A stretch of 48,109 nucleotides of DNA from Spizellomyces punctatus DAOM BR117 (lineage: Eukaryota). Below, in pieces: positions 1 to 48,109 of the stretch. The stretch lies in NCBI GenBank assembly GCA_000182565.2, contig KQ257452.1. One strand, 5' to 3'. Each line of letters opens with the position of its first letter. The first letter of the stretch is position 1. A program made the position numbers and the translations under genes. The notes under the pieces are model-generated. The model made no database searches. It worked only from the letters and a program-made list of their open reading frames with translations, and was not told the origin of the DNA.

Positions 1-1399
<1,399 letters not shown>

Positions 1400-1692
1400 T
1401 ATGCTTCCTCTGTGGGCATCCCTTTATAGATGTCCATGATACATATTTACCCGGAACATATCATTTTGTTGAGAAGGTTTGGATCTCGGCAGAATATACC
1501 TGCATATGCGTTCGAGATCGGCTGCACCAAAGCGACCTCTTTCCTGTAGACTTTCAATTATATGCATTTTCTACCAGAAAAGTGTGCAGTTTCCAGCGCA
1601 CAAGTCAAAACTACAGAGTCATTGTAATACTGCAGTGAATGCCCTGCAAAGAGTACCACTTGGAACAATTATTGCAACTGCAGGCTAAGCTA

Positions 1693-2491
1693 CTATGAAG
1701 TGGCATCCATTGTGCCTTGTCTGGGAATGCGGTACCGTCGTCGCGCTATGAAGTTCATGGAGATTAGTTTTATGATCGATACAGTGCAAGCTAAGAGGAA
1801 GGGCAGCATCCATACCATTAATGAACCAATCATTAAGCTGTTTTGCGTTTAATTCGGTCTCGTTGCATAACTCTTCTTTCTCGGCCTCACTTGGGTAAGG
1901 GTTAGCGCGATGCTGATAATACCACTGAAATAGTATTTGGGTTTTCCACGGAGGATGGTTGGGACGTTTCGGTCGACCGCTCTCGCTGACCGACCGCTGT
2001 TGACCAGACGATCCTTCCATTTGGCGTCCACGTGCTTCTGGTTCTTCCTGAGTTCCAAGTCCTTTGACGGGTAATCCCTCTGTATCATGAAATTCTGTGA
2101 GGGAGCTGCTTTCCACCGACTTGGAACGGCGCGAAAGAGGTGACGTGCGCTTTCGCTTCAGGTCAGAATTAACGAAAAAGGTGTCCATTTCGTCGCACAA
2201 ACGATCGAGCGTGCGCTCGAAATCATTATCATTTTGGGCTATCGAACGATACAACGCAATTTGTTGTCTAGATGCCACTGCAATTACAGACAAGATAAAG
2301 TGATCCAGGCTGTCGCGCGAGCGCCGCGAGCGGTCGATATGCCTCTTATTTGCTTTCAGGAGGTTAGTGACCAGGTCAAGACGTTCGGGAATGTCATCCG
2401 GCGTTAAGGAATTTATAGCAGTATCTCGCAATGTCAAAAGGCGGTCCGCTACAGGAAAGAGTGGATGCTCCTCTGCTTCGACGATCTCCAT
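1693..2491 (-). CDS. TALE-class homeodomain transcription factor
   Basis: WYYQHRANPYPSEAEKEEL...QLNDWFIN. Removing a GTATGG..TAG intron (1815-1746) restores WFINARRR and a stop at 1693-1695. The PYP insert marks TALE class. Likely ATG 2491 (MEIVEAEEH). Confidence 0.88.
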
Positions 2492-2766
2492 GAAGGGCAA
2501 TTTTTGGCAGAAAGTGAAGTTTGACAGGGACCGTAGGAAGTCCCAGCTACGTTTGGCGTGTGTGGTACCAGCACGTGCCCCGTGTGCCACATGTCCCTGT
2601 CGTGATTACATGATACGCATCTTCCTGCGCGCTCAGAGGATGTCCTAGATCAACCACTCCATTTTTTGAGGTACTGGAGACCGAGTCCTATCTCGCCACA
2701 GAGTGAACCCACAGTGCGGCGCATGCGTGCCTGCTGACCATCAGAAAGTCGTTCACAGTTACGGGC

Positions 2767-3675
2767 ATGAGTGAAACTCCGCTACAGTTTGCGTCCCCTC
2801 CGGCGTTAGCTTCGTTCGCTTCGGTTCCTGAACGTGCATCTTTTCCTGGATCGTACGTTTTGGTTCCGCAAGAATATCTTCCACTGATGGTAGAGCATTT
2901 TCCTTCCCCCTTCTTTAGCTGCGTAAAGGATGTCTACGCAGCTGGACCAGTTGTGCCTCAGACAATTTTGACGGAAACTCCTCTCAAGTCGTCAAAGAGT
3001 CAGATGGAAGCCTTTGCCTCTATAGTAGCGCCAGTTGATATTAGCCTTAACAGTATGACGAACCAAATTGATTCAGGTGGAGGTGGACCTGGTGACAATG
3101 CAAGCAACCATCCAAAACCGCAGCTTTCATTAGAGCTCGGGAACAGCTCAGGTGTCAACAGAACCAAGAGTAAACCTAGGGCCGGACCATCACACAAACC
3201 AGAGGCACTGAACAAGAGGTGGCGCACCCCCCGGCCACTGAACCCCTTCATCATATATCGGCGTGAAAAGCATACGTACATTCTGGCTAGAAATCACGGA
3301 ATACCAAATAACGAAATTTCCAAATTGGTAGGCCAGATGTGGGCCAACGAGCCGGAGTCGGTCAAATCCGTGTATCGTCAGCGCAGTGAAGAAGAGAAGC
3401 GAATACATCAATTGAAGCACCCTGGCTACAGATTTGCTCCAAGAAAACACAAACCGAAGCGGCCAAAGAAGTCAATTTCATGCCAAGAGTTTAAAGACCG
3501 ACCCGCTGGACATCAAAATTTAAGAGCAAGTCGTGCTCACTCAAATGAAGATAGCGTGGAAGAGAACACGAGCTCATTGTCGGCAGACTTCATCCATCCG
3601 ATACTGCCATCCCATCAATGTGTTTATGCTTACCACCCCTCTCAGCTGCAAGCTACAGTCCCTTTCGAGACGTAG
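2767..3675 (+). CDS. MATA/SOX-TCF-type HMG-box transcription factor
   Basis: TPRPLNPFIIYRREKH...IPNNEISKLVGQMWANEPESVKSVYRQRSEEEKRIHQLKHPGYRFAPRK: a single sequence-specific HMG box with basic tail. Intronless ORF. Confidence 0.92.
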   Translation: MSETPLQFASPPALASFASVPERASFPGSYVLVPQEYLPLMVEHFPSPFFSCVKDVYAAGPVVPQTILTETPLKSSKSQMEAFASIVAPVDISLNSMTNQIDSGGGGPGDNASNHPKPQLSLELGNSSGVNRTKSKPRAGPSHKPEALNKRWRTPRPLNPFIIYRREKHTYILARNHGIPNNEISKLVGQMWANEPESVKSVYRQRSEEEKRIHQLKHPGYRFAPRKHKPKRPKKSISCQEFKDRPAGHQNLRASRAHSNEDSVEENTSSLSADFIHPILPSHQCVYAYHPSQLQATVPFET

Positions 3676-4122
3676 AATGATGGAGGTAACGTCCTCATCG
3701 GCCCACTGGTGAGTATGCATATACACGGGCTTCATGCGCTCTTGCTGGCTGAAATAACGCCGAGACAGTGGCACTCATATCGTCTATTCAGAGAGGGGCA
3801 CAAGCGGTCACCCTTCTTGAGCAGCGAAGCACAGCAAATATTTTCTGAGAGATTGCCCACAGAAAGATACTGCTAGGTTTCTGTAGTTTTCTGCCCGATT
3901 TACTGGGAGCCATGGTGAAGCCAAATGTACATTGTTTGTGAGCACGGGAGGAATGGTGGAAGCAGGAGAAGATACACTGATCCGTGCAAGCGATTTGTAA
4001 ACCTTATCGTAAATGCCAAGGTGCAAACCATGTCATGTTTAGTTTATGAAAAAACTCATTGCAAATATTGTTTACACAGCAATTGCTCGCATTGCCATCC
4101 TGCCCAGGTTATTTTGAGACTC

Positions 4123-6956
4123 TTAAACATCTGCCGCCCATAGAGGGTTGGTTTCTTCCCATCCTTGATCTTCGGTTATACTGCCTGTCAGACAAGGGCC
4201 ACTGACCATGGTTGGATCAACCGTATTGGCGCAGCCAGCATTCTGCAATACCGATAGCCCTACGGCGGATTGGGGAGGTGGAGTGAGGTGGGTCTTCCAG
4301 GTTTCCCTTTCATTGGACCACGTAATTTGTCCTTGAGGTCGGAAAGATGCACCGCGAGCACTGACATACGGCGTTCCTACTTGCACGATATGGTGGGGTC
4401 CAAGGTAAAGACCGGCTGAAGCCATCGGAAGAGTGGCATCACCCGGAGGGGTGAGAGTTCCGAGCGGAGGGGGTTGAGGCAAATGTGTTGAAGCATCGTA
4501 GACAGGGGGAGAAGGGTACACAGCGTACGGATTTGAGAGGAAAGGAACGGGGTTCGCGTACATAAGGGTGTCCGGCGGAATGAACCTAGAGGCTTGGTCT
4601 GCTGTCAACGAGTATTAATGAAAATTCGGACGAGCCAGAGCCGGGTATCCACCAGTAAATGCAACAGTAATTTACCTCCAGCTAGATGCCCGGGACTGTT
4701 CTCCGTCTTATTGCATAAAAGAATGCATTAGCTTGAAATTGCAACGACTCAAAATTTTCTCCATTAGCATACCACGAAGCCGATTCTTCCCCTGTTCCCG
4801 CCAAGTTGTAGGGCGGCCGGGAACGCATGTCGTCGGGGCGACAGAAAGGTAGCGCTTCGCGTCACTCCCGTAGATGGCGGAGTCCGAGCAAATGTAGCTG
4901 TGCTTGCGAAGCCAACAGGCCCTGCAAAACCGCCAGGACCACGCAAGGAGGATGATAAAGCGGCATAGGGTATCACACTTGGACTGTAAGGCACAGCTGG
5001 TGGTCTTTGGACACGGAACTCGCCTGTTTCACGAAACTGGACACGTATAGTCCTATCGAGCCACAACTTTCCGTTCTAGGTTTTTCCTTCAGTCAGTATC
5101 CATGGGGGTCAGAATTCGCGGTTGCAGTTACCTACTTCTTCTTGAATCGCATGTTCAGGCGTAGCTTCGTCCAAAAACTTGATAAATGCAAAAGCTGGAC
5201 GAGAATCTGCCGATAGTGGTCAGCATTTGAACTAAGTTTGCCGTTTGATTGACAACCTACTTGGTCCCGTCGGATATCGGTTAATAAGCTGCAGTGATTG
5301 AATTGGCCCGTATTGGCCAAATTTTTCTTCCAACAATTCGCGAGTAATCACCGCTTGGTTGAGCTGGCCTACGAATATGCTCAATCTGTCAATGTCGACA
5401 TTGCCCCGATCAAGATTGGCCGCCCTGTGTAGATGATGATGCAGAGAATGTTGTGGACGGATATCAGATCCGGAAGGTGAGCAGAGCTGGTCATGAGAAA
5501 ACGAATAACCGCTAAACTGCGAGGGGGGCAAGACACAATAGTTGTCTGACCATTCGGCCACCCATTTCAGGTTCGTGCGAAGCCCCTGTTGTGCAACGGG
5601 TAAGGCAAAGAGACAGAACGAGAAAGTACAATGCCAATGCCAACCAAGTACGCTCTAATTGCATCTTCTCGAAAACAGAATTTGACGAAGCCGCACCCTT
5701 TACTACGACCAGTTTGATAGTTCTGAAGAATGGTCAAGTCTTCGACTGGTCCATACCGTTCCAGAATTTGACGTAATTGCTAGGGAAGAAGAACGCTTAC
5801 AACCACCTGTCCTAAATGGAAACCTGAGTAGCCGTCTGTACTCACACTAGTCACCGCTTTCACATCGTTCGCATCTTGGACATACTCGGCAACGGATTTG
5901 TTGAACTTGGCAATGAAAAGAGTGCGATTTACACGGGCCTGTTCAACGCGTATGTGTCGCCCATCAATGACTGTATTATGTGCCTCCACGAGTGCATGCT
6001 TAGAGTCTTCCACGCTCTGCATCATTAGCGCTTTAGAATTGTGTCCCGGTAAAGCGAATGAGGTTGGACAATCACCTCGAATTGAACGAAAGCGTATGGC
6101 CTAGCCAGCCAGTCTTTAAGAACCTTAACATTCATTAGTTTTCCCCATCTTTCGAAGTGGTTGGTAACGCTTTCATGAAGTTGTTCATCCGTTCTCGATG
6201 ACGAGAGACTAGGCATAGGACATCAACCTACTACGCAAGTGACCAAACCGTAAGGAATTACCTGGCCACAAAGAGACACGCCTGCGGAAGTCCTTTATTC
6301 GGATATCGCACTCTGAGCTCTGCAGTGCGAACATCTGCATCCAGTCTTGAAAGTGGTAAGATGCCTCCATCGTCTCCCGATGCTTCGGTGATACGATTGT
6401 TTGGAACATCCTGTTGTGCACTCGCAGCTAGACAGGGTGTGCATTGAGTAGAATCATATTGACATATTCATATTTCTTACACGTACCAGATAGATGTTGT
6501 TCGCACGGGGAAGAGCTGATTGGACACTCGTCCTTTACGTCATCCAAAACAGATGTGTGCTCTAAATCTACCGTTATGGGCGATTGGCGTTCCATCCTCC
6601 AACCCTCCTGGGGTGATGAATCGAAATGCGGATAAACGTTTTCCGCCTGCTCAGGAGTAGCAGTTCGTGTCGTGGTGGCGCTATGGGAGCGATTCATAGT
6701 GACAGATGGCATCTGCCGACGAGTTCGTATCGTGTCGTCCGGAGATTTATGGAAGGAATTATGGCGACGCACAGAACTGGGTAGTGTACGCAGATCGTTC
6801 ACGATAGTTAGCATAGGACTACATGAACGAGTGCGGGGTGTAGGTGTCGCTGATTTGCTACGAGAAACAGCCGAGTGGTGCATGAATGAGTTTCCTGTCG
6901 AATTTTCCCCAGAGACTAGCTCAACAGTTGGCTTCTGAACGTCAAACGTTCCGTGT
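4123..6956 (-). CDS. RIM4: Rim4-like meiotic RNA-binding protein (three RRMs, low-complexity C-terminus); first exon probably further upstream
   Basis: VTNHFERWGKLMNVKVLKDWLARPYAFVQFE, IDGRHIRVEQARVNRTLFI, GCGFVKF, SIFVGQLNQ, AFAFIKF match my recollection of yeast Rim4 RRMs. Multi-exon; branch/acceptor CTAAC..CAG at about 6957 implies an upstream exon (maybe about 7380-7518). Confidence 0.75.
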
Positions 6957-8051
6957 CTGTTGGTAGAAAACGTTAGTGTTGTCTCCCAGTCGACACAACT
7001 AATTATATTGGTGCACTTGCCTTAAAGTGGAGAAAGCAAATGACGCTAACTGGGCGCTAAGTTACTACGGGTTCTATGATACGTAAGTGGCGTGTACTTT
7101 GGACTGCAGACCGGACCTTCCTTGAAGGGAACTAGCACGCTGGATTGCACACGTATCAACAACCTCGGGACGCCGATGAATGTTTTTACCAATCTAACCT
7201 CTTAACCTCTTGCGAAAAGCGGATGTCGTAACAGGTATCCTTTTTTTAAGGTTTGCTATTCCCAGTGTGGTGTTCAAATTCTTCCAGAGGAACGGGTAGT
7301 AATGGCTTCCATACCTGTTTACCCACCACATGCAAGCATGTTTTTGGAATGCAAGAAAAAGTAGCAAAACGCACGTACAGGGGCCGTAGAAATCCCAGTG
7401 TCAAGGGGCGTCGACATTACGCAAGAAGTGCAGAGAGCTTGCACCATGGCTGCCCCAGGTGCCGCTTTAGTCGATTGCACCCCCGTTTGTCTCGATTCGA
7501 TCACGATGCTAGATGACACACCTTACGAATGAGTACTTTCAAGCCTTTCGCATGCGAGCTGCTTATATCTGATACGTATCATGATCATCGAGCAGTGTGA
7601 CTACAACTGTGCTCTTGTTTTCAGAGCAGAGTCTACAGACTAGTCTGTGTTATTTCTGTCGTAATCCGATCAATGCTTACATAAGTGCAGATCATGTGCA
7701 ACTGGCTGTAAACATTCGAATCTCGTTTCCCGAAAATGGGGGGAGAAGAGGCGTCAAACGGACAAATTGGGGGGTTGGCGGAGGAGTAGCAGAGTTATCA
7801 ACCAGTCCGCCTCGTTTCACTGCAACCGTTGACTAGATTGGATCGTTTCGTTTTGCGAATTCGCCGTCTTTTGAGTGCAAGCAGTATTGTTTGCGCACGC
7901 CCTTCGCATCACTACGCGCGACAAGCTCTTTGCAGATTACATCCCAAATCTGTCCCCCGTCGGGCCCGTTTGAGCCGGCCAGGAATCCGACCGCGGACAA
8001 TCATCACGCCTTCTTGATAGATTATCGTGCAGGCAGGCGTTTACAGAAAAC

Positions 8052-8949
8052 ATGCAAGCTATTAAGTGTGTTGTAGTTGGTGATGGGTACGTATGTTGTT
8101 GAGCTGTGCCAACTGGCTGGGCTAGTTGGAAAAGTGAGGGTCCATATTAACGTAATTTTTTACTTTCCCCTCCTTTTTTAAATCGATATAGTGCTGTAGG
8201 GAAAACTTGCCGTATGTAGTATTTCAGTTTCTTAAATCATCTCCTGTGAACCACCGCAATAACCAGTTGAATCTCACGCTGGCAGTCCTTATCAGTTACA
8301 CCACGAATGCTTTTCCCGGGGAGTATATCCCAACTGTGTAAGTACCGCACTTGTGCGTCTTTTCAGTACTCGTATTGAAGCGCAATGACCACGTTTTCTT
8401 TTTTGAAAAAAGATTTGACAACTACTCAGCAAATGTAATGGTGGATGGAAAGCCCATTAATCTCGGTCTATGGGACACTGCTGGACAAGAGGACTACGAC
8501 CGACTGCGCCCACTATCATACCCGCAAACCGACGTTTTTCTCATTTGCTTTTCGTTAGTCAGTCCCCCGTCATTCGAGAATGTCAGGACAAAGGTGGCAT
8601 TTTTTTTTTTGGACGTGTAGTGGCCGCAAGACTTCTGACATCAATTGTTAACAAATAGTGGTATCCTGAGATAAGCCATCACGCTCCAAACACCCCTATC
8701 ATTCTCGTGGGTACCAAACTAGACCTTCGTGAGGACAAAGAAACAATTGAAAAGTTGAGAGAGAAGAGGATGGCTCCGATCACTTACCCGCAAGGACTTC
8801 AGATGGCGAAGGAGATTGGCGCTGTCAAATATCTCGAGTGTTCCGCATTGACCCAGAAGGGCTTGAAAAACGTGTTCGATGAGGCAATCCGTGCCGTATT
8901 GTGTCCCGTAGTACCGTCAAAGCGAACCAAGAAGTGCTTGATTCTGTAG
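8052..8949 (+). CDS. RAC1: Rac-family small GTPase
   Basis: [54 protein letters not shown]-terminal KKCLIL CaaX. Several short introns. Confidence 0.96.
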
Positions 8950-9302
8950 GCTGGGGGAAAGGTTTTCGTATAGAAGGTGAATGTAACATCCCGGACGGGT
9001 TTATGACTCTACAATGCCATTGGCTCGCGGCTTTTCCTTTCCCGTTTTCTTTTGAGTCCTCATTGAGAGGGGAAGCTCGGAATGGATAGGCTGGATTAAA
9101 TACAAACTTTCATTGTATCCTGCATGTAGAGTTGCACTTAACAATGGCCGGACATGGAAAAACTTTTGCATCGCACAGTTTGTTACACGAGAAGGAATTA
9201 GACTAATGATGCCAAGAGTAGTTTCGGCACATTGGATTTGGGTGAGCAAAGTTGGCTAGTATATTCTCGATGGTAATCAAGCTCCCAACATTCTCCAATA
9301 TT

Positions 9303-10358
9303 CTAATCAAACAATCCGAAGCCCATGTCGTCGTCAGATTCCTCCTTTTCTTCCTCTTTCGCAGCAGCCGGTGCAGCTTCCGTGGCGGCAGCAGCAGGCG
9401 CAGCCGCAACTGCAAATTTGGAAGGATCAGCAAGGATCTCCTTCACCTGAGAGAGGTCAATGTGCGTTAATTGGGGGCTCAGAAAATCAAATGAATAAGA
9501 CACATACCTTCTCAACAGCGTCGAAAGAGTACTCAGTGGTAAGACCAATGCTGATCAAGTTCTTGTAACCATTGATCAAAAGGTGGGGAACTGATGCAAT
9601 GGTAGGGTACCCAATGGCCATGGATACGGCGGCAATGGTTGTGATGCCCTGAACGAGGCTAGCCAAAAGATCCGATTCATCGATATCCAAGATTTCTGGG
9701 GAGAAAATGGTACCGTTATCGTACACTGCCTGAATCGTCATACCGTACGTGAAGGGAGAAATGTTCATCATGTTTAGCAAAGTGGCCTCAGAGGCACCAA
9801 CTTTGCTGCCAGCATGGATCAGAGGTACATCGTTGACGATTTCAATGGTACCCTTAGCGATCTTGGTGGGAATGCCCAATGCCTGGAAGAAGGACGTCTT
9901 TCCAGGTTCCATCCCAGTGTTACCAGCGGGGATGGTGACATCGACAGGGGCAACAGCGCCAGCTTTGGCAGGAGCCTGTACCCGATTGGCAACAATCCTC
10001 TCACGGATCTCCTTCAGGTCACCCTTGGTGAAGACAAAACCAACGTTGCCTTTGATGACAGTTAGAAGCTTCTCGTAGTTCGGGTTATCCGCGATCAAAT
10101 TGCGGAGAGCCCGTCGAACCATGGTGTTCTTGCCCATGAGAACCACGGCATCACCACGAAGGCTGTGACGAACTTGGTGCATCTGGTTACTGCTGACATT
10201 ATCCACGTTGACGATGAAGATCGTCGGGTACTCCTCGAGAAGCTGGGAAAGCTTTTGGAAGTAAACTTCCTTCTTCGCGCGACCTTGTATTATCAATTTA
10301 AGTCAAAATGGTTGGGGAGAATAACCATGCAAAAGCACTTACCGTCTCCCTTTGACAT
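9303..10358 (-). CDS. RPP0: 60S acidic ribosomal protein P0 (uL10)
   Basis: [35 protein letters not shown]-terminal [13 protein letters not shown]. Introns about 10342-10284 and 9508-9447. Confidence 0.98.
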
Positions 10359-10877
10359 CTTTGGCGTGTGCAAGGGGCTCCTATTAGATCGGAATTTCAA
10401 GACAGGTCACTGTTGACATAAAAATTAGTTGTCTCGTTTGGTGATGTCAAACACACTTGCAAGCGGTCAAGCCAGCACCCCGCTCGCTCTCGACACCACA
10501 AGCCAAAACCATAGCGCATTGAATAACCGAATGGATGGATGGATGGATGAACTGACAAGACAGATGCATGGATGCTCTCCAACGTACCTTTGAGTACCCA
10601 GTTGGATGAAAATCTTTGGCTGAGAACTGTCGCAGTGCCATATGTCCTTTGGCATCTGCTTAGTCTCTCACTCGAACCACGCTAGTGTGGATGCATTCGT
10701 GAAGCAGTGCAAGCATTGGCATTATGCCACTGCCTTATCATTGGCAACCTTAGGGGCAAGACTATTGAACAAAGGCATCATTTCACTGTTTTTTTTATAT
10801 TGCAACACTTATATTCCCCAGCTTCCAAGTCTTTTGCATCCCACAATCTTCGTAAGTTTGCACAATCGCACTGATAC

Positions 10878-11636
10878 TTAGATTCCTTTCTCTTCTCCAC
10901 CCGTACTCGTACCTACCTCCCCGCTCTGGGCAACGGTGATGGCAACGCCCTGTTGCTCAGTAGTGCCAGTTGCACCCATCGCTATGTCTTGCCTCGACTT
11001 CGATTCAATACTTGCTACTGCTACTTCGCTCATGCCGCTTGCGCTTGCAACACCTGCGACTTCCGAATTAGTGTGGGAGTTCAACGCCGGCATGGATTTC
11101 TGGGCCGGGACATGTTGTTCGGTCAAGGCTGGAATGGACCCCTTCGCGCTCTTATTTAATGCTACAGTAGAACCAGTCTTCCCTTGGCCTCCAGCGCTAC
11201 TGAGGGCAGCGGCGGATTTAGTGACGGAGGCGGTTTTGTCCAACGCGTTGGTAGATGCGGCTTTGCTCTTCGCTGAGTCGAGAGCATTGGTGGATGCCGA
11301 AGGTACGTGCTGTTGGTTTAGCGCAGCAACAGATCCGTGCTTGCTTTGGTCTTGGACGTTGTTCCCTGTTTGCATGTTCTCGCCTGCCACCTCTGTCTCT
11401 GGCTGACTAGTGGCCAACTCAAGTGCTTGTCTATCGGTTGCGCCATCTCCGGCAGCATCCGCTTTGATGTCTGGGGCACTTGCGGTGGCCTGTTTATCCA
11501 AAACAACCGCAGATCCTGCTTTTGGACCACCAGGTTTAGCGGGGTCTGACTCCGTGGGATGGGCGGGAATTGCTGTGGGTACGGCCACTGGTTGCGCCGG
11601 GTAGTTTTGTCGTTGGGTGGAGGTGCCGCAGCCCAT
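10878..11636 (-). CDS. Low-complexity A/S/T-rich protein with N-terminal MGCGTS myristoylation/palmitoylation motif
   Basis: In-frame ATG at 11636 gives MGCGTSTQ. Repeated S(T/V/I/M)xAL units; intronless. Confidence 0.65.
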   Translation of the reverse strand: MGCGTSTQRQNYPAQPVAVPTAIPAHPTESDPAKPGGPKAGSAVVLDKQATASAPDIKADAAGDGATDRQALELATSQPETEVAGENMQTGNNVQDQSKHGSVAALNQQHVPSASTNALDSAKSKAASTNALDKTASVTKSAAALSSAGGQGKTGSTVALNKSAKGSIPALTEQHVPAQKSMPALNSHTNSEVAGVASASGMSEVAVASIESKSRQDIAMGATGTTEQQGVAITVAQSGEVGTSTGGEEKGI

Positions 11637-11882
11637 TCTGATGATTTTTGTGACGGAAGGCGGAAGATTAAGCGATAGCCAGGAATGTGCTCTAAGAATG
11701 GCGGACTTTTGAAGATTTCTATTGATGAATGCGGAGGACCCCATTCACCAATGGCCAACCTCAAAGTTGATTGAATGCAGCACACACCCTTGAAATCCCT
11801 CAATTGCTTACGCCATATTGTGGGAATATATAAATAGCAACCTGTCGATTGGAGCCAAGTGCATCGTGCACGTGACATCATA

Positions 11883-12019
11883 CAGTACAGCTAAAGCAGA
11901 TTAGTGTGCGCCATCACGTGCGTCACATGATCTTCAAAGATGTGGACACGGAATTGAAATGGATAGACCATCACGTGAATCACGTGATGGCGCACACTAT
12001 CTCTGCTGTAGCTGTACTG
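11883..12019. mobile_element. Tc1/mariner-type MITE with ~38-bp imperfect TIRs, flanked by TA
   Basis: TA|CAGTACAGCTA...TAGCTGTACTG|TA. Inner perfect 19-bp arms tagtgtgcgccatcacgtg (11902-11920) and cacgtgatggcgcacacta (11981-11999). Confidence 0.75.
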
Positions 12020-12024
12020 TACTG

Positions 12025-12766
12025 TAGTGTGGAGGTGATTGAAAATGGCATTATTATCCAGATTAATCCGGTTAATCATATCGCATAATCAGCACCCCCG
12101 TCTATCGCTCAAAGCGGTGAGGCATGCATGCTAATCGGTGTGGCATGCTAATATGTTTTTTTTTAAAAAAAAACTGAGGTGAGGCGCATACCAAAGGTCT
12201 ATAAAAAGGGGGCCTTTTGCTGTCTCTTCCCTCTTTCCTCTTTACCCATCCTCGACTCGCAAACCATCTGCGCAACCCTCATCGCGACTCGGTCCAATCA
12301 TGAGAATGCAGATGTGGTGGTGTCGAGGACCTCGTCCGCCCGACAGCAACAGCGATCAGAACCAGCAGCAACCAGTTGGATCCGATAACAAAACTGCTAT
12401 TATGCTGCCATATTTGTTGAGCTTGGTTGGTATGTATCAAGGGCATTTCTTGCATTTCTTGTCATCGGGTCATCTTCTGACATGCAGTTCTAGTCTCCAA
12501 GCCTTCGTTACTGAAAATCCTCCGGCTTGTGAGTCTCCCTGACGATGTTAACTCTCTTGCGAAGACTCTGGCTTCAATGTCAATCAAGAGTTCCGGATCA
12601 AGGCCCAGTAGGAACGCGTGTGGTGGTGGGCAATTATCCGGTTTAGAACCGTTACGTATTGCGTGTATAATGGCCTAGTAGTGGTTAGTTAGCTTTTCCG
12701 AGCCAGTTTACGCTGGTTCACTCCCTGGTGTAGTAGCTAGTGCCAGTTTCTGTCACCTCTACACTA
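12025..12766 (+). mobile_element. Non-autonomous Spu-1-like Fanzor element (ghost locus), 29-bp imperfect TIRs
   Basis: Left tagtgtggaggtgattgaaaatggcatta (12025-12053) vs reverse complement of 12738-12766 tagtgtagaggtgacagaaactggcacta: 24/29 identical. omegaRNA-like right end; no RuvC ORF inside. Confidence 0.8.
12300..12678 (+). CDS. Small spliced ORF (~105 aa) inside the ghost element, ending CIMA
   Basis: TATAAAAAG at about 12200, ATG 12300, intron GTATGT(12430)..CTGAC..CAG(12487)/TAG(12493), frame open to TAG 12676-12678. Confidence 0.35.
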
Positions 12767-12781
12767 TAACGATAAACATAA
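12693..12781 (+). ncRNA. Fanzor1 omegaRNA-like scaffold (12693-12766) plus flank-derived guide
   Basis: TTTTCCGAGCCAGTTTACGCTGGTTCACTCCCTGGTGTAGTAGCTAGTGCCA...CTCTACACTA closely follows the SpuFz1 scaffold as I recall it (unverified). Stems gagccag/ctggttc and tggtgtag/ctacacta pair. Confidence 0.72.
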
Positions 12782-13228
12782 AATGGCCATCTGATGACTG
12801 GAACATATCTGCAGTTGCCACATATCATTCCATATGAATCTCATCTCCCTCATCTTTCCAACAAGAATGGGTTAAGGATCAATGCTATTACTGCTATACT
12901 GCTGCAATCACAGGTATGTAATGTCTTTGTGAACTTTTCCCCACTCTCACTATCCAGTTTACTATTATCCCAACTTTCGACAACTGAGCTATTGCCAATA
13001 CGCCAAAAAGTTGAGAATATATCCGCTAGCATTTACAGAGCATCTGCTCCTAATGCACAATTCATATGGGCAGTAGAAATGTAATATAATATTATTTATT
13101 CTTGTATCTGATAATTAATAGTTCAGCTCGTACGTCACACAGGGAATCGCGTGGTATTTCAGGTTCTCACGGTCTTGGTTTTACTGTACCTTGCACTTTG
13201 GACTCGTATCGTTGAGTGATTCAACCCA

Positions 13229-13745
13229 ATGCCACTTTCCGCGCAATCCGACACTATGGAAGCGTACATAGGACGAACAAGTCACCGTAAAGAAGGAAGA
13301 TATTCGGGTCCTCCTCCGGGGACGGCTGCATCCAGCCGATCTACGACTACCAGAGGAAACGGAGAGAGTTACTACATTGCAGCTGTTAGCGAAAGTCGTG
13401 GCGTTGCAGCCGAGGTTGGCGTTGCAGCCATGGATCTGCGAACGAATGAGTGCCCAGTGTATCAAGTATACCACGACGTCCCATTGTTTAAGACCGCTTA
13501 GGCAGCATACTGATGCGCTCACGACAGTTCGCGGACTCCCAAATATATGTGAAGACAGTCCACAGGCTTTGCATTTTGGATCCAGCAGAGGTAGGAGTGT
13601 GATTGATCCACAAATACCATCTTGGAACTGAACACAGCAAGTGAAAATCTGAGAGCCTGTAAAATCTACGCTAGTTAGATGATTTGGAAACGTATCCCCG
13701 ATGTCGGTATGGTGCCGGTATCTAGGAAATGCTTCAATGCAAGTG
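13229..13745 (+). pseudogene. MSH4: Truncated, decayed 5' fragment of MutS homolog MSH4
   Basis: IAAVSESRGVAAEVGVAAMDL, then intron 13466-13527, then FADSQIYVKTVHRLCILDPAE, then frameshifted ETYP/DVGMVPVSRKCFN. No room for the ATPase domain before the gene at 14100. Confidence 0.7.
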
Positions 13746-14099
13746 TTGGCATTCGCTTCTAGAATTCATATAAGTCGCATATGTCGTGACTCATGTCCTT
13801 TGACAGGATCGACACTGAGTTTCAACTTGGACTCAGAAGTACCGTGTGGGGGGAGCTCAAGTGTTGCGAGGGTGAGAATAGCATACGAGATGCGCTAACG
13901 TCCATGGTACAGTACCGGCACGACACGCGGAGAACGGTGAGAAAACTTTTGATGCGAGTCTGGACGAGAGCAGAGAAGAATGCTGACTCAGCAAAAAGTG
14001 TCTCTACATTCCAACCACCTGCATTCTAGAAAGTTGATACCGCAAGTTTAAAAACAACATCACCGGTGTATTAGGCCACCGCAAGCGCCCACCTTCGCC

Positions 14100-16832
14100 A
14101 TGCAGGAACTCAAAGTGTCCGACGTCTTGCGCCGTGCTTCCACATACAGTTTAGAGCAGGCAGCCAAAGGACTTGCCTCGGCGACGCACGGGTTCGGAGC
14201 TGGCACCTTACAAGTGGATGGGTCATGGTTTAAGGACTCGACTGGTAGAACGATAATGCTCCGAGGCGTCAATGTTTCTGGAAATGCGAAGTTACCGTCT
14301 ACTCCATATATGCCGTCACATGTTCGAGACGGTTTCTTCGATGATGCTACCGTCAGCTTTGTTGGAAGACCCTTTCCGCTAGCGGAGGCCGACGAACATT
14401 TTGCGCGCTTACACTCATGGGGGTTTAACTTCGTACGCCTTAACATAACGTGGGAAGCTTTGGAGCACGCAGGACCGTAAGTGGCATGTGATACTCTTTA
14501 TCTATAGAAGGATCCAGTTCGGGTTAGGAAAACTAACCCTACAAATATCGCAGAGGAATGTACGACTTTGAGTTCATGACGTACATCACAGAGTTGCTGC
14601 AAAAGGCGAAGAGACACAAGTTTAGAGTCTTCATCGATCCCCACCAAGACGTGGTAAATGCAACTACTTTCAATTCAGCCAACTATTGGAAGCTACTAAG
14701 TTTAATGTCTCATTGCAAATGTACTCAGTGGTCGCGTTTTAGTGGCGGATCTGGCGCACCTGGGTGGACTCTACGAAAGGCTGGTTTAGATGTGACAAAG
14801 TTTGCCGCAACGAACGCCGCCATCGTACATAATACATACCCTGACCCCGATAACTACCCGAAAATGATCTGGCCGACTAATTACTACAAACTCGCTGCTG
14901 CCAGTATGTTCACGCTCTTTTTCGGTGGCAAGACCTTTGCTCCTTCTTGTATGGTAGATGGGGTGAACATTGAAGAATTCCTACAGAGTCACTACTGCAA
15001 TGCATTCGCCACTCTGGCGAAAAAGATACAAGAGGTTCCAGGGTTGGAAGATGACGTGGTTATTGGTTACGACACGTTGAATGAACCCAGTCCTGGTCTC
15101 ATCGGATGCCCCGACCTCTCGAAACTTGATCCGCGGCAAGAACTTAAGAAAGGATTGACACCGACCTTCTTCCAGGCAATGCTTCTAGGGGAAGGAATCA
15201 AATGTGATGTCGATGTATGGGAGTTTACCTCATTCGGGCCGCGTAAACAGCGTACAGACACGGTAGATCCGGCCGGTGCTTCTGCATGGCTTCCGCAATC
15301 CGGTGGTTGCATATGGGCTGGTAATGGTGTCTGGGATCGTACAACGGGCACATTACTGCGACCCGAATACTTTTCCAAACATCCGAAGACCAATCAACCC
15401 GTCGATTTTCTCTCTGACCATTGGATGCCATTCGTAAGACGGTTTACAAGTGCTATTCGTGGGGTCTATCCCGGTGCGATTATGTTTATCGAACCTCCGG
15501 TCAATGAGCATCCACCGGTGTGGAATGAAGCAGCAGGAGACCCGGTTGGCAGGTTGTGCTATGCTCCGCATTGGTACGACGGGCTCACTTTAATCAGCAA
15601 ACATTTCAATACCTGGTATAATGTCGACTACATTGGGTTCCTTCGCGGAAAATACTCTCATCCGGCATTTGGACTGAAACTTGGGGATGCGGGTATCCGA
15701 GCTGGTTTCAAAAGTCAGCTCAAGACCTTACGTGATGAAGGGCTAGAATACATGGGTATACTTTATGATTCCTAAGATGTCGCACATGGCGTAGACTAAC
15801 GATTTGGAGATAGGTGAATACCCATGTGTGTTCGGTGAGATAGGAATTCCATATGATATGGATAATCGTATCTCATATCTCACCGGAGACTACACGGCGC
15901 AAACACAGGCTCTTGACTGCAATATGCACGCGCTGGAGACCAATTTACTTAATTTCACCCTTTGGAACTATTGTCCAGACAATAGTCATCAATGGGGGGA
16001 TGGTTGGAATGGGGAAGATTTGAGCATCTGGTCGCCAGCCTTCCCGAGAAGGAAGGGGTCCGCCATCGCGGGGAAAGCCAATGTCAAGATACCGCCTATG
16101 GATGTGAACAGAGTTGGTCCCTTGGAATCGCACATCGGAAAGACATCCTGCATGCATGAGGAAGAAGCTGGGAGCATTGAAGGGGGCGGGACTCCAGTTG
16201 GGCAAGGTGCTTTCGTGAAATCCAGCTCTTGAGAGATAAAAACTTACAAGATTGACATGTCGCTTTTTCCAGACTCAGCCTACCTTGATCAAGGTGGCCG
16301 CGCAATACCAGCCTTCGCCCGTCCCTACCCCGTCCTCACGCCAGGGACCCCGATGTCCCTTCATTTTGATCTACATAGTGGCGTTTTCACTTATACCTTT
16401 CGACATAGCCTGTCATCTGGCCTCTGGGCGACGCCGGGGTTGGATCCTTCTTCTAAAGCATTAGAAACTGAACTTTACGTCCCACGCGAGCACTATCACA
16501 ACGCAGAGCAAGATGCAGAGGTGTGGGTTAGCGAAGGTCTTCTGCGATGGGACCAGACAGAACAGAGATTGTATTGGAGATGCGGCTGTGATCCAGGTTT
16601 TAAAGCACAGACAACACAGTCCGGTAATAATGAAGCGAAGAGGGAAGGGGGAAACTACGATCTTGGACCCGGCGTGGAGCATACTATTGTGATTAAGAAG
16701 CGAGTACCGGGGGCCAAGCCCCTATCCGTCTTAGCAAAGGAGGCTAGGGAGAAAAGATTGGAAGGGACAGATGAGAAAGACGCGCGAGTTGCACTATGTC
16801 CAACGCCAACAAATGAATGCGTCATATTATAG
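14100..16832 (+). CDS. GH5 endoglycoceramidase-related (EGCrP/Egh1-like) glucosylceramidase or steryl-beta-glucosidase
   Basis: LRGVNVSG, TWEALEHAGP, IDPHQDV/WSRFSGGSGAPGW, acid/base TLNEP, APHWYDG, nucleophile FGEIGIP, WGDGWNGEDLSIW, RPYP. Multi-exon; ends CVIL. Confidence 0.9.
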
Positions 16833-17043
16833 CCACTTGAGTAAGATCTAACGTACACCTGTCCATGCCAACCCTTATTTATATACATCACGGATATCTG
16901 AGACCTTCAAGCAAGGTGGGCTCTCAGAGAGCACGGTACCGTTATAGGCCCCTGAAATGGCTTCATGTTAGAAAGCATAGCTCAACAGAAGGGACGGTGT
17001 CGTGCTTATTGCATGTGCCGTATTTATATGTTCATCGAAATCT

Positions 17044-20000
17044 TCATCGATCCTCGTCGTCGAATAAAGGGTTGAATTCGCTAAAGGCGCCCAGAGGGTT
17101 GCCTCTTAAACCCAAAACTCTCTGTTTCCACCGTCCTTCCAGATACAAGCGCTCTAATTTGTAACAGTCTTCTGCGATCCTCTCGGCTTCGTCAAAGCTT
17201 CCCAAGATTTGCAAGATGAATGCGCGCAAAACCAGTGTCCGAACAACGCTCTTAACATCTCCTATTTTGCAGAATGCTGCAGGGTTACGGGGGATGGTCA
17301 AGGCCTGTGCGCAATGACGTGCCAGACCGAATGAGCATGGTCCTCACCTTCACGCGCTCTCTGCAATGCATGCAAAAGAAATTCAAGGTGTTCAATTTTT
17401 TCATTCTCCCAAGTCAATTGGGCCAGGGTCAACTCAACATAGGTGAGCTCGACCTCAGCACGCATCAAGGCATGATGCCTAGAAACACACGGTAGAATTG
17501 ACTGTATCGTGTCCTTGGCTTGATGTATGTACCCTAATTGGTTCAATAGCTTTGACAGTAGGACCACCGATCGATCGCGCTGGAACGTCAGATGGCCGCG
17601 GTCTGATAGGCTAATACTGGTAAGCACATGTGTAAGGGATTCAACACTGTTGTTCGCGGCCTTATCGAGAGTTTAGAAAAAGTCCGCAGTAGGGGCATAT
17701 TTGCCGCAAATTAGACACCAACTTACTAAGTAAATCTCAGCAAGTCCGAGCTGAGCATGAACAAATTGATAGTGAGCATTTGCGCCAAGATTCAGAGCAA
17801 ACATCAATTGCTCATAGAGAAGGGCCAATGCCTTCATACGGTGAGCACGTAGGGGTTTAGTAGAAAGCGCTTCTGATTTTAAAATTGCAGCATAGAAGCT
17901 CACCTCCGCGGGTCGCTCAGATTCTTGAGCCAAAGCAATCCGTTGGAATGATGCAGCACACGCCATCTGGACGTCATCTTCCGCCAGAGAGTCCAAATGT
18001 GATACAGTGAGCTTGGCATCTTGAATTCGGCCTCTTCGAGTAATGTTCCAGTATTAGAATGATTGCTGGGCATATCTCGTAAGAAGTTACCGTACCTGAG
18101 CAAAGATCGCTGGAATACGATATCCAGAAGCGCACTATACCATCGGCTTTCAGCAGTAGGGGCAGCACATGATTCGCAAAAGGTCTTAGCCGCTTGCAGG
18201 GCAGTTAATGCCTCGTGAAAGTTGCCCTCAGCTGCATTCTGACAGTGACACGCATCAGCAAGAAATATGCAACATTTACCAACGATGAGTAACCAACGTC
18301 CGTTCTACTCACATAGAGGGCGAGCATACAAAATCCTAGGGGTTTATCGTCCCCAGCGCTGTATGAGATGTTTGTACTCTGCAACTGGGCATACAAAGTA
18401 GCCAGCAACCAGTTACCTGCTTGATACATCATAAACACGAAGCCCATCATCCAAATGGCAAGGGACAAGTTCTCACCGGCGCGGCTCCAAATTTCTCCTC
18501 GTAATAGATGAGTAGATTCAAAGAAATGTCCCACTGCCTTGTCAAGGGTCACATCTGTGGTATGCAGCAGCTCACCAAAAGCCATAACAGGATCCTGTGA
18601 ATACAAACTTAGTAGGGATTTATATCTGTTGGGCTGAATGAAGACCTACTGCCTCAACTATGGATCGAATTCTGGTCAGTTGATTCACGCTTTGCCATAA
18701 AACTCTGTCAGAAGCTTCTCGCTCTTCCTTGTTATGTGGGACGATTTGTCGAGTGTGTTGCTGGTCGCTCCAACTCGTCTGTTTGGATGGTCCTTGCAAG
18801 CGATGCTGAAGGCTTTGCGGACCGTAAATGCAACTTTGAAAATCTATAAAACGCTGCTTTGAACTACATACGTTTGTAACAAGATCAAGCACGGTTGGTC
18901 CTGCATATCCTGCGCCAACGGGATGGCCTGATCAATAATCTGTGGCGGTATTTGTAAGTCTAGCACATTCAGTTGTCCCAACTCAACAAGCTTAACAAAC
19001 CGCAAGTGCTCGCCGGTGAAGTTTGAATCGGGTATACACCAGGGCAGTGTTAAGCCGCGCATAGTGGTGAACCCACTTGCTAAATCTGAACAAAGCTCTA
19101 CAATTGGTGAAAGGTCACCGGCAGCAACTCGTAACGTCACACATACTTTGCTCCGTAACTGCCTACTAGCTGTTCTTTGGCGGAGTACATGAAGTAGCGA
19201 GAGAGATTTTCCAGGGCCCCTTGCAGTTCCCCCGCTCTCATGCAATTAAGGTAACTAATCCTGGCAATTTAGAACACCATAACAAAGATGCTTTACATCT
19301 CAACTGCATACCTCATCCAGTCCGCTTTCGGCTCCCGTTGTAGATCACGACATATTAGGGATACTTTTTTCTGGAGCTCCTTCGGCGTATCGTTGCCTAT
19401 CCAATCTAAAAAAGCGCATATTTTACATGTCATGCAGTGCGACAGCAAAGGATTACCGGTGAATGTCTGCTCGAACCTTCTAATACATCCACTTGCTTGT
19501 CCATGAACAAATGTACATCGTGGATTGCGAGAATATCTAATGCGCCGCCTGTGGACAAATTATTGAGGATGCTACCTTGGAGGCATCGACCGCTGGAGGA
19601 GCTTGGACTTCCCACCTTGTCCGAAATCCTTCATCTGCCGGAAGTCCGAGCCATTCCGATATCTGATCAATGCGTCATAAAACTTGCAGGCTTTATCAAA
19701 GTCATTCTTCAGAGCGTTCACGTCCAGTATAGTCTCCCGGATAAAGACACCAACCGGAGATGTCATGTTATACCGCGGGCTGATGTCCTCCTACATGGGT
19801 TGGTCAGGGAGGTGTCCATGTCGGTGCATAATGGCACATAGATGATTCACTTCTGTCAGGTCCTCCTCAAATGGCACGAATAGGTCGAACATTGTATCCA
19901 CCGAGACGAGAGCAACATCAAGCTGAGCGAGCAACGAAGTGGGAAAGTCAGTGTACATCGTACAAACGCAGGAATTTTCATTGCAGTCCATACATACCCT

Positions 20001-20317
20001 TTCGATTACAGCTTCTGACCAAGCGCGATCACCGCTATAGGGATACTGGACTGCCAATTTTCGCATAAACACCCCGAAGGGCGGATCCTGCAAGTCGGCT
20101 CTTCCCTGCCGACTGATCAGAAAGTGGCCGACTCTGCCTCCAAGAACTCAAAACTTACCTCAATTTCCTCTAGCAAAAGCTGACTCAGGGACTGTTTCCA
20201 GTGACACGCATAGTCGTCCGGAAGGTCATTGTACAGCTGGAACACAATAAGCACGGCGACTTTATGTGGTGTCAGGAAGGGCATGAGGAACGGCCGGACA
20301 CTTGGCGGGCAGGTCAT
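17044..20317 (-). CDS. APC5: Anaphase-promoting complex subunit 5-like TPR protein
   Basis: N-terminal FLTPHKVAVL, SPVGVFIRETILDVNAL, helical TPR-like exons to the C-terminus. Many introns; exon boundaries approximate. Confidence 0.68.
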
Positions 20318-21033
20318 GACCCCGATCTGTAATGTTTCTGCCGTGCCATTCAACACGGGCATGGGATGACCGAATGGTCTCCGTTGCATACAAAGATCGT
20401 CCACTTGGAAGCTACAAATGCAACGCGTTTGTCCAATTTTGCAGAAGATATGCAGCGTGTTGGGGTTGATCTCCAATTCCCAAGGTCTTTGGTTTCCATG
20501 ATGCGTTTGTCCAAACTGAACTTGAGTACCAAATTGATTGTGATGGTTGAACTTATGTTAGCACAAATTACATCTGTATATCACCTGGAAATATTAATAA
20601 ATTATGCACCATCTGGAAATATTACAAGCATTACATGGGTTGGGCTTAGGGTTACAATGTGTTATTTTTCTGAAGTGTTCAGAATTGAAAGTGACCTTAA
20701 TTAAAGCTGTGAGTATGCTCTAAAACAAAGGAATACTAGTGGGAATGCATGCACACAATGCACTTTGTGAAAGGGACAAAGTCTCAGGACTTGTGTAACT
20801 GGATCCAGTCAGTTACATCTGCTCCAGTCTCATGACTAAGAGCTACACATGACTCATCTGATATGTGAGTCATATGTGTTGTGAGAATCACAGTCTCCCT
20901 CTTGTGAGGCACAGCCATTTAGAAATTATGTGAGTGAAGAAAGAGAAATAAAAGGTTGTCCATGGATGGATGAAACAGGGGTAATCATCCAGCAGGACAC
21001 AACCAATATCCCAATCACCAAAGAGTATTACAT

Positions 21034-21060
21034 TTAGGGTTAGGGTTAGGGTTAGGGTTA
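21034..21060 (+). repeat. Interstitial telomeric repeat (TTAGGG)4.5
   Basis: ttagggttagggttagggttagggtta; further TTAGGG at about 20646 and 21195. Confidence 0.9.
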
Positions 21061-21200
21061 CAAGGGTGTCCCCGGGTAATGGGTTTTCCTAAAATTCACA
21101 TTTTAGTCACTGAATCCTTCATCTATGCCTACTAAATGCCCTCGCAAAAAGGGTTCACTAGGGTCTCTCTGTAACTGAAGAAAAATGCAAAGGGTTAGGG

Positions 21201-21753
21201 TGTAACAGGCTAGCAGGGACAAGAAGACAACAGAAAACTAGGGAAGACTTGGTTACTCTTGTTATTTTCCTTTGAGGGGCCTCAGAGAGGTCCTCTTTTT
21301 ATAGACAAAGGGGCTGACAAATGCTATATCCTAACTACCCAATCAGATCTCACCCACATCATCCTAAACTATTTGTCAGCCTATTGCACCATTTGCAACC
21401 AATCAGAACTCATACNNNNNNNNNNNNNNNNNNNNNNNNNNNNNNNNNNNNNNNNNNNNNNNNNNNNNNNNNNNNNNNNNNNNNNNNNNNNNNNNNNNNN
21501 NNNNNNNNNNNNNNNGTGTCGCTGCACCGCAACTGATTTATTGGTGGCGGTACCGATCTCTTCCTTTTCCGCACTGGCTCGGGCCTCCACAGGTTGTACG
21601 AGGCACGCTGAAATCTAATGCGCCAATTGCCATTCTCCGAACCGGTTTTTTCGGTCGCGGTAACCCAATCGGTGGAGTTGGTCACGCGATTCGTGCTTCC
21701 CGCGTCCGATTTGGGCTTACTCGCGATCTCTCGAAGACGTCCTCGTCGTTACA
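21201..21753 (-). mobile_element. LTR-like sequence(s) spanning an N gap, TGTAAC...GTTACA termini
   Basis: tgtaac at 21201 and gttaca ending 21753. Minus-strand TATAAAAAG (about 21295-21303) and AATAAA (about 21537-21542). Flanks taggg and ataat do not form a TSD. Confidence 0.55.
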
Positions 21754-22153
21754 ATAATATGATATACCCGGCTTATAATATTCTATATAATAAGCCGTAT
21801 TGAAGTGTTTGCCCAATGCATTGGAGTGTTTCAAAGTGTTTCAAAGTGTTTCAAAGTGTTTCGAGTCTTCCAAGGTGTTTGTCCAAGTCCCGGACTATTG
21901 ATGAAGGGATGTGTGCATCTACGCCGAAAATTTTCTCTGACATACACGTAAAATTTTACGCATCTAATATTTCACGTGTCCAAACTTGACATTCGCTTCT
22001 TCTCAAGACTCCATGGTTCGTTTCCCCTTGGGCGGTTCGTTTCCCTTGGGCGGTTCGTTTGGTGATTTTACTCGAGCAAATTCTTGCTACTAGGTTCAAA
22101 CGCCACACTTTATGAAATCACTTTATCTTGCCACTAGGTTCAAATGCCACACT

Positions 22154-22552
22154 TTATGAAATCACTTTAGCTTGGGACTCCATCTCTCCACCTTCCTTTA
22201 CTGATGGTACTCGGGAGACCTTCAGTCTCAACACTTTTCGTTGTTTGTGGTAGATTGTGATAATCTCCATCACTTGGTCTTCTGTATATCCTGCCTCCAT
22301 TAGCCCCTGCTTGACGTCATCCACCAAAGCATTTAGCTTCTCCTCTACTAGTGATGCCACATACATATTTGAACCATCTTCGCCTATGATTGTCCTCACA
22401 TCCTTCTTAACCATTTTCCTTTCAATTGCCTCCTTTCTACGGCGATTCGTTGTTACGACTGCTTGGTGCATCTCATTGTCAACTGTGAGTTGGTAGAACC
22501 TCTTCATCTCATTTAGCTCTTCTTCACTTGCTCGCCTCATCATTTTCTCCAT
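22154..22552 (-). CDS. TIR-encoded 132-aa charged helical protein, copy 1
   Basis: Same as 45806-46204 except H/R at one codon; upstream TATCGATA x2 and TATAAAAG. Confidence 0.8.
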   Translation of the reverse strand: MEKMMRRASEEELNEMKRFYQLTVDNEMHQAVVTTNRRRKEAIERKMVKKDVRTIIGEDGSNMYVASLVEEKLNALVDDVKQGLMEAGYTEDQVMEIITIYHKQRKVLRLKVSRVPSVKEGGEMESQAKVIS

Positions 22553-22794
22553 TGTTAATTGCAGCTGTATTCGAATGTTGTATATGGAATCGTTTTTGAA
22601 AAGAAGGCTTCGAGCTGGGGAGGGGAGACCGGCGACCCTCTTTTATAAACGGAAAAGGAACCCTCCCATCTTATCGATATGATGGTTCAATACATGACCT
22701 CTCATCCTATCGATATAACATGTTCGATCTCTCATCGACAAAGTGGGATGCCATCTTTTGCTTACCTAAGCATTGTGACTCATGCAAATAAGTC

Positions 22795-22993
22795 GCAGTG
22801 AACCAGGTTTCCCTTGCTATCTGGGTAGCGAGGGTAAATGACCCCAATCTCAGTTTCCATGTATAACATACAAGTTGACTTCGGGGTCATTCACCCTCAA
22901 CCTACACCACCCAATAATCAACACAGGTAGCACGTGGTTATCTAGAGTACCTTTGGAGAGCCGAGCCACCTCACACCAGACATTGTTCACTGT
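22795..22993 (+). repeat. ~190-bp nested-palindrome repeat, copy 1
   Basis: GCAGTGAAC...GTTCACTG ends; inner gagggtaaatgacccc / ggggtcattcaccctc arms. Confidence 0.93.
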
Positions 22994-23048
22994 GTGAAAT
23001 TATTGTATAAATCATTCAAAGAGTCATATCAAGTATATACATCTTTTG

Positions 23049-23309
23049 TTATGAATCTATCTTCCGAGGTCTCCCCCTTAGTCTCTTTGGCGAACTTGTT
23101 CCTAATTTCTTGCGCGGTGCTTCCATTCTCGTTATCTGCAGAAACTTAGATGTATATTTGCATTCTTTTCCATCTAACATCCGGCGGATGGTGTGATAGC
23201 AAAGGTTCACCTTGGGTTGCAGTGCCGTTATCGTAGGGGCGGAATGTTCAACAAAGGAGCCATCCGGCTGAAGCAGTTTCACCGTGTAAATGTATTTCGA
23301 GGAAGGCAT
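23049..23309 (-). CDS. Small DNA-binding protein (HTH/NUMOD1-like core plus AT-hook)
   Basis: TITALQPKVNLCYHTIRRML helix pair; C-terminal RGRPRK AT-hook. Only the 3' half is duplicated in the right TIR. Confidence 0.6.
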   Translation of the reverse strand: MPSSKYIYTVKLLQPDGSFVEHSAPTITALQPKVNLCYHTIRRMLDGKECKYTSKFLQITRMEAPRKKLGTSSPKRLRGRPRKIDS

Positions 23310-23513
23310 ATGGAACTGAGTGCAATAATCCTTTACTAAATTTTAATAAACAAAAACCTTTATACTAACGCAATTCGATGCAAATATTCTGTACTTCGAT
23401 GCACAGCTGAAATTACGTCATCCTCTGCAATTTTCGATGCAAATCTTCTTGCATATAAGTCCGGAACGCGGACGCCTTATTTAATTTTAATTCCTTTCTG
23501 AATTAAGTTCAGA

Positions 23514-26462
23514 ATGGCTCAGCAATTTAGAATGGTAAAATGGCTCGGCATCACATGGTTAGGCAACCTCGAAATACCTGGTGTCCAAAAGGCTACTGGC
23601 GCTCAGGATAAAGTTCTCGCAGAACTGCCACCGGATAAGGTGCCCCTTTGGTGTCACCATCCTAAAAAAGGACGTCTATGGGGCACAGCCACGACGGAGC
23701 AACTTATAGAGATCACAGCCACCAATCATTACATATATGAGATTCTTGTATTCGCCCCTTATCGTCACCACAAAGTCTACTTTGACATTGACCCCCCTAA
23801 ACAGAAGAAAGGTGAAGAAGAGGGTACACCCATCTCCTTGAATGATGCTAAGAGTATTATTTTGCAGTATTTTCCGCATGCGCGCTTTCAGATTTCTGGT
23901 CATGAAGGTTCCTGGCACATCATCCTGTCTAACTACTATGCGGGAAATCTGGAATCTACCGCAGTCCTCCAACAGATCGCCAGGAAACACGGCTGGGATG
24001 TTAGTGTATACTACAGGAACAGCAATTTCAAGTGTATCAACCAAAGCAAACCCGGTCAGGCAGTGCAGGACTACATCGAGGGTAACACCGCGAGGAGCAA
24101 GCACTTTATCCTCCATGACTTTGACGAAGATGCAATCGACATCAGCACCATGACCTTTGACCTGGGCGAACTTCCTGCCGTCACATCTCTGAGGAAGAAA
24201 AATGCCGCAGGTCGAACTCAATCTCAGAGCATCGACATCCTCTCCATCCCCCAACTTGATTTACCCGTACCCGACAACTATGACCCTAAGAACAACCTTC
24301 AAAAACTCAGCATGTTGCCAAATCCTCCCAGGGGAAGTCCCGGAACCCTTGATCACCACACTTGCTGGAAAGTCATGTGTTGGTGTCGGCAAGTAGGGAT
24401 TGAATTCCCTAAGTTCTGGGCATGGAACAAGCAGAAAGACCTTTCTCCCGCTCGGATGCAAAAGTTCTACCAGGCTTGGAACTCTGCAACACGGTACAAC
24501 GTATCACCTAAGTTTATGGATACGCTGCTGGAACGCTTCTACCCGGACATCAACGTTTCAGTCGTGACGAAGAAGTTCCAGCGCCAGTTTGACATTCCAG
24601 AGTTGCACAAAGTTGATCATGACTATTTTGAAGATACCGATATTGCACCTCCCATATACATTCCCGATGGGGTAGGTAATCCTTTCGGTTGGAATGTAAT
24701 CTTGAATCAAGCGGCCAAAAAATTTACCCTGTTAGGCGGAGGTATGGGGAGGAACAAAACGGGGGCTGTTGCTAGATACATCAGGAGGTACGGTCAGAAT
24801 CTGCGAACCCTATGGATATGCCCCCGTATTACTTTAGCAGAAAACACTGTAGGCAGGCTTGCGGAGGAATGCTTAGATTTCCTGTGTTATCGTACATGCA
24901 ACACCTTGCAGAAGATCGAAGGCAAGATGGATGATTCTCAGAACGTCATCTGTAGCATTCAGTCTCTGCATTATCTCACCGAAATCTTCGACATCGTAGT
25001 CGTGGATGAACCGGAAACCGTCTTCACCTCATACTTCGGCAATGCCGAAACCCACCAAGCAAACCTCTGGAAGAACTGGGAACAGTTCATCGCCTTCTGC
25101 CAGATGGCAAAAAAGGTCATCTTCATGGATGCCTTCACGACGAATCTTTCCTTGAATGTTGTCAAGGGAATCATAGAGAACGGCTGGGAGAGGCAGGAAT
25201 ACGAAGTCCTCGATACTTCCTTGCCTCCCTTACCCCGCAAGTTCGTAGAGATCAAACTTTACGCGGATTGGATCTGCTCTGCTCTGCGTGATCTCAAGGA
25301 GGGCAAAAAATTGTATATTTTCACTCCTTTCAAACGAGGTAAGCAAGGTGTTGATGCCATCCTTAAAACCATCTTGAAAACATTTCCTGACTGGGAAGAA
25401 GGAACTGACATCTTCGCTTACTATGCCGAAAACGAAGCAGAAAAGAAAAGGCTGAGTAATGTCGAAACCATTTGGGAGCGGTGCCGAGTTGTCATCACAA
25501 ATGTGTCCATTTCGGTTGGTGTCAACTTCAACAAAAAGGATGTCTTCGACCGCATCTACGGATATTACTCACCCTTCATTCCTGTGCGAGACTTTATACA
25601 ATCCCTCCACCGCGTCCGTCACCCAAAGGATTCCACCATGTTGCTCCACCGGGACTTCAGGCGATCTTTTGGCATATGCAACAATCGGAGGCCAGCCGAA
25701 ATGCCTGATTGCCTCATCTTTCGTCAGATGGTGTCCGACTTAGAAATCGAATACAATGCTAACAATAACACTAAAAAATGGGAGACATTCAACATGTTCT
25801 GCCGCAAGGCTGGCATCGAGATACATCCCGTTTCTACTGAAGCCGGACTGGAGAACAATCAGGAATATCTGAAAAGTTTCCCCTCAAAGAAAGACCTTGC
25901 GTTCTACTGGGGCAACATAGCAGACATCGAGTCCCACCAGGCGGAACAGTATCTTTACATGAGTTATCGCAACGATGCCTCCCTGGAGCAATGCCTTCAG
26001 TTGGCAAAGTATTTTTTCAAGAAGCGGTTCTCCGAGGATACTGAGGATGACATTATGGCAGAAGTGTGGAGTGCTAAGCCCGACTTTATCGACAAGGTTA
26101 TAGAACTCAGATCGAATCCCTCGCATATCATCAACCGCGTGTTTACCGAAAACGGGGTGACACTGGGCGATGGTACTCCCTTACCTAACCAGATGCAGAC
26201 TTCGATACCGGTGGAGGAAATCAAAACTCAGTTCAAGTTCGACAGACGCAGGGAGGAAGGAACAGGCTTAGTGGCACAGATGATCAATGCATACTTTGGG
26301 ATGAAAGCCTATTACCAAAAAGACAGCAAGAGGAAGCAGAAGCAAAATGAGAACAAGAGGAAACGCGAGCGCCTACATGAAACCAGCCAGACATTCATTG
26401 ACTTAGCGGAAGTGTGTGTAGCGTATCATAACAAATGGTTATGCATGGAACCAGAGGGATGA
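23514..26462 (+). CDS. AEP primase(-polymerase) + PriCT-2 + UL9/origin-binding-like SF2 helicase fusion
   Basis: AEP motifs VYFDID, SWHII, DVSVY; W-rich PriCT-like WKV..FWAWNKQ; helicase GGMGRNKT, VVVDEPE, MDAF, SISVGVNF, QSLHRVR. Confidence 0.85.
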   Translation: MAQQFRMVKWLGITWLGNLEIPGVQKATGAQDKVLAELPPDKVPLWCHHPKKGRLWGTATTEQLIEITATNHYIYEILVFAPYRHHKVYFDIDPPKQKKGEEEGTPISLNDAKSIILQYFPHARFQISGHEGSWHIILSNYYAGNLESTAVLQQIARKHGWDVSVYYRNSNFKCINQSKPGQAVQDYIEGNTARSKHFILHDFDEDAIDISTMTFDLGELPAVTSLRKKNAAGRTQSQSIDILSIPQLDLPVPDNYDPKNNLQKLSMLPNPPRGSPGTLDHHTCWKVMCWCRQVGIEFPKFWAWNKQKDLSPARMQKFYQAWNSATRYNVSPKFMDTLLERFYPDINVSVVTKKFQRQFDIPELHKVDHDYFEDTDIAPPIYIPDGVGNPFGWNVILNQAAKKFTLLGGGMGRNKTGAVARYIRRYGQNLRTLWICPRITLAENTVGRLAEECLDFLCYRTCNTLQKIEGKMDDSQNVICSIQSLHYLTEIFDIVVVDEPETVFTSYFGNAETHQANLWKNWEQFIAFCQMAKKVIFMDAFTTNLSLNVVKGIIENGWERQEYEVLDTSLPPLPRKFVEIKLYADWICSALRDLKEGKKLYIFTPFKRGKQGVDAILKTILKTFPDWEEGTDIFAYYAENEAEKKRLSNVETIWERCRVVITNVSISVGVNFNKKDVFDRIYGYYSPFIPVRDFIQSLHRVRHPKDSTMLLHRDFRRSFGICNNRRPAEMPDCLIFRQMVSDLEIEYNANNNTKKWETFNMFCRKAGIEIHPVSTEAGLENNQEYLKSFPSKKDLAFYWGNIADIESHQAEQYLYMSYRNDASLEQCLQLAKYFFKKRFSEDTEDDIMAEVWSAKPDFIDKVIELRSNPSHIINRVFTENGVTLGDGTPLPNQMQTSIPVEEIKTQFKFDRRREEGTGLVAQMINAYFGMKAYYQKDSKRKQKQNENKRKRERLHETSQTFIDLAEVCVAYHNKWLCMEPEG

Positions 26463-26494
26463 ATGTAGTAAAGGTTATAAATACATTTTTTTGT

Positions 26495-26682
26495 GCAGTG
26501 AACCACTGCTATCTGGGTGGCGAGGGTAAATGACCCCGATCTCGGGTTCTATGTATAACATACAAGTTGACTTCGGGGTCATTTACCCTCACCCTACACA
26601 ACCCCATAATCAAGCAGGTAGCTTGTCGTTATCTAAGGAAGCTAGGAGAGAACCGCCAACCCACGCCAGACATTTTCACTGC
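26495..26682 (+). repeat. ~190-bp nested-palindrome repeat, copy 2
   Basis: Perfect 18-bp arms gagggtaaatgaccccga / tcggggtcatttaccctc around tatgtataacata. Confidence 0.93.
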
Positions 26683-27039
26683 GTTGTTAAGGTGTCACTC
26701 AGAATCAGAATCATCTTGACGCATGAAGCGATCAATGGCTTCTGCTAACTTCTGTTCCTTGTACTTGATGTAGCAACGTAAACATCTGATATGTCGAGCC
26801 ACCCAAGGTATCACCTCTAAGCAGTCACGACATGGTCTTTCTCTGGGATTTCCGGACATGTTGTATATTGACATTAAATCAGCTTTTAAATGTGACGTCT
26901 TTCGTTCCAGATAGAGGACAACATTTAGTATAATAACAGCTACATGTAGAGCTGCTTATGTAAAGACCCCTAAAAATCCGTGCATCGGTGCACAAAAAGC
27001 TAAACACATTCTCCGCTCAATACACTAACTCCTCATGCC

Positions 27040-29169
27040 ATGGACGCATTAACAACTCAGGAACAGCGTGTGAAGGCGACATGGTTCATCATCTGTCCAG
27101 ATGTGGACAATACATTCTTCGAAACGGCAAAAGCAATGCACCAAATCCTGACCGGAAAGTTGTATAAAGTACGTTACAAAACTTCAGATACATACCTGTA
27201 CGAACGCTGGAATATTGCAAGACGGACAGGATACAATTTTTCCACTGCGGGCAAAGTCATCATCGAGCTGGAGAAAACAGTATCTCAAGAGGACATGCCT
27301 ACAACACTTGGCACCATCTTGATGATAGAGAAGCTGTCAAAGGAAAACAGGCTACCATACGAGGAAGTCTGGCATAAAACCATCCAATTTTTCGGACGAC
27401 GACAAGATGTGGTGGCAGTCCAGATGCGCAACGCACTAGAAGAAAGCCAGCGCGGAGCATGTCAATTAGAAGAAGAGGAGTGCCAATCGGACGATCGTAT
27501 TGATTCAGCAGTTGTCATAGATTCAGCAATAGACCCTAGCGGTGATGCTTCTGTAGTAGAAGGAGGGGAGAATGGATGGAGTAGACGATTAAGAAAAAGA
27601 ACTAGAGACGCAATAACCGATTCCTCCTCGTCGGAATCCGAAGCAGATACAGCACCCGAAGAGCGCTTGCTAAAGCTGTCTTCGACTTACGAGCATGAAT
27701 ACCTAACTCCGCAGTGGTTATGGGAGAAGGTGTACCAATTAACAAATGGAATTGATCTCGATCCCTGTTGGCACGTAGAGTCAGTGGTGCGGGCAAAGAA
27801 AACATATGGGATGCAGCTAGATGGCTCCTTCATAAACGCTCTTCATTTAGAAAAATGGGACTCGGGCGAGTGGGTATGGTTGAACCCCCCAGGACATGCC
27901 CTTTTTCCTTCGCACCTCGGGCACCCAGACAACATAAATCTTCATGGACAGTTTTGGAATAAGGTGTTTCTTGAGATGTCGAAGGGACACATTGAGCGGA
28001 TCTGTGCCATCGTCCCTAATGTTGGATCTTCAACATGGCTAGCAACACTATTCAAAGAAGGCCTCATCTGCTTTCTTCACAAAAGAATAGATTGGGTGCT
28101 GTCATTAGCAGCTAAGGAGAGGAGGATGAAAAATCCGAAAACCGCCCGTGATCTCTTTCCTCGACTCATAGTTTACCTCGACAGCGACCCCACCTACCCA
28201 TACCAACAGAGATTCGCAGAGATCTTTAGTGATGTAGGATTCATTCCCGGCTATAATCTGAGGATGTGGAAACAACCGCAGCCGTTGAGGCACATCCGTT
28301 ATCTCAGTGTATGCTCTGGTATTGGTGTTGGCGAACTTGCTCTTCAACATGTCCTTCCCAGCGCGGAATGTGTAGGATATTTCGAAGTCGACAAAGACGC
28401 TTTAGCCGTGTATCAACATCACTTTCCTAATCATACGAACTTTGGGGATGTCACTAAAGCAGATGTTGGGAAATTGCCGGACTTTGACCTTCTTATAGGT
28501 GGCATCCCTTGTCAGCCGTTTTCGACAATGGTTTCTAATCATCACATCCGGAAGAACCATGATGATCCAAGGGCTGAACCTTTTAAACACTATGTTCATA
28601 TTCTCAAAGCGAAGAAGCCCCGTTGGTTTCTTATGGAGTGTGTGAGTTACATGGAAAAAGAAACGGAGCAACGGATTAGTCGAGAGATTGGAGTGTTGCC
28701 AGTAGCGATTGACAGCGGTAATTTTGCAGCACAATCAAGAAGACGGAATTATTGGGCAAACTGGTATATTCCCCAACCGATACGAAGTAAAGGTATTAAA
28801 CTGGAAGATATTGTTGAAAGATCTGTTCCACCGAATCCAGCAATCAAGAGGAAAGAATTGAAAGAATTCCACCCTCCGCTCGACACAGTCTCTTGTTTGA
28901 TACGCCCGATGGAAAACGGCAAAAAAACGGGGACAGTCTCGTTAAGAACCGATGGAAAATCAAACTGCTTGTTGACTACAGATTCTTATCAAAGCACATT
29001 AGTGATTAGTGGGGGTTTTCGGTTCTTGACGCACTTAGAACGTGAAAGGTTACAGGGGCTTCCGGATAATTATACGTCGATGGTTAGCTCTAACAAAGCA
29101 AGGCTGAGAATAGTTGGAAATAGTTTCAACTTGCCGACGATCGAGTACATTTTACAGCAGATGATGTGA
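27040..29169 (+). CDS. Fused DNA methyltransferase: phage Dam-type N6-adenine domain plus C5-cytosine domain
   Basis: YLTPQW..IDLDPC..W..WLNPPG (Dam-like; NPPY altered), then SVCSGIG, FEVD, GDV, GGIPCQPFS, MECV, QSRRR, ERLQGLP, GNS (C5 motifs I-X). Confidence 0.88.
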   Translation: MDALTTQEQRVKATWFIICPDVDNTFFETAKAMHQILTGKLYKVRYKTSDTYLYERWNIARRTGYNFSTAGKVIIELEKTVSQEDMPTTLGTILMIEKLSKENRLPYEEVWHKTIQFFGRRQDVVAVQMRNALEESQRGACQLEEEECQSDDRIDSAVVIDSAIDPSGDASVVEGGENGWSRRLRKRTRDAITDSSSSESEADTAPEERLLKLSSTYEHEYLTPQWLWEKVYQLTNGIDLDPCWHVESVVRAKKTYGMQLDGSFINALHLEKWDSGEWVWLNPPGHALFPSHLGHPDNINLHGQFWNKVFLEMSKGHIERICAIVPNVGSSTWLATLFKEGLICFLHKRIDWVLSLAAKERRMKNPKTARDLFPRLIVYLDSDPTYPYQQRFAEIFSDVGFIPGYNLRMWKQPQPLRHIRYLSVCSGIGVGELALQHVLPSAECVGYFEVDKDALAVYQHHFPNHTNFGDVTKADVGKLPDFDLLIGGIPCQPFSTMVSNHHIRKNHDDPRAEPFKHYVHILKAKKPRWFLMECVSYMEKETEQRISREIGVLPVAIDSGNFAAQSRRRNYWANWYIPQPIRSKGIKLEDIVERSVPPNPAIKRKELKEFHPPLDTVSCLIRPMENGKKTGTVSLRTDGKSNCLLTTDSYQSTLVISGGFRFLTHLERERLQGLPDNYTSMVSSNKARLRIVGNSFNLPTIEYILQQMM

Positions 29170-29263
29170 TAGATGGAGAAAATCTATCGATAAAACATGA
29201 AATAAAATGTCTATATAAGAGGTAAACCGGCTTCTATTCTTAGAATACAGATCAGCCCTGAAA

Positions 29264-30265
29264 ATGCAACAAGACCCCCAACCTATTGATGCCGAGTCGG
29301 CTCTATATGAAACGCTACATGCCATCCTTGACAGGATTCAGCAGTCACCCAACACCAAGAAACAGGATAAATCGCGTCTAAATCAACTCAAAGGCAACAA
29401 TCTTCTTTCCTTGTTCCAAACACCTGAGATACTCATTAGCAGGATCAAGGAAAAATGGACAAACGAGCATACATATTACAATTATATCAAATTGGTGTCA
29501 AAAATAGCACGCAATGCTACGAGGGCTGAAAAGGCAATGATCCTTCATCTAGCAGAGGATGCAATGGACGACCTTGATAGTCATTTTACAGACACATTCC
29601 ACTCTCACTTCAAGAATGTGACATTCGAAAGGTTCAAACAGTCAAAAAATGAAGCAGCATCCCAAGAGATGACCCAGGAAGATATCACCAATTATGTCCC
29701 TTACAGCGAACTCTTAGCAGGATTGAAAGTCGCTTTGACATTCATCAATGAGGGAAATATAGTGGAGCATCAATTTCTAATTGCTCTTGGGATGAACCTG
29801 GATGCAGATAAAATTCGTAGATGCGATATTTTCAAAGCGATGATTAGTGAAGACGCTAATGTTACGGTGAACAACGAAGGGAAAACTGTCTTCATCCGAA
29901 AATGCAATAAGACTGGTGAAAAGAATGTCCTCATTCAGATGGGAAACACCATTCAACCATACGTTAACATGTTAGCAAATGTCAGAAAGGGCAATGGACA
30001 GGATCGTCTTTTTCTAAAACCTGATGGAAGTATTCCAACCGATGCCTGGTATAGCGACGAATTTAGTAATGCTATGGAACGAATGTTTGGAAAGCGTGTA
30101 ACACAGAAACGCCTTCGAATTTCAGTGGGGATGCATCTTTCTGAAAGGGATAATGGAGATCACGCTTATCAGAAGGAAATCGAACGTAGGATGGGTCATA
30201 CCTATGCTGTTCATCAGCGCTATTACAATCTGTTCAAGTCATTTGTAGAACAGCCTAGGAATTAG
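29264..30265 (+). CDS. Tyrosine recombinase (PLV/NCLDV type)
   Basis: IRRCD (Arg I), NKT (Lys), KRLR (HxxR equivalent), RRMGHTYAVHQRYY (His and catalytic Tyr). Confidence 0.8.
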   Translation: MQQDPQPIDAESALYETLHAILDRIQQSPNTKKQDKSRLNQLKGNNLLSLFQTPEILISRIKEKWTNEHTYYNYIKLVSKIARNATRAEKAMILHLAEDAMDDLDSHFTDTFHSHFKNVTFERFKQSKNEAASQEMTQEDITNYVPYSELLAGLKVALTFINEGNIVEHQFLIALGMNLDADKIRRCDIFKAMISEDANVTVNNEGKTVFIRKCNKTGEKNVLIQMGNTIQPYVNMLANVRKGNGQDRLFLKPDGSIPTDAWYSDEFSNAMERMFGKRVTQKRLRISVGMHLSERDNGDHAYQKEIERRMGHTYAVHQRYYNLFKSFVEQPRN

Positions 30266-31494
30266 TGACTATTTTCATAATCGTTTACTGCATCTCTTGC
30301 ATTACGTATAAGTTCACTTCTCGGCTCCCAAGTTGACTGATCACGGTCATATCCTCTCCATAATACTTCATATTCTACTACTTGTCTTCCACCAACTCGA
30401 CGTGTTCTTTTATCTAACAATGCTTCAACTTCATACTCACCTTCTGGTACTTCCTCTTCATCGTCTTCAATCTCAGGTTCAACTTGCGGAGCCTCCCCAG
30501 CGGCATCCTCTTTAGGAATTAGACGCAATTGCCAAGCCGGATATAGACCTGGCAGTATGTGATTAGTATTGACAGATTTGATTTTATAAGAGTTCATGTA
30601 GTTAGGGTGAGGATTAGGAACAACGGCTGTTATCTCATACTTCTCTTCAGAAAAGTAACCCATTTTAGCACGCCTTTTTATATCCGTCCCTTGACCTGAT
30701 ATGTACTTTCTGACAACATCACCTACATTGAATGGAGGTAGTACCTTCACACCCTTTCCTTTAGTCCTAAGCGCACGTTGGGCTTGAGCCGCTCCTTGAA
30801 CATCTGCCTCCATCTCTTGTACCATCCGAAGTTTCTTACCACTGCCAAAACTTACTGTGGAATTAATGTTCTCTACAATCTGTGGCAACATACTCACCCA
30901 GTCTCTATTTCCTAAACGCATCCCCATGAATAGCGCTCGCTTTATCGTGCCATTCATCCTTTCTACCTGTCCATTGGTTTGAGGGCTTCCTGCTTTCGAA
31001 TAACGCCATTCAATACCGTGTTCCTCTGCATACTGTGGAGTGATGCCTTGGTTTTCATTTCCATTATCTGATTGAATACCATGAATCTCGACACCATCCT
31101 CGATGAGATCTTTTAGAAAATTGACAACACTCTGTTGTCTTGTATCTTTCAACGCTTTCGCATAAACACATTTAGTTNNNNNNNNNNNNNNNNNNNNNNN
31201 NNNNNNNNNNNNNNNNNNNNNNNNNNNNNNNNNNNNNNNNNNNNNNNNNNNNNNNNNNNNNNNNNNNNNNNNNNNNNNNNNNNNNNNNNNNNNNNNNNNN
31301 NNNNNNNNNNNNNNNNNNNNCCTTCACCATGCTAACAAGGTCCTTTGGGAAATCTCGCTCTCTGGGTACTTTGCTTTGTAAAGCGCGTACAAACGATCTC
31401 TGCCCATGTAAGCATGCTCTCTATAGTAGAGCTGCTTTAAACGCTGCTCATCTTCTCGTGTTATATCTTTCCAGTTAGGCTTCCTTTCCTCCAT
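30262..31494 (-). CDS. Retroviral-type (rve, DDE) integrase with C-terminal chromodomain, interrupted by N gap
   Basis: IQSDNGNE, SPQTNGQVERMNGTIK, FNVGDVVR; chromodomain YEVEALLD..YEVLWRGY..STWEP; N-terminal LYY..MGRDRLY beyond gap 31178-31320. Likely ATG 31494. Confidence 0.9.
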
Positions 31495-31595
31495 CTTATC
31501 GATAAGATCAGCTTTAAAAACATGCCGGTAAAGCACGCTCCACGTGCGTTAACAGTGCTCTTCAAGCACCCGGTACGGAGTGCCAATGCCAGCAA

Positions 31596-32300
31596 CTAAA
31601 AGTAATCATGAAACCCGCTGGAGTCACAGTAACGATACATTCCTTTAGCATCACTAGCATCTCTATTGATGTAGGCAAACGAATAAGGTTCTTTGGTGCA
31701 CTCGGTGAGAAATGTTAGAACTTCTTTATCATCTTTGTAGGCGGAAGCAAGTAACTTTGCTAAAAGTTTCATGTCTTCTGCATTGTTTTTAAACACCACC
31801 CACTCGGTGGTGCAGTTCTTCATTTTACGTGAAAGTTGTCCGGTTACACTCTGGATGGCTACAATATTTCCTATATTGAAATGCCTCCCTTTTGTATAGA
31901 GTTTCGATAACTCCTTGTTGAGTTCTTTACTTTGCGCAGAATCACCAGCGTCGTCAATGAATAATAGAAGTGACTTCTCAGGCGTTTTCTTCTGTTCTTC
32001 TACAATTTTAGCGATGGATGCATTGGAAACCTCGTCTGTAAAGTAGATATTTTTATGTTTTGTGGTTTCAGCCAGTACCTTCACAGAAGCATCGTATTCG
32101 ACTGTGTCGGACATGATAATGACTCGATCGTGTAATTTAGCATAGACATCCTCAATCAGACCGCAGACTAATGCACTTTTACCACTTTTCCTCGGAGCGA
32201 CAAGAGTTGTACATAGAGGCAGTGATGCCAGGTCACGTGGAACACGAGGATCTCTCTTCTTTTTCCCTACGGGAAAGATTGGGCGTGGTTTATAGGACAT
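31596..32300 (-). CDS. A32-like FtsK/HerA genome-packaging ATPase
   Basis: Walker A APRKSGKS, Walker B LLFIDD, GRHFNIGNIVAIQ. Confidence 0.92.
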   Translation of the reverse strand: MSYKPRPIFPVGKKKRDPRVPRDLASLPLCTTLVAPRKSGKSALVCGLIEDVYAKLHDRVIIMSDTVEYDASVKVLAETTKHKNIYFTDEVSNASIAKIVEEQKKTPEKSLLLFIDDAGDSAQSKELNKELSKLYTKGRHFNIGNIVAIQSVTGQLSRKMKNCTTEWVVFKNNAEDMKLLAKLLASAYKDDKEVLTFLTECTKEPYSFAYINRDASDAKGMYRYCDSSGFHDYF

Positions 32301-32341
32301 TTAAATTTTCCTTTGTCTTTACATAAAGGTAAGGAAATATC

Positions 32342-33061
32342 ATGATTAACGAAGTGACATACTGCTCCTTAAAATCTCGATCATTCTCAATACCTCCTCG
32401 GAGGATGGAAATGATGAAGGTTCTCTCGGTTTCTTTCCTTCAAGATTGGGATCTGGTCAACGATTCTAATAACACGATTAATTTTGTTGAAGAAGGCGAT
32501 CCAACCATCTTATCTGCGAAAATACCTAATGGTAATTACAGCATCGCTAATTTTCCGAATGCCGTTGCTCAAGCGTTGAGTTCAGCCGGGACGCAAGCCT
32601 ACAATGCCACATACGACTCTGTTACGAGGAGATTGACACTTTCCACATCTGGTAGCAAGAACTTTAAGGTTCTTGCTGCTTCGAGAGGCACGACATCATA
32701 TCTTCTAACAGGAATGTCAAGATGGAGTGAAACGGGATATTACAAGACTATCACACTGAAGAATGCTGTCAATTTGTCCGGGTCATATCCAATGCTTGTC
32801 ACAAGCAACATCCAAGTCCAAGGAAGCCGTTTCCTCAGTGACTTCAATGATTCCGCCCAATCCGTAATTGCTGCGGTTGTCCCTGATAGTTTCGGCAATG
32901 TAGTCACGTGGACTAACGATGGTGGTGAATGGCTCCCTGTTGATGATACTATCTCCAAAATCGAATTCTATCTTATTGACTCGATGACCGGTTTGGAAGT
33001 TGCACTCAATAGTCCGTTAACCGTTCGGTTTGCATTTACAGATGATGTTGCGGATGTCTAA
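32342..33061 (+). CDS. Putative minor capsid (penton, single jelly-roll) protein
   Basis: VNDSNNTINF..IPNGNYS..L..AL..YDSVTRRL pattern typical of PLV/virophage mCPs; beta-rich; next to ATPase and MCP. Confidence 0.7.
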   Translation: MINEVTYCSLKSRSFSIPPRRMEMMKVLSVSFLQDWDLVNDSNNTINFVEEGDPTILSAKIPNGNYSIANFPNAVAQALSSAGTQAYNATYDSVTRRLTLSTSGSKNFKVLAASRGTTSYLLTGMSRWSETGYYKTITLKNAVNLSGSYPMLVTSNIQVQGSRFLSDFNDSAQSVIAAVVPDSFGNVVTWTNDGGEWLPVDDTISKIEFYLIDSMTGLEVALNSPLTVRFAFTDDVADV

Positions 33062-33088
33062 TTTTTTTTTTCTTAGAGTAAGAAAACA

Positions 33089-33670
33089 ATGGAAGAGCAA
33101 AATCAAAATCATCAAGAATCGAGTGCCGTTCCACAAGATAATGTAGAACCACCCGCTGAACAAGCACCTGTTCAAAAAGCAGAAATTATACCAGAACAGC
33201 CTCCAAAGCAAAAGGTGAAACGCCCGATGACGGACAAGCAACGGGCTGCATTGGAGAAGGCGCAGAAAGCGAGGGCTGAACAATTGCGCCTAATGCAAGC
33301 AAAACGCGAGAAGGAACGGAAGGAGCAGGATAAACAAAGGAGGATCGATGAGGCCAAACGCATCCTTGAAGAGGAGAAGGAACAGAAGCGGTTGGCGAGG
33401 GAAGAACGACGAAACACAAAGCGAGGAAAGAAGGCAACACCAACTAGGAGCAAGAGATCCAAACCAGCAGCAAAGGCGCAGCCAGCAGCAATACGTCCAT
33501 CTAAAAAAAAGAGCGTAATTTTGAAATTCGGTGATGATGAACCATTCTTTGACTCTAGACCATTNNNNNNNNNNNNNNNNNNNNNNNNNNNNNNNNNNNN
33601 NNNNNNNNNNNNNNNNNNNNNNNNNNNNNNNNNNNNNNNNNNNNNNNNNNNNNNNNNNNNNNNNTGTTGA
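33089..33670 (+). CDS. Basic coiled-coil protein (possible core/DNA-condensing protein); 3' end in N gap
   Basis: KRPMTDKQRAALEKAQKAR; K/R/E-rich. Confidence 0.6.
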   Translation: MEEQNQNHQESSAVPQDNVEPPAEQAPVQKAEIIPEQPPKQKVKRPMTDKQRAALEKAQKARAEQLRLMQAKREKERKEQDKQRRIDEAKRILEEEKEQKRLAREERRNTKRGKKATPTRSKRSKPAAKAQPAAIRPSKKKSVILKFGDDEPFFDSRPXXXXXXXXXXXXXXXXXXXXXXXXXXXXXXXXXXC

Positions 33671-33742
33671 GGAGGACAACTATGGTGGTATTTTTGGCTG
33701 AAAAATCTTCCATTTTTTTTTTCCTGCAATCAGTAAACAAAG

Positions 33743-34996
33743 ATGTCAGAAGAAGTTGCTGTACCACGTAACTGGATCTTCTCAACCAATTCCTTCGCCA
33801 AAAGTTACTCCGATCCTCGCGGTGAGGGGGTGTCAATCTATTCTCCGATAGGTCAAAGTACATATACGACAAAGTCAAGAAACCTGACTCCGATTAAGAT
33901 CACTTGCGACTCGAATTCGGTCTCTTTCATTTTGCAGAAACTAATTCTGTCAATGGATGTTTCTGCATACGATAATGCAGGGAACCTGATAACTCCTGGT
34001 ACAGGTGTTAAAAACATGTATCTTGGCTTGGAATCCATTATTCAATCATTGACCATCAAAGCAGGAGGAGAAACAGTTGTCAATATACCAAACTATCCTC
34101 TTTATCTAGTACAAACGTACCGCAATCTATCTGCCGGTAGTAAGAAATTGTTGAGCCAACTTTCCGGATATGGAAACACCAATATCTTTGCAACATCGAG
34201 TACCATCTCCATCAACCATCACCCTTTTGTGGGTTTCTTTCATCCGACAAATGACCAGTTCTTCCCTGTTTGGGCACTTCCAAATCAAGCACTCGAAATC
34301 ATAATCACACTTGCGGATCCTTCAACCATCTTTACATCGGCTGGAGTTGGAGAGATAAGAGTATCGAATATCAGAACTTTAATTTCGTATGTTACACCAC
34401 CACCAAGCAGCGTCATCAATTCAACACGTGCTATAAGTGATGGAAAGCCAATATTCTATGACTATGTGCGCTCAACCCAAACGGAAAATGCATGTAGTGG
34501 TGGAAACCGGAATACATTTTTGCTTCATATGAGTGGTGTAAGGTCACTTCAAGGGATCGAAATGTCGTTTGTGGACGATGATGTTCTCAATGACCAGACG
34601 AAAGATAAGGCGCTAATGTATTCTTCACAAGGGCTACGCGAGTGGCGTATTCAACTGGGGCCAAATCTTACCATTCCAAGTGGAACGCAAGGGTTCAGCC
34701 ATAGCCCATCTGATAATCAAATGTTACTGGTCACACAGTTATCAAATAACAACTTTGACCAACTCGGGGAGATGGATATGTCATTCGCAGATTATGATTC
34801 AAAAGCCTTTTCATTTGGATGGAGTTTTGCCAGCAAGGATGAAGGCAGTCAGGCGGCATTGAGTTTTACAGGGACAGATGGCTTGTTAAGAGTGCATACG
34901 CAACATGCTGTTGCGCCTACGCAAAAGGTGCACATGGTCTCCACCTACCACGAGAATGTCACACTTTCCATTGGTGCTGTTGTGACTGTGGTTTGA
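33743..34996 (+). CDS. Putative major capsid protein (double jelly-roll)
   Basis: 417 aa, beta-rich; SIIQSLTIKAGGETVVNIPNY and KAFSFGWSF resemble PLV MCP signatures; lies in the morphogenesis module. Confidence 0.75.
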   Translation: MSEEVAVPRNWIFSTNSFAKSYSDPRGEGVSIYSPIGQSTYTTKSRNLTPIKITCDSNSVSFILQKLILSMDVSAYDNAGNLITPGTGVKNMYLGLESIIQSLTIKAGGETVVNIPNYPLYLVQTYRNLSAGSKKLLSQLSGYGNTNIFATSSTISINHHPFVGFFHPTNDQFFPVWALPNQALEIIITLADPSTIFTSAGVGEIRVSNIRTLISYVTPPPSSVINSTRAISDGKPIFYDYVRSTQTENACSGGNRNTFLLHMSGVRSLQGIEMSFVDDDVLNDQTKDKALMYSSQGLREWRIQLGPNLTIPSGTQGFSHSPSDNQMLLVTQLSNNNFDQLGEMDMSFADYDSKAFSFGWSFASKDEGSQAALSFTGTDGLLRVHTQHAVAPTQKVHMVSTYHENVTLSIGAVVTVV

Positions 34997-35034
34997 AGGG
35001 TTAAAATTGATAGCCCGCCTGGGGCGCCAAGAGC

Positions 35035-35226
35035 GCAGTGAACATTGTCCGCCGTTTTCGCTCTTTCTCTTTCAAGCTTCCCTTAGACAGCCACACGCTA
35101 CCTGTTTGATTATGGGGTTGGATGTAGGTTGAGGGTAAATGACCCCGAAGTCCAGTAACATGTTATACATAGAACCCGAGATCGGGGACAATCACCCTCG
35201 CCACCCAAATAGCAGTAGTTCACTGG
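35035..35226 (-). repeat. ~190-bp nested-palindrome repeat, copy 3 (most diverged)
   Basis: Same arms and core in reverse orientation, between MCP and the 99-aa ORF. Confidence 0.9.
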
Positions 35227-35232
35227 ATTAGA

Positions 35233-35532
35233 TCACTCGATTCTACCACCTGCCACCCTCTCAACAAAGTCGTCAGCGTTCTTGTGAAGTTCTGTAAGTT
35301 TCCTCAGCCCAGTGTCTCCATGACTAGAAATCTTTTGACTTTTCTCTCGGACTCCTGCTGAGAAAAGCGGTGACTCTTGTACTTGGCGATTTACGTGCTG
35401 CACATGTTTATTCAATGTAGTGGCATGCCGGACTGCTTGATTAGCAAAGTTCCTTGCTTTGGCAACATATGACGGCGCGTTATTCCACAGAACATTTGCC
35501 TTTGCTTTCGCTTTAGAAAACCAATTAGGCAT
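35233..35532 (-). CDS. Small amphipathic viral protein, 99 aa
   Basis: ATG-initiated MPNWFSKAKAKANVLWN; converges on MCP across a repeat copy. Confidence 0.55.
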   Translation of the reverse strand: MPNWFSKAKAKANVLWNNAPSYVAKARNFANQAVRHATTLNKHVQHVNRQVQESPLFSAGVREKSQKISSHGDTGLRKLTELHKNADDFVERVAGGRIE

Positions 35533-35597
35533 CTTGATTTATAGAACAGAAGAGATATTATTTTTTCAGCTCTACATAGCAAAGGAAAAAACCTAGT

Positions 35598-37064
35598 ATG
35601 GCATATTACCGAGCCAATTACTTGAGTGATACATATGCTATTTCGCCACCGATTCCAAATCTGCAAAAACGTCAAGTGGGTGTCGCACTAGACTATTCAA
35701 AGATTGATATCCTCGGACGACCACAAGTTGTCTATTCGTGGAACCGCAATGTCCATGAGAAAGACCTAGCAACAAAGACGAACTATGCAGCACCGAAATA
35801 TGAACCGAGGCTCTCGTCTTCTGATGTTCTGAAATTTTCGGCTGCCCAACGAACTACCAAGGCTTACAGGGACGGTCTTGAATATGTTAAAGCAGAGGAA
35901 GATTACAGGAAGAAACAGAAGTATCTTGATTCGATTACTCCAAGTAGACAAGGGAATGCATTGACCGTTGGAACGCAAAATTCCCTTTCAGGATTACCGA
36001 TTCCTGATGAATCAGGGCATGTGTTTTCCTATCCCGCATCAGTGACTTCCCAAACGGGCTTAATGTTTGAAGCACCACCTAATGGAAATGAGATTCCAGC
36101 ACAGCCACGTAATGTAAATTCTACTCCCCTAGAACCTGTAATTCTAACAAGGGAGACGGAAATTAGACGAGATGCAGTTGGAAATGACCGTGTCAATCAT
36201 GGGACTGGCGCTGCTGTTCCATTGGATGCGATGACAATGTCCGATGCTTATATTCCACCAATTCCAGGCAGTTTCCCTGGCTTGACTCCAGAGGTTCATG
36301 TGGAATCTCCTCAAATCGATGCCTCCGTGGAAACAATGCCTCGTAGTGCCGCACCAATTCCGCATGATACAGTACTCCTGAATGACCGCCATGATCCGTC
36401 TGGTGTAGCGGATGTTTTAGAGAGAAACTCCGTCAATGAAAAATTTATCCCGGTTCCTGCTAGAACTCCATTTCACTTCAAAGGTAAGGAAGCAACCATA
36501 TTAGCAGGTTCCAAAAGGAAAGCAAATGCACCCCCGCCGATTCCTCGGTTGAATAAAAAGAAGCAAAAAACAGAGCCAGTAACTCCACCATCAACCCCAT
36601 CACCTGTTGCTCCTCCACATCCTCCGGATGTGATTTTTGCTGGAGTTGCTCCTCATGGAACCAAAAGAAGACAGTACAAACAACCAGATGATAAGCAGAC
36701 CACGGTAAAAAGACAAAGAATAGATTCTTCTATACCCGAACGAGAGGAAGTAGAGGAAATTAGATTAACATCCCCTGAAGAAGTTGAAAAACATATACGA
36801 GCCAAAAATAGGAGAAAAGTCAATTTTGCACCAGCACCTCCGAATGTTGCTGTCAATCCTCCAACGTTAGTACCGCTAACCGCGGACTTGGGAAGCGAAG
36901 TACGTCCACTCGCAAGATTGCGAGGACAACGTGAAGCGGAATATGTTGTCCCTCCTGCACAAACACAATCGACACTGCGTGTGGAACCTACAGTTCGAAG
37001 TAGAAGGAGAAAAGGAGCAGAGGATGTCACACTTCCACCGAGGAAGAAACAGAGGATAGCGTAA
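35598..37064 (+). CDS. Pro/basic-rich disordered viral protein with NLS-like clusters
   Basis: 488 aa; KRKA, KKKQK, KRRQ, RRRK, PPRKKQR. Confidence 0.65.
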   Translation: MAYYRANYLSDTYAISPPIPNLQKRQVGVALDYSKIDILGRPQVVYSWNRNVHEKDLATKTNYAAPKYEPRLSSSDVLKFSAAQRTTKAYRDGLEYVKAEEDYRKKQKYLDSITPSRQGNALTVGTQNSLSGLPIPDESGHVFSYPASVTSQTGLMFEAPPNGNEIPAQPRNVNSTPLEPVILTRETEIRRDAVGNDRVNHGTGAAVPLDAMTMSDAYIPPIPGSFPGLTPEVHVESPQIDASVETMPRSAAPIPHDTVLLNDRHDPSGVADVLERNSVNEKFIPVPARTPFHFKGKEATILAGSKRKANAPPPIPRLNKKKQKTEPVTPPSTPSPVAPPHPPDVIFAGVAPHGTKRRQYKQPDDKQTTVKRQRIDSSIPEREEVEEIRLTSPEEVEKHIRAKNRRKVNFAPAPPNVAVNPPTLVPLTADLGSEVRPLARLRGQREAEYVVPPAQTQSTLRVEPTVRSRRRKGAEDVTLPPRKKQRIA

Positions 37065-37161
37065 GGTTTTTTCGCCCCATCTTTATCGATAAGATGGGCA
37101 CCGTCGAGCGCTTCGTCTTTTGCCAAGCTCCTCAAATTTTACTTCCTAGCTACAATATAAC

Positions 37162-40100
37162 ATGTCTGGAATTAATAGTAGACATTCTACGGGGTTACGT
37201 ACCGTAGATAACACAAATCTCTTATCTCCATATGTGACAGGCGAAATGGTTGGCTTCGATGTTGGAGCCAAGATAAAGGGGTTCGATGTTGGAGAATTTA
37301 AGCATTTATCTAATGAAAATGGTAAACTTAAAGTCAACGAGGTTGAAACCACCTCTGAATGCTTACCTTGTACGAATGAACATGGCGTCGTATCCATTGG
37401 ATTAAATGTTGATAACAAGAGGCTTGAAATTGATGAGGAGAGTCGGTTGACCACAATCGACGTATCTGCGCATCAACCTCTTGTCTACTCAAAAGAGGGT
37501 CATGATATCCAACTTCAGTTTGATGATTCATCTTTATCTGTAGAAGAAGAAAAACTGAAAGTGATTCCCGAAAATTATGAGTTCCCAATGTACCGTGATG
37601 ATGAATCGCGGACGGTTGGTATTCGAGTGGATGAGACATTATCCATTAACGAAAACGGACTTTCAGTGAACTTTCCACCACCGCCACCTCTAGAAACACT
37701 GAAGAAACCTCTATATCGGGATAATGGAATCGGTGTCAAACTTCACAAGAGTTTGAAGGTGAATAGTTCAGATGAACTCGAAACAAACTCAAGCCAACTG
37801 TTCAAAGCATTTGGGGCTATAAAGACATCCAGCGGTGCTGATACGCTGTTAGACATCGGGTCTTCATGGCTCGACTTTGGATTCGATAGTTTGACCGAAA
37901 TGACTAATGTGTTAGGAGAGGTAGACACCACAGCCATTCGCCTAATGGTAGATAGTTCCATATTCAGCCAAGCGGGTTCGAGATTGTCCCTGAAATCACC
38001 CGGATATGAACAAATCATGTATGGGAACCTTACTTATGGCTACTCGGGAAGTTCTTCATTCACCTATTCGTCCACGCTTCAGGAGTTGCGTGTACCCAAT
38101 GTAAAGTTAAGCGGAACATTGCCTGCGATTGGAGGTGGCTCGTATGCTGTAAGTAAAGACTATCTTTCGCAATTTTATCAAGGCTCTCAAACTGGAGCGA
38201 TCGCCGTGAGTCCGGAGGCTGCTGGACGTCGAGAGATAGGCTGTTTGGTCGATAATCAGACCATCAGAATTGTTGGAAATGCACTCACAGGTGGGTACAT
38301 TTTTCAGGACTTTAATGGCGTATCTATTCGACCTGGAACGACCAATGATGTGGTATTATCTCTTAAATGCGAGGCTGGCAGTTGTCTCCAAATGGTCAAA
38401 GCAGATACCATTAAAGACGTACTGACTTGCAGCAATGGTATCGAGAGAGTACAGAATGACCTTCAACTCGATCTAAAAGTTGATGCTAATTCAGGTTTGG
38501 CTATGGTCAACAGGGGAACCATACGGGATACCTTCACAGCCTCCCAAGGGGTAACCAGGACGGGGAACGACTTCAGACTGAGTTTAACAGCACAGTCACC
38601 CGATCTTACTCTAAACAATGGTGTTCTGAGTTCAAACATCGCTGCGGGAATTGGACTGCAAAAAAATGGTGCGATTTTGTCAACAAACCTAAGAGGTATC
38701 AATGGAGTGCAAGTTAGCGGCGATTTGATTTCATGTTCGATTTCAGGAAGCGATACTATTCTTCGCGTAGGCGATGCCTTAAGAGGTAATTATGTGGGCA
38801 GTACCAACTCATATGGAAGTATTATTGTTGTTGGAAATACGATTCAGTATAACATGATTCCTCCTCAATTCGTAAGTAACAGTCCAAATCTCATCATTAC
38901 AGGTTCGTATCCGCTTTATAACTTTACCCTCATTGACCCTACGCCATTATCGAAGCAAAGGGATACCGATAATACTGAACAGAGTGATACCGCAGAAGTG
39001 TTAAAAACGGATGTTCCATCAGGCAACACTGTTATTTTGTCCGGAGCAACTCCATTATCAACCGTACCTTTTCCAGCGATGGTCTCCCCGCCCTTGACAG
39101 TCCCTATGGCTGTAAACTCCATCCTCCCAATCGTCTCAACGTTCCCTTGGGGAATGATTTTCGGAGGGTCATGCAAACGTAAGGTTCAACGAGATGCGGA
39201 AGGACAACCTATACTCGATGGCGATGGAAACCCCATTTACGAACCAATAGACCCTGTTACCTTCATGCCACCACTTGAACCCGGGAGCAATGTCGCAATT
39301 GCTTCTGATCCAATAGGAGGTTGTACTCGTCTCTTGTTTGATATGCCTTCATGTTATCGAGGCATCAAATACGAATACCCTCAGCAAGCAATCAATCTCT
39401 CAATGTTAAGAGATTACGACAATGATGTTATCAAACCTTGGGTCGGAAGCCAGATAACTAATCTAACTTCAAATAATGTTACATTTGGCGGCAATATCTC
39501 AGGGAAAGTCATTACAGGAAGCAGAGTTCAAACGACCGCCTCTGTAGCAGGAGGCTCGTCTGTCTTTATTTCAAATAGTTTTGACAGTACAAAATCGTCT
39601 TGGCTGGGTCTGGATGGTTCTGGTCTTTTAGGGTATGCTAGTGATGCTGCTACGTGGTTAGGAGCACAAGACAAGCCGATTTACATTTACAGACGGACAT
39701 CTAGTGCAGTATCTCTGGGTCTAAGAGTGGACACAAATGGTTCATGCGTTGTAGGGGGTGACCTAACTGTCGGAGCCTCTTCTGTAAACGGTTTACGTTC
39801 CCTTATCGTAAGCAATCCGAGTACAGGGACGAACGGATGCAGCATTCTTTATCTAACGGCTTCAGGGGGTTCTGGAGTGATGTTTTTGAATGGAAACAAC
39901 CGGAGTTCGGACGGTGGGATTAACGCAATGACGTTGAGAAACGATATTGGTAACCTTCGGCTTCAAGCACAGACCGCTAGAGGACTAACAATACAGGCAA
40001 ACACTGGAATCGTTACGCTGGATGCTACAAATGATGCATCCTCTACAACAACAGGTGCATTACAAATTCCCGGTGGATTAGGAGTGCAAGGCACAGTGTA

Positions 40101-43100
40101 CATGGGAAAGTATGCTATTATATCTACTACAGCCGCTGCCGCCTTTCAAATAAACAACGCATCATTCGGATATACAGCAACAGCAGGTCAATGGGTAACA
40201 AATACCATTGCTGGAGACTACATCATTCGAGCCTCCGCTAGTAATTTGCGTATTGGTACAAATAATGCAACGGCTTCGAATTTGGATATTCTCTCATCTG
40301 GGAATGTTATTATCAATACGACAACTGATGCTACTTCCTCAACATCTGGCTCGTTCCAGGTGAAAGGTGGAGTTAGCATCGCTAAATCACTGTACGTTGG
40401 AGGGGATGTATACACAAATGGAGTGAAATTGGCTACTGAAAGTTCTCTAACAACATCCATTGCTACGAAGCAAAATGCCAGTCCTTTACTCGATGCAATC
40501 AGTGGTTTAACAACGACACCGAATTCCTTCGTCATGGGAACTGCTGGGGGCTTTACAGTATCACCTGTCTCTACAATTCTAGGGGGATTCCAACCTCTTC
40601 TTACTACATCGTCTGCATTGAATGTTAATTCTCTAACAACGAGTGGTGGAATATTTGTCCAAGGCACCTCAGATATAGTGTTTCGAGTAGATAATGTAGG
40701 CAATGGACTCTTGACAGGTGGCTTACTTGTTGAACATGATCTAAATGTTGAAGGACTGATCATTCAAAATGGAGTCGAAGTGGCTACGCAACAATGGAGT
40801 GTCGCTACAATGACCGGCATGACAAGTCCTCTTAGTCAATCCTTGACTTCGCTTCAAACACTTGTTCAGAATAACAAGGCCGCCGCAGATACAGCACTTG
40901 CTACTAAACAAAGTGCGTCTGCGTTACTCGATTCTATCAGCGGTTTAACGCCGGCGGCTAACACTTTCATCATGGGAACACCCACAGGGTTCTCAGTTGT
41001 TCCTACATCGAATATACTTTCCTCATATCAACCTCTTATTACCTCATCGACTGCGCTATCATTTAACAGTGCCACTGTTGGCGGGGGTATAACCATTCAA
41101 AATGGCGCAGCATCTACAACATTGTCCTTAGTAAATACTGGGAGTAATGTTACATGGGGCATGAGAGTTGCCGGAAGCACAGGAGACGGAACATTATCAG
41201 CAGGCGGATTCGGTCTAAATAGTTCTTATAACAATACAGGCTTTGTTCTGAGAGTTTCCAATACAGGCGTAACGCAGATACCAAACACAACCGATTCAAC
41301 TAGTGTGACAACAGGTGCTTTCCAGGTATCAGGTGGAGTCAGCATAGGAAAAACTCTAACCCTAGGAGCAGGTGGAGGAGGATTGCAGCCGGCTGCCATA
41401 GTCATCAATGCGCCTTCAAGTGCCACAGCGTCTACCGCCGTTCTGATTAGTAACAATGCTGCTTCGAGTAATTCTTGGGGTATATACCACGCTGCAACTA
41501 ATGGAACAGGTATACTTACCAATGGGAGCCTCGGGTTTTATAACTATGGAACTAGCGCCCATCAATTCATTCTCAAAGCCAATGGAACCATTGCCATCAC
41601 TTCGACTACAGACTCATCGTCGACTATAATGGGCGCATTGCAGGTATCAGGAGGTTTAGGTGTCGCTAAAATGCTGTACGTTGGTGGAGACATTTTCTCC
41701 AATAATCTCAAACTTGCAACCGAGAGTTATGTAGGGACAGCCATTGCTAATAAACAGGCATCAAGTCCACTATTATCGTCTATAAGCGGTCTTGCATTAT
41801 CAGCGAATTCATTTATTGTTGGGAGTTCTGCTACATCATTCTCGGTGAAAACTCCTGAAGAGGTGAAGACAATATTAGGCATTACCAATGTCGACATCTC
41901 AGGGAAGCAAAATGCAAGTCCTTTACTCGATTCCCTTGCATCGATGAGTCCAATGTCGAACATGTTTGTCATGGGAGATGATGTCCAAGGATTTACCCTT
42001 GTGAATGATATTTCCGTTCGAAGTATTTTAAACATTGTCGACTATGCCCCCAGCATATCAGCACTGCAAACATCGAAACAAGATGTTATAACATCTTCTA
42101 GTAATCTGTTGGCAAATACAATTCTTGCTAACGATACATCCGAGGCAACAACCGTATCAAGTGGCGCTCTACAGGTTAAAGGAGGAATAGGGGTTTCTAA
42201 AAGTATCTTCTCAGGTGGAAACATTACAGGAAAAGTTCTCATAGCCGCCTCTACAGGTGGATATTTCAAGTTGAGAAGTGACACTCCCTCTACGAAAGGT
42301 GACTACACTATCTCCTACAACAACTCCGGAGACGCCCTTCACGTCCACCTCGCCGGCTCGTCTGATAGCGTAGACCAACGTCGTTATGAATTCGGTCATT
42401 ATTCCAGTGATACCTTTGGAACATGGAATAGCCGATTCTCGGTTAACACCTACACCGGAGACCTCATCTCGTCCGGTAATCTAACTATCGGTTCGCCACT
42501 TAACGGGCTACGGGCTATTATTCTTAAAAACCTCGACTCTGGGAGCAATAGTTGTGCCATCCAATACTTCCAGAATGCAGCAGGTTCTGCTGTTATGTTT
42601 TTGAACGGAAACAACCGGAGTTCGGATGGAGGCGTTAACACAATGACATTGAGAAACGATATTGGAAATCTTCGGCTCCAAGCACAGACCGCTAAAGGAC
42701 TAACGATACAGGCAAATACCGGAAATGTCACAATTGATTCTACAACACCAGCATTGAGTTCTTCCACAGGAGCATTGGTCGTTTCAGGAGGTGTCGCGGT
42801 TGCTGCACATGTTGTTGCAGGAGGGAATCTGTATTCGAACGGTGCTGTCTATAGCAATGGTCAGGTTTGTGCTACTCAACCATGGGTTGCCAGTCAAACA
42901 TTTCTAAGAAATGTTCAAGTTATCAAACTTTTGACTAAAGACGTGTGGCAATCCAACAATGCCTCGAAGGTCTTCTATGTTTCAACACCTGGCAAGGTAC
43001 TTATGGAGTGGACGCTTAACCTCCATGGCACAGCAAACTCAAATGGTACATTGTCAATATTTCTCGGACAAAGCGCTGGGTCGATGCCTCTCGTGTACTC

Positions 43101-43269
43101 GAGCGACTTTAACTTTAATTCGGGAGTCAATCGTACAATCACAGCAGCCTTTGTTGTTACAGGGATGTCCGATAACATTGCTTACTTCACAAATTTTAGT
43201 ATCAGTCAGGCTGCTCCCGATAACACAACTGATGTTACCCTCATTAAAATCACTGAACTCGGACAATAG
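37162..43269 (+). CDS. Very long fibre/spike-like virion protein (2035 aa)
   Basis: Shaft-like beta repeats near the N-terminus; repeated STTTGALQVxGGxGV; KQxASPLLxxISGL x4; duplicated MFLNGNNRSSDGG..LRNDIGNLRLQAQTA block. Confidence 0.75.
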   Translation: MSGINSRHSTGLRTVDNTNLLSPYVTGEMVGFDVGAKIKGFDVGEFKHLSNENGKLKVNEVETTSECLPCTNEHGVVSIGLNVDNKRLEIDEESRLTTIDVSAHQPLVYSKEGHDIQLQFDDSSLSVEEEKLKVIPENYEFPMYRDDESRTVGIRVDETLSINENGLSVNFPPPPPLETLKKPLYRDNGIGVKLHKSLKVNSSDELETNSSQLFKAFGAIKTSSGADTLLDIGSSWLDFGFDSLTEMTNVLGEVDTTAIRLMVDSSIFSQAGSRLSLKSPGYEQIMYGNLTYGYSGSSSFTYSSTLQELRVPNVKLSGTLPAIGGGSYAVSKDYLSQFYQGSQTGAIAVSPEAAGRREIGCLVDNQTIRIVGNALTGGYIFQDFNGVSIRPGTTNDVVLSLKCEAGSCLQMVKADTIKDVLTCSNGIERVQNDLQLDLKVDANSGLAMVNRGTIRDTFTASQGVTRTGNDFRLSLTAQSPDLTLNNGVLSSNIAAGIGLQKNGAILSTNLRGINGVQVSGDLISCSISGSDTILRVGDALRGNYVGSTNSYGSIIVVGNTIQYNMIPPQFVSNSPNLIITGSYPLYNFTLIDPTPLSKQRDTDNTEQSDTAEVLKTDVPSGNTVILSGATPLSTVPFPAMVSPPLTVPMAVNSILPIVSTFPWGMIFGGSCKRKVQRDAEGQPILDGDGNPIYEPIDPVTFMPPLEPGSNVAIASDPIGGCTRLLFDMPSCYRGIKYEYPQQAINLSMLRDYDNDVIKPWVGSQITNLTSNNVTFGGNISGKVITGSRVQTTASVAGGSSVFISNSFDSTKSSWLGLDGSGLLGYASDAATWLGAQDKPIYIYRRTSSAVSLGLRVDTNGSCVVGGDLTVGASSVNGLRSLIVSNPSTGTNGCSILYLTASGGSGVMFLNGNNRSSDGGINAMTLRNDIGNLRLQAQTARGLTIQANTGIVTLDATNDASSTTTGALQIPGGLGVQGTVYMGKYAIISTTAAAAFQINNASFGYTATAGQWVTNTIAGDYIIRASASNLRIGTNNATASNLDILSSGNVIINTTTDATSSTSGSFQVKGGVSIAKSLYVGGDVYTNGVKLATESSLTTSIATKQNASPLLDAISGLTTTPNSFVMGTAGGFTVSPVSTILGGFQPLLTTSSALNVNSLTTSGGIFVQGTSDIVFRVDNVGNGLLTGGLLVEHDLNVEGLIIQNGVEVATQQWSVATMTGMTSPLSQSLTSLQTLVQNNKAAADTALATKQSASALLDSISGLTPAANTFIMGTPTGFSVVPTSNILSSYQPLITSSTALSFNSATVGGGITIQNGAASTTLSLVNTGSNVTWGMRVAGSTGDGTLSAGGFGLNSSYNNTGFVLRVSNTGVTQIPNTTDSTSVTTGAFQVSGGVSIGKTLTLGAGGGGLQPAAIVINAPSSATASTAVLISNNAASSNSWGIYHAATNGTGILTNGSLGFYNYGTSAHQFILKANGTIAITSTTDSSSTIMGALQVSGGLGVAKMLYVGGDIFSNNLKLATESYVGTAIANKQASSPLLSSISGLALSANSFIVGSSATSFSVKTPEEVKTILGITNVDISGKQNASPLLDSLASMSPMSNMFVMGDDVQGFTLVNDISVRSILNIVDYAPSISALQTSKQDVITSSSNLLANTILANDTSEATTVSSGALQVKGGIGVSKSIFSGGNITGKVLIAASTGGYFKLRSDTPSTKGDYTISYNNSGDALHVHLAGSSDSVDQRRYEFGHYSSDTFGTWNSRFSVNTYTGDLISSGNLTIGSPLNGLRAIILKNLDSGSNSCAIQYFQNAAGSAVMFLNGNNRSSDGGVNTMTLRNDIGNLRLQAQTAKGLTIQANTGNVTIDSTTPALSSSTGALVVSGGVAVAAHVVAGGNLYSNGAVYSNGQVCATQPWVASQTFLRNVQVIKLLTKDVWQSNNASKVFYVSTPGKVLMEWTLNLHGTANSNGTLSIFLGQSAGSMPLVYSSDFNFNSGVNRTITAAFVVTGMSDNIAYFTNFSISQAAPDNTTDVTLIKITELGQ

Positions 43270-43318
43270 ATGACGCGCGCACTGCCATCATTTAAAAAAG
43301 AAGCTATGCAAGATAAGA

Positions 43319-43630
43319 ATGCGATGCGCGGATATTGAAGGTCATTCAGTATTGAACATCAAGGACGCCGTGAAGGGCGACATGTGTAACTTCTGGAGGT
43401 ACTGTCAAGGTATGATGACAGGAGATAAAAAACGTATCATATTGTTTCTTCCGAAAACAGACCAGAACGAACACATCTTCAAAGAGATTATGTCAATCGT
43501 CCACTTGAAGAAACTGGATGAAATCTGCTTTCGAAATTCCGGCTACTTAGCCATCTTGCAGGATTGCGTTCTCTTAGGACACAATCATAATGAAAGGCTC
43601 TTTGTTCTAGAAATGCGGATGGAAACGTGA
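43319..43630 (+). CDS. Hypothetical viral protein, 103 aa
   Basis: ATG-initiated ORF directly after the fibre gene; no motif recognised. Confidence 0.45.
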   Translation: MRCADIEGHSVLNIKDAVKGDMCNFWRYCQGMMTGDKKRIILFLPKTDQNEHIFKEIMSIVHLKKLDEICFRNSGYLAILQDCVLLGHNHNERLFVLEMRMET

Positions 43631-43839
43631 ACGCAGCTTCCCTTTTTTTCTCTATAAAAAGATGGGGATGCAGATGGAGAACTGTATCCCCATTGGGTCA
43701 TACAGTCCTTTCCTTTTCATGGCTTCTTTCGTTGGACTGACCACAAAAAGAAACGAAAAAGAAACCACACGCATCTGAAACACAGATGCCAACACAGCTT
43801 TTTGTGCAGCGATGCACGGGTCTATTATGTAACACTCGA

Positions 43840-44217
43840 CTAAGATAACAGTTTTATTCCCATTGACGCTGATAAGCCCTCACATGCTCCTAATAAAAGC
43901 TCTAAAAATGCCAGTAATTTAACATGGCTTTCAATTGAGTCGATGTCCTGCATTTCATCCTCAACCATCAACCTAAGTTGTACACAGGTGAACAAGCAAC
44001 AACTCCACTGTTCCTCCATATCTTCGAATGTTGGATCATAATGAGCACTTTTAAATCCTTCTCTGATGCTTCCAAGAATGGTCATGTACTTTGTAATGCT
44101 CTGTTGATCTCTAATTTCTTCGCATGCAAAACACACTGCTAGCCATGCCCACCGAGTCATGGTTCGAAGGTGTATGAATTTCGGGTTCGACTCGCTATCA
44201 CTCTTTTGACTGCTCAT
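43840..44217 (-). CDS. Hypothetical viral protein, 125 aa
   Basis: ATG ORF with upstream TATCGATA (44315) and TATATA (about 44268-44274). Confidence 0.6.
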   Translation of the reverse strand: MSSQKSDSESNPKFIHLRTMTRWAWLAVCFACEEIRDQQSITKYMTILGSIREGFKSAHYDPTFEDMEEQWSCCLFTCVQLRLMVEDEMQDIDSIESHVKLLAFLELLLGACEGLSASMGIKLLS

Positions 44218-44406
44218 GTTGTTGAAGAATGTTTTAGAATTAGCAAGGGGGCAAGCCCTCCGCGCTGGATATATAGAGGGTGTTCTTTTCCGATTGGGCG
44301 AAAAGTACTTAAATTATCGATACGACAGGGATTTTTAGTATGCGCCACAAAAATTTACAGGGTCTACAGAGGGTCGGCAATTCCCCCATGGGGAATGAAA
44401 GACCAC

Positions 44407-44573
44407 GCAGTGAACAATGTCTGGTGTGAGGTGGCTCGGCTCTCCAAAGGTACTCTAGATAACCACGTGCTACCTGTGTTGATTATTGGGTGGTGTAGGT
44501 TGAGGGTGAATGACCCCGAAGTGCATTAACATGTTATACATGAAAACTGAGATTGGGGTCATTTACCCTCGCT
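44407..44573 (-). repeat. ~190-bp repeat, copy 4 (one end missing)
   Basis: Nearly identical to copy 5 apart from a short patch beside the core. Confidence 0.9.
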
Positions 44574-44609
44574 CATTCAAGATCACCAGGTAGCCACATT
44601 CTACTTTTC

Positions 44610-45011
44610 TTAAGCCTGCCATCCTCCAATCCCATCCCAGCGGTACTCCAGACTACGTAAATCTACTCGATATGCTTGCCAGTCGGGATTCCCTAGCTGA
44701 CTGCATTCAGCTATCCACTCCATCAGAAAACTATGGACGCTGAACAACATGTCAACAACACCGATTTCCTCTCCAACTTCGTCAAGTTCTTCTCCATATT
44801 TTCTCACTTTTTCTTTGTTGTCAACAAAAGGAACCCTCATATAAGGACTCTTCTCTGGGTTTGTCACGATGAAATTAATGATGTCTAAGACAATCGCTAT
44901 GATTTGTCTTTCCTCATCCGAGTTAGCATTGTAGCCCATTGTAGGAATAAGAAGAGAGCCATCCGTAGGCGCGCTGAATGTGATATTGAAGAATTCCTTG
45001 AAACTCGTCAT
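44610..45011 (-). CDS. Hypothetical viral protein, 133 aa, ending WDGIGGWQA
   Basis: ATG ORF with upstream ATCGAT and TATAAAAG. Confidence 0.65.
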   Translation of the reverse strand: MTSFKEFFNITFSAPTDGSLLIPTMGYNANSDEERQIIAIVLDIINFIVTNPEKSPYMRVPFVDNKEKVRKYGEELDEVGEEIGVVDMLFSVHSFLMEWIAECSQLGNPDWQAYRVDLRSLEYRWDGIGGWQA

Positions 45012-45364
45012 ACTGTTTTGTGGTGTAAGTGTGTGGATTTGCTAGCGAGCTTGCCTCTTTTATATTCACAACTCATCCATCGATGGAACCTTCAGTATGA
45101 TGCCATGTAGATGAGGATGCACGCAGACACGTCGTTGTTCTACATAACCATGATGTACCTATCACACCATCCGCCGGATGTTAGATGGAAAAGAATGCAA
45201 ATATACATCTAAGTTTCTGCAGATAACGAGAATGGAAGCACCGCGCAAGAAATTAGGAACAAGTTCGCCAAAGAGACTAAGGGGGAGACCTCGGAAGATA
45301 GATTCATAACAAAAGATGTATATACTTGATATGACTCTTTGAATGATTTATACAATAATTTCAC

Positions 45365-45563
45365 GCAGTGAACAATGTCTGGTGTGAGGGGGTTCGGCTC
45401 TCCAAAGATACTCTAGATAACCACGTGCTACCTGTGTTGATTATTGGGTGGTGTAGGTTGAGGGTGAATGACCCCGAAGTCAACTTGTATGTTATACATG
45501 GAAACTGAGATTGGGGTCATTTACCCTCGCTACCCAGATAGCAAGGGAAACCTGGTTCACTGC
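45365..45563 (-). repeat. ~190-bp repeat, copy 5 (TIR mirror of copy 1)
   Basis: CGCAGTGAAC...GTTCACTGCG termini. Confidence 0.93.
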
Positions 45564-45805
45564 GACTTATTTGCATGAGTTACAATGCTTAGGTAAGCAA
45601 AAGATGGCATCCCACTTTGTCGATGAGAGATCGAACATGTTATATCGATAGGATGAGAGGTCATGTATTGAACCATCATATCGATAAGATGGGAGGGTTC
45701 CTTTTCCGTTTATAAAAGAGGGTCGCCGGTCTCCCCTCCCCAGCTCGAAGCCTTCTTTTCAAAAATGATTCCATATACAACATTCGAATACAGCTGCAAT
45801 TAACA

Positions 45806-46204
45806 ATGGAGAAAATGATGAGGCGAGCAAGTGAAGAAGAGCTAAATGAGATGAAGAGGTTCTACCAACTCACAGTTGACAATGAGATGCACCAAGCAGT
45901 CGTAACAACAAATCGCCGTAGAAAGGAGGCAATTGAAAGGAAAATGGTTAAGAAGGATGTGAGGACAATCATAGGCGAAGATGGTTCAAATATGTATGTG
46001 GCATCACTAGTAGAGGAGAAGCTAAATGCTTTGGTGGATGACGTCAAGCAGGGGCTAATGGAGGCAGGATATACAGAAGACCAAGTGATGGAGATTATCA
46101 CAATCTACCGCAAACAACGAAAAGTGTTGAGACTGAAGGTCTCCCGAGTACCATCAGTAAAGGAAGGTGGAGAGATGGAGTCCCAAGCTAAAGTGATTTC
46201 ATAA
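45806..46204 (+). CDS. TIR-encoded 132-aa protein, copy 2
   Basis: Mirror of 22154-22552. Confidence 0.8.
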   Translation: MEKMMRRASEEELNEMKRFYQLTVDNEMHQAVVTTNRRRKEAIERKMVKKDVRTIIGEDGSNMYVASLVEEKLNALVDDVKQGLMEAGYTEDQVMEIITIYRKQRKVLRLKVSRVPSVKEGGEMESQAKVIS

Positions 46205-46633
46205 AGTGTGGCATTTGAACCTAGTGGCAAGATAAAGTGATTTCATAAAGTGTGGCGTTTGAACCTAGTAGCAAGAATTTGCTCGAGTAAAATCACCAAA
46301 CGAACCGCCCAAGGGAAACGAACCGCCCAAGGGGAAACGAACCATGGAGTCTTGAGAAGAAGCGAATGTCAAGTTTGGACACGTGAAATATTAGATGCGT
46401 AAAATTTTACGTGTATGTCAGAGAAAATTTTCGGCGTAGATGCGCACATCCCTTCATCAATAGTCCCGGACTTGGACAAACACCTTGGAAGACTCGAAAC
46501 ACTTTGAAACACTTTGAAACACTTTGAAACACTCCAATGCATTGGGCAAACACTTCAATACGGCTTATTATATAGAATATTATAAGCCGGGTATATCATA
46601 TTATACACTGGGTATATCATATTATAAGCCGGC

Positions 46634-46683
46634 TGATACAGTGCATCAGATAAGCCATTCGGCTTATCTGATGCACTGTATCA
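46634..46683. other. Terminal hairpin: perfect 23-bp stem, 4-nt loop, TG...CA ends
   Basis: tgatacagtgcatcagataagcc ATTC ggcttatctgatgcactgtatca. Confidence 0.92.
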
Positions 46684-46691
46684 CCGACACC

Positions 46692-47477
46692 ATGACCACT
46701 GATATCCAAGGACAACGAGGAGTCAGTATCCTCTCTACCCTTGAGGAAGGCTACCCCTGGGCAGAAGGAAGCGATGCCTTTGGAGCCGAGAACTCTATCA
46801 AGCGGCTCGGAGCAGCTATGGCCACCTGGGTCGAAGTTTGGATTCGTGAGCTGTTCGAAGACCCAAACAAACCCCTCGAACACTATCATGGTGAAGATTG
46901 GGTGGTAGACGGGGCTTTGAAGCCATACGCCACGAGCCAGCCCCTCACAATGCATATAGTGGAGCCCTACAGTAGGGCTTCCAACAGCAGTCAAGCAGCT
47001 GTTGGTATCATCGCCAATGCAAAAAAGATGGGGAAGAGATTACGGGACATACCCTGCGCCGCCTGGCTTGACGCTGGAGTCCCTCAACATGCGGCCGGAA
47101 ACCCCAAAATGGCCCGCTTCACCCTCTGGCCCGATCGTGAAGCCCACGATTTCGTGGAGATAGCCATCGAAGCTGTGAGAGCAGTATTGCTAAAGCTAGC
47201 CAACGCAGCTGAAACCACAGAAGAGCAGCTCCATCCCAAACATCGGGAGCACACCTATTACCACTTTCAAGCAGTTAACTTGAAAAGGGCCATGGAGACA
47301 TTCACAGCCCTTTATGTAACCCGAGCCAACAGTTCCAAGACCCCTGGAACCCCAGCTCTGGAAGCCACTGACCAAATTTGGTTCTGTGCAAACATCATGG
47401 GGCATACTACCATAATCTGGATGATCAATGAAGACAGCTTTGAAGCTGACAATGACTATCCAGTTGTGTCATGGTAG
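46692..47477 (+). CDS. Intronless hypothetical protein (~261 aa) flanking the viral end
   Basis: First ATG outside the hairpin (MTTDIQGQ); frame open to 47477; no family recognised. Confidence 0.5.
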   Translation: MTTDIQGQRGVSILSTLEEGYPWAEGSDAFGAENSIKRLGAAMATWVEVWIRELFEDPNKPLEHYHGEDWVVDGALKPYATSQPLTMHIVEPYSRASNSSQAAVGIIANAKKMGKRLRDIPCAAWLDAGVPQHAAGNPKMARFTLWPDREAHDFVEIAIEAVRAVLLKLANAAETTEEQLHPKHREHTYYHFQAVNLKRAMETFTALYVTRANSSKTPGTPALEATDQIWFCANIMGHTTIIWMINEDSFEADNDYPVVSW

Positions 47478-47481
47478 AAGC

Positions 47482-47524
47482 AAGGTTCGGGCACTCACAT
47501 AGGAGTCGCCGAACCTTCTTTTTT
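47482..47524 (+). other. Stem-loop followed by T-tract after the flanking ORF
   Basis: aaggttcgg...ccgaacctt then cttttttg. Confidence 0.4.
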
Positions 47525-48109
47525 GAAGGGGGGATGTAGCGAACAACTCTGATAGACAGGTTTGCTCAAAGGCATCAGGTGACCATGATTGAGGTTTCCG
47601 CAATTGTAACCTAAGCTTCAAAACTCCTCAGATCAAGCTCGGTTCTGGGCTACACCAGCGCAGCATGAAGGATATGTTATGCAGCCATGATCGATCATGG
47701 CAATGGTCCAAGATGGGAAGATCGGATGCCGCCACCCTAATGAAGGCTACGGAAACTAGTGTAGATGTTACCATAGCATATTCTTGTATAAAAAGACAAA
47801 TTCAAAAAAATAGGTCGGCAGGGCAGAAGCTGTAGTGACACAAAATCCCCACAACTAGCTTCTCAACTCCAATCTTAGGTTACCAGGAACCTAACAGAGT
47901 GCTTCAATGGCCTGATCACCCACACTGAAGCCTCTAAATCCTGCTCGGTTCACAACTAACTGACTCTTCTTGCCTCTCACCCCCAATTCGCTACCGACAC
48001 CCAAAGAAAGGATTCCGAGACTATGATTCCTAGTACGGACACCCACATAACCTGCTAGGAGACCCAAGTTGTCTTTACCATAGTCTACCTACAAAAAATC
48101 CGTTACAAA

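Follow-up and report, generated by a model that had tools for sequence, protein, structure and literature searches.

Gene content of the locus

Two neighbouring genes of Spizellomyces punctatus DAOM BR117 that encode putative DNA-binding proteins lie head to head near the start of the analysed window, a stretch of 48,109 nucleotides of contig KQ257452.1 (Table 1). One is SPPG_01922, with a TALE-type homeodomain on the minus strand; the other carries an HMG box and is read on the plus strand. An earlier note had described the two as a divergent pair about 275 bp apart between ATP1 and RIM4, and as the candidate core of a chytrid mating-type locus. The start codons indeed flank exactly 275 bp, and the flanks agree in kind, the ATP synthase gene ending at 1399 and the multi-RRM gene on the minus strand running from about 4123. 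The stop codons of the two genes set the limits of the pair, at 1693 and 3675.

Table 1. Features of the divergent gene pair and its flanks (positions within the window)
Feature	Position	Strand	Description
ATP synthase alpha-subunit gene, 3' part (left flank)	1..1399	+	With introns; Pfam ATP-synt_ab and ATP-synt_ab_C on four ORF pieces
SPPG_01922 (TALE homeodomain gene), exon 2	1745..1693	-	ARRRYRIPRQGTMDATS + stop TAG
SPPG_01922, intron	1815..1746	-	70 nt, GTATGG...CATAG, phase 1, read from sequence
SPPG_01922, exon 1	2491..1816	-	Codons 1-225 and first base of codon 226
Region between the two start codons	2492..2766		275 bp, GC 0.54; both 5' UTRs and shared upstream region
HMG-box gene	2767..3675	+	Single exon, 302 aa (P0001); first in-frame ATG after upstream stop
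HMG box	3226..3432	+	Residues 154-222, then basic tail PRKHKPKRPKK
RRM gene (right flank)	about 4123..6222	-	Multi-exon, P/Y-rich C-terminus; RRM_1 matches

The homeodomain protein

Translation of SPPG_01922 starts at the ATG at 2491-2489 and gives a product of 242 aa. The spliced translation of the window is identical, in every letter, to the database protein SPPG_01922 (P0004) of S. punctatus DAOM BR117. The intron interrupts recognition helix 3 of the homeodomain, at WFIN/ARRR. The homeodomain occupies a C-terminal position, from residue 177 (nt 1963) to residue 231 (nt 1729). Upstream of it, residues 13-108 are predicted to be helical with low confidence (AlphaFold, single sequence, mean pLDDT 48.5), and residues 109-180 form a disordered linker rich in S, R and E. 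In this AlphaFold model, made without an alignment, the homeodomain reaches a moderate pLDDT of 67-88 and the N-terminal helices 43-54.

The TALE class that the earlier note had assigned to this gene is borne out by the Pfam model Homeobox_KN (E = 1.1e-18, 67.2 bits, cut-off 24, profile 1-40 of 40) and by ungapped alignments over 62 residues with TGIF1, PKNOX1 and TGIF2LX (E 3e-13 to 5e-13). The general Homeodomain model also matches (E = 3.2e-6). The three extra residues that TALE homeodomains have between helices 1 and 2 are present, and the aligned stretch includes ..NPYPS.. as well as WFINARRR in helix 3. Solved structures served as the only references for the class of both the homeodomain and the HMG box. 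Among them, MEIS follows at E 5e-12 and PBX/Exd at about 1e-10. A word-indexed protein search also returned two TGIF2-like proteins with 43 % identity. SPPG_01922 is thus, as predicted from its domain, a small TALE protein whose homeodomain is like those of TGIF, MEIS and PKNOX.

Membership in the MAT-type HD1 class was considered and rejected: MATalpha2 is the lowest-scoring of the 29 listed structure matches (3.5e-3, 20 bits), against 1e-13 to 1e-12 for the solved structures of TGIF, PKNOX and MEIS. The Pfam models Mating_N, Mating_C and Ustilago_mating do not match SPPG_01922, even at E <= 10. In a language-model atlas, basidiomycete HD1 mating clusters score 0.80-0.83 against it, which is under the threshold for a lead. 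Pfam likewise finds neither MEINOX, PBC or SOXp nor any other family-specific flanking domain in SPPG_01922 or the HMG protein.

The HMG-box protein

The exact 302-aa HMG protein is present in the protein collection. Its gene is presumably SPPG_01923, on the basis of consecutive numbering only: the id adjoins SPPG_01922 in a published supplement, which does not give the link from id to sequence (PMC12695648). The Pfam model HMG_box matches over its full length (E = 5.2e-17, 62.5 bits, cut-off 25.4, profile 1-69 of 69), and the alpha-box model MATalpha_HMGbox stays under its cut-off of 28.1 (E = 0.18, 11.6 bits).

Among solved structures, SRY/SOX give the box its best matches (3e-11 to 1e-7), with 2.7e-9 for SRY when the box alone is compared and about 1e-7 for SOX2, SOX17 and SOX11. 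LEF1 follows at 1.3e-4, and the HMGB1 box inside a chimera reaches only 13.6 bits. The box therefore lies nearer to SRY/SOX than to HMGB-type boxes, as is characteristic of sequence-specific (SOX/TCF/MATA) HMG boxes, and it has the SOX-like end HP.Y.F.PR. These similarities place the protein, as a predicted DNA-binding factor, in the SRY/SOX/fungal-MAT-like sequence-specific class.

The best 150 HMG homologues share the consensus PRPPNAFILYR..NN.ISKI.G.MW..H...YP.YKY.PRK, which we take to be the fungal MATA-type pattern. The MATA_HMG subclass, to which the earlier note had assigned the gene, contains many non-MAT paralogues, so membership in it would not show a MAT role. In the language-model atlas the nearest cluster is 'Mating type protein (Fragment)' from Ascomycota, at 0.92; this is a lead only, as chance first matches of at least 0.9 occur 4-10 % of the time.

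Similarity ends at the box in almost all homologues. Just 2 of the 3,525 HMG matches have E <= 1e-30, and only that of the S. 'palustris' protein extends beyond the box region. The regions outside both DNA-binding domains, in SPPG_01922 as in the HMG protein, are fast-evolving and lineage-restricted. A fusion of homeobox and HMG box occurs in none of the 130 proteins scanned among the best 150 HMG homologues, the 20 proteins of more than 640 aa having been left out.

An N-terminal module of the YFIPEGFEPVL type was also considered for the HMG protein. In the homologues that bear it, the module spans about 45 residues and lies 65-130 residues upstream of the box. A pattern scan had suggested that it is shared with 18 of the 150 homologues, and residues 31-41 of the HMG protein match YFIPxGFxP only as a loose pattern. 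The profile test was negative: a profile built from the 18 module-bearing proteins matches 21 of the 150 listed homologues, and neither P0001 nor P0002, at E <= 10. The module was rejected for the Spizellomyces proteins. In the tree of HMG boxes, P0001 falls beside the fragments P0009 and P0007, with support 1.0, and not within the main group that bears the module.

Shared upstream region and genomic context

The pair can share upstream control, because the two genes are transcribed apart across 275 bp. In this region (2492..2766), TGACAG occurs once, at 2522, and a SOX-type core not at all; a single TGACAG is not significant, since the rate across the window predicts 0.17 in 275 bp. The head-to-head spacing is not special either, because nearby intergenic gaps are all short: 293 bp from the stop of the ATP synthase alpha gene to that of SPPG_01922, 275 bp between the pair, and about 447 bp from the stop of the HMG gene to that of the RRM gene.

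The neighbours identified in the window are the genes for ATP synthase alpha, the RRM protein, a Ras GTPase, ribosomal P0 and a GH5 hydrolase. Composition and codon usage of the pair are ordinary, with GC3 values of 0.49 and 0.46 in the range of weakly biased neighbours (0.43-0.49). No flanking repeats or cassette-like duplications were found around the pair. A virus-like block in the window gives no capsid protein in a sequence search against solved structures.

Pfam was run on stop-to-stop ORFs. In the whole window, 86 ORFs have at least 100 aa; of these, 63 were scanned, the 23 overlapping or antisense ones being left out. Shorter ORFs (55-99 aa) were scanned between 3.7 and 23.4 kb, all 112 of them. 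Among the ORFs scanned there is no second homeobox gene, whether an HD2-type or a TALE partner, no TPT or RNA helicase (DEAD/helicase-C), and no SLA2, APN2 or pheromone-receptor domain.

The relative S. 'palustris'

For the HMG protein, the searches gave a single close relative, SpCBS45565_g05890 of S. 'palustris', an orthologue with 88 % identity over 238 residues. Because of this identity and the same N-terminus, the second species carries the same HMG allele type. For the homeodomain, no annotated orthologue was found in S. 'palustris' among proteins of 123-424 aa by word-indexed searches, which are too insensitive for chytrid orthologues. An HMG orthologue without a homeodomain orthologue could reflect presence/absence variation.

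Methylation in vegetative cells

MAT genes of yeasts are expressed vegetatively; 6mA and expression in vegetative cells are compatible with MAT genes and do not exclude them. In Spizellomyces, 6mA marks expressed genes, as stated in the excerpted text of PMC12695648. The supplement of that paper gives gene-level 6mApT fractions for clonal asexual culture (multinucleate/zoospore): 0.048/0.041 for SPPG_01922 and 0.016/0.016 for SPPG_01923, next to 0.038/0.032 and 0.015/0.017 for the neighbours 01921 and 01924. The fraction is below 0.002 in 14 of the first 24 S. punctatus genes tabulated there. In clonal asexual culture, both genes of the pair are thus marked by 6mA in the way expressed genes are. 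The supplements of PMC5364385 and PMC5415576 contain neither SPPG ids nor S. punctatus.

Interpretation of the gene pair

Divergent pairs of homeodomain and HMG regulator classes are a hallmark of fungal MAT loci, and the most far-reaching reading of this locus is the core of a mating-type locus. The interval from the ATP synthase alpha gene to the RRM gene would then be idiomorphic or multi-allelic, and the TALE protein, the HMG protein or both would set mating identity, much as HD1/HD2, SexM/SexP or MAT1-2-1 do in other fungi. We consider this very unlikely. The regulator classes and the divergent layout fit it, as do the MATA-like consensus of the HMG homologues and the fast-evolving, lineage-restricted regions outside the domains; the homeodomain, however, is of the generic TGIF/MEIS kind, and neither an HD2-type partner nor known MAT flanking genes occur among the Pfam-scanned ORFs. 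The atlas points the same way as the consensus, with its mating-type cluster for the HMG protein as a lead and its HD1 mating clusters for SPPG_01922 under the lead threshold. S. 'palustris' bears on both sides: its HMG orthologue, with no homeodomain orthologue found in the size range searched, would suit idiomorphs, but the closeness of that HMG protein means one allele type in two species. Ordinary composition and codon usage argue against a mating-type locus. So does the fact that, to our knowledge, sex is not described in Spizellomyces. The homeobox clusters of Encephalitozoon are a precedent that failed, according to the excerpted text of PMC2866331. In favour of the reading, the literature, as far as searched, holds no characterised chytrid MAT locus.

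TALE heterodimers start the diploid programme in algae, and HMG factors of the Ste11/Prf1 type act upstream of mating genes. By analogy, the pair might encode non-polymorphic sexual or zygotic regulators, the same in all strains, that would switch on gamete, zygote or resting-spore programmes. This too seems unlikely: the same class arguments (TALE, SRY/SOX/MAT-like HMG) apply and a single allele type in two species and housekeeping flanks would be compatible with it, but both genes bear the 6mA mark of expression in clonal asexual stages and the Pfam-scanned ORFs include no TALE partner gene nearby. Homeodomain-HMG pairs also cooperate in animals, and by that analogy the two proteins might bind each other, or adjacent DNA sites cooperatively, and be kept adjacent for co-expression, regardless of which process they control. 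The common upstream region and the helical N-terminal region predicted with low confidence by AlphaFold in SPPG_01922 would accord with such a partnership, which we regard as doubtful given that no scanned HMG homologue is fused to a homeobox and that TALE and SOX sites are not enriched in the 275 bp.

On present evidence the pair is probably an ordinary pair of transcription-factor genes, adjacent by chance or for co-regulation, and not a mating-type locus. Two intact neighbouring genes would encode sequence-specific DNA-binding proteins, of which the HMG protein would bind DNA through the minor groove and bend it. The divergent genes may share upstream control elements in the 275 bp and may thus be co-regulated. 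Both proteins would regulate development or physiology during the vegetative life cycle (zoospore-sporangium), and they would have no role in mating identity. Their adjacency would be due to chance in a compact genome or to simple co-regulation.

The frequency of such an adjacency by chance can be estimated. A chytrid genome may be taken to have roughly 9,000 genes. In Batrachochytrium dendrobatidis there are about 10 HMG-box genes per genome, according to the excerpted text of PMC3056290. If about 10 of roughly 9,000 genes encode HMG boxes, any one homeobox gene would sit next to such a gene in about 0.2 % of cases; chance adjacency is therefore expected in one to a few per cent of genomes.

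The TGIF-like homeodomain, the lack of a second homeobox among the scanned ORFs, the housekeeping flanks, the short gaps, the ordinary GC3, the 6mA and the Encephalitozoon precedent count for an ordinary pair; against it count the uncommon combination of homeobox and HMG box, the hallmark classes, the lineage-restricted regions and the S. 'palustris' pattern. Nothing examined shows that SPPG_01922 and the HMG gene control sex. Indirect evidence speaks slightly against a dedicated sex locus and refutes nothing.

Significance

A locus with both regulator classes in an early-diverging lineage would bear on whether the ancestral fungal sex determinant was homeodomain-based, HMG-based or both. A chytrid sex-locus core made of a TALE homeodomain gene and a MAT-type HMG gene on one bidirectional promoter is improbable here. 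If it were true, it would follow the same logic as yeast MATalpha (alpha2 with the HMG-derived alpha1) and MTLa (a1 with a2), and the pairing of homeodomain and HMG box would date back to the base of Fungi or close to it. The failure to find a homeodomain orthologue in S. 'palustris' would in that case be an early sign of presence/absence variation resembling that of idiomorphs. If the two are merely neighbouring transcription-factor genes, the result is ordinary annotation. The candidate pair is cheap to test, because S. punctatus lends itself to genetics; the reference list of PMC12695648 includes a paper on transformation.

Comparison with known systems

In Saccharomyces cerevisiae, MATalpha consists of the divergent genes for alpha2, with a TALE-type homeodomain, and alpha1, with an alpha-box. 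The S. punctatus pair resembles it in having a TALE-type homeodomain gene and a gene related to the HMG superfamily head to head with a short promoter between them, and SPPG_01922 resembles alpha2 in being a small protein with its homeodomain near the C-terminus. However, the partner here has a canonical HMG box, not an alpha-box (MATalpha_HMGbox E = 0.18), the homeodomain is only distantly similar to that of alpha2 (3.5e-3), and the candidate pair is known from one isolate. Candida albicans MTLa, like the ancestral MATa of Saccharomycotina, combines the homeodomain protein a1 (non-TALE, HD2-class) with the HMG protein a2. The likeness lies in a homeodomain gene and an HMG-box gene in one locus, whereas the homeodomain here is TALE and that of a1 is not; the pair here is known from its sequence alone.

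Basidiomycete HD1/HD2 loci (Ustilago b, Coprinopsis A) also have divergent regulators that include a TALE protein of the HD1 class, as outlined in the excerpted text of PMC2866331. Here, by contrast, the partner is an HMG-box gene and not HD2, and the Mating_N, Mating_C and Ustilago_mating models do not match. The mucoralean and microsporidian sex or sex-related locus (TPT, HMG SexM/SexP, RNA helicase) shares with the present one a sequence-specific HMG factor as the candidate, according to excerpts of PMC2866331 and PMC3056290; unlike that locus, the pair has a homeodomain gene beside the HMG gene, and the Pfam-scanned ORFs contain neither TPT nor RNA helicase. It also differs from ascomycete MAT1, with no SLA2/APN2-type domains in the scanned ORFs and the alpha-box model under its cut-off. 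A comparative study of 2019 that used blastp detected no chytrid MAT genes and describes chytrid SLA2/APN2 scaffolds without an HMG or alpha-box gene, as far as the excerpted text goes (PMC6572847). As far as searched, the literature holds no characterised chytrid MAT locus.

Other candidates come closer in kind. The paired homeobox clusters of Encephalitozoon cuniculi were proposed as MAT loci, and three isolates showed no distinct alleles, as the excerpted text of PMC2866331 reports; the two-homeodomain locus of Rhizophagus irregularis is called only a candidate in the part of a review that deals with it (PMC10386755). Like both of these, the S. punctatus pair consists of paired regulators in an early-diverging lineage with no observed sex, here in one isolate. 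In their DNA-binding domains, the two proteins find their best structure matches in animal TALE proteins of the TGIF/MEIS/PKNOX group and in SRY/SOX, respectively, but the similarity to these animal proteins is limited to the domains.

Gene models and layout of the pair

The window comes from the nuclear genome of the chytrid Spizellomyces punctatus DAOM BR117: its homeodomain protein matches SPPG_01922 (1.9-Mb contig) with 100 % identity, and splicing and translating the window sequence exactly reproduces the 242-aa database entry. An identical entry for the HMG-box protein is present in the protein collection, and its N-terminus (MSETPLQFASP) is common to the orthologue of the sister species Spizellomyces 'palustris'. 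The start codons are separated by 275 bp (2492..2766). Both gene models and their spacing thus confirm the divergent TALE homeodomain (-) and HMG-box (+) genes about 275 bp apart described in the earlier note, whose outer coordinates, 1693 and 3675, are the two stop codons. Because short intergenic gaps are usual here, the 275 bp alone do not prove the shared promoter that it proposed. A single TGACAG occurs in this region, where 0.17 would be expected, and a SOX core is absent.

Coordinates of the gene pair, its surroundings, the virus-like block and the assembly gaps
Feature	Position	Strand	Remarks
Homeodomain gene start	ATG 2491-2489	minus	first Met of ORF, none earlier
Homeodomain exon 1	2491..1816	minus	window sequence
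Homeodomain intron	1815..1746	minus	70 nt, GT..AG; splits recognition helix 3 between WFIN and ARRR
Homeodomain exon 2	1745..1693	minus	codes ARRRYRIPRQGTMDATS + stop
HMG gene	2767..3675	plus	single ORF, 302 codons, first in-frame ATG to stop
ATP synthase alpha gene	left flank		ends 293 bp from homeodomain gene stop; Pfam
Multi-RRM gene	right flank		ends ~447 bp from HMG gene stop; Pfam
Ras-family GTPase	8342-8946	plus	Pfam
Ribosomal stalk protein P0	9306-10302	minus	Ribosomal_L10, RL10P_insert, 60s acidic tail
GH5 glycoside hydrolase + its C-terminal domain	14537-16829	plus	Pfam
Herpes_ori_bp-like helicase	23502-26459		1e-8
C5 DNA methyltransferase	27004-29166		PHROG 1.4e-44
Chromodomain + integrase-core ORF	30265-31323	minus	retroelement remnant inside virus-like block; adjoins gap 31178-31320
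Pox_A32/terminase-like packaging ATPase	31599-32300	minus	8.7e-8 / 7e-9
2039-aa ORF	37150-43266		virus-like block
Assembly gaps (N runs)	21416-21515, 31178-31320, 33565-33664		100, 143 and 100 bases; all outside pair

Genomic surroundings

Pfam scans covered 63 of the 86 window ORFs of at least 100 aa and, between 3.7 and 23.4 kb, each of the 112 ORFs with 55-99 aa. Among the scanned ORFs there was no second homeobox, alpha-box, TPT, RNA helicase, SLA2, APN2 or pheromone receptor; the whole of 17-23 kb was free of Pfam matches, as were large parts of 6.4-8.3 kb and 10.4-14.5 kb. GC content, GC3 and repeats around the pair are unremarkable: the two genes have GC3 values of 0.49 and 0.46, the RRM and GH5 genes 0.43-0.49, and highly expressed genes 0.55-0.61.

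Farther along, in DNA of lower GC (0.36-0.45), 23502-47474 carries long ORFs that appear to lack introns and have virus-like domains. This block is possibly a large DNA virus that has integrated, or else a Polinton-like element; it yielded no capsid protein, and the predicted fold of 35580-37061 is poor.

The homeodomain protein

The homeodomain lies at the extreme C-terminus of a small protein. It covers the entire Pfam Homeobox_KN model (E = 1.1e-18) and also matches Homeodomain (E = 3.2e-6); no further Pfam domain appears in the protein, even at E <= 10. Compared with solved structures, it gives gap-free alignments to TGIF1, PKNOX1 and TGIF2LX (3e-13 to 5e-13), followed by MEIS1/2 (5e-12) and PBX/Exd (5e-11 to 9e-10), and yeast MATalpha2 ranks last among the 29 matches listed (3.5e-3). 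Because of these Pfam and structural matches, the domain is assigned by sequence similarity to the canonical TALE class, of the general TGIF/MEIS kind, and the TALE label of the earlier note was right. An AlphaFold prediction from the sequence alone is poor (mean pLDDT 48.5). In it, residues 13-108 tentatively form four to five helices, 109-180 are disordered, and the three helices of the homeodomain span 181-230.

The HMG-box protein and its homologues

The protein has a single HMG box (residues 154-222, Pfam E = 5.2e-17), whose closest solved structures are SRY (2.7e-9) and SOX2/17/11 (about 1e-7), with LEF1 much farther (1.3e-4). When 1.84 billion representatives were searched exhaustively with HMMER, 3,525 matches had E <= 1e-3, and 391 of these had E <= 1e-10. 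Just two attained <= 1e-30: a fragment of 122 aa (59 % identity) and the S. 'palustris' orthologue; in the remaining matches listed, similarity is confined to the box and its basic tail. The consensus of the best 150 of the 3,525, PRPPNAFILYR..NN.ISKI.G.MW..H...YP.YKY.PRK, is the fungal MAT-type pattern, and the nearest language-model cluster is 'Mating type protein (Fragment)' (0.92), a lead only. The HMG-box assignment therefore stands and its MATA-like label is plausible; the label carries little weight, since that subclass also includes many non-MAT regulators. In a tree of the best 150 boxes, the Spizellomyces box clusters with two short fragments, P0009 and P0007 (support 1.0). No homeobox-HMG fusion occurs among 130 HMG homologues scanned.

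Several features of the homologues were recorded separately. A module of ~45 residues (..F.Y.S.....L......KG..YFIPEGFEPVLVP..) is conserved in 21 of the best 150 (including P0024, P0027, P0041, P0063, P0076 and P0102), 65-130 residues upstream of the box and often followed by a short D.RLPS motif; no Pfam family covers it. The N-terminal motif that the Spizellomyces protein had seemed to share with this HMG subfamily was rejected by a profile test, as that protein does not match the module's profile. P0013, P0017, P0019 and P0020 are long, high-scoring homologues with 3-5 tandem SOX-like boxes in near-identical repeats.

The S. 'palustris' orthologue (SpCBS45565_g05890) shares 88 % identity (210/238 residues); it has 239 aa and stops 2 residues past the alignment, while the S. 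punctatus protein runs 64 further. Word-indexed protein searches found no homeodomain orthologue of 123-424 aa in that species; the gap may come from incomplete annotation or from a true difference at this locus.

6mA marks in the asexual cycle

In clonal asexual culture, the published gene-level 6mApT fraction (multinucleate cells/zoospores) is 0.048/0.041 for SPPG_01922 and 0.016/0.016 for SPPG_01923, presumably the HMG gene by consecutive numbering; neighbouring genes are similar (0.015-0.083), and 14 of the 24 genes on the table's first page lie below 0.002 (PMC12695648). According to the text of that paper, expressed genes are marked by 6mA in Spizellomyces, and some retain it while silent in one stage. 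The pair is therefore in a permissive state during the asexual cycle and is probably expressed; for a sex-only role this is neutral to mildly negative.

Is the pair a mating-type locus?

The likeliest reading, favoured with moderate confidence, is that two ordinary transcription-factor genes, possibly co-regulated, lie side by side and are active during the vegetative cycle. A non-polymorphic pair of sexual-programme regulators and a physically cooperating pair both overlap with other readings, and each is unlikely. Less likely still is a true mating-type locus. In its favour, the non-domain parts of the HMG protein are confined, among the HMMER matches listed, to Spizellomyces and its closest relatives, and in S. 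'palustris' the word-indexed searches found the HMG orthologue but no homeodomain one of 123-424 aa. By chance, a homeobox gene would lie next to an HMG gene in ~0.2 % of cases, assuming ~10 HMG genes among the ~9,000 genes of a chytrid genome. The figure of ~10 is that for Batrachochytrium dendrobatidis (PMC3056290, in the part available).

Against it stand the generic homeodomain, not of the HD1/MATalpha2 kind, the absence of a partner homeodomain gene and known MAT flanks among the scanned ORFs, and a single HMG allele type in two species. Adjacency alone has misled before: the homeobox clusters of Encephalitozoon cuniculi, proposed as MAT candidates, had no distinct alleles in three isolates (available part of PMC2866331). 

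Among the chytrids analysed in the accessible portion of PMC6572847, a blastp search using MAT proteins of ascomycetes gave no match, and SLA2/APN2 scaffolds were without an HMG or alpha-box gene. Full-text literature searches gave no description of a chytrid MAT locus and no main text naming SPPG_01922 or SPPG_01923; subscription-journal papers and supplements may hold more. As a candidate bearing on an open question, the pair is reasonable and cheap; at present it is an unremarkable annotation.

Among known systems, MATalpha combines alpha2 with alpha1, and MTLa combines a1 with a2. The regulator classes and divergent layout of the pair recall both of these, and also the basidiomycete HD1/HD2 pair (PMC2866331, in the part available), a resemblance to three known MAT arrangements that speaks for a mating-type role.

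Follow-up and report, generated by a model that had tools for sequence, protein, structure and literature searches.

Fanzor was first discovered in Spizellomyces punctatus, and putative TA duplications were proposed for its SPu-1 element in the same report (Bao and Jurka, 2013, PMC3627910). As described in the main text of Saito et al. (2023, PMC10432273), the genome of S. punctatus DAOM BR117 contains 42 loci with full or partial Fanzor genes. The same text counts 19 full-length Fanzor genes in the genome and defines 134 "ghost Spu-1" loci, which have inverted repeats and lack the Fanzor ORF. In these ghost loci, about 550 conserved nt lie between 30-nt repeats with seven differences from those of the Fanzor loci, a conserved CA stands 5' of the left repeat as it does in the Fanzor loci, and the right end carries a 75-nt region resembling the RNA of the Fanzor locus. 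The omegaRNA consists of a 75-nt scaffold followed by a 14-15-nt guide that comes from the flank; CATA serves as the target-adjacent motif, and changing any of its bases abolished cleavage. Within the canonical scaffold, G17 and U18 are among the listed protein contacts, and the distal part of stem 2 can be altered or dispensed with; in the ghost RNAs, a 3-nt bulge replaces the 8-nt hairpin loop of stem 2. Four ghost RNAs supplied with SpuFz1 in human cells gave editing comparable to that of the extended canonical RNA, and the ghost loci were discussed as a source of guides acting in trans (Saito et al., 2023, PMC10432273). A 2026 study in Nature Communications (PMC13434818) brought together 126 unique ghost scaffolds, 74-76 nt in length; about one third group with the canonical and ghost1 RNAs, and a second clade is formed by about one half. 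Editing tests on twelve named ghost scaffolds are reported there, and scaffolds nearer to the canonical and ghost1 RNAs edit better than distant ones.

We analyzed a stretch of 48,109 nucleotides of contig KQ257452.1 (hereafter the window), in which the genes have introns and are of eukaryotic type, encoding among others an ATP synthase, a Ras protein, an RRM protein, and ribosomal protein P0. The P0 ORF (9490-10302, minus strand) matched P0 of S. punctatus DAOM BR117 with 100% identity across 96% of the query, the next-best match being that of Spizellomyces sp. 'palustris' (98%), and the window is thus S. punctatus DNA. At 12025-12766 we found an element that is very probably one copy of the published ghost Spu-1 family, which has lost the SpuFz1 gene and has kept its inverted ends together with a 75-nt omegaRNA scaffold. 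Its structural features are as follows.

12025..12766, plus strand: very probable ghost Spu-1 element with the Fanzor gene absent, 742 bp, bounded by inverted repeats and read depth
12023..12024, plus strand: TG, at the place where a conserved CA is reported for ghost and Fanzor loci (from the sequence)
12025..12053, plus strand: left terminal inverted repeat (repeat search and end-motif search)
12692..12766, plus strand: 75-nt omegaRNA scaffold (stem 1 at 12700-12719, linker at 12720-12725, stem 2 at 12726-12766)
12738..12766, plus strand: right terminal inverted repeat, doubling as the distal part and 3' half of stem 2
12767..12781, plus strand: predicted 15-nt guide TAACGATAAACATAA, taken from flanking DNA (published rule of a 75-nt scaffold with a 14-15-nt extension)

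The two arms are 29 nt each, complementary at 24 of 29 positions (83%), and lie 684 nt apart, which confirmed the 742-bp element and the terminal repeats given in the original prediction. When a 20-nt terminal motif was searched with up to 3 mismatches, the sole matches in the window were the two ends of the element, and at least two matches occurred in none of 100 shuffles; no other ghost fragments were detected in the window by blastn. The first two bases of the left repeat (TA) may represent a target-site duplication. The CA expected immediately 5' of the left repeat is absent from this copy, its place being taken by TG, and such a flank in a single copy points to an insertion site that is atypical or has changed, not to an element outside the ghost family.

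Just upstream, 3 nt away from the ghost element, is a 141-bp foldback (11881-12021) with outer arms of 20 nt (95% complementary) and inner arms of 30 nt (90%). The inner arms begin with TAGTGTG, resembling the ghost repeat, and the left arm at 11887-11923 was covered about 10-fold more deeply than the flank in the DNA reads. Two sub-threshold matches to microRNA-type hairpins, both located on this foldback, were the Rfam matches returned for 11850-12950 at E values up to 10. The foldback may itself be a small element with inverted repeats, belonging to a related family. Since a CA is found at 11879-11880, just before the foldback, it could be speculated that a later insertion displaced the original flank of the ghost element.

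Comparison with the canonical SpuFz1 omegaRNA was made over the 18 scaffold nucleotides that are numbered in the structure section of Saito et al. (2023). Position 75 was placed at 12766, the last base of the right repeat, and the 5' block was allowed a one-base shift. With this shift of the 5' part, 13 of the 18 named nucleotides matched (U5, C6, C7, U16, C19, G20, A29, C32, C34, U35, G37, A72, and A75). The unmatched positions were G17 (U here), U18 (A here), G22, and the pair C40/G70, which is U/A here and still pairs. A score of 13/18 was reached by only 2 of 288,172 placements in the window, and the second of these, at 18567 on the minus strand, has no ghost-like right-end terminus. A fixed pattern of 14 bases, which was picked post hoc from bases already known to match, had one match in the window (12697-12766) and none in 100 shuffles. 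The predicted linker (29-34) and stem 2 (35-75) coincide with the positions described for the solved structure (Saito et al., 2023). The locus shares with the canonical SPu-1/SpuFz1 system (PMC3627910; PMC10432273; structure 8GKH as cited there) the two stems with a 6-nt linker A29-C34, the terminal TA, and the 15-nt guide; it differs in the one-base shift of the 5' part, in the distal stem 2, and in lacking the 633-638-aa nuclease gene. The original prediction had placed an omegaRNA scaffold over the right terminal repeat, and this is supported by the published architecture being present in register as well as by the named nucleotides. It had also claimed compensatory changes relative to the canonical scaffold; this held for one pair, canonical C40/G70 to U/A, as read from the text of Saito et al. 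(2023), and the second pair of the prediction is putative.

The scaffold was predicted to fold into 8 unpaired nucleotides, stem 1, the linker, and stem 2, in this order. Stem 1 pairs 12700-12707 with 12712-12719, and the outer eight pairs of stem 2 join 12726-12733 to 12759-12766, so that both stems at the right end lie where they had been proposed; stem 2 extends further inward as a long helix, with a predicted 3-nt CUA bulge at 12737-12739. Taken alone, the 75-nt scaffold folded better than shuffled sequences (z -3.30; 0 of 200 shuffles folded as well). The same stems in a 102-nt context gave a modest z of -1.82, 8 of 200 shuffles being equal, and the wider 192-nt region 12590-12781 folded no better than shuffles (z -0.39). 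Rfam gave no matches in the whole window at gathering scores and none on the scaffold at E values up to 10 (11850-12950), which means merely that no curated family fits. A metagenome scan with the stem-1/linker pattern returned 0 loci. Internal promoter boxes of the tRNA type within 12670-12725 were considered and found to be unsupported, and ARAGORN reported 0 tRNA genes in the window.

Four public sequencing runs sharing one organism label were mapped to 11850-12950 at a likeness of 80%. The DNA run (X21) was a ChIP library of 38-nt reads; its depth, summed over both strands, was about 3-30 in flanking DNA and about 200-2100 over most of 12035-12774, a ratio of about 50-130 that is not a strict copy number because of the library type. 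The edges of the elevated depth fell in the bins 11998-12071 and 12738-12811, which contain the ends of the element. The loose ends of reads running past 12766 agreed poorly (0.45), as fits many copies with different flanks. In the stretches 12109-12182 and 12516-12626, the DNA depth was 5-30 times below that of their neighbors, and these parts of the 742-bp copy are thus common to fewer members; they probably represent variable segments or insertions that only a subfamily carries, and may explain why this copy measures 742 bp against the published size of about 610 bp (about 550 nt plus two 30-nt repeats). The former stretch contains a 16-nt direct repeat and a T10A9 run.

The same reads revealed variation within the scaffold. 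At the stem-1 pair 12705/12714, which is A/T here, G was carried by 44% and C by 43% of the DNA reads, and the similar frequencies on the two sides, counted position by position rather than as linked within single reads, fit a pair kept by compensation. At the loop positions 12709/12710, the canonical-type letters G/T accounted for 54%/68% of the DNA reads and 82%/93% of the RNA reads, and the letters of the present copy for 46%/32% and 18%/7%, respectively; the loop variant of this copy is therefore common in DNA and under-represented in RNA. The C at 12721 was carried by about 4% of the DNA reads.

In the RNA run X20, 73,740 of 26.4 million records (0.28%) mapped to the 1.1-kb stretch, nearly all of them over the element and, in almost every case, with a plus-strand first mate. 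A 64-nt GT..AG skip was spanned by 40 junction reads, in all of which the first mate was likewise plus, and the plus reads of X20 thus represent RNA of the plus strand, which is the omegaRNA strand. Contigs of X24, which leave the flanks uncovered, contained the same junction, with 12429 joined to the letters of 12494 onward. The features of the transcript and its plus-strand depth in X20 are given below.

12200..12207, plus strand: TATAAAAA, candidate TATA box for the plus-strand transcript (from the sequence; role putative)
12257..12293, plus strand: RNA depth about 110; transcript start
12294..12441, plus strand: RNA depth 850-1600; exon 1
12300..12429, plus strand: end of exon 1 of the spliced leader, starting an ORF that is unconserved between copies; RNA depth 850-1600
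12430..12493, plus strand: intron GTATGT...CTAG, 64 nt (40 junction reads, depth drop)
12442..12478, plus strand: RNA depth 8.9, where the DNA depth is about 1390; intron
12479..12589, plus strand: RNA depth 250-360; exon 2
12590..12626, plus strand: RNA depth 6,370
12627..12663, plus strand: RNA depth 31,838
12664..12700, plus strand: RNA depth 22,596
12701..12774, plus strand: RNA depth about 5,000 (from about 4,700); scaffold
12775..12811, plus strand: RNA depth 16.9; flank unique to the locus
12812..12848, plus strand: RNA depth 0.7

Over 12627-12774, the depth was 4,700-31,800 on the plus strand vs about 85-96 on the minus strand. A family-wide plus-strand transcript crosses the scaffold and terminates no more than about 45 nt beyond the right end. 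Judging from the depth of 16.9 in bin 12775-12811, which is specific to the locus, the present copy itself seems to be transcribed across its right end. Standard RNA-seq depth, in which neither a 90-nt species nor the RNA ends stood out, peaked upstream of the scaffold at 12627-12700; this peak points to an abundant, longer RNA of about 170-190 nt, though mapping of diverged copies or a first-mate bias could also shape the profile. The candidate TATA box lies 50-90 nt upstream of the start of the plus-strand RNA. Additional plus-strand RNA reads were seen over 12035-12108 (depth 100-175), upstream of the main transcript, and minus-strand reads over 12183-12256 (110-170), opposite to it.

The longest ATG-initiated ORF wholly within the element encodes 80 aa, and after splicing an ORF of 104 aa is open from 12300 to the stop at 12675-12677. 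No Fanzor ORF was found between the repeats, neither Pfam nor PDB giving a Fanzor match for the 80-aa ORF. The possibility that the internal ORF is a remnant of a Fanzor protein was also rejected, its PDB matches containing no Fanzor chain. Its only database matches were SPPG_08830 (105 aa, 52% identity) and SPPG_09412 (80 aa, 71% identity), both from S. punctatus and both annotated as uncharacterized proteins. In tblastn, these proteins aligned with the element only with frame changes and a gap at the intron, the annotated paralog P0144 (SPPG_08830) having a 21-residue gap at 12430-12493.

Might the internal part then be a small protein-coding gene, beside which the right-end hairpins are incidental? 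The spliced transcript, the 104-aa open frame, and the two annotated paralogs of 105 and 80 aa would all suit such a gene. However, the copies agree only by switching frames, and three stops interrupt the present copy at places where the frame of P0144 stays open. Among the family substitutions in exon 1, the 12 most common are spread evenly over codon positions 1, 2, and 3 (4, 4, and 4), and one-base indels are frequent, such as an extra C behind 12393 in 13% of the DNA reads and 25% of the RNA reads. No Pfam family and no PDB relative below E 0.03 was found for the ORF, and just two database proteins match despite about 100 copies. From the frame switching, the stops, the even substitutions, the indels, and the lack of a Pfam family or a Fanzor match in PDB, we read the internal part as a non-coding leader and consider a coding gene very improbable; SPPG_08830 and SPPG_09412 are probably miscalled non-coding leaders of ghost elements. 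Still less credence can be given to a generic miniature inverted-repeat transposon that is unconnected with Fanzor and whose hairpins arose by chance. Many miniature elements of the Tc1/mariner type likewise combine terminal TA with short inverted repeats and a high copy number, and the fold in its 102-nt context was modest. Against this, the omegaRNA architecture is in register, the 13 matching nucleotides were obtained at a placement preset by the end of the repeat, and the host is the very species in which ghost elements were defined.

A third reading accepts the element as a true ghost Spu-1 copy and regards it as a decayed one, a relic whose RNA no longer usefully serves a Fanzor owing to a weak scaffold variant, a lost CATA context, and low expression. 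Counting against a ghost copy like those published are the TG flank replacing CA, U17/A18 in place of the protein-contacting G17/U18, 684 nt between the repeats rather than about 550, the two stretches of low DNA depth, the lack of an Rfam match on the scaffold, and the RNA-seq peak upstream of it; the first two also count in favor of decay. So do the rarity of the 12721 C among DNA reads, the fall of the loop letters of this copy between DNA and RNA, and the poorer editing reported for scaffolds far from the canonical and ghost1 RNAs (PMC13434818). On the other hand, both stems are intact, with the pairing of stem 1 kept via a two-sided change, the read depth beyond the right end suggests that the copy is transcribed, and the distal stem 2 is described as dispensable and change-tolerant in the main text of Saito et al. 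(PMC10432273). Decay of this particular copy therefore has a substantial chance of being correct, albeit short of even. Membership in the ghost family is common to both readings, and the element shares with the published ghosts (PMC10432273; PMC13434818) the same host genome, the absence of a Fanzor ORF, inverted repeats of about 30 nt, the 75-nt scaffold over the right repeat, the 3-nt bulge in stem 2, a copy number near 100, and a guide derived from the flank, departing from them in the TG flank and in the distance between the repeats. The claim of a Fanzor-less element carrying an RNA-guide scaffold was thus borne out, by structure and by the named nucleotides, as a member of the Spu-1 family.

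By inference from other, published copies, the ghost Spu-1 copy would be expected to act as follows. The 3' end of its omegaRNA would lie 14-15 nt into the flank, so that TAACGATAAACATAA would serve as the guide. SpuFz1 made from a full-length locus elsewhere in the genome would bind the scaffold in trans, and the complex would then cut DNA in which CATA is followed by a match to the guide. The scaffold at 12692-12766 could, by this analogy, load a Fanzor in trans, two protein-contacting loop bases differing from the canonical RNA. Within the window, no partner nuclease was detected: 84 of the 109 stop-to-stop ORFs of at least 90 aa were compared with Pfam without a TnpB or Fanzor match, the other 25 all being located inside or antisense to longer scanned ORFs. 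On the model of bacterial TnpB, the natural target might be the element's own empty site, and cutting there would aid its persistence.

For the present copy, this last step looks disabled. If TA is the target-site duplication, the TG before the left repeat means that the empty site reads TGTA followed by the guide, not CATA, and given the strict requirement for CATA stated in the main text of Saito et al. (PMC10432273), cleavage of its own empty site is not expected. The window contains neither a second exact copy of the guide nor CATA followed by it, and the one other site with 3 mismatches to the guide lacks CATA. The proposed target of CATA plus guide would hence be a fair substrate in vitro, but as a native target it does not correspond to the empty site of this copy and does not occur in the window.

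A more general proposal is put forward tentatively, and we regard it as rather unlikely as a whole: ghost Spu-1 elements could be self-contained expression cassettes instead of leftovers, in which a TATA-like box near 12200 drives a spliced non-coding leader ending in the omegaRNA, the RNA of about 170-190 nt from near 12590-12611 is the precursor of the 90-nt guide RNA, and ghosts, given the 0.28% share of the X20 records, may supply most Fanzor guides of the cell. The intron, the splicing, and the TATA box are unmentioned in the main texts of Saito et al. (2023) and of the 2026 Nature Communications paper. The apparent presence of a spliced leader in the family, perhaps with a TATA-like box as its promoter, is relevant to the production of eukaryotic omegaRNAs in their native host.

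The novelty implied by the original prediction did not survive comparison with the literature, in which the ghost term, the family of 134 loci, and activity in trans with SpuFz1 have all been published; the ghost omegaRNAs of S. punctatus have by now been catalogued, assayed in human cells, and put to use in editor engineering. The observation as first stated accordingly adds nothing new to the field, although it illustrates that a true RNA-guide cassette can be recovered by reading sequence alone. The points specific to this copy, namely a missing CATA context for cleavage of its own empty site and a scaffold variant under-represented in RNA, are small but possibly useful. Among bacterial systems, nuclease-less derivatives of IS200/IS605 elements likewise keep the transposon ends and the omegaRNA region. 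They follow a common logic with the ghosts, being non-autonomous, keeping the end that provides the guide RNA, and depending on a nuclease encoded elsewhere; the ghost element differs in its eukaryotic host, its inverted repeats with TA ends, and its spliced plus-strand leader.

Two other regions of the window were also noted. At 1688-3672, ORFs encoding a homeodomain (minus strand) and an HMG box (plus strand) are arranged head to head, in a manner reminiscent of fungal mating-type regions. A block of large intronless ORFs spans 23500-43300, with G+C falling to 0.36-0.44, and looks like an integrated virus of the Polinton/Maverick type ("MELD"). It encodes a helicase matching Herpes_ori_bp (23514-26462), a C5 DNA methylase (27040-29169), a chromodomain-containing integrase (30265-31323, minus strand), a packaging ATPase of the Pox_A32 type (31599-32300, minus strand), and a 2035-aa ORF. 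The packaging ATPase matched "FtsK [Powellomyces chytrid fungus MELD virus 2]" at 71% identity and a protein of Spizellomyces sp. 'palustris' at 97% identity.

What the first reader, a model, noticed from the sequence alone, without database searches (positions are those of the whole stretch)
21754..46683. Near-intact endogenous Polinton-like virus in a fungal genome
Seen: morphogenesis module (A32, mCP, MCP, fibre), replication and integration genes, open ORFs and ~99% identical 1.45-kb TIRs. Known: dsDNA viruses are very rare in fungi; related midsize elements have, as I recall, been noted in chytrid assemblies but not shown as virions. Inference: a recent, possibly inducible provirus or a virophage-like parasite of chytrid giant viruses.
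Basis: partly seen in the sequence, partly recalled or inferred. Interest (0 to 1): 0.85.

Follow-up and report, generated by a model that had tools for sequence, protein, structure and literature searches.

The report
Integrated polinton-like virus in a chytrid
This is a real, nearly complete 25-kb capsid-encoding DNA virus genome inserted in a chytrid fungus chromosome, but viruses of this group have already been described in this species, and this copy looks silent and slowly decaying.

Summary
A 24,851-bp element (21754-46604) is bounded by 1,446-nt inverted repeats with 10 mismatches. The refutation test failed to refute. The 417-aa ORF folds as a double jelly-roll major capsid protein (pLDDT 86; PBCV-1 Vp54 E 1.9e-19). 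The 239-aa ORF folds as a penton (Z 14.8 PBCV-1, 11.0 mavirus). It also encodes an A32 ATPase, an adenovirus-like fibre, a PrimPol/UL9-like helicase, an rve-chromodomain integrase and a C5 DNA methylase.

It is not new. Near-identical proteins are Spizellomyces punctatus DAOM BR117 genes (MCP 97%). One integrated polinton-like virus in that species, founding an "S. punctatus group", was published in 2021 (PMC7805220), as were Powellomyces "MELD viruses" (PMC8502044).

"Near-intact" needs caveats. Two N runs lie inside the element, one in the integrase core. One RNA-seq run puts almost no reads on the capsid and fibre genes. 25 of 30 listed transition differences from sibling copies are at CpG sites, the mark of methylation-driven decay. 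No evidence supports the virophage reading. Verdict: a silenced endogenous member of a known group; interest is low to moderate.

The parts
21754..23199 (.). Left terminal inverted repeat (1,446 nt). The outer ~450 nt are short tandem repeats. It holds a 132-aa ORF (22154-22552, -) and one hairpin repeat (22822-22913).
23514..26462 (+). Replicase, 982 aa. The N-terminal domain looks like an AEP primase-polymerase (inferred). The central part is a UL9-like superfamily-2 helicase (shown).
   Evidence: Pfam Herpes_ori_bp, 34.2 bits against a cut-off of 20. A profile of 21 homologues against PDB gave herpesvirus origin-binding protein at E 2.2e-25 and human PrimPol at E 0.032. D91, D93, S128, G129 and H135 are invariant.
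27040..29169 (+). DNA methyltransferase, 709 aa. Residues 415-708 are a C5-cytosine methylase with the PCQ, ECV, QxRxR and GN motifs. Residues ~220-385 are a second, phage Dam-like domain.
   Evidence: Pfam DNA_methylase 1e-33; TIGR00675 124 bits; HhaI 8e-13 and DNMT3B 4e-12; phrog_111 3.4e-10 on residues 220-385. Motifs were read against recalled consensus motifs.
29264..30265 (+). 333-aa ORF; candidate tyrosine recombinase, unconfirmed.
   Evidence: Atlas feature score 0.98 to Preplasmiviricota clusters, one of which carries Phage_integrase in 16% of members. The C-terminal R...GH...Y pattern is my own reading. No match in Pfam, PHROGs, NCBIfam or PDB.
30262..31548 (-). rve (retroviral-type) integrase with a C-terminal chromodomain, interrupted by the N run 31178-31320.
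   Evidence: rve_3 29.6 bits against a cut-off of 26.5, Chromo 49 bits; PFV integrase 7.7e-5, CDY/HP1 chromodomains 6e-8; stop codon next to the gap.
31596..32300 (-). A32-like genome-packaging ATPase, 234 aa, with Walker A (PRKSGKS) and Walker B (LLLFIDD).
   Evidence: Pfam Pox_A32 32.4 bits against a cut-off of 22.8; phrog_2666 terminase large subunit 7e-9. Motifs were read.
32342..33061 (+). Penton (minor capsid) protein, 239 aa, single jelly roll.
   Evidence: AF2 pLDDT 79.8, pTM 0.56. Foldseek: Sputnik penton 2.3e-8, mavirus penton 2.5e-7. VIA-align: Z 14.8 PBCV-1 penton, 11.0 mavirus, 10.8 Sputnik, about 9 adenovirus penton base. 68% identity to a protein named 'penton [Powellomyces chytrid fungus MELD virus 5]'.
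33089..33670 (+). 193-aa ORF, very basic and K/R/E-rich; candidate DNA-condensing core protein (inferred from composition only). Its 3' part is hidden by the N run 33565-33664.
   Evidence: no family match.
33743..34996 (+). Major capsid protein, 417 aa, double jelly roll.
   Evidence: AF2 on a 36-sequence alignment: pLDDT 86.2, pTM 0.84. Foldseek PDB: PBCV-1 Vp54 1.9e-19 (TM 0.61), Sputnik 7.8e-16, mavirus 4.5e-13. BFVD top hit 2.6e-25. 53 homologues at E<=1e-3.
35598..37064 (+). 488-aa proline-rich ORF with basic NLS-like stretches; function unknown (a virion or core accessory protein is a guess).
   Evidence: 97% identity to SPPG_09539, which lies on the same contig as the sibling MCP gene SPPG_08453.
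37162..43269 (+). Fibre protein, 2,035 aa. The N-terminus has adenovirus-fibre-like repeats, followed by long repetitive Ser/Thr/Gly-rich segments.
   Evidence: Pfam Av_adeno_fibre 24.7 bits against a cut-off of 22.7, residues 100-134; internal 199-nt repeat at 80% identity; no PDB sequence match.
43319..45011 (.). Three small ORFs without any family match: 43319-43630 (+), 43840-44217 (-) and 44610-45011 (-).
45159..46604 (.). Right terminal inverted repeat.
46605..46683 (.). Extra right-end sequence: one more copy of the 21-nt terminal unit plus a perfect palindrome (46634-46683). ChIP read depth here is at single-copy level.
   Evidence: Depth is 23 at 46609 and 30 at 46633, against 65-78 inside the repeat.
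35123..35214 (.). One of five copies of a ~130-nt hairpin-forming repeat. The others are at 22822, 26514, 44494 and 45452. Each lies just 3' of a gene end; candidate transcript 3'-end signals (inferred).
   Evidence: RNA fold z-scores -7.8, -1.5, -3.5, -6.8.

Best explanation
The element is an integrated genome of a polinton-like virus (PLV) of the chytrid 'S. punctatus group'. The same group is called MELD viruses of Spizellomycetales and falls in the class Aquintoviricetes in current usage. The host genome is most likely Spizellomyces punctatus.

Shown:
- It encodes a full icosahedral-capsid kit: a double jelly-roll MCP, a penton, an A32 packaging ATPase and a vertex fibre with adenovirus-like repeats.
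- It encodes a primase/UL9-like helicase replicase, not a protein-primed polymerase.
- It encodes a retroviral-type integrase with a chromodomain, and a C5 DNA methylase.
- It is bounded by long, nearly identical TIRs.

Inferred life cycle:
- The virion delivers linear dsDNA to the nucleus.
- The rve integrase inserts it, steered by its HP1/CDY-like chromodomain towards methyl-lysine-marked chromatin.
- Host RNA polymerase II transcribes it.
- The replicase copies it from origins in the repeat-rich ends.
- The ATPase packs it into MCP/penton capsids.

This particular copy is one of several near-identical copies in the genome. It is transcriptionally near-silent in the one RNA data set laid. 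Since insertion it has been accumulating CpG-to-TpG changes, as expected for a 5mC-methylated repeat. It is best read as a young but silenced and slowly decaying endogenous copy, not as a proven active provirus.
For: - TIRs: 1,446 nt, 10 mismatches.
- MCP and penton folds.
- ATPase, helicase, methylase, fibre, integrase and chromodomain by Pfam above the curated cut-offs, by NCBIfam and by PDB sequence or profile searches.
- No PolB or protease domain in any of the 15 ORFs scanned.
- Host genes in the left flank.
- Homologues: 21 penton relatives; all 12 that name an organism are chytrids or 'Powellomyces chytrid fungus MELD virus 2/5'. The MCP is 97% identical to SPPG_02195 and SPPG_08453 and 95% to SPPG_07203. 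The window's own replicase and 488-aa protein sit on a 1,895,877-nt contig, the same length as the contig of SPPG_02195.
- Multi-copy state: in ChIP run X17, 247 variant places by the run summary over 14.4 kb, many with the other letter in the majority, e.g. 49 of 53 reads at 40375.
- Silence: RNA run X15 laid 58 reads of 26.4 million sampled. The 27 element bins have depth 0-0.38, against 3.8 in the last host bin.
- Decay signature: 25 of 30 listed transition differences are at CpG or TpG/CpA sites. At 17 of these the window has TpG/CpA where the other reads have CpG. 5 of the 10 TIR mismatches are of the same kind.
- Published passages read: 5mC is confined to transposons in Spizellomyces (PMC12695648). 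One integrated PLV in S. punctatus founds a group of 27, whose other members come from lake metagenomes and viromes (PMC7805220 and its preprint). Six Powellomyces MELD virus genomes carry adenovirus-like fibres and varied replicases, including SF2 helicase, YRec and Dcm (PMC8502044).
Against: - Intactness cannot be fully judged. Two N runs lie inside the element, and a stop codon sits beside the integrase gap. With several 95-99% identical copies and three gaps, the scaffolded copy could be partly chimeric.
- The left host junction rests on only 238 nt before another gap.
- No clear target-site duplication, which rve integration normally leaves.
- RNA evidence is one run, about 6% of it sampled, with conditions unknown to me. 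Two of the three host flank bins were equally empty.
- ChIP depth is not a copy-number measure; one host bin is as deep as the element.
- Only 40 of 261 variant rows were shown, so the CpG count rests on a selected subset.
- The AEP primase domain (E 0.032) and the tyrosine recombinase are weakly supported or unsupported.
Confidence: 0.8

Rival explanations
1. This copy is a latent, replication-competent provirus. Stress, demethylation or a particular life stage could induce it to make infectious virions.
For: - Every ORF that can be read in full is open, and coding density is 83%.
- The TIRs are 99.3% identical.
- Catalytic motifs of the ATPase, the methylase and the visible part of the integrase are present.
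- 15 of the 33 listed coding differences between copies are synonymous, more than neutral decay alone would give.
- In other chytrid assemblies, relatives sit on contigs of about genome size, 21.6-25.3 kb.
- The preprint says its viromes came from 0.2-um-filtered, DNase-treated lake samples. I did not see which members of the S. punctatus group came from them.
Against: - Near-zero RNA on the MCP and fibre genes in run X15.
- At 17 listed sites this copy has TpG/CpA where the other reads have CpG, and several of these changes are nonsynonymous.
- The integrase cannot be shown to be whole, and a stop codon lies beside the gap.
- The left end lacks the 79-nt terminal piece present at the right end.
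- No pile of molecule ends at 46604 or 46683 among the rows listed for the ChIP runs; 36 rows were not shown.
Confidence: 0.15
2. It is a virophage-like satellite. It stays silent in the chytrid genome and is expressed and replicated only in the factory of a co-infecting giant virus, as with mavirus or the PLV Gezel-14T.
For: - Some PLVs have a virophage-like lifestyle; the 2026 bioRxiv framework paper names Gezel (PgVV).
- Giant viruses (Mycodnaviridae) are now described in zoosporic fungi (PMC13533422).
- Silence in axenic culture is what such an element would show.
- Strong hairpin repeats lie 3' of genes. They recall the hairpin 3'-end rule of mimivirus transcripts; that rule is recalled, not checked.
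- Morphogenesis genes share T-rich tracts close to the ATG.
Against: - No giant-virus genes in the window.
- The main text of PMC13533422 has no occurrence of 'Spizellomyces' or 'virophage'.
- The integrase carries a chromatin-reading chromodomain.
- Several non-structural genes have TATA-box-like TATAWAAGAGG motifs 43-90 nt upstream, which suits nuclear Pol II. The count alone is not significant: 12 of 100 shuffles reach 4.
- The MCP matches chlorovirus-type MCPs better than Sputnik or mavirus MCPs.
- No adenain-type protease was found in any of the ORFs scanned. The introduction of PMC7805220 lists that protease as a gene of virophages.
Confidence: 0.07
3. It is an assembly artefact: a free or episomal viral genome, or a collage of several copies, scaffolded into a host contig.
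For: - Three N runs: one 238 nt left of the element and two inside it.
- Several 95-99% identical copies exist that could be confused.
- Structural variants in the TIR are seen in reads, such as a 70-nt tandem duplication.
Against: - The right junction, 1.5 kb of flank and 12.9 kb of element lie in one gap-free stretch.
- ChIP reads cover that stretch without a break. Depth falls from 65-78 inside the TIR to 23-30 just outside and about 20 in the flank.
- The published S. punctatus element was likewise described as lying in the middle of a large contig.
Confidence: 0.04

Closest known systems
Integrated PLV of Spizellomyces punctatus and the 'S. punctatus (SP) group' of polinton-like viruses (Bellas & Sommaruga 2021, PMC7805220; passages read)
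   Same: - Most likely the same host species.
- The same MCP family: the window's MCP is 97% identical to S. punctatus proteins.
- Integrated in a large contig, carries TIRs and encodes a DNA methyltransferase.
   Different: - I could not see which locus was published, because the supplements are closed. The genome holds at least four MCP copies counting this one, plus a second lineage with a penton only 77% identical.
- 52% of group members carry a chitinase. None was found among the ORFs scanned here.
Powellomyces chytrid fungus MELD viruses 1-6 (Starrett et al. 2021, PMC8502044; passages read)
   Same: - Penton 68% identical to MELD virus 5 and 58% to MELD virus 2.
- Adenovirus-like vertex fibre.
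- Replicases other than PolB, including SF2 helicase, YRec and Dcm.
   Different: - Those genomes were assembled from one sequencing data set as stand-alone genomes. This one is seen joined to host DNA.
- Different host genus.
Polintons/Mavericks proper (Polintoviricetes, adintoviruses)
   Same: Size, TIRs, an rve integrase with a chromodomain, and the DJR MCP + penton + A32 ATPase module.
   Different: - No protein-primed PolB and no adenain-type protease were detected in any scanned ORF.
- No 6-bp target-site duplication was seen; that Polinton feature is recalled.
- The MCP has no sequence match to known families.
Virophages (mavirus, Sputnik)
   Same: The penton and MCP folds match the solved mavirus and Sputnik proteins. 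Both integrate by an rve integrase, as mavirus does (recalled).
   Different: - No protease was found.
- The replicase is different.
- No known helper virus.
- The MCP is structurally closer to chlorovirus Vp54 than to virophage MCPs.

Membership tests
Polinton-like viruses (PLV; Aquintoviricetes sensu lato) | Double jelly-roll major capsid protein | tested here: met
   AF2 pLDDT 86.2, pTM 0.84; PBCV-1 Vp54 E 1.9e-19, TM 0.61
Polinton-like viruses (PLV; Aquintoviricetes sensu lato) | Single jelly-roll penton (minor capsid) protein | tested here: met
   Z 14.8 (PBCV-1 penton), 11.0 (mavirus), 10.8 (Sputnik); the top 27 rows are all penton proteins. Foldseek 2.3e-8.
Polinton-like viruses (PLV; Aquintoviricetes sensu lato) | A32/FtsK-like genome-packaging ATPase | tested here: met
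   Pfam Pox_A32 32.4 bits against a cut-off of 22.8
Polinton-like viruses (PLV; Aquintoviricetes sensu lato) | Usually no capsid-maturation cysteine protease and rarely pPolB (as stated in the introduction of PMC7805220) | tested here: inconclusive
   No such domain in 15 ORFs by Pfam, PHROGs or NCBIfam. Remote homologues, and anything in the two N runs, could have been missed.
S. punctatus group / chytrid MELD viruses | MCP and penton in the same sequence cluster as the named chytrid elements | tested here: met
   MCP 97% identical to SPPG_02195 and SPPG_08453. Penton 68% identical to the 'Powellomyces chytrid fungus MELD virus 5' penton. MCP clade with SH-aLRT 100 in a quick tree of 37 rows.
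Polinton/Maverick sensu stricto | Protein-primed family-B DNA polymerase | tested here: not met
   No PolB domain was found. The replicase is a PrimPol-like/UL9-like helicase.
Polinton/Maverick sensu stricto | Retroviral-type (rve) integrase | tested here: met
   rve_3 29.6 bits against a cut-off of 26.5; PFV integrase 7.7e-5. The first catalytic Asp lies in the N run and was not seen.
Virophages (Virophaviricetes) | Replication depends on a co-infecting giant virus | not testable with these tools
   No helper is known for this host. PMC13533422 does not mention Spizellomyces in its main text.
Virophages (Virophaviricetes) | Adenain-like cysteine protease among the core genes (stated for virophages in the introduction of PMC7805220) | tested here: inconclusive
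   None found by the family scans
Tyrosine recombinase (for ORF 29264-30265) | Match to the Phage_integrase catalytic domain with the R-K-H-R-H-Y residues | tested here: inconclusive
   No Pfam, PHROGs, NCBIfam or PDB match. The only support is an Atlas lead and a C-terminal pattern read by eye.

The most novel reading that the evidence does not exclude
The family, possibly through a less mutated sibling copy and not this locus, is a still-active dsDNA virus of a genetically tractable chytrid. Relief of 5mC or heterochromatin silencing would make it form adenovirus-like fibred virions. Its linear genome, which has no protein-primed polymerase, would be completed at the ends through the repeat-rich termini and a terminal palindrome like the one kept at the right end of this copy (46634-46683). 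That would give the first isolable capsid-forming dsDNA virus of fungi of this size class, and a natural integrating vector for chytrids.
Probability: 0.12. Interest if true: 0.8.

Novelty: already known. Interest (0 to 1): 0.3.

Why it matters
Capsid-forming dsDNA viruses of fungi are still known almost only from sequence. Chytrid PLVs are among the few candidates, and Spizellomyces punctatus can be transformed in the laboratory (Medina et al. 2020, seen only as a reference), so it is a practical place to look for virions.

This window adds detail, not a new kind:
- a full gene map of one copy;
- evidence that the family is multi-copy, with two lineages in one genome;
- evidence that this copy is silent and bears a CpG-deamination signature;
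- an asymmetric terminal palindrome;
- a hairpin repeat placed 3' of genes.

These points tell an experimenter which hypotheses to test (silencing by 5mC or heterochromatin; end replication) and warn against picking this locus as the reference 'intact' genome without closing its gaps.

Tried and rejected
Copy number, empty sites and the other copies' ends could therefore not be examined directly.
- Related loci: a scan of viral contigs with a 6-sequence MCP alignment found no relative. The 36-sequence alignment was too divergent to search with. A scan of metagenome contigs with the penton alignment gave a single 1.4-kb contig, L001, of no use for synteny.
- The MCP has no PDB sequence match of value, and the fibre has none. 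The 488-aa ORF has no Atlas relative (best score 0.77).
- Tyrosine recombinase: only two homologues were found, and their profile hit nothing in PDB. I keep it as a lead only.
- Target-site duplication: k-mer comparison of the two flanks gave nothing longer than 4 nt, and only 'ACA' directly abuts both ends.
- Promoter motifs: TATAWAAGAGG has 4 hits, all upstream of ORFs on the right strand, but 12 of 100 shuffles reach 4 hits. TTTYCCTT is enriched in the window as a whole (17 hits against 5.0 expected), but only 2 of the 17 lie upstream of morphogenesis genes. Neither establishes a promoter class.
- No tRNA genes and no Rfam family in the window.
- CpG observed/expected is 0.82 in the element against 0.88 in the left flank, so there is no bulk CpG depletion.
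- The look-up of sequencing runs listed no RNA holder. Eight small contig runs (X1-X8) held 27-45% of the words.
- Complex prediction (penton x3 with fibre residues 1-60) never ran, because the queue was full at every attempt. Docking of the fibre on the penton is therefore inference only.
- PMC11426020 (a review of the polinton-like supergroup) is not held. Taxon names such as Aquintoviricetes are taken from the 2026 bioRxiv paper.
- Rejected reading: Polinton sensu stricto, because no PolB was found.
- Rejected reading: bacterial or phage contamination. The flanks hold eukaryotic genes, and the best homologues of all element genes are in chytrids.

Full report

Yes. The repeat finder reports inverted arms at 21754-23199 and 45159-46604, 1,446 nt long and 99% complementary. 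A local alignment gives the same bounds, with no gaps and 10 mismatches. The element from tip to tip of the inverted repeat is 24,851 bp. It has GC 0.44 against 0.48 in the left flank, and about 83% of it lies in long ORFs.

Three qualifications apply.

- The window contains N runs at 21416-21515, 31178-31320 and 33565-33664. The second hides the first half of the integrase catalytic core. The third hides the end of ORF 33089-33670. A stop codon lies one codon before the integrase gap in the frame of the N-terminal piece.
That stretch holds one more copy of a 21-nt terminal unit (TRF: 2.7 copies at 46577-46632). It also holds a perfect palindrome at 46634-46683 that the left end lacks.
- I found no convincing target-site duplication.

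**2. The stated refutation test**

The finding was to be refuted if 33743-34996 and 32342-33061 lack jelly-roll folds. They do not lack them.

The 417-aa protein has no Pfam, PHROGs or PDB sequence match. It does have 53 homologues at E<=1e-3 in the 1.84-billion-protein library. AlphaFold2 on a 36-sequence alignment gives pLDDT 86.2 and pTM 0.84. Foldseek against PDB returns double jelly-roll major capsid proteins:
- PBCV-1 Vp54: E 1.9e-19, TM 0.61;
- Singapore grouper iridovirus: 1.0e-17;
- Sputnik: 7.8e-16;
- mavirus: 4.5e-13.

BFVD gives the same kind of hits, with a top E-value of 2.6e-25.

The 239-aa protein, modelled on 18 sequences, has pLDDT 79.8 and pTM 0.56. By Foldseek it matches the Sputnik penton (2.3e-8), the mavirus penton (2.5e-7) and adenovirus penton base. 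By VIA-align, the top 27 rows are all penton proteins: Z 14.8 for PBCV-1, 11.0 for mavirus, 10.8 for Sputnik and about 9 for adenoviruses.

**3. The rest of the gene set**

- **Packaging ATPase (31596-32300, -).** Pox_A32 above the Pfam cut-off, with Walker A and B motifs readable.
- **Fibre (37162-43269, +; 2,035 aa).** The only family match is the avian adenovirus fibre N-terminal model, 24.7 bits against a cut-off of 22.7, on residues 100-134. The surrounding sequence shows repeats of the adenovirus shaft kind; that is my reading.
- **Replicase (23514-26462, +; 982 aa).** Pfam Herpes_ori_bp at 34.2 bits. A profile of 21 homologues hits herpesvirus origin-binding proteins at 2.2e-25 on positions 375-534, and human PrimPol only weakly, at 0.032, on positions 147-182. 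The invariant residues D91, D93, S128, G129 and H135 fit AEP primase motifs I and II; the motifs are recalled. The helicase is therefore shown and the primase domain is inferred.
- **Methylase (27040-29169, +).** A C5 methylase (Pfam 1e-33; TIGR00675 124 bits; HhaI and DNMT3 in PDB). A second, Dam-like domain is suggested by phrog_111 at 3.4e-10.
- **Integrase (30262-31548, -).** rve_3 above the cut-off plus a chromodomain. PFV integrase scores 7.7e-5 and CDY/HP1 chromodomains 6e-8.
- **ORF 29264-30265.** It may be a tyrosine recombinase (Atlas lead; C-terminal pattern). No library or PDB search confirms this.
- **ORF 33089-33670.** Extremely basic.
- **ORF 35598-37064.** Proline-rich with NLS-like stretches.
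- **Not found.** No PolB and no adenain-type protease in any ORF scanned.

**4. Where it sits and who its relatives are**

The left flank encodes ordinary eukaryotic genes: homeobox, HMG box, ribosomal protein P0 and a GH5 C-terminal domain.

The penton has 21 relatives at E<=1e-3. All 12 that name an organism are Chytridiomycetes (Spizellomyces, Powellomyces, Gaertneriomyces, Geranomyces, Thoreauomyces, Phlyctochytrium) or 'Powellomyces chytrid fungus MELD virus 2/5', where the protein is already named 'penton' (taxonomy).

The MCP is 97% identical to SPPG_02195 and SPPG_08453, and 95% to SPPG_07203, all of Spizellomyces punctatus DAOM BR117. The window's own replicase and 488-aa protein are on record on a contig of 1,895,877 nt, the length of the contig that carries SPPG_02195. 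The host is therefore most likely S. punctatus. That genome holds at least three further MCP copies. It also holds a second lineage whose penton is only 77% identical.

A sibling copy on a 321,667-nt contig carries its MCP (SPPG_08453), its 488-aa ORF (SPPG_09539, 97% identical) and its 333-aa ORF (SPPG_08458, 99% identical).

A quick tree of 37 MCPs puts the window, two S. punctatus paralogues, Thoreauomyces and three unnamed sequences in one clade with SH-aLRT 100. The careful tree search did not finish.

**5. Reads**

One call laid four runs on 33670-48109 at 98% likeness or better.

*RNA run X15.* 58 of the 26.4 million records sampled were laid, from about 6% of the run. The 27 element bins have depth 0-0.38. 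The last host bin has depth 3.8. The other two host bins are about as empty as the element, so this is modest evidence of silence under one condition that I do not know.

*ChIP runs X16 and X17.* Coverage is continuous across the right junction. Depth in X17 is 65-78 at sites inside the TIR, 23-30 at 46609 and 46633, and about 20 in the next kilobase. The multi-copy sequence therefore ends at about 46604, and the extra 79 nt are locus-specific. ChIP depth is not a copy number; the last host bin is as deep as the element.

*Variants in X17.* There are 247 variant places by the run summary, of which 204 are transitions. 40 rows are listed and 221 are not shown. At many places the non-window letter is in the majority, for example 49 of 53 reads at 40375. 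Together with the paralogous proteins, this shows several near-identical copies. No pile of molecule ends at the TIR tip is among the listed rows; 36 rows were not shown.

**6. A decay signature**

Among the 30 listed transition differences, 25 are at CpG or TpG/CpA sites. The window keeps CpG at 8 of the 9 sites where it has C or G. At 17 of the 21 sites where the window has T or A, the other reads restore a CpG. Because the other reads are often the majority, many of these are derived changes of this very copy.

5 of the 10 TIR mismatches are of the same type. Of the 33 listed coding differences, 15 are synonymous and 18 are not. That suggests a mix of divergence under constraint and later decay.

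A published passage states that in Spizellomyces 5mC is confined to transposons (PMC12695648). The simplest reading is that this copy has been methylated and silenced since insertion and is eroding by deamination. No stop codon is yet visible in the readable ORFs. The count rests on the 40 best-supported rows only.

**7. Most likely mechanism**

Shown: a complete capsid, packaging and fibre module; a helicase-type replicase; an rve-chromodomain integrase; a methylase; long TIRs with tandem-repeat-rich tips.

Inferred:
- A fibred icosahedral virion.
- Nuclear entry, and integration steered by the chromodomain to methyl-lysine chromatin.
- Pol II transcription. TATA-like motifs lie 43-90 nt upstream of four ORFs, although the count is not significant.
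- Replication primed by the AEP domain from the repeat-rich ends.
- Transcript 3' ends at a ~130-nt hairpin repeat found five times just beyond gene ends.

**8. Comparison with what is known, and novelty**

Bellas & Sommaruga (PMC7805220 and its 2019 preprint; passages read) reported one PLV integrated in the middle of a large S. punctatus contig. They named an 'S. punctatus group' of 27 after it. The other members came from metagenomes and viromes, and 52% carry a chitinase.

Starrett et al. (PMC8502044; passages read) assembled six Powellomyces MELD virus genomes. These have adenovirus-like fibres and varied replicases, including SF2 helicase, YRec and Dcm.

A 2026 preprint places chytrid A32 ATPases among the Aquintoviruses.

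My searches were: 'polinton-like' + Spizellomyces, Spizellomyces + virophage, Spizellomyces + polinton, 'MELD virus' / chytrid, and zoosporic fungi + Nucleocytoviricota. They found no report of virions, induction or expression for chytrid PLVs.

The thing itself is therefore already known. The supplements that would say whether this exact locus was the published one were closed.

**9. Verdict**

It is a member of a published group in a species where it was already reported. I did not file it under Polintons proper (no PolB) or virophages (no helper, no protease found, nuclear-type features). The 'inducible provirus' and 'virophage' readings remain open but are unsupported, and the first is weakened by the RNA and CpG evidence. 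Interest 0.3.

Noticed in passing
window 1688-3672: A Homeobox_KN ORF (1688-2605, -) and an HMG-box ORF (2707-3672, +) lie head to head about 100 nt apart in the host flank. The pairing resembles fungal mating-type loci.
   Followed up: no
window 22822-22913, 26514-26605, 35123-35214, 44494-44585, 45452-45543: A ~130-nt repeat family forms a strong hairpin with ~18-bp arms (RNA fold z down to -7.8). It occurs only inside the element, each copy just beyond the 3' end of a gene. It may be a terminator or 3'-end signal, or a small nested mobile element.
   Followed up: partly
window 46605-46683: The right end carries one more 21-nt terminal unit and a perfect palindrome (23-nt arms, 4-nt loop) that the left end lacks. 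Read depth there is at single-copy level. It could be a remnant of a fuller terminus or of an earlier insertion.
   Followed up: partly
window 21825-22174 and 46184-46632: The outer ~450 nt of each TIR are made of short tandem repeats: 10 nt x5.7, 18 nt x2.5 and 44 nt x2.1. Reads from other copies show an extra 70-nt tandem duplication at 46484-46553.
   Followed up: partly
window 47233, 47710, 47968, 48048: In the host flank, ChIP reads show alternative letters at about 50%. This could reflect heterozygosity or a duplicated flank in the sequenced culture.
   Followed up: no
window 27040-29169: The methylase looks like a fusion of a Dam-like domain (motif NPPG, not NPPY/F/W; my reading against recalled motifs) and a complete C5 methylase. 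The host uses both 6mA and 5mC (PMC12695648).
   Followed up: partly
protein P0079 (SPPG_07203), not in the window: One sibling MCP copy is annotated as a 601-aa fusion with an AP2/ERF-domain part. This is either a gene-model artefact or a broken copy.
   Followed up: no
window 46692-47477: The ORF directly right of the element (about 260 aa from its ATG) has no Pfam match. The right flank has a low CpG observed/expected ratio, 0.54. It may itself be a repeat or an old mobile element.
   Followed up: no

Follow-up and report, generated by a model that had tools for sequence, protein, structure and literature searches.

The 48,109-nt stretch of Spizellomyces punctatus DNA analysed here (the window) contains a 24.85-kb element with inverted repeats of 1,446 nt at both edges, which is an integrated Polinton-like virus (PLV; Preplasmiviricota) in a chytrid genome (Table 1). 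Between the terminal inverted repeats (TIRs) lie two convergent recombinase genes, a predicted tyrosine recombinase (YR) gene on the plus strand and the gene for an rve-type integrase with a chromodomain on the minus strand, and these are flanked by helicase and C5 methyltransferase genes (replication and modification) on one side and by A32 ATPase, penton and MCP genes (capsid module) on the other. When 10 element ORFs were scanned with Pfam, the replicative gene was a 982-aa helicase and no pPolB was detected among them; nor did Pfam detect a maturation or cysteine protease in the element, which is weak evidence of absence. All eight copies of the TATCGATA motif in the window fall inside the element, against 0.63 expected, and every one stands upstream of an element gene; an extended form of the copy beside the integrase ATG recurs in front of the gene at 37084 (2035 aa). 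The element also holds 21-nt terminal repeats and five hairpin repeats of ~130 nt, an inverted pair of which (26496-26638 and 35081-35225) brackets an 8.4-kb core with both recombinase genes. A sigma-70/terminator scan is irrelevant here, since the virus is eukaryotic. SPPG_08457 to SPPG_08460 are named in no paper that our literature search found, and the PLV that Bellas & Sommaruga (2021) report from S. punctatus, as the available text of that paper describes it, is a separate locus (SPPG_00918 to SPPG_00930) with a pPolB.

Table 1. Features of the element and of its two convergent recombinase genes (window coordinates)
Feature	Position	Strand	Remarks
Left terminal inverted repeat	21754..23199		1446 nt, 10 mismatches against the right arm
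TATCGATA motif	29185..29192		Precedes the YR start codon by 72 nt
Predicted tyrosine recombinase (YR) gene	29264..30265	+	333 aa, single exon, intact; stop TAG 30263-30265
R186 codon, predicted first catalytic Arg	29819..29821	+	Invariant, 30/30 aligned sequences
K216 codon, predicted beta-hairpin Lys	29909..29911	+	Invariant in the 30-sequence alignment; in model hairpin E208-213/E220-225
R285 codon, predicted second catalytic Arg	30116..30118	+	Invariant in the 30-sequence alignment
H312 to Y321, predicted His-III and nucleophile Tyr	30197..30226	+	9 residues apart; each at least 90% conserved (30 sequences)
Overlap of the two convergent ORFs, stops included	30262..30265		4 bp; TAG on +, TAA on -
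rve-type integrase gene with C-terminal chromodomain	30262..31494	-	Interrupted in this copy; TAA on the complement of 30262-30264
Chromodomain	30271..30435	-	Within the visible 304 aa, residues 248-302; PF00385 4.8e-13
rve catalytic core, C-terminal half (visible)	30850..31164	-	From the PFV integrase and rve profile alignment
Run of 143 N	31178..31320		Covers the expected site of the first catalytic Asp
In-frame TGA	31324..31326	-	Codon 57 of the integrase frame, counted from ATG 31494
N-terminal 56 integrase codons	31327..31494	-	From ATG 31494; no Pfam family
TATCGATA motif	31497..31504		Directly abuts the integrase ATG
Right terminal inverted repeat	45159..46604		Pairs with the left arm
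Palindrome, perfect 23-bp arms, 4-nt centre	46634..46683		Outside the right TIR

The plus-strand ORF, whose product shares 99% identity with S. punctatus SPPG_08458 (NCBI), is a tyrosine recombinase as judged from its modelled structure and conserved residues. A profile search retrieved 51 proteins at E<=1e-3, 35 of them at E<=1e-10, and the family alignment comprised the window protein and 29 of the 51 relatives; the other 22 were left out as fragments or partial matches, as the 99% duplicate or, in one case, as a fusion. The window protein matched no Pfam family even at E<=10; among the 30 family members, the Pfam Phage_integrase family (PF00589) touched two, the best at 2.3e-5 and 24.7 bits, below the cut-off of 27.1, while Phage_int_SAM_5 touched one and PHROG integrase families touched four. 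Searches of PDB sequences, both singly and with the 30-sequence profile, gave no recombinase, the matches being Syd, a Rieske protein, designed helical repeats and LARP1. YR is identified only by structure and by conservation within its family. In the AlphaFold (AF2) model (pLDDT 93.7, pTM 0.84) the protein consists of the two standard YR domains only, a Cre/Xer/lambda-Int fold in which the C-terminal domain is the catalytic one known from DNA breaking-rejoining enzymes, and its predicted active site is R-K-R-H-Y. The catalytic residues to be expected, and their spacing, are those of XerD and Cre, which we take to apply here. Five of the six residues of the set R, K, HxxR, H/W and Y are present, the exception being the His of the HxxR box, three residues before R285, which is K282 in the window protein and variable across the family.

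The Foldseek PDB matches listed for the YR model are all XerA, XerH, XerD, Cre/Tre, the lambda and Tn1549 integrases, an S. aureus integrase, phi3T SroF and TelA, at prob 1.00 and TMq up to 0.56; no PDB match reached E<=1e-3, the best standing at 1.3e-3. In BFVD there were 11 structural matches at E<=1e-3, of which the best came from Tetraselmis virus 1, Pyramimonas orientalis virus and, in third place, Aureococcus anophagefferens virus (AaV; E 1.9e-6, TMq 0.65), followed by a Heterosigma akashiwo virus protein named 'Tyr recombinase domain'. The Atlas clusters nearest to YR (best 4 of 30, score 0.98) are all viral, with Preplasmiviricota the commonest, and the family occurs in PLVs, in virophages and in giant viruses of algae. 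Among the relatives are a Powellomyces hirtus homologue (P0002) and a protein of 690 aa (P0010), whose N-terminal 360 aa matched no Pfam family and nothing in the window and thus point to no fusion partner. A pattern search from YR through bacterial and archaeal contigs matched 27 stretches, none of which was confirmed.

The minus-strand gene is a Maverick/Polinton-type integrase with an rve DDE core and a chromodomain, cut short at codon 57 in this copy. Its chromodomain is complete (49.2 bits for Chromo PF00385 against a cut-off of 25.1; PDB matches to CDY at 6e-8 and to HP1 at 5.7e-7), with Tyr, Trp and Tyr at what we take, from HP1, to be the aromatic-cage positions. In the core, rve_3 (PF13683) was matched at 5.7e-7 and 29.6 bits, above its cut-off of 26.5; rve (PF00665) reached 17.1 bits against a cut-off of 32.6 over profile positions 38-102, and it falls short because positions 1-37 are hidden. 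D37 (31068-31066) and E72 (30963-30961), 35 residues apart, correspond to the second Asp of the DD35E triad and to its Glu, and align to D185 and E221 in PFV numbering. The alignment to the PFV integrase core (PDB 3dlr, 7.7e-5) runs from residue 34 to residue 109 and covers PFV positions 185-261. The segments flanking the N run share one common frame, and beyond the single stop it stays open for another 353 codons, of which 48 are under N; as these 48 hidden codons must hold profile positions 1-37, there would be no room for an intron. Nearest to the rve part among the Atlas clusters are those of short proteins with rve and Chromo, and in one of these clusters Preplasmiviricota is the commonest phylum. 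A word-based homologue search with the rve part gave one chromodomain-only protein and, for the core, nothing at E<=1, and an AF2 model of the visible 304-aa part made without an alignment was unusable (pLDDT 43).

The initial annotation had described two unrelated integrases set tail to tail; the two unrelated types and the 4-bp overlap of their stops stand, but the rve ORF is broken, by the TGA and by the 143 N. Its reading of two enzymes called for catalytic residues in both, and these are borne out in part: R186, K216, R285, H312 and Y321 are present in YR, where the HxxR His is absent, and D37 and E72 are present in rve, where the first Asp lies under N. With the TGA at codon 57 and the first Asp hidden in this way, this copy gives no proof of two working enzymes. 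The overlap of the convergent stops goes back to one compaction event in the genome, and we give it no statistical weight.

The identities of the two genes, the extent to which each is intact and their common residence in one element are observed, whereas a split of tasks between rve and YR is our inference. We propose that the element may be a dual-integrase virus in which rve serves chromosomal insertion and YR a second, site-specific transaction; this is our best explanation for the data, held at about even confidence. Insertion of the linear genome with its TIR ends into chromosomes of the host would fall to the rve integrase, tethered by its chromodomain to methylated histone tails, and YR would catalyse a further, site-specific reaction with a circular or some other replicon as its DNA substrate. 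This reaction could integrate the genome into a co-infecting giant virus or into a specific att site, excise it from either, or resolve replication multimers, and YR would perform it as an ordinary strand-exchange recombinase and not as a protelomerase. This division of labour is modelled on the published reading of dual-integrase EMALEs, and giant viruses of zoosporic fungi are described in the accessible part of PMC13533422. Against the proposal count the missing HxxR His throughout the YR family, the lack of a recombinase among the PDB sequence matches and the location of the YR gene, which is central in the element (about 7.5 kb and 16 kb from its ends) and not beside a putative att site, unlike in many YR elements. 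Target-site duplications (TSDs), which the initial annotation had put forward as a check, were sought at this copy's TIRs: none of 4 to 12 nt abuts them, and offsets up to 40 and 99 nt gave only distant chance matches, so that rve-mediated insertion of this copy is unproven.

Both recombinase genes belong to the virus, and neither resembles a nested transposon. An origin of YR from a Crypton, or of rve and its chromodomain from a fragment of a chromovirus-type LTR retrotransposon, would nevertheless have parallels. Chromodomain integrases are typical of fungal Ty3/gypsy chromoviruses, and Cryptons are fungal YR transposons. In the cryptophyte PLVs covered by the available part of PMC12220804, every rve that co-occurs with a YR lies within a nested retrotransposon. 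Here, however, neither gene is flanked by direct or inverted repeats, and by ORFs and Pfam there is no RT, RNase H or LTR beside the rve gene, which is thus not part of an LTR retrotransposon pol; it starts at an ATG of its own and is tightly packed, overlapping YR by 4 bp on one side and lying about 100 nt from the A32 ATPase gene on the other. The GC content of the YR and rve genes (0.41 and 0.42) fits the other element genes (0.41-0.47), with host genes at 0.48-0.52, the element-specific TATCGATA motif precedes both, and the viral clusters nearest to YR (best 4 of 30, commonest Preplasmiviricota) also speak against a Crypton. We regard a nested transposon as most improbable, and the separate element that the initial annotation had named as a threat to its pairing is not seen. 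The initial annotation itself had made YR a protelomerase-like or palindrome-resolving enzyme and had rve insert through TG..CA ends into heterochromatin. TelA is indeed among the structural matches, a perfect palindrome lies near the right end and the chromodomain is intact, but TelA appears in the Foldseek matches listed at rank 16 (E 3e-2) and below with a TMq of 0.38-0.40, less than the 0.50-0.56 of Cre, Tn1549 Int and lambda Int. This comparison speaks against YR as a protelomerase, as does its modelled architecture, a 333-aa protein in which the extra protelomerase domains are absent. The palindrome folds strongly (-46.8 kcal/mol, z -12), but some of its features count against it as a YR substrate: it lies 30 nt beyond the right TIR with no left counterpart, occurs as a single copy in the window and has a central 4 nt that is not self-complementary. 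The element ends are ATAATATG...CATATTAT and not TG..CA, and the insertion stretch of this copy, with ribosomal P0, GH5, HMG-box and homeobox genes beside the element, is gene-rich and does not look like heterochromatin. This version of the two-enzyme reading is very unlikely.

Another explanation for the data is module turnover, in which a helicase-plus-YR module would have replaced an ancestral pPolB-plus-rve module and left rve as a decaying remnant, with YR the sole working enzyme and no division of labour. The TGA in the rve gene while YR is intact would fit this model, as would the replication of an element devoid of pPolB (by Pfam, 10 element ORFs scanned) by the 982-aa helicase, the missing TSD at the ends, and the correlation of DDE integrases with PolB and of YRs with other replicases that is given in the accessible part of a preprint (10.64898/2026.10.13.758929). 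On the other hand, the rve frame is open beyond its stop, 48 codons under N aside, and has kept D37, E72 and a full chromodomain, and the gene has the element's own upstream TATCGATA motif. The TIRs, moreover, differ at merely 10 of 1446 positions, and the single nonsense change may therefore mean that one endogenous copy has recently begun to decay, rather than that selection on the family is relaxed. Mid-GC EMALEs, in what is available of PMC8547959, retain both genes in three element types. We consider turnover possible, if somewhat doubtful. It is also conceivable, though decidedly unlikely, that the pair forms a lifestyle switch, with YR working on the element's own repeats, the rve-chromodomain integrase on chromosomal insertion, and antisense interference between the two genes. 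The candidate sites for YR would be the 21-nt terminal repeats and the five hairpin repeats; there it could, much as Flp does at FRT, bring about inversion, circularisation or amplification of the genome, or it could move the genome into a chytrid giant virus. The convergent overlap would lead to antisense transcription, by which expression of one enzyme would disturb that of the other.

Polinton-like viruses and virophages usually carry one integration enzyme, the type of which correlates with replication mode and insertion site. Elements with both enzymes may be read as stable dual-route integrators, as in the dual-integrase proposal favoured here, or as transition states of module exchange. 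The pairing of rve and YR has so far been described for Cafeteria EMALEs, and the chytrid case extends it to Fungi, in S. punctatus, which is genetically tractable. The YR family, with at least 51 representative clusters, escapes Pfam. Chytrid fungi are a host group omitted from a large protist survey (PMC10120064).

The pairing of rve and YR is rare in PLVs. In a survey of 8300 PLVs and virophages, as far as its accessible text reports, 11 PLVs and 1 virophage have both, with rve fused to a reverse transcriptase every time (PMC12220804), which agrees with the statement of the initial annotation that PLVs usually carry one integrase or the other. The rve gene described here resembles the c-integrase of Maverick/Polinton elements in being a standalone, RT-less DDE integrase with a C-terminal chromodomain inside a TIR-bounded, virus-like element; it differs in that the pPolB partner and a 5- to 7-bp TSD at the TIR ends are absent, a stop interrupts the gene and the first Asp lies under N. 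The YR compares with the OLV11-like YRs of PLVs and virophages (Yutin et al. 2015, PMC4642659), which are likewise small and poorly recognised by standard profiles and which, in the available part of that paper, occur in PLVs, Organic Lake-type virophages and AaV, the source of the third-best structural match. In the PLVs treated there the YR is the sole integrase, unlike here. With the protelomerases TelK, TelA and ResT, YR would share the catalytic fold of the superfamily, and the element a palindrome near one genome end, whereas the structural match is weaker than to Cre/Int, the extra domains are absent and the palindrome is neither at both ends nor within a TIR. Fungal Crypton DNA transposons also have a eukaryotic, fungal, RT-less YR gene; it is context that sets the present gene apart, embedded as it is in a capsid-encoding virus with no boundaries of its own and with viral nearest clusters.

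The dual integrases found here are not unprecedented, and the published precedent is provided by the mid-GC EMALEs of Cafeteria burkhardae (types 5-7), all of which encode a YR besides rve-INT in the accessible part of the study (Hackl et al. 2021, PMC8547959). The two differ in host, here a chytrid fungus, and in the maturation protease, which Pfam did not detect here, and the likeness is one of gene content only; the tail-to-tail overlap seen here does not figure in the available part of the PMC8547959 account. By the definition given in that part, the present element has the make-up of a mid-GC EMALE type, namely a capsid-encoding element that is bounded by TIRs, lacks pPolB and combines rve-INT with a YR. 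As described there, the mid-GC EMALEs share with it an rve integrase with a CHROMO domain, a predicted YR, a long helicase-type replication gene, the lack of pPolB, a DNA methylase (in one EMALE type) and residence as an integrated element in a protist-grade host genome.

The plus-strand gene is a tyrosine recombinase (YR), although a Pfam scan of its 333-aa product returned no family even at E ≤ 10 and PDB sequence searches gave no recombinase among the matches. A word-based search found two relatives, SPPG_08458 (P0001) of Spizellomyces punctatus DAOM BR117, 99% identical with 4 of 333 residues different, and a Powellomyces hirtus protein (P0002; 36% identity), and when 1.84 billion representatives were searched with a profile, 51 proteins reached E ≤ 1e-3, of which 35 had E ≤ 1e-10 and 13 had E ≤ 1e-30. 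The window protein was aligned with 29 of these 51 (30 sequences); the other 22 were left out, being the near-copy with 99% identity, a fusion protein of 690 aa, and sequences that were fragmentary or matched in part. R186, K216, L249 and R285 were invariant, and D188, L237, R241, H312 and Y321 were at least 90% conserved, which by alignment gives the predicted R...K...R...H-9-Y pattern of tyrosine recombinases. The HxxR-box His was not conserved across the 30 sequences and is K282 in the window protein. Weak profile matches within the family point the same way: of the 30 members, two matched Pfam Phage_integrase below cut-off, one matched Phage_int_SAM_5 and four matched PHROG integrase families. 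An AlphaFold model built with the alignment (pLDDT 93.7, pTM 0.84) matched, among the Foldseek PDB rows listed, XerA, XerH, XerD, the Tn1549 and lambda integrases, Cre/Tre, an S. aureus integrase, phi3T SroF and TelA, with a best E of only 1.3e-3 and TMq up to 0.56 (Cre). Against BFVD there were 11 matches at E ≤ 1e-3, led by proteins of Tetraselmis virus 1, Pyramimonas orientalis virus and Aureococcus anophagefferens virus, then a Heterosigma akashiwo virus protein labelled 'Tyr recombinase domain'. The best four Atlas clusters listed (score 0.98) were all viral, most commonly Preplasmiviricota. The exact window protein is absent from the protein collection and, because of this and the differences from SPPG_08458, the window is either a second element copy or from another strain or assembly. 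A literature search found no paper naming SPPG_08457 to SPPG_08460.

The minus-strand gene is a Polinton-type integrase whose first catalytic Asp position is hidden under an N run. In the visible 304 aa, Pfam detected Chromo (4.8e-13), rve_3 (5.7e-7) and, below threshold, rve; PFV integrase residues 185-261 also aligned (7.7e-5), and CDY and HP1 chromodomains were matched. D37 and E72 are spaced by 35 residues, and the chromodomain has Tyr, Trp and Tyr at what we take to be the HP1 aromatic-cage positions. The nearest Atlas clusters consisted of short proteins with rve and Chromo domains from Mucoromycota, Nematoda and Preplasmiviricota; word-based searches with the integrase core found no close relative. 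Frame analysis placed the segments on both sides of the N run in one frame, and reading from the ATG meets a TGA at 31326-31324 (codon 57). Since rve profile positions 38-102 match visible residues 5-65, the 48 codons of the N run must hold positions 1-37, first Asp included; intron room is therefore absent, and the TGA would be either a genuine early stop carried by the window copy or a sequencing error. The integrase reads as broken in the window copy and was probably functional until recently; the YR gene is intact. The 4-bp overlap of the two ORFs described in the initial annotation is present, counted with both stop codons.

Features of the element and its surroundings (window numbering)
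Feature	Coordinates	Strand	Remarks
Homeobox (KN-type) and HMG-box genes	1685-3675		host flank; adjacent, divergent
N run	21416-21515		100 nt
Terminal inverted repeats (TIRs)	21754-23199; 45159-46604		1,446 nt each, 10 mismatches
TATCGATA copies	22672, 22708, 29185, 31497, 37084, 44315, 45643, 45679		palindromic octamer
~130-nt repeat, five copies	22800-22930, 26490-26645, 35075-35230, 44470-44600, 45428-45558		all intergenic; two left copies inverse to three right copies
Repeat pair	26496-26638; 35081-35225		flanks 8.4-kb core containing both recombinase genes
Protein with C5 cytosine methyltransferase domain, 709 aa	27040-29169	+	PF00145 1e-33, C-terminal half; N-terminal half unassigned; immediately upstream of YR
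YR ORF, 333 aa	29264-30265	+	stop TAG 30263-30265
Integrase ORF	3' end: TAA, complement of 30262-30264	-	traced upstream as far as ATG 31494
N run	31178-31320		143 nt, within integrase gene; covers part of core
N run	33565-33664		100 nt; covers end of Lys/Glu-rich 193-aa ORF immediately upstream of putative MCP gene
Fibre-like protein, 2035 aa	37162-43269		
Inner repeats of 2035-aa ORF	39863-40061; 42578-42776		~200 nt, 80% identical
Palindrome	46634-46683		perfect; 23-bp arms, non-palindromic 4-nt centre
Helicase, 982 aa			element gene
A32-type ATPase			element gene
Putative penton and MCP ORFs			named from place in element, without Pfam support

The YR and integrase genes both belong natively to a single Polinton-like virus (PLV), a TIR-bounded element of 24.85 kb with GC below that of its flanks. 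The alternative that one of them belongs to a nested transposable element, raised in the initial annotation, is the least probable reading: neither gene is flanked by repeats, their GC (YR 0.41, integrase 0.42) is that of the element and not of the host, and element-only TATCGATA stands upstream of both. The window has eight copies of this octamer where 0.63 would be expected. All of them fall inside the element, upstream of gene starts; one precedes the YR start by 72 nt and another adjoins the integrase ATG. An extended form, TTATCGATAAGATGG, is common to the integrase gene and the gene for the 2035-aa protein. The motif is a candidate promoter or initiator element of the virus. The 2035-aa protein weakly matches the adenovirus fibre N-terminus (2.1e-5) and may be a virus fibre or spike.

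The integration junction is atypical. The TIRs terminate ATAATATG...CATATTAT instead of in the TG..CA ends by which the integrase had been proposed to enter heterochromatin, and no target-site duplication, sought as direct repeats of 4 to 12 nt, adjoins them in the window copy. One extra terminal 16-mer lies 5 nt outside the right end, where it and the TIR end make up tandem units of 21 nt; the palindrome follows (46605-46690 in all), and the left TIR has nothing similar. The palindrome is single in the window, with no left-side counterpart, and the protelomerase role first suggested for the YR is very unlikely. The core of the ~130-nt repeats is strongly hairpin-forming (RNA fold z -7.7, -2.5 and -5.0 in three copies tested); these repeats may serve as hairpins at the 3' ends of transcripts or as sites of recombination. 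The left flank carries ribosomal P0, GH5, HMG-box and homeobox genes, the last two in an arrangement that resembles fungal mating-type regions.

Two readings of the paired enzymes carry more weight. The integrase could be a decaying relic left by module turnover, a possibility we consider the lesser; a model of end-module turnover, in its available text, predicts gain of helicase and YR, then loss of pPolB and rve (PMC11296320), and according to the text of a 2026 preprint DDE integrases occur alongside PolB, and YRs alongside the PolA and AEP replicases (10.64898/2026.10.13.758929). We favour, at about an even chance and by analogy, an element resembling the endogenous mavirus-like elements (EMALEs) of Cafeteria, in which the two enzymes would provide two integration routes. 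The previously published S. punctatus PLV is, as far as its available text describes it, a different locus with pPolB (PMC7805220). A large survey of endogenous viral elements left out fungi (PMC10120064), and giant viruses are now described from zoosporic fungi in the accessible part of another report (PMC13533422). According to the available text of Hackl et al. 2021 (PMC8547959), all Cafeteria mid-GC EMALEs have a YR and a CHROMO-bearing rve-INT, are without pPolB and have a long primase/helicase, and their YRs are suggested to serve integration into giant virus genomes. Pfam scans of the ORFs here found neither pPolB nor protease and, judged by that published description, the element is like the mid-GC EMALEs in combining a YR with an rve/chromodomain integrase and in having no pPolB by Pfam.
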